A stretch of 29,257 nucleotides of DNA from a virus (taxonomy: Duplodnaviria > Caudoviricetes): IMG/VR virus record IMGVR_UViG_3300010362_000079, positions 1-29,257 of that record; one strand, given 5' to 3'. The stretch's first letter is position 1; the number at the start of each line of letters is the position of its first letter. A model generated the notes under the pieces. That model saw nothing but the letters and a program-made list of their open reading frames with translations. It had not been told where the DNA came from and did not search any database. Positions 1 to 29,257 of this stretch are shown here, piece after piece. A program made the translations under genes and the position numbers.

Positions 1-89
1 AGGTAGAAGTCGAGCGGTGGTGTGGCGTACTGGCTGAAGTAGACGGTGAGTAGCTGCTGGGCACCCCAGATCGTGAGCCGCCCCGACAT
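1..89 (-). CDS. Minor tail protein, N-terminal fragment (runs off the left edge)
   Basis: ATG at 89-87 overlaps the upstream stop (TGATG). It reads MSGRLTIWGAQQLLTVYFSQYATPPLDFY with no stop before the edge, and lies two genes after the tape measure. Confidence 0.65.
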   Translation of the reverse strand, partial: MSGRLTIWGAQQLLTVYFSQYATPPLDFY

Positions 90-541
90 CAGATCCGCTC
101 CCGCGTCACATCCGGCCAGCGAGGGATGGTCAGGGCGACGCTGGCCATCAGGCTGTGCGTCCACACCTGGCCCCGGCTCATGGTGGCGTCGGCCAGCTGG
201 CAGCGCCAGGTCTCCCGGTACTCGTCGAAGGTCCACCGCAGCTGGTAGTCGTACTGCTCGAACAGCTCCATCAGGGTGAACAGGTTGTCGCTCAGCTCGG
301 TCTGGCTGCCGCCGTAGACCCAGAGGTGGACCTGCTCGGAGACCATCTCCGGCACCGCATGGATCAGGTAGGTCCCACCCAGCACCGAGGAGTCGGCGGT
401 GATCTTCCGCCAGGTCCGGGCCGTGGAGTCCCGGGTCTGCTCGGCACCAATCCGGTAGCTGTCGTGATCGTTCAGGTTCACCCACCGGGTACCCCAGGAG
501 ATCTCCAGCCCCAGGTAGTTCAACCCGGTCTTGGTGGTCAT
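89..541 (-). CDS. Minor tail protein / putative distal tail (Dit-like) protein, 150 aa
   Basis: The likely start is ATG 541 (MTTKTGLNYLGLEISWG), overlapping the tape measure stop (ATGA). The longer 89..1069 ORF overlaps the tape measure out of frame. Function is assigned from position only. Confidence 0.7.
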   Translation of the reverse strand: MTTKTGLNYLGLEISWGTRWVNLNDHDSYRIGAEQTRDSTARTWRKITADSSVLGGTYLIHAVPEMVSEQVHLWVYGGSQTELSDNLFTLMELFEQYDYQLRWTFDEYRETWRCQLADATMSRGQVWTHSLMASVALTIPRWPDVTRERI

Positions 542-3500
542 GCCGCAGATCCTGTCAGTCCTGGACGGCTCAGAGCCATCACCCGCTGCCGAGCCTGGAG
601 CTTGTGCATCAGCTCGCCCGGGTCGTTGGCCTGGACCGTGATCGGACCGGTGAAGTTGGTGGACCGGTCGATCTTGGTGGCGTAGATCGAGCCATGACCG
701 CCATGCATCCGACCCACATTCCGGCCACCCATGGCGTGGGTCATCACGTCGGCCATGAAGTTGGCACCACCGGAGTTCAGCGGGATCACCGCCTCCGGAC
801 CGCGCTCGCCGACACCGATCACGTTCGGCGCGTCGAACATCGCTCCGCTGCCGTACCAGTTGAAGGCGTTGCTGTGCTGCCACGCCGCGGCCGGGGTTCC
901 GTACCGGTCTCGGATGTAGCCCAGGCCCCATCGGATCTGGGTGGAGGCGTTGGTCCGCCAGTCCGCGCCGGCGGTGGCCATCTTGCTCCCGGGCAGGGCC
1001 TGCGGGATGCCGTACGCCGAGCTCGAAGGGTTGTCGGCGTTCCAGCGCCAGCCGGACTCCCGGTTCCACAGCGCCTGCAGCGGAGAGAACTGGCTCTCAC
1101 CCCAGCCGTAGTTGCTCAGGATCGACCGGGCGTACTTCTGCGCCGCCAGCACACTGTGGGCGATCTCGGACGGCGGAGCACCCATGAACTCGTCGCCGGT
1201 GAAGGCCTGACCGTGCGACCGCCTCAACTCACGGATCTTGCTCCGGGCGTACCGGTTGATCACGGTCGAGATCTGTCCCGGATCCAGCGGGTGCACGCCC
1301 TGCATCGCGTACGCCGCACGCTCGGCCTTGGGGTAGTAGTCCTTCAGCAGGTTCCGCAGCCGGCGGCGGTTCACCCGACCGTAGGTCACGGTGCCCAGAC
1401 TGGTGTCAGCGCCGGGACCGTTGAACATGCCCTCTGCCTCGTTCAGGGTGACGTACTCCCAGGGGTTGCCGTCGGAGTCACCGAAGTGCAGGTGCGGGCC
1501 CGAGGAGTTACCGGCAGATCCGGTCAGACCGATCGGGTCGCCCGCACGGACCTTGGTGCCGGCGTTGTAGCCACGCTTGCTCAGGTGGGCGTAGAGGACG
1601 GTGGGTCCGCCATCGACCTTCAGGTACATCACCCGGCCGTAGGAGCCGAAGGGCCCGTACCGGGGATCGTGGTAGGAGTCGGTCGGCAGCGGCCCCGGGA
1701 TGTCGTAGGACCGAGTGATCGTGCCCGAGCCCACCGCGTAGATCGGGTGTCCGACCGAGGCCGAGAAGTCCAGCGCCGCGTAGCCGGTGCTCTGGTCGTG
1801 GATCCCGCGACCGAGGTTCACCGGAGCGTTGACCGGACGGAACACACCGCCGGCAGCGAGCCCGCCGTACTTGGCCGCGTGGTTCATCGCGTCGATGTTC
1901 TTCTCGCCGACCTTGCGTGCCCACTCCGGCCGCATGATCGCCTCGCCACCGGACAGCGGGATCATCCGGTCGTCCCGCCCCGGTGACCAACCCGGCAGCA
2001 CGCCGCCTTCGGCCTGGCCGATCTGGGTGCCGGTCTTACGACCGGGGGTATCGCTGAACCCGGCAGCGGGAGCCCCGGCCGCGACCTTGGGCGGGGTGTA
2101 CTTGAACCCGAAGATCTCGGCCAGCTCCTGCATCAGCGCGATCGCGATCGGAGAGGTGTCGGTCTTCAGTTTGGTGAAGGTGTCCAGCACCTCCTGGGCC
2201 TGCTTCCGGGCATGGCCGTGCAGGTTCTTGACCGCGCCGGACAGGATGCTCTCGATCGATCCGGAGATCTCTCGAGTCGACTGGTTCAGGTCCTCCTTCA
2301 TCCGGTCCATCGAGGTCTGATAGGTGGTCTGCTGATGAGCCATCAGCGTCTCTTCATCCTTCTGCTGCCGGTTCAGCATGATGATGTAGTCGTCGTGCTG
2401 GTTCTTCAGTGAGATCTGGAACTCGGTCTCGGCCCGGTCCTGGTTCTTCGAGAAGTCGTGCAGCGACCGCCGGGAGTTGATCTGGAACTGCCGGTTGGAC
2501 TCGGCGTAGGACAGGTTGGACGGATCGGTGTAGAGGCCCTTCATCCCCTTGGTCCGCGCCTGGATGTTCTTGTTCATCGCCGCGACCCACTGCGGAGTGG
2601 CCTCGGAGACCAGCCGGGCAGCCTCCTGGGCGTTCGCCGGGTTGGCCAGGTCCAGAGCCTGCATGGCCGCGTTGGAGAGCCCGAGCCGGCGCAGCTGGTG
2701 CAGGTTCTTGCTCTGCTCCTGGATCCGGGCCAGTTGGTCCTGGGCGTTGGACAGCAGCCAGGTGGCCGAGTTGGTCTGCTGGACATCCACCCGCTGGTAG
2801 ATGCTCATCGCGGTCTGCGCCATCTGCTTGGCGTTGACCTCGATCGAGTGCTGGAAGTCCTTCTCCGACCGCCGGCGCTGGGTGTCGAAGTCCTCCTGGG
2901 CGTAGCCCTGCTGGCGGTGGAAGGCAGCGATCGACCGCTCCCGGCTCCGGTTGTAGTCCTCTTCCTGCCGGTCGCGCTGCAGCTGGAAGGCCTGCTCCTG
3001 CCAGCCCTTCTGCTGGTAGTAGTCGTGCTCGGCCCGGTCCCGCTGGATGTTGTACTGCTCCTGCATCAGCTCCAGCTGCCGGAAGTACTGGAACTGCTCG
3101 ATCAGCGACCCGCCCATGTCGGCGACGGCCTGCTGTGCCTGGGCCTTCTGCCCGGTTGTGACCGGCCGGATCGACGCGATCGACTGGAACCGCTCCACGT
3201 CGGCCGCGAAGCCCTGACCGCGCGTCATCATCTGCCGCTTCATGCCCCAGTCCTGCTGGGCCTGGCTCATGATGTAGCTGGCCATCACGTACTGCTCGGT
3301 TCCCTCCGAACCGGCAGTGGTCTGGATGTCCCCCATCTTCTTGATGATCTGCGGGTCTGACAGACCGGCATCGCGCAGGCTGGTCATCATCGAGTTCACG
3401 GCGTCGATTCCGGCCGGGATGTTGTTCAGGTCTCCCGAGGCGCTGAGTCCCTTGGACATCGCCTCCTTGACCTGCGGGTTCCGCTCGAACATCTTGCCGA

Positions 3501-6500
3501 CCGCGCCGAGCTGGCCGATCCGGTAGTCGATCGACTCCTTGTCCGGGATCCGGCCGGTGGGAGTGCTGCTGTACACCCCACGGATCGCCTCTCCCCAGCG
3601 ACCGGTCTGGGCCAGCGAGGGATCCAGACCGTAGGACTGCAGGGTGGGCCCGATCTGGTTCGGGTTCAGCCGCAGGGTGAAGATCAGCCGGTCGATGTCG
3701 CTCATCGCCTTCTCGCCGGCGAGCGGAGTGCCGGCGTAGGCCCGGTAGGTCTGCATGCCCTGACCGAAGTAGTTGCCCTGCTCCTGGGCCGGGAGCAACT
3801 GACCGCCAGCGCCATACATCCCGGTCTTCAGGGTCTGCATGGTCTCGTCGATCTGCTTCGGCGTCAGGTTGACCCCGTAGAGCTCCTTGAGCTGGTTCAG
3901 CCGAGCCTCACGCGCGGCATCGCTGAGCGGCTGCTCGGTCTGCTGGATCCGCCTGATGTAGGAGGTCAGGCCGGCACCGGCACCGACGACCTCGGCCTTG
4001 TACATCGCGCCGGCACCCTGGCGGACTCCGAGATAGTCCAGCTGCTGCCGCTCGGTCGAGGTGGCCAGGTCCATCGCGGTGGTGCCGGGCTCCATCTTCC
4101 CCGACGGGAGCTGGTACTGGGCCTGCCCTGCCGCCTGGTAGAACGGCGCGGAGGTGTAGGGCGCGGCGTACCCACCCATGAAGGAGTTGATCGTCGACTG
4201 CGCGAACTCGGCACCGTAGTAGTGGGTCAGGTCATCGCGCAGGTTCGCGATCGCTGACGGGTCCTTCTGGATCCGGTCCCAGTTCGTGGCGATCCAGGAC
4301 AGGGCCATGTCCTGGTTCATCTTCGCGAATGAGGTGTCCGACGGCTTGTAGTTAGCCGCCCTGGCCCGGATCGTCGAGCTCTGAGTGACCCGCTGCGCAG
4401 TGGCCAGAGTCGGCACTCGCTCGCTGCCAGGTGCACCTGCGGCCACCGTGGCCTGGCTCGGCGCGTAGGTGCCGGCGGTCCGCATGTAGGGAGCCAGCGG
4501 CTGGCCGTAGTCATGCGGGGTGTAGGCCTGGGGCTTGCCCTGGATGACATCCCCTAGCTTGCCGAGGAGCGGCACCATGATGGGGCCGATCATCGAGGCC
4601 ACCATCATCCCCATCATGATCGGGTTCATCGCAGCCATCAGGCCCTCGCCGGCACCACCGAGCGCACCCATCAACTTGCCGCCGGCACCGCGCAGTCCCT
4701 TCCCAGCAACGTCGCCTGCCATCCCCAGTCCCGCGCCACCGGCTGCGATGGCAGCCTTGCTGAGCGCCCCGGCGGCCAGTTTGGCCTCGGTGGACAGCGC
4801 CTGCATGGCACCGGCCGAGCCCTTGGTGATGTTGGTCTCCTCGAGCTTGGCCGCACTCAGCTTGCCGGTGTTCGCCACCGCCGCCATCTCGGCGATCCGG
4901 AGCTCCTTGACCGCCTTCTCCTGGGCGTCGATCTCCTTGGTGAGCTCGGCCAGACCACCCGAGGTGAGCCCGACTCCACCGGGTGCGTTCGCCCGGGCGA
5001 ACTGCGCCTGCATCCCGGCGAGCTTGGACTCGCCACCCAGGCGGGCCTCGTAAGCAGCCTGGACATCGGGACCGCGACCACCGAAGTAGTGCTGGAAGAA
5101 CGTGCTCCGGTCGGCGGGGTTGGCGTAGAGCAGCTGGTCGAACTGGCTCCGGTAGAGACCACCGAGAGTGGAGATGCCCTTGCCGGCCATCACGCTGGCC
5201 GGGGACTTCCCACCGGGCATCGCGGTGAAGAACGGCCAGGAGCCGACCTCCTGGTAGGCACCCCGCAGCGCTGCCGCCGGGCGCTGCCCGACGTTGTACA
5301 TCCCGCGCATCAGCCAGGTGGATCGCGGGTCCTCCGCGATCTGGGCACCGCGGCCACCCAACATCCTGCCGCCGGCACCGACGAAGCCTCCGGTCCACAC
5401 CGGGGTGCCGTCGGGACCGGGGATCATCTCGCGCACGATCTGTGGAGACCCACGCAGACCCTCGCGGAAGCCGAGCATGGCCGATGACCTGAAGACAGAC
5501 GCCACCAAGGCCAGCTTGGTCAGGGCCGAGGCGAAGGTGAGCACGGTGGCCGCGGCAGCCCCGATCGGGATCATGATCGCGGCCACGATCTGAGCGAACT
5601 TCCCGAACGGCCCGCTCATCAGGTGCTCGAAGGCACTAGCCACCACATTGACGGCCTTGACCACCACGTTGACTCCGGGGCCGAGCACCCGGGCGAACGA
5701 CTCCGCGGTCATCTCCAGTTCCTGGCGGACCTTGGCCAGGTTGTTCACCAGGTTGTCGGCAGCATCAGCGCCCTTCGCGGTGGCATCGGAATGGGCTCCG
5801 GTCGCGGCCTCCCGGACCGCGTTCATGGCTCCGCCGCTGGACTGCACAGCACCCTGGATGGCTCGCGACATCCGGATCCCGTCGAAGCCGAACTTCTGCA
5901 GGGTCAACGAGGCCTTGGGGCCCTCCTTGTTGACCGCATCGAAGAAGCCGGCCACCTGTTCGATGGCCGACATGGACTTGAAGTGCTCGACCGTGACCCC
6001 GAGCACGTCGGCGTACTTGGCCAGGTCAGGGGAGCCGGTCTGGGTGGCGTAGGTGATGTCCTGCATCACCTTGGTCGCCGCCGTGGCCGCGGTGAACCCC
6101 TCTTGGCCGGCCTTGGTGAACATGTTCGCCAGGCCGATCACCTGGTTCCCGCTCATCCCCATCGCCTTGCCCATCGGGGCCAGCTGGGCGGTGAAGTCGG
6201 CCAGGGAGCTCGCGGTGGTGTTCGACCGAGCTGCCAGGTAGGTCAGGGTGTCGGCGTACTCCCGGGTGTCGTGGGAGTTGACCACTCCGCCGGACATCAC
6301 CTTCTGCAGGTTCAGCACGGAGGACGCCAGGTTGTTTGAGGACTCCCCGGTGGCGTGGGACATCTGCTCGAAGATCCTGGTCAGACCGGTCAGCTGGCTG
6401 GTCTGCCCGACCGCGACCATCTTCGACACGGTCTGAGTCAACTGGGCCGCGGCCGAGGTGGTGGTGCCGAACTCCTTGCGCAGGTTGGTGACCGAGGAGG

Positions 6501-6813
6501 TGTAGTCCTTCATCACCCGGGTCTGCTGGCCCTGGGTCCGAGACAGCGATGCGGCCTGGGCGTTCAGGCCCTGCATCTGCTTCTCGTAGCTGGCCCAGGC
6601 TGCCGTGGCCGCGGTGATCACCCCGACATCGGCCAGGGTGAGACCGAGGATCTTCCTGCCGCCCGACTTGGTCAGCCGTTCCAGCTTCGCGCCGAGGGTG
6701 TCAACGCTCTTGCCGAGGTCGTCGGTGGTCTGCGCCGACTGGCCCATCGCCTGCTGGTACTGGCTGTTGTCCGCCGTTAGTACGACGTTGGCCTGTACCG
6801 GCGTCTGGGTCAC
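538..6813 (-). CDS. Tape measure protein with C-terminal M23 peptidase and lytic transglycosylase domains, 2091 aa
   Basis: Very long Ala/Gly-rich helical ORF directly after the tail chaperones, with a Q/R/E-rich coiled-coil stretch. M23 motifs: YAHLS, G.TG.AGNSSGPHLHF (~1470-1830). SLT motif: LWNRESGWRWNADNPSSSAYGIPQALPGSKM...QIRWGLGYIRDRYG (~860-1150). Confidence 0.95.
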   Translation of the reverse strand: MTQTPVQANVVLTADNSQYQQAMGQSAQTTDDLGKSVDTLGAKLERLTKSGGRKILGLTLADVGVITAATAAWASYEKQMQGLNAQAASLSRTQGQQTRVMKDYTSSVTNLRKEFGTTTSAAAQLTQTVSKMVAVGQTSQLTGLTRIFEQMSHATGESSNNLASSVLNLQKVMSGGVVNSHDTREYADTLTYLAARSNTTASSLADFTAQLAPMGKAMGMSGNQVIGLANMFTKAGQEGFTAATAATKVMQDITYATQTGSPDLAKYADVLGVTVEHFKSMSAIEQVAGFFDAVNKEGPKASLTLQKFGFDGIRMSRAIQGAVQSSGGAMNAVREAATGAHSDATAKGADAADNLVNNLAKVRQELEMTAESFARVLGPGVNVVVKAVNVVASAFEHLMSGPFGKFAQIVAAIMIPIGAAAATVLTFASALTKLALVASVFRSSAMLGFREGLRGSPQIVREMIPGPDGTPVWTGGFVGAGGRMLGGRGAQIAEDPRSTWLMRGMYNVGQRPAAALRGAYQEVGSWPFFTAMPGGKSPASVMAGKGISTLGGLYRSQFDQLLYANPADRSTFFQHYFGGRGPDVQAAYEARLGGESKLAGMQAQFARANAPGGVGLTSGGLAELTKEIDAQEKAVKELRIAEMAAVANTGKLSAAKLEETNITKGSAGAMQALSTEAKLAAGALSKAAIAAGGAGLGMAGDVAGKGLRGAGGKLMGALGGAGEGLMAAMNPIMMGMMVASMIGPIMVPLLGKLGDVIQGKPQAYTPHDYGQPLAPYMRTAGTYAPSQATVAAGAPGSERVPTLATAQRVTQSSTIRARAANYKPSDTSFAKMNQDMALSWIATNWDRIQKDPSAIANLRDDLTHYYGAEFAQSTINSFMGGYAAPYTSAPFYQAAGQAQYQLPSGKMEPGTTAMDLATSTERQQLDYLGVRQGAGAMYKAEVVGAGAGLTSYIRRIQQTEQPLSDAAREARLNQLKELYGVNLTPKQIDETMQTLKTGMYGAGGQLLPAQEQGNYFGQGMQTYRAYAGTPLAGEKAMSDIDRLIFTLRLNPNQIGPTLQSYGLDPSLAQTGRWGEAIRGVYSSTPTGRIPDKESIDYRIGQLGAVGKMFERNPQVKEAMSKGLSASGDLNNIPAGIDAVNSMMTSLRDAGLSDPQIIKKMGDIQTTAGSEGTEQYVMASYIMSQAQQDWGMKRQMMTRGQGFAADVERFQSIASIRPVTTGQKAQAQQAVADMGGSLIEQFQYFRQLELMQEQYNIQRDRAEHDYYQQKGWQEQAFQLQRDRQEEDYNRSRERSIAAFHRQQGYAQEDFDTQRRRSEKDFQHSIEVNAKQMAQTAMSIYQRVDVQQTNSATWLLSNAQDQLARIQEQSKNLHQLRRLGLSNAAMQALDLANPANAQEAARLVSEATPQWVAAMNKNIQARTKGMKGLYTDPSNLSYAESNRQFQINSRRSLHDFSKNQDRAETEFQISLKNQHDDYIIMLNRQQKDEETLMAHQQTTYQTSMDRMKEDLNQSTREISGSIESILSGAVKNLHGHARKQAQEVLDTFTKLKTDTSPIAIALMQELAEIFGFKYTPPKVAAGAPAAGFSDTPGRKTGTQIGQAEGGVLPGWSPGRDDRMIPLSGGEAIMRPEWARKVGEKNIDAMNHAAKYGGLAAGGVFRPVNAPVNLGRGIHDQSTGYAALDFSASVGHPIYAVGSGTITRSYDIPGPLPTDSYHDPRYGPFGSYGRVMYLKVDGGPTVLYAHLSKRGYNAGTKVRAGDPIGLTGSAGNSSGPHLHFGDSDGNPWEYVTLNEAEGMFNGPGADTSLGTVTYGRVNRRRLRNLLKDYYPKAERAAYAMQGVHPLDPGQISTVINRYARSKIRELRRSHGQAFTGDEFMGAPPSEIAHSVLAAQKYARSILSNYGWGESQFSPLQALWNRESGWRWNADNPSSSAYGIPQALPGSKMATAGADWRTNASTQIRWGLGYIRDRYGTPAAAWQHSNAFNWYGSGAMFDAPNVIGVGERGPEAVIPLNSGGANFMADVMTHAMGGRNVGRMHGGHGSIYATKIDRSTNFTGPITVQANDPGELMHKLQARQRVMALSRPGLTGSAA

Positions 6814-6822
6814 CGTCTCGTC

Positions 6823-7197
6823 CTAGTCCATCTTCATCCGCTGGCGTCTCCTGGCCTTGAGCGCCAGCCGGGCTGTGAGCTGTGGGGTTGTCGGGATCAG
6901 TTTGACATTGGTCCCGGGAAGCGACGAGCCCTGCTGATCGGAGAACACCTGCTTCTGGTAGCACCCCTGACAGAACTCTTCCACGGCTGTAAAGGCGAAC
7001 TTGTTCTCCTCCCACTCCCAGGAGGCGGTGCCGCACATGGAACAGCGCTGGCCGTGCTCGAGCAGGTAGGCGATGGTCTTGGCCCGATCCTCGGGATCCC
7101 ACTCCAGAAACTCCGAGTGCGGGATGCCCTTATCGGTGCAGTACCCCATCTCTAGGTAGAAGCCGGGATCCTTCCTCAGCCGTTGACGTTGAAAGGG
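6823..7197 (-). CDS. Tail assembly chaperone, frameshift extension (gpT-like part of the G-T fusion)
   Basis: The frame of ORF 6823..7149 stays open back to the CCCTTTC heptamer at 7197-7191 and is -1 relative to the chaperone (PFQRQRLRKDPGFYLEMGYCTDKG...). It contains CSMC and CQGC pairs and lies immediately before the tape measure. Confidence 0.85.
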   Translation of the reverse strand, partial: PFQRQRLRKDPGFYLEMGYCTDKGIPHSEFLEWDPEDRAKTIAYLLEHGQRCSMCGTASWEWEENKFAFTAVEEFCQGCYQKQVFSDQQGSSLPGTNVKLIPTTPQLTARLALKARRRQRMKMD

Positions 7198-7610
7198 ACA
7201 TCAAGGCCCCGGTTGTTCAGCTCCACCGCCTGCCGGAACAACACCATCACGTCGCCACGCGACCAGTCCTCGGAGTCCCAGATCTGCTTGGCCTCGGTGA
7301 TGGTGATCTCCGGCTCCACCGAGCAGGCGGCGATCAGCGCCGGCGCGAAGGTGTCGATGTCGAAGGTCGACCCCTCTGCCCGCTGCTCGGGCTTGGGCGG
7401 ATGCTTGCCGACCAGCTTGTCGTAGGCCCGCATCCCGATCGCCTGGAACTTCATCGTCACCTCGGTCGGGGTGCCGTTGCCGTTGGCCAGGTAGAGCGAG
7501 AACTCGGTCGTGGACCGCTCCTTGTTCAGGAGCTGGTCGAGGGTGGCCCGCTTCGACGCCTGAGACTGCTTCTGACGGGCTTCGGCCTGCTTGGCTGTTG
7601 TGCTTGGCAT
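7176..7610 (-). CDS. Tail assembly chaperone (gpG-like), 144 aa
   Basis: Lies between tail tube and tape measure, contains the FAPALIAACSVEP segment, and ends with a slippery site. Confidence 0.85.
   Translation of the reverse strand: MPSTTAKQAEARQKQSQASKRATLDQLLNKERSTTEFSLYLANGNGTPTEVTMKFQAIGMRAYDKLVGKHPPKPEQRAEGSTFDIDTFAPALIAACSVEPEITITEAKQIWDSEDWSRGDVMVLFRQAVELNNRGLDVPFNVNG
7191..7197 (-). promoter_or_regulatory. Programmed -1 ribosomal frameshift slippery site C CCU UUC
   Basis: X XXY YYZ heptamer in the correct phase (GTC CCT TTC), four codons before the chaperone stop. A -1 slip enters the downstream ORF. Confidence 0.85.
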
Positions 7611-7664
7611 GACCGGATGTTACTGCTGTGACTCCTCCTGTGTATCCGGCACGCGGTGGATCGA

Positions 7665-8153
7665 TCAGGTAGCGACCACCGCGTTCTCGGCCGGCTCCTC
7701 CATCACCGCACAGGAGGCGGTGAACGTCAGGACGGTGTTCGAGGTCATGTTGGCCATCGTGCGCGAGGTGATCATCACCGGCCAGACCTCCACGTCGTCG
7801 CCGGCGGCGGGCTTGTTGTTGGCCCCGGAGCCACCGAACCTGGCGATGATGAACACTCCCCGGTCGCCGCGGAGCAAGGTCTCCCAGGCGGTGTCCACGT
7901 CGTCATCGCGGTAGAAGTCGGCGTCGAAGGTCGCCGCCGAGGTACCAGCGGTGCTGGTCTCGAACAGCGAGTCGAAGCTCGGAGTCGGCACCGTGTTACC
8001 ACGAGCGGAGGCGTTCAGGCTGATGCAGAACCCGGTCAGGTCCGTAGCCGCCGTGATGTTGGCCGCGCTCGGCGAAGCGGGGTCGGCCACCGTTGCCTCG
8101 GACTCGGACAGGTAACCGATCCAGGTGTTTTCATTCGGGATGATCCGGGCCAT
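7665..8153 (-). CDS. Major tail (tube) protein, 162 aa
   Basis: Acidic, Thr/Ala-rich sequence (P.AA.I.AATDLT; AGDDVEVWPV) resembling actinophage tail tube proteins, in the expected position before the chaperones. Confidence 0.88.
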   Translation of the reverse strand: MARIIPNENTWIGYLSESEATVADPASPSAANITAATDLTGFCISLNASARGNTVPTPSFDSLFETSTAGTSAATFDADFYRDDDVDTAWETLLRGDRGVFIIARFGGSGANNKPAAGDDVEVWPVMITSRTMANMTSNTVLTFTASCAVMEEPAENAVVAT

Positions 8154-8156
8154 CGG

Positions 8157-8351
8157 TCAGCCTTCCTTGCTCGTGGTCTTCTTCGCTGCCGTCTTCTTGG
8201 CGGGTGCCGGCTCGGGCTCGGCTTCCTCACTACTTCCATCATCCGCAACCGTCCAGCCGATCTCGACGTACCGGTCGACGCGGTTCTTCGGCACCCGGGC
8301 TACCTGACCGTCTTCGTCCACGATCCTGACTCGCGTGTCTTCGTATGGCAT
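8157..8351 (-). CDS. Small hypothetical protein, 64 aa, with PAPAKKTAAKK tail
   Basis: Fills the gap between tail terminator and tail tube genes with 1-3 nt spacing, with host-like codon use. Confidence 0.7.
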   Translation of the reverse strand: MPYEDTRVRIVDEDGQVARVPKNRVDRYVEIGWTVADDGSSEEAEPEPAPAKKTAAKKTTSKEG

Positions 8352-8352
8352 C

Positions 8353-8820
8353 TCAGCTTCCCTTCGTGACCCAGACCTCGAATGAATCCGCCTGTGTGAA
8401 GTAGTCCGGGTAGCCGGTGGCGATCCGGTTGACCAGTCCGATCGAGGTGCAGGTGACCTTCTGGATCCGCCAGTTCCCGGTGGGGGTGGTGATCGACTCC
8501 CGGTTGATGTTGGTCAGGTTCATCCGCATCCGGTCGGCCAGCGCCTCGGTCTGCTTCCGGCTGACCCCGGCGTAGGTGGCGGCGTAGCCGAGCTTCCACT
8601 CCGACTGCGAGTCGCCCATCGCCCCGGGTGGGGCCTGCGCGATTCCCGTGGCCGGCGCGAGCGACAGCCAGGGGGTGAACGTGGAGCCCGGATCGTTCGG
8701 CTCTCCCTGCCACCCGAACGGCACGGTGGGCGGAGCGTCGTCGCCCACGGGGAATCCCTCGGTGCCGAGCTCGGTCAGCAACCGGTTGGTGATCGGACCG
8801 CGAGAGAGGCTACTTGGCAT
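8353..8820 (-). CDS. Tail terminator / tail completion protein, 155 aa
   Basis: PVGDDAPP...TPW motif and size; position between the gp10-like gene and tail tube. Confidence 0.75.
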   Translation of the reverse strand: MPSSLSRGPITNRLLTELGTEGFPVGDDAPPTVPFGWQGEPNDPGSTFTPWLSLAPATGIAQAPPGAMGDSQSEWKLGYAATYAGVSRKQTEALADRMRMNLTNINRESITTPTGNWRIQKVTCTSIGLVNRIATGYPDYFTQADSFEVWVTKGS

Positions 8821-9268
8821 TGTTCTTGAACACCTTCACGTTGGCTTCTGCAGCCATCGTCCCGAGACTGTCTACCCAGTCCATGAAGGCCGGCAGCACG
8901 TAGGGCTGTGCCTGGGTGCCGGGGTGGTTCACCTTCTTCGCGTACACCCAGGTCCCGCCCACTCGGAACTTGAGCACCCCGTGCGGGTTCCGTGGTCGGA
9001 TCTCGTGTGGCCGGGTGCCGTACTCCACGTACGCCGCGTACGGCGCGGCCAACGGGTTGGGTCCGATGATCACCCGGTCGGTCTCGACCTTGATCGTCAA
9101 CGAGCTGCGCAGCTTCCCGGTCTTCACCGGGACCTTGGCCTCCATCCCGGCCAGGATCTGGTTGGCGCTCTGGACCAGCACGTCATGGGTGGTGATGTCG
9201 GCCTGGGTCGCGGTACGTCGCAGCGCCTCGGCCAGGCGAGTGACATCGGCAGATGCTTCGGCGGGCAT
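8810..9268 (-). CDS. HK97 gp10-like neck / tail-completion protein, 152 aa
   Basis: Characteristic motifs PVKTGKLRSS, YAAYVEYGT, V.HPGT.AQPY..PA. Confidence 0.9.
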   Translation of the reverse strand: MPAEASADVTRLAEALRRTATQADITTHDVLVQSANQILAGMEAKVPVKTGKLRSSLTIKVETDRVIIGPNPLAAPYAAYVEYGTRPHEIRPRNPHGVLKFRVGGTWVYAKKVNHPGTQAQPYVLPAFMDWVDSLGTMAAEANVKVFKNNAK

Positions 9269-10041
9269 CAGGGCAACACTCTCCCTGCCCGCCTAGTCAT
9301 GTTCCCGATCCCGGTCACCATCGCCCGAGCACCTTCCTTGTCCTTGCGCGCGATGTCGATCCTCGACGCACCGGGCTTGCCGAACATCCGGTTCGACCCC
9401 GCGCTGCCGGCGGACTTCCGCCACTGCGCGTAGTTCTCCCGGAACCTCCCGTTCAACGACTGACTGCGCCCCACCGGGTTCCGCTTGACCGAGGCAGACT
9501 CTGCTGCCTCCAGCTTGGGCTGGAGCTTCTTGAAGGCCTTGCTGAAGTCGTTCCGAGACACCTCACGCCGCAGCCGGTGCCGATTCACCAGCCCCCTTCC
9601 TGGGCCGGCAGGGAACCTCACCACCGAGGAGCCACCTCGGCTGTAGCCCGCGAAGTGCCCGGTCTTGCTCGCCCGGATCGGTGGGTTGCTCTCGACCCCG
9701 AACCGCTTGGGCAGCCCCGCAGCCAGCGCCTTGCCCCGAGGGTGCTTGCCCTTCTCCTTGGTGCCGGGGTCGTGGAAGCCCACGTAGGCGTCCTTGTACC
9801 AGTGGCCCTTGCGCGAGACGGCGAAGTCACCCTGGTCAGAGGCGTAGGTCTTGTACCCCTTCCGGTTCAGGTGCTCGACGGTGCGCTTCATCTTCACGTC
9901 CACGTTCTGGGTCTTGCCCTCGGGATCGGTGAACGTGGTCTGCTTGTGCGTCGGATGCACGGGATCCATGACCGAACGCCGCTGGTAGGCCTCACGCTTG
10001 GCGAACTCACCGTGGTCGACACCGAACGCGGAGAGCATCAC
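9268..10041 (-). CDS. Basic SAFG-tag family protein, ~257 aa (start 10041 or 10038)
   Basis: N-terminus MLSAFGVDHGEFAK; K/R/G-rich; overlaps both neighbours (ATGA, TGATG). Confidence 0.85.
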   Translation of the reverse strand: MMLSAFGVDHGEFAKREAYQRRSVMDPVHPTHKQTTFTDPEGKTQNVDVKMKRTVEHLNRKGYKTYASDQGDFAVSRKGHWYKDAYVGFHDPGTKEKGKHPRGKALAAGLPKRFGVESNPPIRASKTGHFAGYSRGGSSVVRFPAGPGRGLVNRHRLRREVSRNDFSKAFKKLQPKLEAAESASVKRNPVGRSQSLNGRFRENYAQWRKSAGSAGSNRMFGKPGASRIDIARKDKEGARAMVTGIGNMTRRAGRVLP

Positions 10042-10526
10042 ATGATCCCGGTGACCTCGAACCGACGAGTGGCCCGCAGCTCGCCGGCCTTGGCTACGGT
10101 CTGGATCTCGTAGCGCTTGCCGTTCATCTGGGAGTCCTCGGGCGCGGAGGTGACCACCACCTCGTCGTAGCGCCGGATGATCGCCGGCTCATCCCAGGGG
10201 ATCGAGAGCTGGGTGGACTGCTGGTAGATCTCGGCATCCCCGACCACCACGGACGCGGCCCCGGCGATCTCCCAGATCCGGCAGGGGCCCTCGTAGACCA
10301 GCTCCCGTGGCCCCTCCGGGGTGAACACCAGGGTGTCCTCGTCGTAGCCATCCGGAGTCGATCCCCGGTAGATCTGGCAGGTGTTGTCCATTACGTCGGT
10401 GGCCCGGTGCCGAACGAACCGCTTCGCTTCGGCACTGATCGGGGTGTGATGGCGGGTCGCCGGTGGCGGGACAGGAGCCACCACCGGCGAGTCGAAGTCG
10501 GCGGAGAACGCCGAGGAGAGGCTCAC
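10038..10526 (-). CDS. Head-to-tail stopper/adaptor (DUF6093-like), 162 aa
   Basis: M..TC.I.R ... VYEGPCRI ... LSIPW ... D.V.VT pattern; position among connector genes. The exact start is uncertain. Confidence 0.8.
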   Translation of the reverse strand: MSLSSAFSADFDSPVVAPVPPPATRHHTPISAEAKRFVRHRATDVMDNTCQIYRGSTPDGYDEDTLVFTPEGPRELVYEGPCRIWEIAGAASVVVGDAEIYQQSTQLSIPWDEPAIIRRYDEVVVTSAPEDSQMNGKRYEIQTVAKAGELRATRRFEVTGIM

Positions 10527-10978
10527 AGCACGCCCTGACTGGGCACGACCACCAGAGCCAGAGTGAGCAGCTGGTTGTTGCTGGGCGTCCCGGTGATCGA
10601 CTCGATGGTCACCGGCACGTCCCGGTAGGCACCCTGGTCCACACTCACCCCGGTGACGTGGCCGTTCATCCGGACCCCGTTCTGCCCGCCCAGGGTGAAC
10701 TGCACGCTGTTCAGCTCATCGGCGAACCCGAAGGGAGTGTTCACCCCGTTGGCCGTGGTCTCGTTGACGTGGACCAGCACCGAGTCGGTGGACCAGCCGG
10801 CATTCATGGCGATCTTCCCGGTCGGCGGGGTCGGGTCGGTGGACCAGTTGAAGGCGTAGGTCTGGAAGATCGTGTGCGCGGCGATGTACAGCTCGGTCAC
10901 GATCGTGCGCAGGTCATCGGCACCGATCTCACCGGTGTCGTTGTCCGGCAGCAGGGCCAGCATCTCGTCCAGGTTCAT
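10523..10978 (-). CDS. Hypothetical, probably virion-associated protein, 151 aa
   Basis: N-terminal LLPDNDTGEIGADDLR helix motif followed by a beta-rich region; tightly packed in the operon. Confidence 0.75.
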   Translation of the reverse strand: MNLDEMLALLPDNDTGEIGADDLRTIVTELYIAAHTIFQTYAFNWSTDPTPPTGKIAMNAGWSTDSVLVHVNETTANGVNTPFGFADELNSVQFTLGGQNGVRMNGHVTGVSVDQGAYRDVPVTIESITGTPSNNQLLTLALVVVPSQGVL

Positions 10979-10981
10979 GAC

Positions 10982-11182
10982 TCAGTGTCCCGTGAGTGCG
11001 CGGATCGGGGCGATCGATCGAGCAGCGATCGTGACCGGGGTGGGGCCGGCACCGGCTCGAACGATGTGGTGGGTGGCGTTGACGGTGCCGGTCTTGAGCT
11101 TCACCAGCTTGCCCTTGGGCTTCACCACCCGCCGGATCACCATCTTGGAGACGGTGTGCTCCACCCCGAACGCGGACCTCAT
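10982..11182 (-). CDS. Small basic SAFG-tag family protein, 66 aa
   Basis: N-terminus MRSAFGVEHTVSK; ATGA overlap with the upstream gene. Confidence 0.8.
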   Translation of the reverse strand: MRSAFGVEHTVSKMVIRRVVKPKGKLVKLKTGTVNATHHIVRAGAGPTPVTIAARSIAPIRALTGH

Positions 11183-11685
11183 GGCTCGACGATCTGTTCC
11201 TGCGGCGGCACACCGAGAGGTGCGACCGACTGGTCCGGCGGGTAGACACCCCCGAACTCCTGAGGCCCGGCCTCGACGTAGTCGTGGATGCCCTTGCCGA
11301 AGGAGAACGGCTTGGTCCCTGGCTGCAGCTGCTCGTCGGGGGCGATTCCGCCCACGTCTGGGTAGCCCCCGACGAGCTTCTGCTTGTACTGCTCTCGCAG
11401 GGAGGCAGCCAGCATCCGGTACTGATCCCCGACCGGACCGAGCGAGACACTCACTCCGTCAGCACTGTAGGACGCCTCGCGTGCGTAACGCGCCGCGATG
11501 GTATCAGCGAGCGTTGCGGCCACGAACTCGTCGGAGTTGTACAGCGGGTACCAGGTGTCGTAGGCCCACTGGATCTCCTCGTCGGTGACCTGCCACTCAC
11601 CGGCGTTGTGTGGGTCGGTGTCTTGGATCAGGAACCGGATGGTGTCGGTCTCCGATGTGCCCGGCCCGGTGTAGGAGTAGGTCAT
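11179..11685 (-). CDS. Head-to-tail adaptor (gp6/gp15-like connector), 168 aa
   Basis: D.IRFLIQDTD...TDEEI motif and S.DGVSVS...Y..LA..LR; position after the capsid genes. Confidence 0.85.
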   Translation of the reverse strand: MTYSYTGPGTSETDTIRFLIQDTDPHNAGEWQVTDEEIQWAYDTWYPLYNSDEFVAATLADTIAARYAREASYSADGVSVSLGPVGDQYRMLAASLREQYKQKLVGGYPDVGGIAPDEQLQPGTKPFSFGKGIHDYVEAGPQEFGGVYPPDQSVAPLGVPPQEQIVEP

Positions 11686-12080
11686 GACGGGAGCTGCTGC
11701 TTCTTCCGGTCCTTGCTCCAGGCCCGGTAGCCCAGCGCTCCACCGGTGCCCAAGGCCAGGGTTCCCGTCAGTCCGGGGCGAGCCTCGAAGAACCGTCCGG
11801 CCACACCGGCACCTCGTCCCATACTCCTGCCGACGCCCTTGATCGAGATGTCCGCGCTGCCGATCCTGTGCAGCACCCCACCGCCACGCTGCTCGAGGGT
11901 CTTCCCCGCGTGCGCGGCCGGCACCTGGGTCCGCATCTGAGCCTGGGTGGGCTTCTTCCCACCCGGGCCCTTGGTCCCCTTCGGCACCGGGATCTTCTTC
12001 GTGGGCGGGGCCGGACGGTTCTTCTTGTCCTTGCTGACCAAGGAGAACTCGCCGTGCTCGACGCCGAAAGCACTGATCAT
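11682..12080 (-). CDS. Basic SAFG-tag family protein with C-terminal Gly-rich hydrophobic segment, 132 aa
   Basis: Likely start ATG 12080 (MISAFGVEHGEFSLVSK), 1 nt after the upstream stop; ends GLTGTLALGTGGALGYRAWSKDRKK. Confidence 0.85.
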   Translation of the reverse strand: MISAFGVEHGEFSLVSKDKKNRPAPPTKKIPVPKGTKGPGGKKPTQAQMRTQVPAAHAGKTLEQRGGGVLHRIGSADISIKGVGRSMGRGAGVAGRFFEARPGLTGTLALGTGGALGYRAWSKDRKKQQLPS

Positions 12081-12081
12081 G

Positions 12082-12420
12082 TCAGTACCCGCGGTTGCGC
12101 CGGTTCCCGTACGCGACACCACCGACGCCGGCTGCGCCGACACCGGCACCACCAGCGGTGATCCCACCGACGGTGCCCGGGCGAGCAGCGGCGAATCGGC
12201 TGACCTTCCGCATCCCCTGACCGGTCCGCTTCAGGGTGCCGTGCATGAACCCGGCTCCCATCCGCTCACTGCCCTGGAACTTGTTGGCCTGCTGGCCAGC
12301 GACCTTGGCCCCGCGCCGGAACAGCCCGCCGACACCGGCACCCAGCCTCTCGGCTCCGCCGGCGATGGAGAACTTCTCGATCTCGTCGTAGCCGTGGTCG
12401 ATTCCGAATGCGCTCTGCAT
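12082..12420 (-). CDS. Basic SAFG-tag family protein with C-terminal glycine-zipper-like segment, 112 aa
   Basis: N-terminus MQSAFGIDHGYDEIEK; ends GGITAGGAGVGAAGVGGVAYGNRRNRGY; TGATG coupling. Confidence 0.85.
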   Translation of the reverse strand: MQSAFGIDHGYDEIEKFSIAGGAERLGAGVGGLFRRGAKVAGQQANKFQGSERMGAGFMHGTLKRTGQGMRKVSRFAAARPGTVGGITAGGAGVGAAGVGGVAYGNRRNRGY

Positions 12421-12926
12421 CAGTACCCCTCCACGATCCCCTTGCGGTTCTTCCCCGCAGCCTCTCCGGCACGGACCGCGTCGGCCTCGTCCGGGTGCTC
12501 AGCCATGTAGGCCAGGACCTCGGCCACGGTGTGCGCGCCCGGGTCGTACTCGGTGCTGGACTCCTCAGGGCTCTCCTCGGTGCTGGAGTCCCCACCCGCT
12601 CCGGGCTCTGCAGCAGACCCGTCCTCATCGTCGGACTGCTCGGAGGGGGTGGGGGGTTCCACGTCCGGGAAGACGATCTGAGTCCGCTCCCGGAAGATGT
12701 ACTCCATCGCGTCGTCGCGCTGACGGACGTGGGTGTGCCAGTGCCGGGGCTTATCATTGAAGTCGTCGACCACCGGGATCACGAACCGAGCTCGGATCAT
12801 GGTCTCGATGTTGTTGGCCTCCTCCTGCGGGAAGTCGTCACCCATCTCGTACTGGGTGTCGCGCCACAGGAAGGGCTTGCACACGACGAAGGAGATCTTG
12901 TCGTTGTCGTAGAGCTGACTGGGCAT
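12420..12926 (-). CDS. Acidic head-associated protein, 168 aa
   Basis: Likely start ATG 12926 (MPSQLYDND) with GAGGT upstream. It has an acidic linker and a C-terminal helical motif YDPGAHTVAEVLAY...E.AGKNRKGI that I recognise from actinophage genes following the capsid gene. Confidence 0.8.
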   Translation of the reverse strand: MPSQLYDNDKISFVVCKPFLWRDTQYEMGDDFPQEEANNIETMIRARFVIPVVDDFNDKPRHWHTHVRQRDDAMEYIFRERTQIVFPDVEPPTPSEQSDDEDGSAAEPGAGGDSSTEESPEESSTEYDPGAHTVAEVLAYMAEHPDEADAVRAGEAAGKNRKGIVEGY

Positions 12927-12928
12927 CG

Positions 12929-13363
12929 TTACCTCGTTCTCGGTGTCCGAGGGGCACCAGGCCCACCCATCGGGCGACCGGTCAGACCGGCCACGTTGGG
13001 CTTCTTCGGCCGGGCCTTGATCGCCTGGGGTGCGGGCATCGTCCGGTTGATCGGCTTCGGCTTGCTGGTGTTGAACGCGGCGTTGAACTCGTGGTGGATG
13101 TCCATCTCGCTCGGCATCCGGCTGGCCTTCCTCGCCCCGCGCAGTCCGCGGAGCGGGTTGAAGACCTTGCTGATCCCGTGCTCGATCCCGAAGGCCGAGA
13201 CCGAGTGGTTCTTCTGCATCCGTGCGGTGAGGCCCTGGATCGGGCGAGTCCGCTTCCCGGGCAGGCCGGTGCCGGGGCCGGCAGGACCGACGCGCCGGCC
13301 AGCCATGACCGGCTTCAGGCGACCCGCGTTCTTCGCCTGCAGCAACCCGGTCGGGACGCCCAT
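12929..13363 (-). CDS. Basic Pro/Arg-rich protein with internal SAFG tag, 144 aa
   Basis: Strong SD (GAGGAGG) before ATG 13363; internal SAFGIEHGISK at ~13166-13198. Confidence 0.8.
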   Translation of the reverse strand: MGVPTGLLQAKNAGRLKPVMAGRRVGPAGPGTGLPGKRTRPIQGLTARMQKNHSVSAFGIEHGISKVFNPLRGLRGARKASRMPSEMDIHHEFNAAFNTSKPKPINRTMPAPQAIKARPKKPNVAGLTGRPMGGPGAPRTPRTR

Positions 13364-13375
13364 CGCTCCTCCTCA

Positions 13376-13411
13376 GAAGCGGGCCGTGGGCCACACCCCA
13401 CAGCCCGCTTC
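13376..13411 (-). terminator. 15-bp RNA hairpin after the original capsid stop (terminator or mRNA-stabilising stem)
   Basis: Minus strand GAAGCGGGCUGUGGG-GUGUGG-CCCACGGCCCGCUUC pairs fully with one G-U. There is no U tract, so termination is uncertain. Confidence 0.65.
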
Positions 13412-13424
13412 AGGGTAGATCTGG

Positions 13425-13490
13425 TCAGGAGACAGCCGAGGCCAGGAAGATGCCCATGTCCTTGGCGATGATCCGCATGTCGTAGGTCAT
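13425..13490 (-). pseudogene. Stranded original 3' end of the major capsid gene (MTYDMRIIAKDMGIFLASAVS*)
   Basis: 66-nt diverged duplicate of 13925..13990, exactly 500 bp away; the first 16 residues are identical. Confidence 0.9.
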
Positions 13491-13921
13491 GCTTCCTCCT
13501 CAGCGTGTCCCTGGTTCAGGTTGGAGATCTGCTTCCGGATACTCTCCCGTAAGGCCAGGTCCGGCTTTGGAGCTCCAAACCCACCCCTGCGCTTCGTCTC
13601 CTGGAACTGGATCCCAAGGGTCGCCTGTTCCTTCTTGATCACCAGGAAGGGAAGGATCTCCTTCAGGAACTTCATCGCCCTGCCATCCGCGAGAGTCCAT
13701 CTGTGTGCGGCCCTCCACTCCTGCTTGGCGAAGTACCGAGGGTTGTGGATGCATCCGCCCCAGCGCTCAAACAGCCACTGGATGACCTCGGGGTTGGTGT
13801 TGGTGATGGTGAGCTGGAGACGGTGGTACACGTAGCCCTTGCCGTTCTTGACCACCATGATCCCGACGGAGCCTTCTCCGTCAAAGATGCCGGCGGCATA
13901 CCCCAGCTCACCCTCGGTCAT
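13487..13921 (-). CDS. Free-standing single-motif LAGLIDADG homing endonuclease, 144 aa
   Basis: N-terminal YAAGIFDGEGSV motif, L.ITNTN...I.WL...GG.I, and FLKEILPFLVIKKEQA, typical of the family. Confidence 0.93.
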   Translation of the reverse strand: MTEGELGYAAGIFDGEGSVGIMVVKNGKGYVYHRLQLTITNTNPEVIQWLFERWGGCIHNPRYFAKQEWRAAHRWTLADGRAMKFLKEILPFLVIKKEQATLGIQFQETKRRGGFGAPKPDLALRESIRKQISNLNQGHAEEEA

Positions 13922-13990
13922 GATCTACGCCACCGCGTTGCTGAGGAAAATCCCCATGTCCTTGGCGATAATGCGCATATCATAAGTCAT
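13491..13990 (-). mobile_element. 500-bp homing-endonuclease cassette carrying a replacement capsid 3' end
   Basis: Deleting 13491..13990 joins ...ATCGAGGGTGAG to ATGACCTACGAC... and restores an in-frame capsid gene of the same length. Confidence 0.85.
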
Positions 13991-14923
13991 CTCACCCTCG
14001 ATGCGGTCCGCCTCGATCCACTCCATCCGGAAGTTCTTCATCCGGACGCCGTAGCCGTTGCCGGCCAGGTATCCGTTCCAGGTGAAGCAGTAGCCGGCAG
14101 CCGGCGTCATCAGCGAGGGCGAGCTCGGGGTGTAGCACAGGAGCGCGCTCTTGCTGTTGGACATGAACTGGTACGTGGCCGCGGCGTCCTGCGCCTTGGC
14201 GTCGTTCAGCTCGGCCACGTTGGTCACCGTCGCGTAGCTGACCAGGATCTTCTCCACGTCGAACAGCGACGCGAGCAGGTCGGTGGTCACCACACCGCGC
14301 TGGGTGTACTTGATGCGGTCGATGATGTCCGGGTGGTTCTTCAGGGCGATGATCGTGTTCGCGCCCAGGACCAACGTGTTGGCCTTGCGGCCTGACTGCT
14401 GCACGAAGTTGGTCTGCAGGTTGGCGAACTGCACGATCGGGTCGGATGCCGCGTTGTCCCACTGCAGGAACTGCCCTGCCGTCGGGGCCGTGGCCACGCC
14501 GGTCAGGTCGGTGCCCCAGAGCCCGGTGCCGAAGAACTTCGCGTTCCAGTCCAGGTCCCGACGGAGCAGGAGCTGGTTGGTCACGAAGTTGGTGGCATCG
14601 GAGTCCAGCCGCCAGTTGGAGTCAGCGTTCGCGCGGACCTGGTCGTCGATGTCCTTGTGGACAGCCCAGACCTCGCAGAAGTACTGCCCGGTGTCGAGCG
14701 TCCAGCCGACTCCGGCCGACTCGGTACCCGGGGCACGCTTCTGCGCGTCCGTCCGACGCCAGTCGGACTTGGAGTACTTCCAGTACAGATCGGACTGCTT
14801 CTGCACCGGCACCCGGGGGAAGACCTTGTCGGCGATGAACGTCGCCTTGTCCTGCATGTAGGCGACGCTGACGTTGGTCAGCGGCACATTGACGTGAAGG
14901 TCGCTCTGGGTGGGGTTAGGCAT
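13925..14923 (-). CDS. Major capsid protein, 332 aa
   Basis: LTNVSVAY...FIADKVFPRVPVQKQSD.Y...RAPGTES N-terminus and L.NHPDIIDRIKY, resembling lambda gpE-like HK97-fold capsids; follows scaffold and cement genes. Confidence 0.93.
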   Translation of the reverse strand: MPNPTQSDLHVNVPLTNVSVAYMQDKATFIADKVFPRVPVQKQSDLYWKYSKSDWRRTDAQKRAPGTESAGVGWTLDTGQYFCEVWAVHKDIDDQVRANADSNWRLDSDATNFVTNQLLLRRDLDWNAKFFGTGLWGTDLTGVATAPTAGQFLQWDNAASDPIVQFANLQTNFVQQSGRKANTLVLGANTIIALKNHPDIIDRIKYTQRGVVTTDLLASLFDVEKILVSYATVTNVAELNDAKAQDAAATYQFMSNSKSALLCYTPSSPSLMTPAAGYCFTWNGYLAGNGYGVRMKNFRMEWIEADRIEGEMTYDMRIIAKDMGIFLSNAVA

Positions 14924-14935
14924 GGCTCACTCCTC

Positions 14936-15337
14936 TCAGAGCGTCAGGAGAACGTTGACGAGTTCCCCGGGGTTGGCGGTGGTGGACAGGGCGATTCCGA
15001 CCTGAGGACCGCTGCCGGTCTTGGCAGCCTGTCCGTCAGCACTGACGAAGATCGTGTCGCCGGCGGTGATCGCGACATCGGAGACCACCTTGGACACGCC
15101 GGCGATGGCGACCGTGGCCGCGTTGCCGGCATTCTGGGGCTTGTTCTGACACACCCCGACTACGGCTCCCGTGGCAGCCGCCAGACCGACCTGGTGCGCC
15201 CCAGTGACCTTCACGAAGTGGTACTGCTTCCCTCCGTGCGGGTCAGGGGAACCGGGCTGGCCCGGGACGCCCGTGTAGACGGCCAAGGTCGCATCCGCGT
15301 TCAGCGTGATAGACCGTAGGCTCTCTTCGTAGGCCAT
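14936..15337 (-). CDS. Capsid cement / decoration protein (DUF2190-like), 133 aa
   Basis: GV.QNKP...G.AATV...GVSKV...AI.AGD...SADGQA...VGIAL..A..GE.V.VLL pattern; immediately before the capsid gene. Confidence 0.85.
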   Translation of the reverse strand: MAYEESLRSITLNADATLAVYTGVPGQPGSPDPHGGKQYHFVKVTGAHQVGLAAATGAVVGVCQNKPQNAGNAATVAIAGVSKVVSDVAITAGDTIFVSADGQAAKTGSGPQVGIALSTTANPGELVNVLLTL

Positions 15338-15355
15338 CGAGCTTCCCTTCCTTCC

Positions 15356-16171
15356 TTACCGGTTCCGCTGTGCGGCCAGGTACTCGTCGTAGGCGTCAGG
15401 GTTCTCCTCGAACACCTGGTTGATCGCCGAGGTCTCGGTGTAGCCCTCCGACTTCCCGAAGGTGTCGTAGGCGTGCTGGGCGACCTGGCTGTAGACATCC
15501 GCGTTGTCGCCACCACCGGTGTAGCCGGTCTCCTCGAAGAGGATCTCGCCGGCCGTCTCCAGGCACTTGGCGATCACCGCGCAGTCGTCGTACGACATGG
15601 TCTCGGCCATCCGGTAGAGCACCGGGCCGAGCTCGTCGGGCGAGACCGGAAGGTTGTACTCGGCGGCCTTGGAGATGTACTCCCGGGTGAGCCGGAGGTC
15701 GCGCTCGGACTTGGCGATCTCGGCCTGCTGGTAGATCTGGCCCTCCAGCTCCTCGACTCGGCCGAGCGCCTTGGCGATCACCGCGTCCCGGTCGTTGTCG
15801 GAGAACGCCTTGGAGAGCTCCTCCATCACGGCCTGGGAGAAGCTGCCGGCCTTCGGAGCCGGCTTCTCGAAGAAGGCACTCTTCCCGACGGTGGCCGGCT
15901 CGAGCTCCGGGTCAGGCTCGTTCTCCTCCTCGCCCTCACCTTCGTCCTCGACGTACTCGTAGGCATTGCCCTCGTCGTCGAAGACAACGTCACCGAACTC
16001 CAGGTCGTCCTCGGAGAGGGGCGTTCCTTCCTGGTCGTAGATCTGGGGCATCTCTTCCTCCTCAGGAGCCCTCTTCGCGATGACGAACCGCGAGAACTGG
16101 TTGGCGGTCTTGTCCACCGTGGAGATCTCGTCGATCTCCATGTCACTGAGCTGGTTCTTCGGTCGTGGCAT
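15356..16171 (-). CDS. Scaffold protein with N-terminal protease-like strand, 271 aa
   Basis: Very acidic and helical, upstream of cement and capsid; N-terminus LSDMEIDEISTVDKTAN; SD GAGGT. Confidence 0.85.
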   Translation of the reverse strand: MPRPKNQLSDMEIDEISTVDKTANQFSRFVIAKRAPEEEEMPQIYDQEGTPLSEDDLEFGDVVFDDEGNAYEYVEDEGEGEEENEPDPELEPATVGKSAFFEKPAPKAGSFSQAVMEELSKAFSDNDRDAVIAKALGRVEELEGQIYQQAEIAKSERDLRLTREYISKAAEYNLPVSPDELGPVLYRMAETMSYDDCAVIAKCLETAGEILFEETGYTGGGDNADVYSQVAQHAYDTFGKSEGYTETSAINQVFEENPDAYDEYLAAQRNR

Positions 16172-16219
16172 GTCATCTACCTCTACTGCTCAGTCTCACG
16201 ATGTTGTCCATTCGATGGG

Positions 16220-17932
16220 TCACTGGCTGAGATGGTCAACGCCGAACGCGGACCTCGAGTCCCGCTTCTCGTACGACTCCCAGGACTTCGACTTCGATCG
16301 GTGATGCAAGATCGGTGCCGCGCCGGCAGCGACCACGGCACCGCCGGCCAGAGCAGCAGCGGTCTTCGCCCGCGCGTGCCCGAGCCGCTTGAGGCTGTGC
16401 GAGCTCTCCTGCATGCCCCGGTAGATGCTCGAGCTCCGAGGTGCCTTCAGCTTCTTCTTGCTCGCGTACGACTCCGCGTCGGCCTTGGCCTTCCGGGCCT
16501 GCTGGTGGGTGAAGGCAGCATGGGTGCCACTGCCCACGGCACCGGCAGCCAGACCGGCGGAGATGCCGGAGGCGATCTTCGGGTAGGACCGACCGCGCTT
16601 CTGTCGCTTCTCCTCCGGGTCGTAGGTAGACGAGACCGGGGTCCAGGCCTCCGCCTTGCCGATCTCCCCGACGTACGGCTCATCCCAGGACTTCGTGACC
16701 GTCTTCTTCGGTGTGACCGGCATGGCTGCCTTCCGCTTCCGTGACTCCGCGTTGGTGTAGGAGGCGAAGTTGAACGCCCCGACTCCGCCGATACCGGCGG
16801 AGGTGGCCAGGATCGGAGCCGTGTGACCGGACAGGTTCTTGGGGTGCAGTGACTTCGGCCGTGTCCGGTTGATCGCCTTGAACGCCGCCTTCGAGGCCTT
16901 GCCGCCACGCTTGGTGGCCAGCAGCGTTCCACCCAGGGCGGTCAGGCCGAGGGTGCCGGTGGTCAGCGAGATGTGGCTCTGCAGCTTCTTCCGTCGCCGG
17001 ATCTCGGCATCGGACATGATCCGCTTCGACATCTCACCGGTGTACGGAGCCTCGATCCCGACCGACTTGCTGACCGGCTTCTTCTTGTGCCCGGCGGCTG
17101 CTACCGCCCCAGCACCGGTCAGACCGGCGGCACCGAGGGTGGCCGCGACCCCGGTCTTCCCGGTGTGGGTGTGAGTCAGGATCCGACGGACTCGACCACC
17201 AGGGAGGCTCTTCGGGTAGGTCTTGAACCAGTTCCGCATCTCGGGGCTGTTCTTGGTCGCCCCTGGCGGCATCTTGGCCTGGTGCTCAGCGAACTTCGCC
17301 GCGTGCTTCGGGTTCGTCTTGATCTGCTTGGCCCACTTCTTCTCCTTCGGGATGAAGGCGTAGCCGGCTCCCTGGTAGGCCGCAGCACCGCCGGCGGCAC
17401 CGAGGTACCCAGCCGCCAGCTTCTTCTGGTCGTCGTCCTTCTTGCTCACCTCACCTGCATACAGCGGCTCGATGCCCTTGGAGACCGGGTGCTTCTCGTT
17501 CACCTTCAGCTGGTGCCGCGCTCCCATGTAGGAGACCGGGACGCCGACCCCGGCAGTGACCAGGTTCGCGGTCAACGACCTCGGCCCTAGCCGGGGCTTG
17601 ATCAGCTTCCGCTCCGAGGCCAGCTCGTGCAGTGCCCGGTAGGCAGCCTTGCGCTGCAACCGGATCGGGGCGGTGTCCAGCGACGAAGGAGCACTGGTCC
17701 GACGCAGCTTCTGGGCCTGCTTGCCCGACGAGGTCAGTCCACGTCGCGCGCCGGCGGACTTCGGCATGGTCCGCTGGATGTGTGCGACCCGGCGATCGAT
17801 CCGGGCCTTCCGGGCGGCGACCGCCCTCCGCTCGAGCCCTATTCCGGCCGGTGTCGAGACCGCCAGGCCGGCACCACCAGCCGCGACCGCGGCCCCACCG
17901 TAGGTGCGCTCGTCCTTCTTCTTGGTAGCCAT
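16220..17932 (-). CDS. Basic four-module putative polyprotein with C-terminal SAFG tag, 570 aa
   Basis: Likely start ATG 17932 (MATKKKDERT; TGATG overlap with the protease stop). Three repeated V[ST]K...E..Y.GE..K linkers, eight Gly/Ala hydrophobic segments, and the ending RSAFGVDHLSQ. Confidence 0.85.
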   Translation of the reverse strand: MATKKKDERTYGGAAVAAGGAGLAVSTPAGIGLERRAVAARKARIDRRVAHIQRTMPKSAGARRGLTSSGKQAQKLRRTSAPSSLDTAPIRLQRKAAYRALHELASERKLIKPRLGPRSLTANLVTAGVGVPVSYMGARHQLKVNEKHPVSKGIEPLYAGEVSKKDDDQKKLAAGYLGAAGGAAAYQGAGYAFIPKEKKWAKQIKTNPKHAAKFAEHQAKMPPGATKNSPEMRNWFKTYPKSLPGGRVRRILTHTHTGKTGVAATLGAAGLTGAGAVAAAGHKKKPVSKSVGIEAPYTGEMSKRIMSDAEIRRRKKLQSHISLTTGTLGLTALGGTLLATKRGGKASKAAFKAINRTRPKSLHPKNLSGHTAPILATSAGIGGVGAFNFASYTNAESRKRKAAMPVTPKKTVTKSWDEPYVGEIGKAEAWTPVSSTYDPEEKRQKRGRSYPKIASGISAGLAAGAVGSGTHAAFTHQQARKAKADAESYASKKKLKAPRSSSIYRGMQESSHSLKRLGHARAKTAAALAGGAVVAAGAAPILHHRSKSKSWESYEKRDSRSAFGVDHLSQ

Positions 17933-19176
17933 CAGACCCCCGCAGGTGTGCGCTTGCCGTGGCCGTGGATGGAGAACCCGGTCCGCTTCCCGGACTTGAT
18001 GTCGGCCCAATGCTCAGGGTCGTTGACCTGGAACCCGACCCACCAGCCAGTCGGCACCGAGTCTGGAAGACCCATCGCCTCGCGCTTCTCGTCGGTCACG
18101 ACCAGTGATTCGATCATGTCCGACTTGTGCACCGGCTCCAGGCCCTTGCGCAGATGCATGTCCCCGCCCTTGCGGGACTTCTGCACGTAGACGTAGGCAG
18201 CCTTCTCCATCTCCTCGGCGGAGATGATGTCGCCCTGCAGATCCACGATCGGCTCGCCATCCACCTCGATCACCGAGGCCCAGCCGAAGACCTGCTGCTT
18301 GTCGTCGTCGCGCTTGGCGAAGTCGCCGGACCAGACCACGTCCACGTCGTCGCTCTTCTTGATCTTCTTCCGCTTCGTCTTCTCCGAGTGCGACCAGGCC
18401 TTCCCACCCGGGTGAGTCAGCGGCTTCAGGGCACCGTAGGTAGCCCCGGACGCGATCCCGGCTCCGGCCAGGGCAGCGGCTCGCTTCCCGGGCTTGATGG
18501 CCAGCGGGAGACCGGTGAGCGCGCCACCCAGCACTCCGTGACCGACCACGGACTCGGTCCGGCTCCTGGTCTCCAGCCGCTTGTCGAACTGCTCGTTGTG
18601 GGTCTTCAGCTTGTTCGGCAGCCGCTTCAGCGCACCTGCGGTCTTCTTGGTGTACTCGGCCCCCTTGCGCTGCACCTTCGGGTTGGTGATCACCGAGCGG
18701 GTCATCCCACCAGGGGTCTTGGTCAGCTTGTCCAGACCTCGGTCCGCCCGGTCGCTGGCCTGGGACATCAGGTCGGCCGGATCACGCTTCTTGGTGATCG
18801 CGGCCGGGTTCTTCTTCTTGGTGTCCCCGTGCAGGATCTTGGTGGCCATCAGCTCACCACCGAGGCCGGCCACCTCGAGCGGGACCAGAGCGGTGGCCAG
18901 CTTCCGGTTCTTGGCCGCGGTCTTGACCGCCTTCCAGGTGCCGATCTTGGGCTTGGCCTTCTTCGCCTCCTTCACCCCGCCGCAGAACTCGTGCGCGGCA
19001 TACCCCAGTCCAGCGGCACCGGCAGCGGCACCGATCCCGCTCAGCCCGGCGGTGATCGCTCGCTTCTTCCGCTCGTGGGTGGCTACGTCGGACTGGGTCG
19101 GCTCCATCTTGGAGATGAGCTCATCTCCACCGCCGGCGTAGAGCAGCTCGACGACCTCGTTGAAGACCTCGCTCAT
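17932..19176 (-). CDS. Prohead protease (XkdF / peptidase S78_2-like) with ~285-aa basic N-terminal extension, 414 aa
   Basis: C-terminal domain VFGWASV...DLQGD...EMEKAAY.Y...DMH...IES...GWWVGF...W..IKSG..TGFSIHG. Confidence 0.88.
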   Translation of the reverse strand: MSEVFNEVVELLYAGGGDELISKMEPTQSDVATHERKKRAITAGLSGIGAAAGAAGLGYAAHEFCGGVKEAKKAKPKIGTWKAVKTAAKNRKLATALVPLEVAGLGGELMATKILHGDTKKKNPAAITKKRDPADLMSQASDRADRGLDKLTKTPGGMTRSVITNPKVQRKGAEYTKKTAGALKRLPNKLKTHNEQFDKRLETRSRTESVVGHGVLGGALTGLPLAIKPGKRAAALAGAGIASGATYGALKPLTHPGGKAWSHSEKTKRKKIKKSDDVDVVWSGDFAKRDDDKQQVFGWASVIEVDGEPIVDLQGDIISAEEMEKAAYVYVQKSRKGGDMHLRKGLEPVHKSDMIESLVVTDEKREAMGLPDSVPTGWWVGFQVNDPEHWADIKSGKRTGFSIHGHGKRTPAGV

Positions 19177-19198
19177 GTCTTCATGATCTGGCTAGTGG

Positions 19199-21193
19199 CT
19201 AGTCGCTGTGCCGGGGCTTAATCGCCTGGACGATGACCGGGTACTCCAGCCCCTTGGTGTGGATGTTGAACCCGGGGCTGCGCGAGAAGATGCCGTCGAA
19301 GGAGTACTTCTGCGGGTCGTCGGCATCCTGGTAGGTCCGGTCCTGGTGACCCTGGTTGGCCGCGACCACCTCGTTGTGCCAGTCGATCGTGTCCAGGTGC
19401 CACTGGTTCCCGATGAACCGAGCCGAGTAGGTCGCCGTGAACGGGACCCCGCCTTCACTCACCTTCGGCTTGCCGGAAGCATCCAGCAGCTGGGCCTGGA
19501 TCATCGGCGGCTTCACCCGCTGCAAGGCCTCCGGGTTATGACTGTGCTCGTAGGGAGCCTTGCGCACGTAGTAGTCCATCACCTCGCGGATCTGGTCTCT
19601 GGTCAGGACGTACTGCTGTCCGTCCTGGGATCTGGTGAAGATGCCACCGTTGTGGGAACCGACCAGATCGACTTCGCTCTGCACCTGCTCGCGCAGGCCC
19701 TCCTGGACATCCTGGATCGCTGCGCCCTGGGATGAGGTGAACTCCATCCCCTGGGTCAGCTTGACCCGATTGCGCCAGGCCTGGTTGTACATCTCCGGAT
19801 CCACCGGCGCGTAGACGGTGACCCCGGTCTTCACGTTGGTGTCGGTCTTGGTCTTCCTCTTGGTCTTGGGCTGGGTGATCGGCTTGGTCAGACCCCGGAC
19901 CTGATGTTCGGGCACGGTCTCGACGGTGACCTTAGGCCGGACCACCTTGATCGGCTCGGTGCGCACCCGGATCGGCTCTGGTGTCGGTGCCGGCGCTCTG
20001 GTTCTGGCCGGGGCAGCTACTCGTATCGGCGTCCGCTCCAGACCGGTCTTGAAGGTCATCCGCGGCTGCAGCCCCTGAGCGATCACTTGCTCGAACAGCG
20101 CCTGGGTCTTCGGGTCGGTCCTGGTCAGAGTGGTGACCCGGCTCGGGCCCTCGTCCTTCTGACCGGTGAGGATCCGGAACTCGTCGTCCACGTCGATGGT
20201 GCTCACGCCCCGGCGAGAGGCGCTGAACCGACCACCCTCTCCGCGCGGATGCTTCCGGTTGAAGTCGTACAGCTGGTTCCCGCTCAGGTCCTTCTGCACC
20301 TCGTTGATGTCCCGGAACTGGTGCGGCAGCAGGCGTAGCTCACACCGACAATTGGGATGCACGCCCGGGGCCCAGAACTTCCCCTCCGCGGTCTCGAACC
20401 GCTCGGTGATCGGCACCTTGGTCCCGTGCAGCGGACCACACACCGGGCACACCCGCTCGTCCTTGGCGGTCAGCCACATCTTCTCCGCGTGCGCGGGTAG
20501 GTCGCCCTTCTCCAGCCGGTACATCCAGGCCAGCGACTTCCCCTCCTCGCTGACCCGGTGCAGCTCGTGAGCGGTGATCGTTTTGTACCGCTGGTACAGC
20601 GATCGGACGATGTACTTCGCCGCCTCCTTCTTGATCTGCAGCGGAGTCAGGCTGGTGATCTTCCGGTCCCAGACCAGCTGGGCAGCGATGTAGCCACGCA
20701 TCTGCCGGGGGCTCAGACCATAGGCCTCGAACACCTTGTTCGCCGCCGCCCGGGCTGCCATCCGCCGGTTCACGTAGGTGTTGAACCCCTCGACCATCGC
20801 CTCCCGCGCGGTCGCGTGGTAGTACTCGCCCAGCTCATCGGCGTGGTGCTCGGCCAGCGCGTAGAGCGCATCCCGGGAGATGTCGCCGGCGTTGGCCTGG
20901 GCGTACGCCCTGCCGTAGGCCTCGGCCAGCACCGGGATCGAGACCCGGAGGAAGGACGGCTTGATCAGCCGCCAGGCCTCGTCGGCCAGTGCGATCACGG
21001 TGTGCGCGGTGACCTCCCCTGGGCTGGACAACCGCTCTTTCAGCTCGGCCATCATCTGGGTCCGGGAGCCGTGGATGGCCGCAGTCATCGCCTGAGCCGG
21101 CGTCCCCAGGTACCGGCCCTGCTGGGTAACCCCGGTCAGCTCACTGGGTGCGAAGGTGAGCTCGACCGAGGGAGCAACCGGGGTAGTGGTCAT
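19199..21193 (-). CDS. MuF / SPP1 gp7-like minor head protein with C-terminal extension, 664 aa
   Basis: KMWLTAKDERVCPVCGPLHG...PGVHPNCRC at ~20340-20480, followed by ~370 further residues. Confidence 0.88.
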   Translation of the reverse strand: MTTTPVAPSVELTFAPSELTGVTQQGRYLGTPAQAMTAAIHGSRTQMMAELKERLSSPGEVTAHTVIALADEAWRLIKPSFLRVSIPVLAEAYGRAYAQANAGDISRDALYALAEHHADELGEYYHATAREAMVEGFNTYVNRRMAARAAANKVFEAYGLSPRQMRGYIAAQLVWDRKITSLTPLQIKKEAAKYIVRSLYQRYKTITAHELHRVSEEGKSLAWMYRLEKGDLPAHAEKMWLTAKDERVCPVCGPLHGTKVPITERFETAEGKFWAPGVHPNCRCELRLLPHQFRDINEVQKDLSGNQLYDFNRKHPRGEGGRFSASRRGVSTIDVDDEFRILTGQKDEGPSRVTTLTRTDPKTQALFEQVIAQGLQPRMTFKTGLERTPIRVAAPARTRAPAPTPEPIRVRTEPIKVVRPKVTVETVPEHQVRGLTKPITQPKTKRKTKTDTNVKTGVTVYAPVDPEMYNQAWRNRVKLTQGMEFTSSQGAAIQDVQEGLREQVQSEVDLVGSHNGGIFTRSQDGQQYVLTRDQIREVMDYYVRKAPYEHSHNPEALQRVKPPMIQAQLLDASGKPKVSEGGVPFTATYSARFIGNQWHLDTIDWHNEVVAANQGHQDRTYQDADDPQKYSFDGIFSRSPGFNIHTKGLEYPVIVQAIKPRHSD

Positions 21194-24100
21194 GTGTTCC
21201 GCTCAGTGGTGGTGAACAGGCTGTTCGATCCCCGGACGTAGCTCTTCTGATCCTCACTGAGGCCCAGGTGATCCATCTGATCCTCCAGGCTGTCCCACTC
21301 GGTCACCGAGGGGTTGTCCTGCATCCACTGCCCCATCTCGCTGATCCGGCGCAGATCTTCGCGTGCCTTGTCCTTGTCAGGCCCCGACACGTTGGGATCG
21401 GCAATCTGTGTGTTCAGTGAGCCGATCGCGTTGATCACGTTCCGGCCGAAGGCATCGCGTGGACTCTCACCACCGCCAGTGGGCACCGGCACGAGGGTCC
21501 CTCCCTCGCCCTTGATCGGTGTCGGAGCGGCCGGAGCAGCCGGCGCACCTCCAGACGGCGTGCCACCTTCGGGCTTCTTGGGCAGCCCCCCGGTCGAGCC
21601 CGGGGAGGTCGGCTTGACCGGGGTGCCGCTGCTCGGGACCGCCGCCTTCAGCATCTCCTTCAGGTACCGCTGCTTGTGCAGGTTCTCCAGGTGCTGGTCC
21701 ACCTTCTTGTCGCTGGACAGCGTCTCCCGCAGCCGCTCCGGGCTGGGTGCTCCCGGGTGTGTGGATGCGTTCATCCCCAGCACCTTGTCGATCGAGACCG
21801 CCGGGACCTTGCCCCCGGTCTCGTCCACGCCCTTGACCATCCGGCGTAGGAACTGGGTCTGCTCGATCTCGTCCTGCATCGAGATCGCGTCCAGCTGGCT
21901 GGACAGGTCGCTGGTGGTGAACAGCGGGGTCTCCCGGTCGATCCGGGCGATCTCGGCCGTGACCGACGACTCTCGCGCACCCGCGTGGTAGGCGTCGTTC
22001 TTCTCCTTCTTGAAGGTGAACGGAGCGTCCGGCATGGTGCCGGCCAGCTCGGGCTTGTACTCCACCGCGCCGATCGACCCGCGCGCGGCCAGGTACTCCG
22101 CCCAGGCCGGTCCGAACCCGGAGATCCGCCGGGTGAACTGAGCGGCGTTCTGGCTCATGAACGAGTGGAAGGCGTCCTGACTGTCCGGCTTCTTGATCCA
22201 GTTCTGGAAGTCCTGGTCCTTGAAGTGCCACCACTCCGGCGGCTCCTTGTCGGTCCAGTCCAGGTTGGCGGTCCGAGCCACGTTCATCACCGCGATCGCG
22301 CTCTTCTTCGCACCCAGCACCTTGCTCTGCTGCTCGAACGAGTCGCGCAGCCGCTGTGCCTCGGACTCCCGCTCCGAGGTCGAGCTGGTGGTCGAGGTCC
22401 GACCGGTGGTCTCCTCGGTCCCGGTGTCCGGGCGTGCGGCTGCTGCGGCTGCCGCCGTGGCGGCGGCGGTGCCCTTGGTGGCCCCCATCCGGGAGTGCTT
22501 GGACCGGCCGTAGTCAGCCTCGGAGGCCCGGAACTTCTTGTGCTGCTCCTTGCCCTCGGTGCCGTACAACCCGGCCTTGGCCTGCCAGGGACGAACCGCT
22601 CCGGGCTCGACGTAGCCCTTGTCCTCCTCGAACTCCAGGTTCTCGTCGCGCTTGGTCGGGACCGTGCGCACGTCCCTGATGTAGTACGGGAACTGCTCCT
22701 GCAGGCTCTTCAGCGCGGCCTCGTAGCCGATCCCGTTCAGCCGGAACCGGACCTCCTTCATGTCCTTCAGCTCGTTCATGATGTCCTGGCGGTACTGCTT
22801 GGCGTCGTAGGTCCGCTCCAGGCCCATCGCGGCCCGCTGGTCCATGTTGGCGATGATCGCCTCGGCCCGGTCCCGGTCACGACCGTCGATGTCGGGATCC
22901 TCCTTGAACTCCTTCAGCCGGGCCTTGATCTCGTCTCGGACCTGACGCCGGGGAGCCCCGGCCATCTCGGTCTCGACCTCGTTCTCGATCGCCTTGCGCC
23001 AGTGCGGAGGGATCTCCTTGCGCTCGATCTGGCCGGACTGCACCGCGTCCAGCAGGTACTCGTAGCGCCGGGTCATCCGCAGCGCCTTGTCGTTGTACCG
23101 CCGGCCACCGCGGAAGTCCGGAGAGAACTCCATGGTGAACGTGCCCGAGCGCGAGACCACGGTCACCTGGCGTGCGCCGGCCATCAGCCCGGTGTAAACA
23201 TCCTCGCTGGTCAGACCGCCGACCGAGCGATTCCGGATGTACTCCCCACCCTTGAGCTCGGTGAGGTTCTTGAGGTTGAAGGGGAGGTAGTGGTCATCGC
23301 CGTAGCCGACCGCCTGGGAGGCGAGCTGGCCCTTGGAGTTGATGATCACGCCCTCGGACGGCGGGGTGTTGCCGGCACCGAGGTGCAGCCCGTAGAGCTG
23401 CTTCTTCGGGATCTTCATCTTCAGGTACTGCTCGACCACCATGTCGCCCACGGCCCGCTCATCCCAACTGGGAGCACGCACGGCGAGCTGGGCATCGATC
23501 GCTCGCTGCCGAGCCATCTGGGACACCGCCGGCGGTGCTCCGGGAGCACCCACGTCGGGACGGAAGGTGGTCCCGCGACCGGCCTCTCCTCGGCCGTAGA
23601 CCCGGAACTGTCCCAGCTCGTCGGCGATCTTCTCCTCGAGCTCGGGCGTGGGGCGCTTGTGCCCGTACTTCTTGGCGTCCTGGATGTTCTGGGCGTAGAC
23701 CCGGACCAGGGTGGGATCGGGAGCCCGCTCGGTACCGCGGTAGCGGTAGGCGGTCCGACGTGCGCTCGGGCCGATCACCTTCTCCGCCTCGGGCCCGAAC
23801 TCGCCGACGATCTCGGCCATCTTGCCCGCCAGCTGCACCTTCGATCCCGGCGGACCGAGCTGGTTGGCCAGGTTGCCGGCGGCGTAGGTGCGCTCGTACA
23901 GGCGCGCGTTCGCGGCCTTGGTGTCGACATCCCCGGCCTGGGACCACTGGGTGGCGAAGTTCTTGAACCCCTCATCGGTCTTGGACGAGAAGGCCAGGTT
24001 GGCCCGACGAAGCTGGTCTCCGGTCGGCTCCTGCCCCAGCGCCTGCATCAGCCCGAAGGCAGCCCCACCGGCGGTCAAGGTGAGCGGCTTGGCCTCCATC

Positions 24101-25053
24101 GCCACCAGCTGGGTGTCCTCATCCTCGAGCATGGACTTCGGCGGAGAGGTGGAGTTGCTGACCTCCTGGAAGTTGTGCCCGTTGCGGTCCCGCAGGTGGT
24201 AGACGATGTCCACGTTCCCGGTGCCACCGTGCATCCCACTGGCCATGTCCAGGAACTGCGCCACCTGTCGGTACTCGTCCTGATACTGGGCCCGCATGGC
24301 GTTGTCCATGCTCTTGGGCCCGTAGCTGCCGATCACATTCTCCGCAGTCCGCTTGTTCCCGATCGGCTTCTTCATGGTGTGGTGCACCTTGACCATGAAC
24401 CGCCCGGTACCGGGGTCGCGCCGGATGTCGGACTCCTTGAACTGCCAGCCGTAGTACTGCGGGGTGTGGGTGACCTTGCTGATCTCCTCCATCGCCTCGG
24501 CGTACTCCACCGCCCGGTCGTCACCGTTCAGTGCCATCCGAGCCAACGCCTTGGTGATCTCCTGCTCTCGGGTCTCGAGCACATCGTTCAGATGGCGCTG
24601 CAGGGTGCCCAGGTTCTTCTCCACCGTGGTCTCGAAGATCTCCGAGGCGACGATGTGGCAGAACATCCGCGCGCTGGCGTCGTCCATCTTCATGATCAGG
24701 GAGAACGTCTTGTCGGCCGCGGCCTGGTTGAAGTGCGGGTCGTTCGGGCGCTGTGGGGCCATCGCCTTGCTCACCCGTCCCTTCCGCTCCTTCTTCCGCT
24801 TCTCCTTGCGCTCGTCGCGCACGATCTGCTGGACCGGCGGGATCTGGTTGGCCAGGGCACCGGCGGCGGTACCGGCCAGGATCGGCTTCCACAGCCCACC
24901 CTTGGCCTTGCGAACTCGACCACGGCGCTTCTTCTTGTTCGGGTCGTTCTTCCCACCCTTGACGTAGCCCGCGCCCTCCTCGTGCCACTTCCGCGCGATC
25001 TCGGGATGATGGATGTGCATGAAGGCAGCCTGCTTCTTGCTCGCGTACGGCAT
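21190..25053 (-). CDS. Large head-region protein, 1287 aa, with degenerate JAB/MPN-like segment; possible internal or ejected protein
   Basis: Long ORF coupled to portal (TGATG) and MuF (ATGA). It has a basic N-terminus, a RRDPGTGRF motif and a SEGVII...YIRNRSVGGLTSED segment. The function is inferred. Confidence 0.8.
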   Translation of the reverse strand: MPYASKKQAAFMHIHHPEIARKWHEEGAGYVKGGKNDPNKKKRRGRVRKAKGGLWKPILAGTAAGALANQIPPVQQIVRDERKEKRKKERKGRVSKAMAPQRPNDPHFNQAAADKTFSLIMKMDDASARMFCHIVASEIFETTVEKNLGTLQRHLNDVLETREQEITKALARMALNGDDRAVEYAEAMEEISKVTHTPQYYGWQFKESDIRRDPGTGRFMVKVHHTMKKPIGNKRTAENVIGSYGPKSMDNAMRAQYQDEYRQVAQFLDMASGMHGGTGNVDIVYHLRDRNGHNFQEVSNSTSPPKSMLEDEDTQLVAMEAKPLTLTAGGAAFGLMQALGQEPTGDQLRRANLAFSSKTDEGFKNFATQWSQAGDVDTKAANARLYERTYAAGNLANQLGPPGSKVQLAGKMAEIVGEFGPEAEKVIGPSARRTAYRYRGTERAPDPTLVRVYAQNIQDAKKYGHKRPTPELEEKIADELGQFRVYGRGEAGRGTTFRPDVGAPGAPPAVSQMARQRAIDAQLAVRAPSWDERAVGDMVVEQYLKMKIPKKQLYGLHLGAGNTPPSEGVIINSKGQLASQAVGYGDDHYLPFNLKNLTELKGGEYIRNRSVGGLTSEDVYTGLMAGARQVTVVSRSGTFTMEFSPDFRGGRRYNDKALRMTRRYEYLLDAVQSGQIERKEIPPHWRKAIENEVETEMAGAPRRQVRDEIKARLKEFKEDPDIDGRDRDRAEAIIANMDQRAAMGLERTYDAKQYRQDIMNELKDMKEVRFRLNGIGYEAALKSLQEQFPYYIRDVRTVPTKRDENLEFEEDKGYVEPGAVRPWQAKAGLYGTEGKEQHKKFRASEADYGRSKHSRMGATKGTAAATAAAAAAARPDTGTEETTGRTSTTSSTSERESEAQRLRDSFEQQSKVLGAKKSAIAVMNVARTANLDWTDKEPPEWWHFKDQDFQNWIKKPDSQDAFHSFMSQNAAQFTRRISGFGPAWAEYLAARGSIGAVEYKPELAGTMPDAPFTFKKEKNDAYHAGARESSVTAEIARIDRETPLFTTSDLSSQLDAISMQDEIEQTQFLRRMVKGVDETGGKVPAVSIDKVLGMNASTHPGAPSPERLRETLSSDKKVDQHLENLHKQRYLKEMLKAAVPSSGTPVKPTSPGSTGGLPKKPEGGTPSGGAPAAPAAPTPIKGEGGTLVPVPTGGGESPRDAFGRNVINAIGSLNTQIADPNVSGPDKDKAREDLRRISEMGQWMQDNPSVTEWDSLEDQMDHLGLSEDQKSYVRGSNSLFTTTERNT

Positions 25054-26990
25054 CAGCGACCCCTCTTCTTCGGTGGCGGCTTCTTGGCCGTCTTCTTGCT
25101 GGCTGCCTTCTTCGTGGCCTGGTTGACCGGGGCCTTCCGGGCGAACCGGTCCTTGTCACGCAGCGACTGTGCCTGCAGTCTGGCAGCAACGCCGGCCGAG
25201 CGGTCCTTGTCCTTGATCGCTTGGCCCTGGAGCTTCGCGTTCGCCGCAGCGCTCCGGTCCTTCAGCCGCATGGTCTCCTTGGTCCGCTTGTGGTCGCGAC
25301 CGGCCATGGTGTCCTGCAGCCGCATCTTCTCCTTCTCCCGGCCGTGCTGGGCCTGGGCCACCTTCTCCTGGGCGGCCATCATCTGCATCTGCCGGTCGTG
25401 GTCCTTCTGCGCGTTCGGGTCCTCAGGCGGCGGCTGGTTCTGCATGTCGAACTGGTCCTGCTGCATCTGCAGCTCCTGGGCCTGCATCTCCGGCGTGGGC
25501 TGCTGAGACTGCATCTCGGCCTGCTCCGGGGTGTAGCCCTGCGCGGTCATGTCGGCCTTCTGCTTCAGCCCCAGGATCTCCATCTGGTTCTGGCCGAACT
25601 CCATCGCCTGCTGCTGCTGGAGCTGGGCCCGCTTGAAGTCCACGTCCTCCTCGGTCATCTCCGGCAGGCGGGCGATCTCGCGGATGTACTTCTCCAGCTC
25701 CGGGTCCGGGAACCACTGCATGCCGGCACCGGCGGTCGAGGAGATGAACGCGGCCAGCTGGTCCAGCGCAGGAGGATCCACGTTGGTGGGCTCGAACCGA
25801 GGCAGTTCGTCCAGCTTCCAGCCGTTCACGGCGAACAATCTGGGCACGGCGTAGCGGTTCAGGGTGTCCGCGATCCCCTTCGCGATGGCGTTCAGCGCGG
25901 CTCGGAAGATGCCGGTCTTGTCGGTGTGCAGCGAGTACGAGCCGGTGCTCTCGTGACCGACCAGGATGAAGTCGGCCAGCACGCTCATCAGGATCCGCTG
26001 CTCATAGCGCTGGATGATCGAGTTGGTGTCGAACTGCCTGGTCCCACCACTGCTCATCAGCTCGAAGTCGAACAGCGGCTGCTTGGTGTCCGGGTCGTAC
26101 TGGGTGGGGAGCACCAGCCCCTCGTTCTCATCACGGCGTACGCCGCGCACCATCTTCCGGAAGGCGTCCACGGTCTTGGCCTGCTTGGTGCCCTTCTCCG
26201 CGGTCAGGTAGTCGGCGGGCACCTTGCCCACCGGCATGCCGGCCAGGTCGCGCTCGACACCGATCGCCTCGAACTCCTCCAGGCGCTTCTTGAAGTACCA
26301 CGCGCGGTAGGCGTTGCGGAGCAGGCTGTAGCCCTCCGGGTTGCCCTTGGCGATCGCCGTCCGGAAGAGCAGGCTCTTCTCGATCGGGATCACCGTGGTC
26401 TGGTACTTCGGCGGGGCCATCTGGATCATCGCCTTGACCCCGCCGGACTCGTCGAAGGACCAGCGCAGCAGCGTCTCCTGGGCCCGGATCGGCATCTTCC
26501 GCCAGCCGATCAGCCCGTCATCGTGCTTGCTCCGGCGACGCGGATCCTTCTCCCAGGGACCCAGCCGGCGCTTGTAGACGATCTCGTGCCAGCTCCAGCC
26601 GTAGGGCAGCATCGACAGCACCTCGCCGATGAAGCCGTCCCAGGGCTCGTTCATGTCCTCCATGCAGGACTCCAGGAACTCCTGGGCCTGGACGCTCTCC
26701 GGGGTCTGGTCGGCCGGCAGCACCTTCCACTCGACCTCGCGGATCAGCTTGTCGATGGTGAACAGCAACGCTCCGCACATGGAGTCGTTGGCCGACATCT
26801 CCCGGTAGACCTTGACTGCCTTGCGGCCACGGAGAGCGGGGAGGAACTCCTCATCGACGTAGCCGGAGACGCGCTTGACCCCGGTGACGCCGAGCTCCAT
26901 CATCGGGCCGACGTTCTTCGGGATCACGTCCCCGGCGTTGTCTTCATCCCAGGTGGAGATGTCGCCCTGGGGCAGGCGCACATCAGCCAT
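25053..26990 (-). CDS. Portal protein (DUF935 / Mu gp29-like) with Gln-rich and Lys-rich C-terminal extension, 645 aa
   Basis: YREM...D, YGWSWHEIVYK, GNPEGYSLLRNAYRAWYFKK, GVERDLAGMP, GSYSL motifs; downstream of terminase. Confidence 0.93.
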   Translation of the reverse strand: MADVRLPQGDISTWDEDNAGDVIPKNVGPMMELGVTGVKRVSGYVDEEFLPALRGRKAVKVYREMSANDSMCGALLFTIDKLIREVEWKVLPADQTPESVQAQEFLESCMEDMNEPWDGFIGEVLSMLPYGWSWHEIVYKRRLGPWEKDPRRRSKHDDGLIGWRKMPIRAQETLLRWSFDESGGVKAMIQMAPPKYQTTVIPIEKSLLFRTAIAKGNPEGYSLLRNAYRAWYFKKRLEEFEAIGVERDLAGMPVGKVPADYLTAEKGTKQAKTVDAFRKMVRGVRRDENEGLVLPTQYDPDTKQPLFDFELMSSGGTRQFDTNSIIQRYEQRILMSVLADFILVGHESTGSYSLHTDKTGIFRAALNAIAKGIADTLNRYAVPRLFAVNGWKLDELPRFEPTNVDPPALDQLAAFISSTAGAGMQWFPDPELEKYIREIARLPEMTEEDVDFKRAQLQQQQAMEFGQNQMEILGLKQKADMTAQGYTPEQAEMQSQQPTPEMQAQELQMQQDQFDMQNQPPPEDPNAQKDHDRQMQMMAAQEKVAQAQHGREKEKMRLQDTMAGRDHKRTKETMRLKDRSAAANAKLQGQAIKDKDRSAGVAARLQAQSLRDKDRFARKAPVNQATKKAASKKTAKKPPPKKRGR

Positions 26991-26993
26991 GCA

Positions 26994-27353
26994 TTACCCC
27001 TGACGCTTGTGGCCGTATGCCGCAGCCCCGGCTCCGCCGGCGGTGACCGCGGCGGCACCGCCACCCACGGTGTACTTCCCGGCGGTGGTCAGTCCGCCAC
27101 CGAGGGTGCTCTTGTGACTGATCGGCATGCCATGCACGGTGCCACCACCCTTCATGGTGACCTTCTCCTTCAGGAAGGTGCCGCCCTTGCGCCGGGTCGC
27201 GGTGAGGTGTGCGCCCTTGACCTTCTCGCCGCCCATGGCCTCCGAGAGGAATGCCTTGGCTTGCTTCTTCGGGGCGTGTTCGACGACCCTCGCCCCGAAC
27301 CCGGGGACACCCTTGCTGATCTCACCGTGGTCTACTCCGAACGCGCTGATCAT
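26994..27353 (-). CDS. Basic SAFG-tag family protein with C-terminal Gly/Ala hydrophobic segment, 119 aa
   Basis: N-terminus MISAFGVDHGEISK; ends VGGGAAAVTAGGAGAAAYGHKRQG. Confidence 0.85.
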   Translation of the reverse strand: MISAFGVDHGEISKGVPGFGARVVEHAPKKQAKAFLSEAMGGEKVKGAHLTATRRKGGTFLKEKVTMKGGGTVHGMPISHKSTLGGGLTTAGKYTVGGGAAAVTAGGAGAAAYGHKRQG

Positions 27354-27368
27354 GTCTCCAGTCTCCTG

Positions 27369-28148
27369 TCACTGTCCCGTCATGGCCCGGCCCGGCTTGA
27401 CGCCCTTCCTCCGCATCTGGTCCTGCAGATCGGCGTAGGCCCCGTAGGCCTTCTTCGCCCGGTTCCCCTGGCTCAACCGGTAGTGCGGGCTGTTCGCATC
27501 GATCGCCCGGGCGGTGCCGGCGAGGACACGCTGATTGGTGAGCTTCTTCCGGGAGACCTTCAGCTTCGACTGCTTGTGCTCCTTGGGCGTGAAGAACGGC
27601 TTCTTCGCTCCCTTCTTCTGCGCCTGTCGCACCGCTCGAGCGCCCATCCCGTACGCCGAGCTGTCCACCGGGTGCGTGGAGTAGTGGCCGAAGGAGTTGT
27701 AGTCAGCTCGGGCTTCCTCCCGCATCAGCTTCTCCGGATCCCTCATGATCTGGGCGTGCAGGCGGTAGCTGCTCCGCTTCACGTTCGCGTGCTGGGCCTC
27801 GTGCGCGGTCACGTAGGGGATCGACTTCTTCGATGCCTGGCCACTCACATACGAGCGCCCCTGCTTCGCGGAGCCGAGCCGAATGGTCCCGCCACTCCCC
27901 TGATGTCCCCTCATCATCGGGTTGTGCCTGACTCCCTCCGGGAACCTCGGGGTCCCGACTACTTCCCGGTGCATCCTGGTCGTCGCGAGGAATCTCTTGT
28001 CACCTTCGCTCACTCCTCGGGCAGCCTTGTACTGGCCACCGACTGCCACCTTCCGGGCCTGCTTCGCGCTCAGATCCACCGCCCGGACGAACTTGCCGTT
28101 GACGAACGACTTCGAGATCCCGTGCTCGACACCGAAGGCGGATCGCAT
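27369..28148 (-). CDS. Basic SAFG-tag family protein with HExxH zinc-metallopeptidase-like motif, 259 aa
   Basis: N-terminus MRSAFGVEHGISK; VTAHEAQHA followed ~20 residues later by REEARAD. Confidence 0.8.
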   Translation of the reverse strand: MRSAFGVEHGISKSFVNGKFVRAVDLSAKQARKVAVGGQYKAARGVSEGDKRFLATTRMHREVVGTPRFPEGVRHNPMMRGHQGSGGTIRLGSAKQGRSYVSGQASKKSIPYVTAHEAQHANVKRSSYRLHAQIMRDPEKLMREEARADYNSFGHYSTHPVDSSAYGMGARAVRQAQKKGAKKPFFTPKEHKQSKLKVSRKKLTNQRVLAGTARAIDANSPHYRLSQGNRAKKAYGAYADLQDQMRRKGVKPGRAMTGQ

Positions 28149-28174
28149 GTCTTCAGTGTCCGGGGACTGTCATC

Positions 28175-29257
28175 TCACACCAGCAGGTCGAGCTCGTTCA
28201 CGGTCTCCTTGGACTTGTTCTCCACGCTGCCGACCACCCACTGTCCCGGCTTCCGCTTCGCGTCCTTGTTGTACCGCATCTCGTCCTCGATCCAGGTCGG
28301 GTCGTTGTTCCCGGCCATCACCACCGGAGCAGCCGGGTGCGCCCGCTTGCTGATCTCCCGCCAGACCAGGGCCATCGAGCAGATCTCGTCGGGGAGGTGG
28401 AACTCCTTCCCGCGCGCGTAGATCATCTCCACCGAGGCGTACAGATGGTTCTTGTAGAACACCGGCACCCGGGGCACCTGCCACTTGTCGTTCTCGATCG
28501 AGCTGATGTACTCGCTCAGCATGTTGTCCCGGGCCGCGCCCACCATCAGGAACCCCCGGGCCCGGCGGTCGATGTAGTCGGCTACGACAGCGCCGAGCCC
28601 GGTGGCGTCATGGATCCCCTCGGCGTTGTAGGCCTTCATCAGCTTGTTGAAGTGCCCGATCATCACCGGGTAGGGATGCCGGCGCATCCGCAGCCAGTAG
28701 ACGACCTTGACCGGGAAGTAGGTCACGTCGGCCACGGTGATCACGGTGAAGTCCTGGGCCTGGGCCCAGTCCGCCCCGATCACGTACTCCCGGTCCAGCC
28801 TCGGCTTGTCGAACTGGTACTCGATGTAGTCCCGGCTCAGCTTCTCCTTCACCGGCTCCACCGGCAGCGAGAACATCCGCTCCACCGCCTCGGAGTCGAT
28901 CGCACGGTTGCCGATCGAGGGCTCACCCAGGTCGTACTCCACCCGCCACATCTCGGCCGGGATCTCGCGCTTCTTCTCCTCGATCGTCTGCTGGTCCAGC
29001 CAGCCGTCGATCGGGTTGGAGGTGTCGCGGTAGCACCAGGTGTAGATCGGGTCCTCGCGCTCGAGGAACCGCTGGTAGACGGTGTAGAAGGTCTTGTCCG
29101 GGTACTGCCAGGTCGAGCTCATCGTGGTCTGTGGGCGGATCACCTCGCCCTTCCAGTTCTTCTGCGGCATCGGCTGGCCGAGCGCGGCATCCAGGATCGG
29201 CAGGTCCATCTCGTCGATCTCGTCCAGCAGCAGCTCCGGCGGGTGCGGACCACGCAC
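28175..29257 (-). CDS. terL: Terminase large subunit (5'-truncated)
   Basis: Walker B LLLDEIDE, coupling motif SST, and nuclease motifs IGADWAQAQDFTVI, HDATGLG and HLPDEICSMAL. Confidence 0.93.
   Translation of the reverse strand: MRGPHPPELLLDEIDEMDLPILDAALGQPMPQKNWKGEVIRPQTTMSSTWQYPDKTFYTVYQRFLEREDPIYTWCYRDTSNPIDGWLDQQTIEEKKREIPAEMWRVEYDLGEPSIGNRAIDSEAVERMFSLPVEPVKEKLSRDYIEYQFDKPRLDREYVIGADWAQAQDFTVITVADVTYFPVKVVYWLRMRRHPYPVMIGHFNKLMKAYNAEGIHDATGLGAVVADYIDRRARGFLMVGAARDNMLSEYISSIENDKWQVPRVPVFYKNHLYASVEMIYARGKEFHLPDEICSMALVWREISKRAHPAAPVVMAGNNDPTWIEDEMRYNKDAKRKPGQWVVGSVENKSKETVNELDLLV

Follow-up and report, generated by a model that had tools for sequence, protein, structure and literature searches.

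Why do eight proteins encoded among the head genes of one uncultured soil phage carry the same seven residues, and what could such a peptide do? A six-frame scan of the window, the whole 29,257-nt stretch of viral DNA analysed here, revealed exactly eight copies of SAFG[VI][DE]H, all in frame on the minus (coding) strand and all those listed by the initial annotation. The tag serine codons were located at 28142, 27347, 16252, 13198, 12414, 12074, 11176, and 10032, and no extra copy appeared in the six frames when one mismatch was allowed. The chance expectation for the tag was 1.4e-4 per window, and the 4-mer SAFG was found in eight called proteins, compared with 3-6 proteins for the most-shared 4-mer across 200 shuffles. 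The eight copies are real and far above chance; a literature search on this tag returned no paper. When the pattern was searched across phage and metagenome proteins, as had been suggested, 241 of 241 matches in 80 loci kept the reading frame and lay on the capsid strand, and the cargo attached to them was variable. A relic at the DNA level, left when gene starts were duplicated or by a linker for recombination, and without function as a peptide, would fit the mostly N-terminal copies and the shuffling of modules at these joints. This origin is already largely refuted and extremely improbable: the tag serine was encoded by TCN in five copies and by AGY in three, 85 of 168 same-residue codon pairs between tags differed synonymously, C-terminal and internal copies were present, and frame and strand were kept throughout. 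The claim that selection acts on the peptide and not on the DNA was therefore upheld.

Seven of the eight tagged genes overlapped a neighbour or lay within 2 nt of it, in agreement with their described coupling to the head genes among which they sit; the remaining gene, starting at 28148, was spaced 26 and 15 nt from its neighbours. This gene encodes a 259-aa protein (27369..28148; minus strand, as for every feature below) with an N-terminal SAFGVEH (28122..28142) followed by an ISK site, and an HExxH motif with a downstream Glu helix. The adjacent basic 119-aa protein (26994..27353; N-terminal SAFGVDH, 27327..27347) contains a Gly/Ala run and, with the tag masked, had no homolog among the fetched loci. 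The polyprotein, whose corrected start at 17932 gives 570 aa (16220..17932), consists of basic Gly/Ala modules split by Lys sites and ends in a C-terminal SAFGVDH after YEK (16232..16252); it contains three acidic spacers, the first between polyprotein Lys sites (Y-x-G-E-hydrophobic-S/G-K; 17441..17476) and the others at 17024..17065 and 16655..16690, and, alone among the cargo proteins, it was widely conserved (77 loci). In the 144-aa protein (12929..13363), an internal SAFGIEH (13178..13198) is located between two basic modules, and the relative in locus L073 stops just past the tag. The other four carriers all have N-terminal tags: a Gly-rich basic 112-aa protein (12082..12420; SAFGIDH, 12394..12414), a protein of 132 aa in the corrected gene model (11682..12080; SAFGVEH, 12054..12074), a 66-aa protein (10982..11182; SAFGVEH, 11156..11176), and a basic 256-aa protein with one homolog cluster only (9268..10038; SAFGVDH, 10012..10032).

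As first proposed, the carriers were otherwise unrelated and K/R-rich, since no pair of the eight aligned at E<0.05 with the tag masked and K+R ranged from 14 to 21% (GC3 0.81-0.88). Among 165 tagged proteins, 99% were net basic, and the mature piece had a median of 93 aa and a net charge of +13. A Pfam scan of 251 tagged ORFs gave four matches above the cut-off, with MuF as the sole structural family; among the cargo tagged in relatives were a GNAT and a protein weakly matching an ADP-ribosyltransferase. The cargo is mostly basic Gly/Ala peptide with enzyme-like proteins as a minority, so that the notion of a “set of effectors” held for this minority and failed for most of the cargo. A role of the Gly/Ala runs as a membrane channel was also considered and was not favoured, because hydrophobic stretches were few (a 19-residue Kyte-Doolittle mean above 1.6 in 1 of 99 mature short cargo proteins and above 1.2 in 22) and the glycine-zipper Pfam matches were all under the cut-off.

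The 259-aa protein is likely a zincin-like metallopeptidase, a candidate assignment based on its motif and its predicted structure. Its HExxH motif (residues 116-120, 27789..27803) was conserved in 23 of 23 family members and was placed by the model within a helix of residues 110-121, preceded by strands at 85-91 and 98-104. E144/E145, conserved at least 90%, were located on the model helix 138-153. The same order, an HExxH helix and then a Glu helix, is found in the zincin-like MPTase of phage polyvalent proteins, as presented in the cited parts of PMC5512222. No match was obtained with Pfam or PHROG profiles, MPTase Pfam included, nor with Foldseek at E<=0.001. The VIA fold search gave a best Z of 3.4, with zincins only at Z 2.3-2.7 and none significant, and the Atlas neighbours were zincin families, but below the Atlas bar.

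A second shared element was found beside the tag. In the window, a hydrophobic-x-Lys site ended 4-8 residues past the tag His in seven copies, and YEK was located on the upstream side of the C-terminal copy; the sites themselves were as annotated, whereas the spacing had been given as 3-8. Such a site was present within 10 residues of 119 of 120 N-terminal tags, compared with 9.7% elsewhere in the same proteins. An IMG/VR pattern scan in which the Lys site was not required gave matches in frame in 144 of 144 loci, and the site was alongside 124 of 125 unique matches. The P3 position was V, I, L, or F for 471 of 621 scaffold lysines (76%; background 21%), for 55 of 805 mature cargo lysines (7%; background 16%), and for 26% of capsid lysines: the site is enriched in the scaffold and depleted in the cargo. 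We infer from these patterns that the Lys sites are the cut sites of the XkdF-type protease encoded in the same block; a literature search for an XkdF-type protease cutting after Lys found no paper. The close pairing of tag and site, together with the tagless relatives that retain both cargo and Lys sites, might also suggest that the tag is an exosite motif by which the protease cuts faster at the adjacent Lys, while the cargo enters by charge or by its own modules. We consider this unlikely, as the tag occurred on either side of the site (spacing 3-10 residues downstream or 0-8 upstream) and was absent at most Lys sites of the scaffold and the polyprotein.

The neighbouring genes form a head module. 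The terminase large subunit (28175..29257; weak PF17289) is cut by the contig end, and the portal (25053..26990; PF06074), a 1287-aa protein of no known family with three Lys sites among its first 200 residues (21190..25053), a MuF-domain minor head protein (19199..21193) that is itself tagged in the relative L112, the major capsid protein (13925..14923; phrog_1005), and a likely capsid cement or decoration protein (14936..15337; weak PF22758, under the cut-off) were also identified. The XkdF-type prohead protease precursor (17932..19176) contains an N-terminal leader, a Lys site, basic Gly/Ala modules, a further Lys site, and the PF14550 domain (68.1 bits against a cut-off of 24), of which H69 and S130 were invariant across 36 sequences. 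The putative scaffold (15356..16171) has a net charge of -41 and seven conserved hydrophobic-x-Lys sites. Its N-terminal E-I-S-x-V-D strand (16073..16150) was missing from the protease gene in 47 of 47 loci. Behind a conserved internal start, residues 41-76 form a small folded β-domain (15944..16051), a candidate docking site; every cargo-bearing phage examined had this domain, compared with 0 of 13 distant phages without cargo. Solved-structure searches with profiles of the protease and the β-domain gave nothing significant, the scaffold fold search matched mostly uncharacterised phage proteins, and the Atlas look-up of the β-domain (0.76) was uninformative.

Cargo-like modules were also found within these head proteins. 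Of 102 full-length scaffolds representing the wider family, 67 contained a basic Gly/Ala cargo-type insert between Lys sites. One insert proved homologous to modules that are tagged and encoded on their own (44% over 90 aa, E 2e-12; shuffled or reversed controls, 0 of 67); at the thresholds applied, it was the only one of the 67 to align to a tagged module, and the remaining likeness was one of composition. When the fetched loci were compared with 404 tagged modules by BLAST at E<1e-3, none of the 77 scaffolds and none of the 47 protease precursors matched (best 0.002). Tagged phages carried one module inside the protease precursor, and in tagless ones this module was free-standing. The presence of cargo-type modules inside scaffolds, between Lys sites, points to the prohead interior as their destination. 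This location, and the same module type in protease precursors, argue against a role of the tag as a handle for chaperones or degradation, by which strongly basic late proteins would do no harm in the cytoplasm and would stay unpackaged. The extreme basicity of the cargo beside a very acidic scaffold would suit such a handle, as would the location of some tagged genes outside the head block, next to tail-fibre-like genes, but the depletion of Lys sites in the mature cargo is in line with its being exposed to the head protease, and we regard this role as highly unlikely.

A K-SAFF element of the scaffold (15869..15883) occupies the position at which relatives have a cargo-type module inserted. 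It reads K-SAFF in the subclade of the window and K-SAFG in a subclade with His-less tags; of the 102 scaffolds of the wider family, only 2 contained K-SAF[FG], and several tag-bearing phages lacked it. An apparent S-to-N covariation of tag and scaffold in L062 and L063 was dropped, as L269 and L060 pair N-type tags with K-SF scaffolds. This element might offer the coat a second contact if the tag, in the manner of encapsulin targeting peptides, which bind a pocket on the interior of the shell protein, attached to the inside of the HK97-fold coat protein, or to the portal, instead of the scaffold. The coat contact of scaffolds is usually a C-terminal helix, and the tag is unlike the conserved C-terminal helix of this scaffold; moreover, we know of no encapsulin peptides for which flanking cut sites are normal. 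We therefore hold coat binding to be quite unlikely, even if a short, terminal, position-flexible peptide suits it. In the cited parts of PMC13185644, encapsulins load cargo through C-terminal peptides or N-terminal domains. Their targeting peptides resemble the tag as short terminal addresses directed to a shell of HK97 fold; here the shell is a phage prohead with scaffold and protease, and the tag stands beside likely cut sites.

The window phage is long-tailed, as its tail tube and tape measure matched Pfam families, and the tape-measure C-terminus matched mostly actinophages, so that an actinobacterial host is likely and the annotation as an actinobacterial siphovirus gained support. The closest cultured phages reached a capsid identity of only 40-48%. 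The tag was present in 62 of 66 loci at a capsid identity of at least 56% and in 0 of 13 below 56%, and is a marker of one phage clade. In cellular genomes it occurs at chance level only: the GTDB pattern search returned 11 matches against 4-9 expected, one of them in frame, with no Lys site and no head gene, and it revealed neither a prophage nor a host genome. Soil DNA contigs cover the region, joints at low likeness being left out, and none of the sequencing runs listed with the region was from RNA. Among 170 unique tags from the 80 loci, 120 were N-terminal, 32 C-terminal, 11 classed as internal (five of which resemble N-terminal tags with a longer leader), and seven ambiguous; tag matches near a core gene were co-oriented with it in 181 of 181 cases. 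The tag is no absolute requirement: the β-domain and basic Lys-site polyproteins persist without it in a nested subclade (L056, L057, L290, and L292, also L279 and L291), and three phages that do bear tags (L269, L271, and L287) have none on the core polyprotein. The tag is thus not the sole route, and the β-domain tracks the cargo, not the tag. Tag and β-domain have their origin in the same clade, which makes their joint occurrence a single event; the subclade and the single event were read from a quick tree.

By analogy, the tag is most likely a cleavable prohead-loading signal similar to the T4 capsid-targeting sequence but position-independent. To our knowledge, the two have no sequence likeness. 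The T4 signal, as described in the cited parts of PMC7411985, is an N-terminal peptide of 10-20 aa that attaches to the core of the prohead and is cleaved off by gp21. In both systems a short conserved peptide is carried by diverse, variable proteins (IPI-III and Alt in T4; PMC7411985, PMC3012670, in part), a neighbouring head-protease-type site is common to cargo and scaffold, and basic internal proteins are joined by an occasional enzyme; in T4, internal-protein lysines touch DNA phosphates (PMC3012670, in part). The differences are that the T4 signal is strictly N-terminal, whereas the tag may be N-terminal, C-terminal (32/170), or internal; that gp21-type proteases cut after Glu, whereas the recurrent site here ends in Lys, the presumed P1, beside a PF14550 XkdF protease; and that this phage is long-tailed, about 80 kb, with cargo also in cis inside scaffold and protease. 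In SPN3US and giant phages, one three-residue motif (A-x-E, cut by gp245) likewise processes many head proteins, ejection proteins among them, and both N- and C-terminal propeptides were proposed to target into the prohead, but the propeptides span 20-254 aa, the protease family and genome size differ, and no single common 7-mer is described in the cited parts of PMC10052503 and PMC7411985. Phage polyvalent proteins share the MuF link and the same enzyme classes (zincin-like MPTase, ART, and GNAT) as the tagged cargo, yet form one large polypeptide, whereas the domains here are mostly separate small tagged genes (PMC5512222, in part).

We propose, with a probability of roughly 0.6, that the tag docks the eight proteins on the acidic scaffold core and that the XkdF-type protease cuts the Lys sites, leaving basic peptides and a few likely enzymes in the head. 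The Lys-site statistics, the scaffold modules, and the co-orientation support the original suggestion of a portable, cleavable peptide signal tied to an XkdF-protease head module. The 36-residue β-domain would be the best candidate receptor, and the tag may replace covalent fusion to the scaffold as the entry route. After cutting inside the prohead, the basic peptides would bind and neutralise the packaged DNA, while the enzyme-like minority (HExxH, GNAT, and ADP-ribosyltransferase-like) may act in the head or leave with the DNA. A bolder version, which we regard as doubtful, is a plug-and-play injection code of an HK97-type long-tailed lineage, in which the scaffold domain reads the orientation-independent tag and the product of any newly acquired gene (metallopeptidase, acetyltransferase, ADP-ribosyltransferase, or hundreds of basic peptides) can join the head contents; a Lys protease completed by the scaffold would set these products free, and on ejection into the host they would form a rapidly changing arsenal against its defences. 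The defined capsid-loading peptides of tailed phages that we know of are mainly those of T4; if the proposal is true, the tag would be a second one, unrelated to that of T4, position-independent, and likely from an actinobacterial siphophage. The binding partner of a capsid-targeting peptide, a long-open question, would become testable with a named candidate receptor. The finding would also yield the cut specificity of XkdF-type proteases, supply a short tag for putting proteins into phage heads, and give a search handle for virion-carried phage enzymes missed by profiles.

The window was a single complete contig of 29,257 bases (G+C 66%), and by Pfam and PHROG matches its minus strand was a tailed-phage late operon with genes for terminase, portal (PF06074), a 1287-aa protein of unknown function, MuF, an XkdF-type protease (PF14550), a scaffold-like protein, a likely cement protein, the major capsid protein (phrog_1005), connectors, tail tube and tape measure. 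The tape measure protein (538-6813, minus strand) contained 2091 residues with an M23 peptidase domain. A homing-endonuclease-like gene (phrog_5046; 13487-13921, minus strand) lay directly after the capsid gene, and soil-run contigs joined across it. All eight copies of the SAFG[VI][DE]H tag were confirmed where the initial annotation had placed them, with a chance expectation of 1.4e-4, and no other copy was found with one mismatch allowed. The varied codon usage it described was also observed (85 of 168 comparable pairs differed synonymously, and both serine codon families were used), and no two of the eight tagged proteins aligned once the tags were masked.

Related IMG/VR loci were collected by capsid protein (79 loci; the best 80 of 106 kept). 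The tag was found in 62 of 66 loci with capsid identity of at least 56% and in none of the 13 with identity of 50% or less; the four tagless loci among the 66 were two short contigs and the related loci L056 and L057. All 241 tag matches were on the capsid strand. A quick capsid tree had one well-supported clade of 58 rows, of which 54 bore the tag, and 10 outgroup rows, all tagless; the four tagless clade rows formed one nested subclade, in which the tag was dispensable. The core polyprotein also lacked the tag in three tag-bearing phages. A degenerate DNA scan of the collection for M-x-tag-G, covering 62 of 64 parts and with no lysine site in its pattern, returned at least 144 distinct loci. 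Among the matches listed, the frame was kept in 144 of 144 loci, the adjoining hydrophobic-x-Lys site was present in 124 of the 125 unique tag matches, and a core virion gene accompanied the tag in the DNA fetched for 100 of 144 loci; the other 44 were 38 fragments of at most 1.1 kb and six stretches of late region, of which five lay on contigs already giving capsid loci. Of the 17 loci from a scan for a His-less variant, 16 belonged to head modules and one was a chance match. In 185,579 cellular genomes, 11 pattern matches were obtained versus 4-9 expected, and none was tag-like. On these counts from IMG/VR and the cellular genomes, the tag was not equally common outside structural modules, the finding that the initial annotation had said would refute its reading. 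Tagged genes were also seen outside the head block in L104-L107 and L143, with a helix-turn-helix gene on one side and tail-fibre-like genes on the other, and DAFG-type variants were present in L272, L273, and L281 of the His-less subclade. The clade had no cultured member (nearest cultured capsid, 48% identity), and a host was suggested solely by tape-measure matches. A search of the main text of largely openly available papers gave unrelated papers and no description of the motif and, including the part of PMC13185644 covered, nothing on capsid targeting or cargo loading in this clade.

Of the 170 unique tag copies, 120 stood at the N-terminus, 32 at the C-terminus, and 11 internally, with 7 ambiguous; one 827-aa protein was tagged at both ends. 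A hydrophobic-x-Lys site followed within 10 residues of 119 of the 120 N-terminal tags, compared with 9.7% elsewhere in the same proteins; for C-terminal tags the lysine was upstream, most commonly by four residues. The share of lysines in this context was 76% in the scaffold, 26% in the capsid, and 7% in mature cargo, the piece that a cut at the site would leave. These sites would be cut by the XkdF-type protease. For some jumbo phages, the part of PMC7824862 covered names XkdF as the probable peptidase of the head, and no report of lysine specificity for XkdF-type proteases was found in the literature, PMC10052503 and PMC7824862 being covered in part. In the 570-aa polyprotein (16220-17932, minus strand), three acidic Y-x-G-E-hydrophobic-S/G-K spacers lay between lysine sites (16655-17476, minus strand); these spacers end much like the tag's GEISK tail and may act as a second signal.

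In 47 of 47 loci the protease gene (17932-19176, minus strand) had no copy of a conserved E-I-S-x-V-D strand with which the scaffold gene, 1.76 kb downstream, opened (16073-16150, minus strand); a long form of the scaffold likely completes the protease in trans. A start codon and ribosome-binding-like sequence preceded the next scaffold domain in 63 of 64 cases; local Glu codons form such a sequence easily, yet Val was GTG in 15 of 16. The leader of the protease precursor (19108-19176, minus strand), L-F/Y-x-G-G and then ELISK, was kept in tagged and tagless phages, was missing from distant short proteases, and is possibly a third docking peptide. The scaffold β-domain (residues 41-76; 15944-16051, minus strand) was predicted with a pLDDT of about 82. 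A profile search with it against 1.84 billion representatives gave 170 clusters, and the 150 listed included 102 full-length scaffolds. Because the domain was present in all cargo-bearing phages examined and in none of 13 distant phages, it is the best receptor candidate for the tag; this co-occurrence amounts to a single evolutionary event, and tagless phages retain the domain.

Of the new evidence on destination, the strongest was the cargo-type modules found within prohead-core proteins. A basic Gly/Ala module was present in 67 of the 102 full-length scaffolds (among the clusters listed), in the slot that held K-SAFF alone in the window's own scaffold (15869-15883). One insert shared homology with ten stand-alone modules that carry the tag (E 2e-12); shuffled or reversed controls gave no match, and the remaining 66 resembled cargo in composition only. 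Another module lay within the protease precursor in tagged phages and was a separate gene in tagless ones. MuF itself bore the tag in L112, and the scaffold of the His-less subclade read K-SAFG, although K-SAF[FG] was rare in the wider set (2 of 102 among the clusters listed). The embedded modules, tagged MuF, and K-SAFG scaffold can thus be read as two routes to one place, in which cargo would be fused to the scaffold or protease or would dock on the core by its tag.

Other shared motifs were seen in these proteins. An M-P-Y-x-S-x-x-Q module, another portable one, was at the N-terminus of the 1287-aa protein (from 25053 downward) and opened basic polyproteins in L038:1825 and L286:8357. R/H-[DP]-x-G-R-F motifs occurred in the 1287-aa protein (21190-25053, minus strand) and MuF (19199-21193, minus strand), with similar motifs after the tag in cargos of L112, L238, and L249 and in the scaffold of the distant L072. 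A stretch of the 1287-aa protein (about 23059-23559, minus strand), which by eye we take to resemble a degenerate JAB/RadC-type domain, had no PHROG match.

The 168 tagged ORFs fell into 81 sequence families. Among 165 tagged representatives, 99% were net basic, versus 5% of 584 untagged genes in the same loci, and 64% had an uncharged Gly/Ala run. Mature short cargo had a median of 93 residues and a net charge of +13, and did not fit classical transmembrane peptides. Only the 570-aa polyprotein was conserved widely among the window's cargos (77 loci), and two others had no homolog in the fetched loci. When 251 tagged ORFs (150 of 157, plus 101) were scanned, four passed the Pfam cut-off: DUF7218, DUF6321, MuF, and a GNAT acetyltransferase (L141:2375-2728, minus strand). 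The DUF6321 cargo (L109:4225-4818, minus strand) strongly matched several PHROGs of unknown function and is a module that other phage groups also have. A tagged ADP-ribosyltransferase-like domain (L273:8253-9560, plus strand) weakly matched an RNA-polymerase ADP-ribosylase family (E 0.014). The HExxH of the 259-aa cargo (27369-28148, minus strand) was present in each of 23 relatives, and each bore its tag N-terminally, with retrieval biased by a second search profile that included the tag. Two helices further on, a conserved Glu, seen in the alignment and predicted structure, agreed with the zincin description in the part of PMC5512222 covered; profile and fold searches confirmed no family. 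The protein is a putative peptidase matching that description.

The tag system is real and specific; its mechanism, loading into the prohead with cutting at the lysine sites, is inferred, and we put that reading at roughly 60%. The tag would work like the T4 capsid-targeting sequence as described in the covered part of PMC7411985, but differs from it in position and protease type. The initial annotation regarded the tagged proteins as effectors, which suits the enzyme-like minority (HExxH, GNAT) and not the bulk, given how few passed the Pfam cut-off. From the basic composition and few enzyme families, most cargo is likely DNA-binding filler, as the lysines of T4 internal proteins likewise contact DNA (PMC3012670, in the part covered), and a minority likely acts as enzymes.
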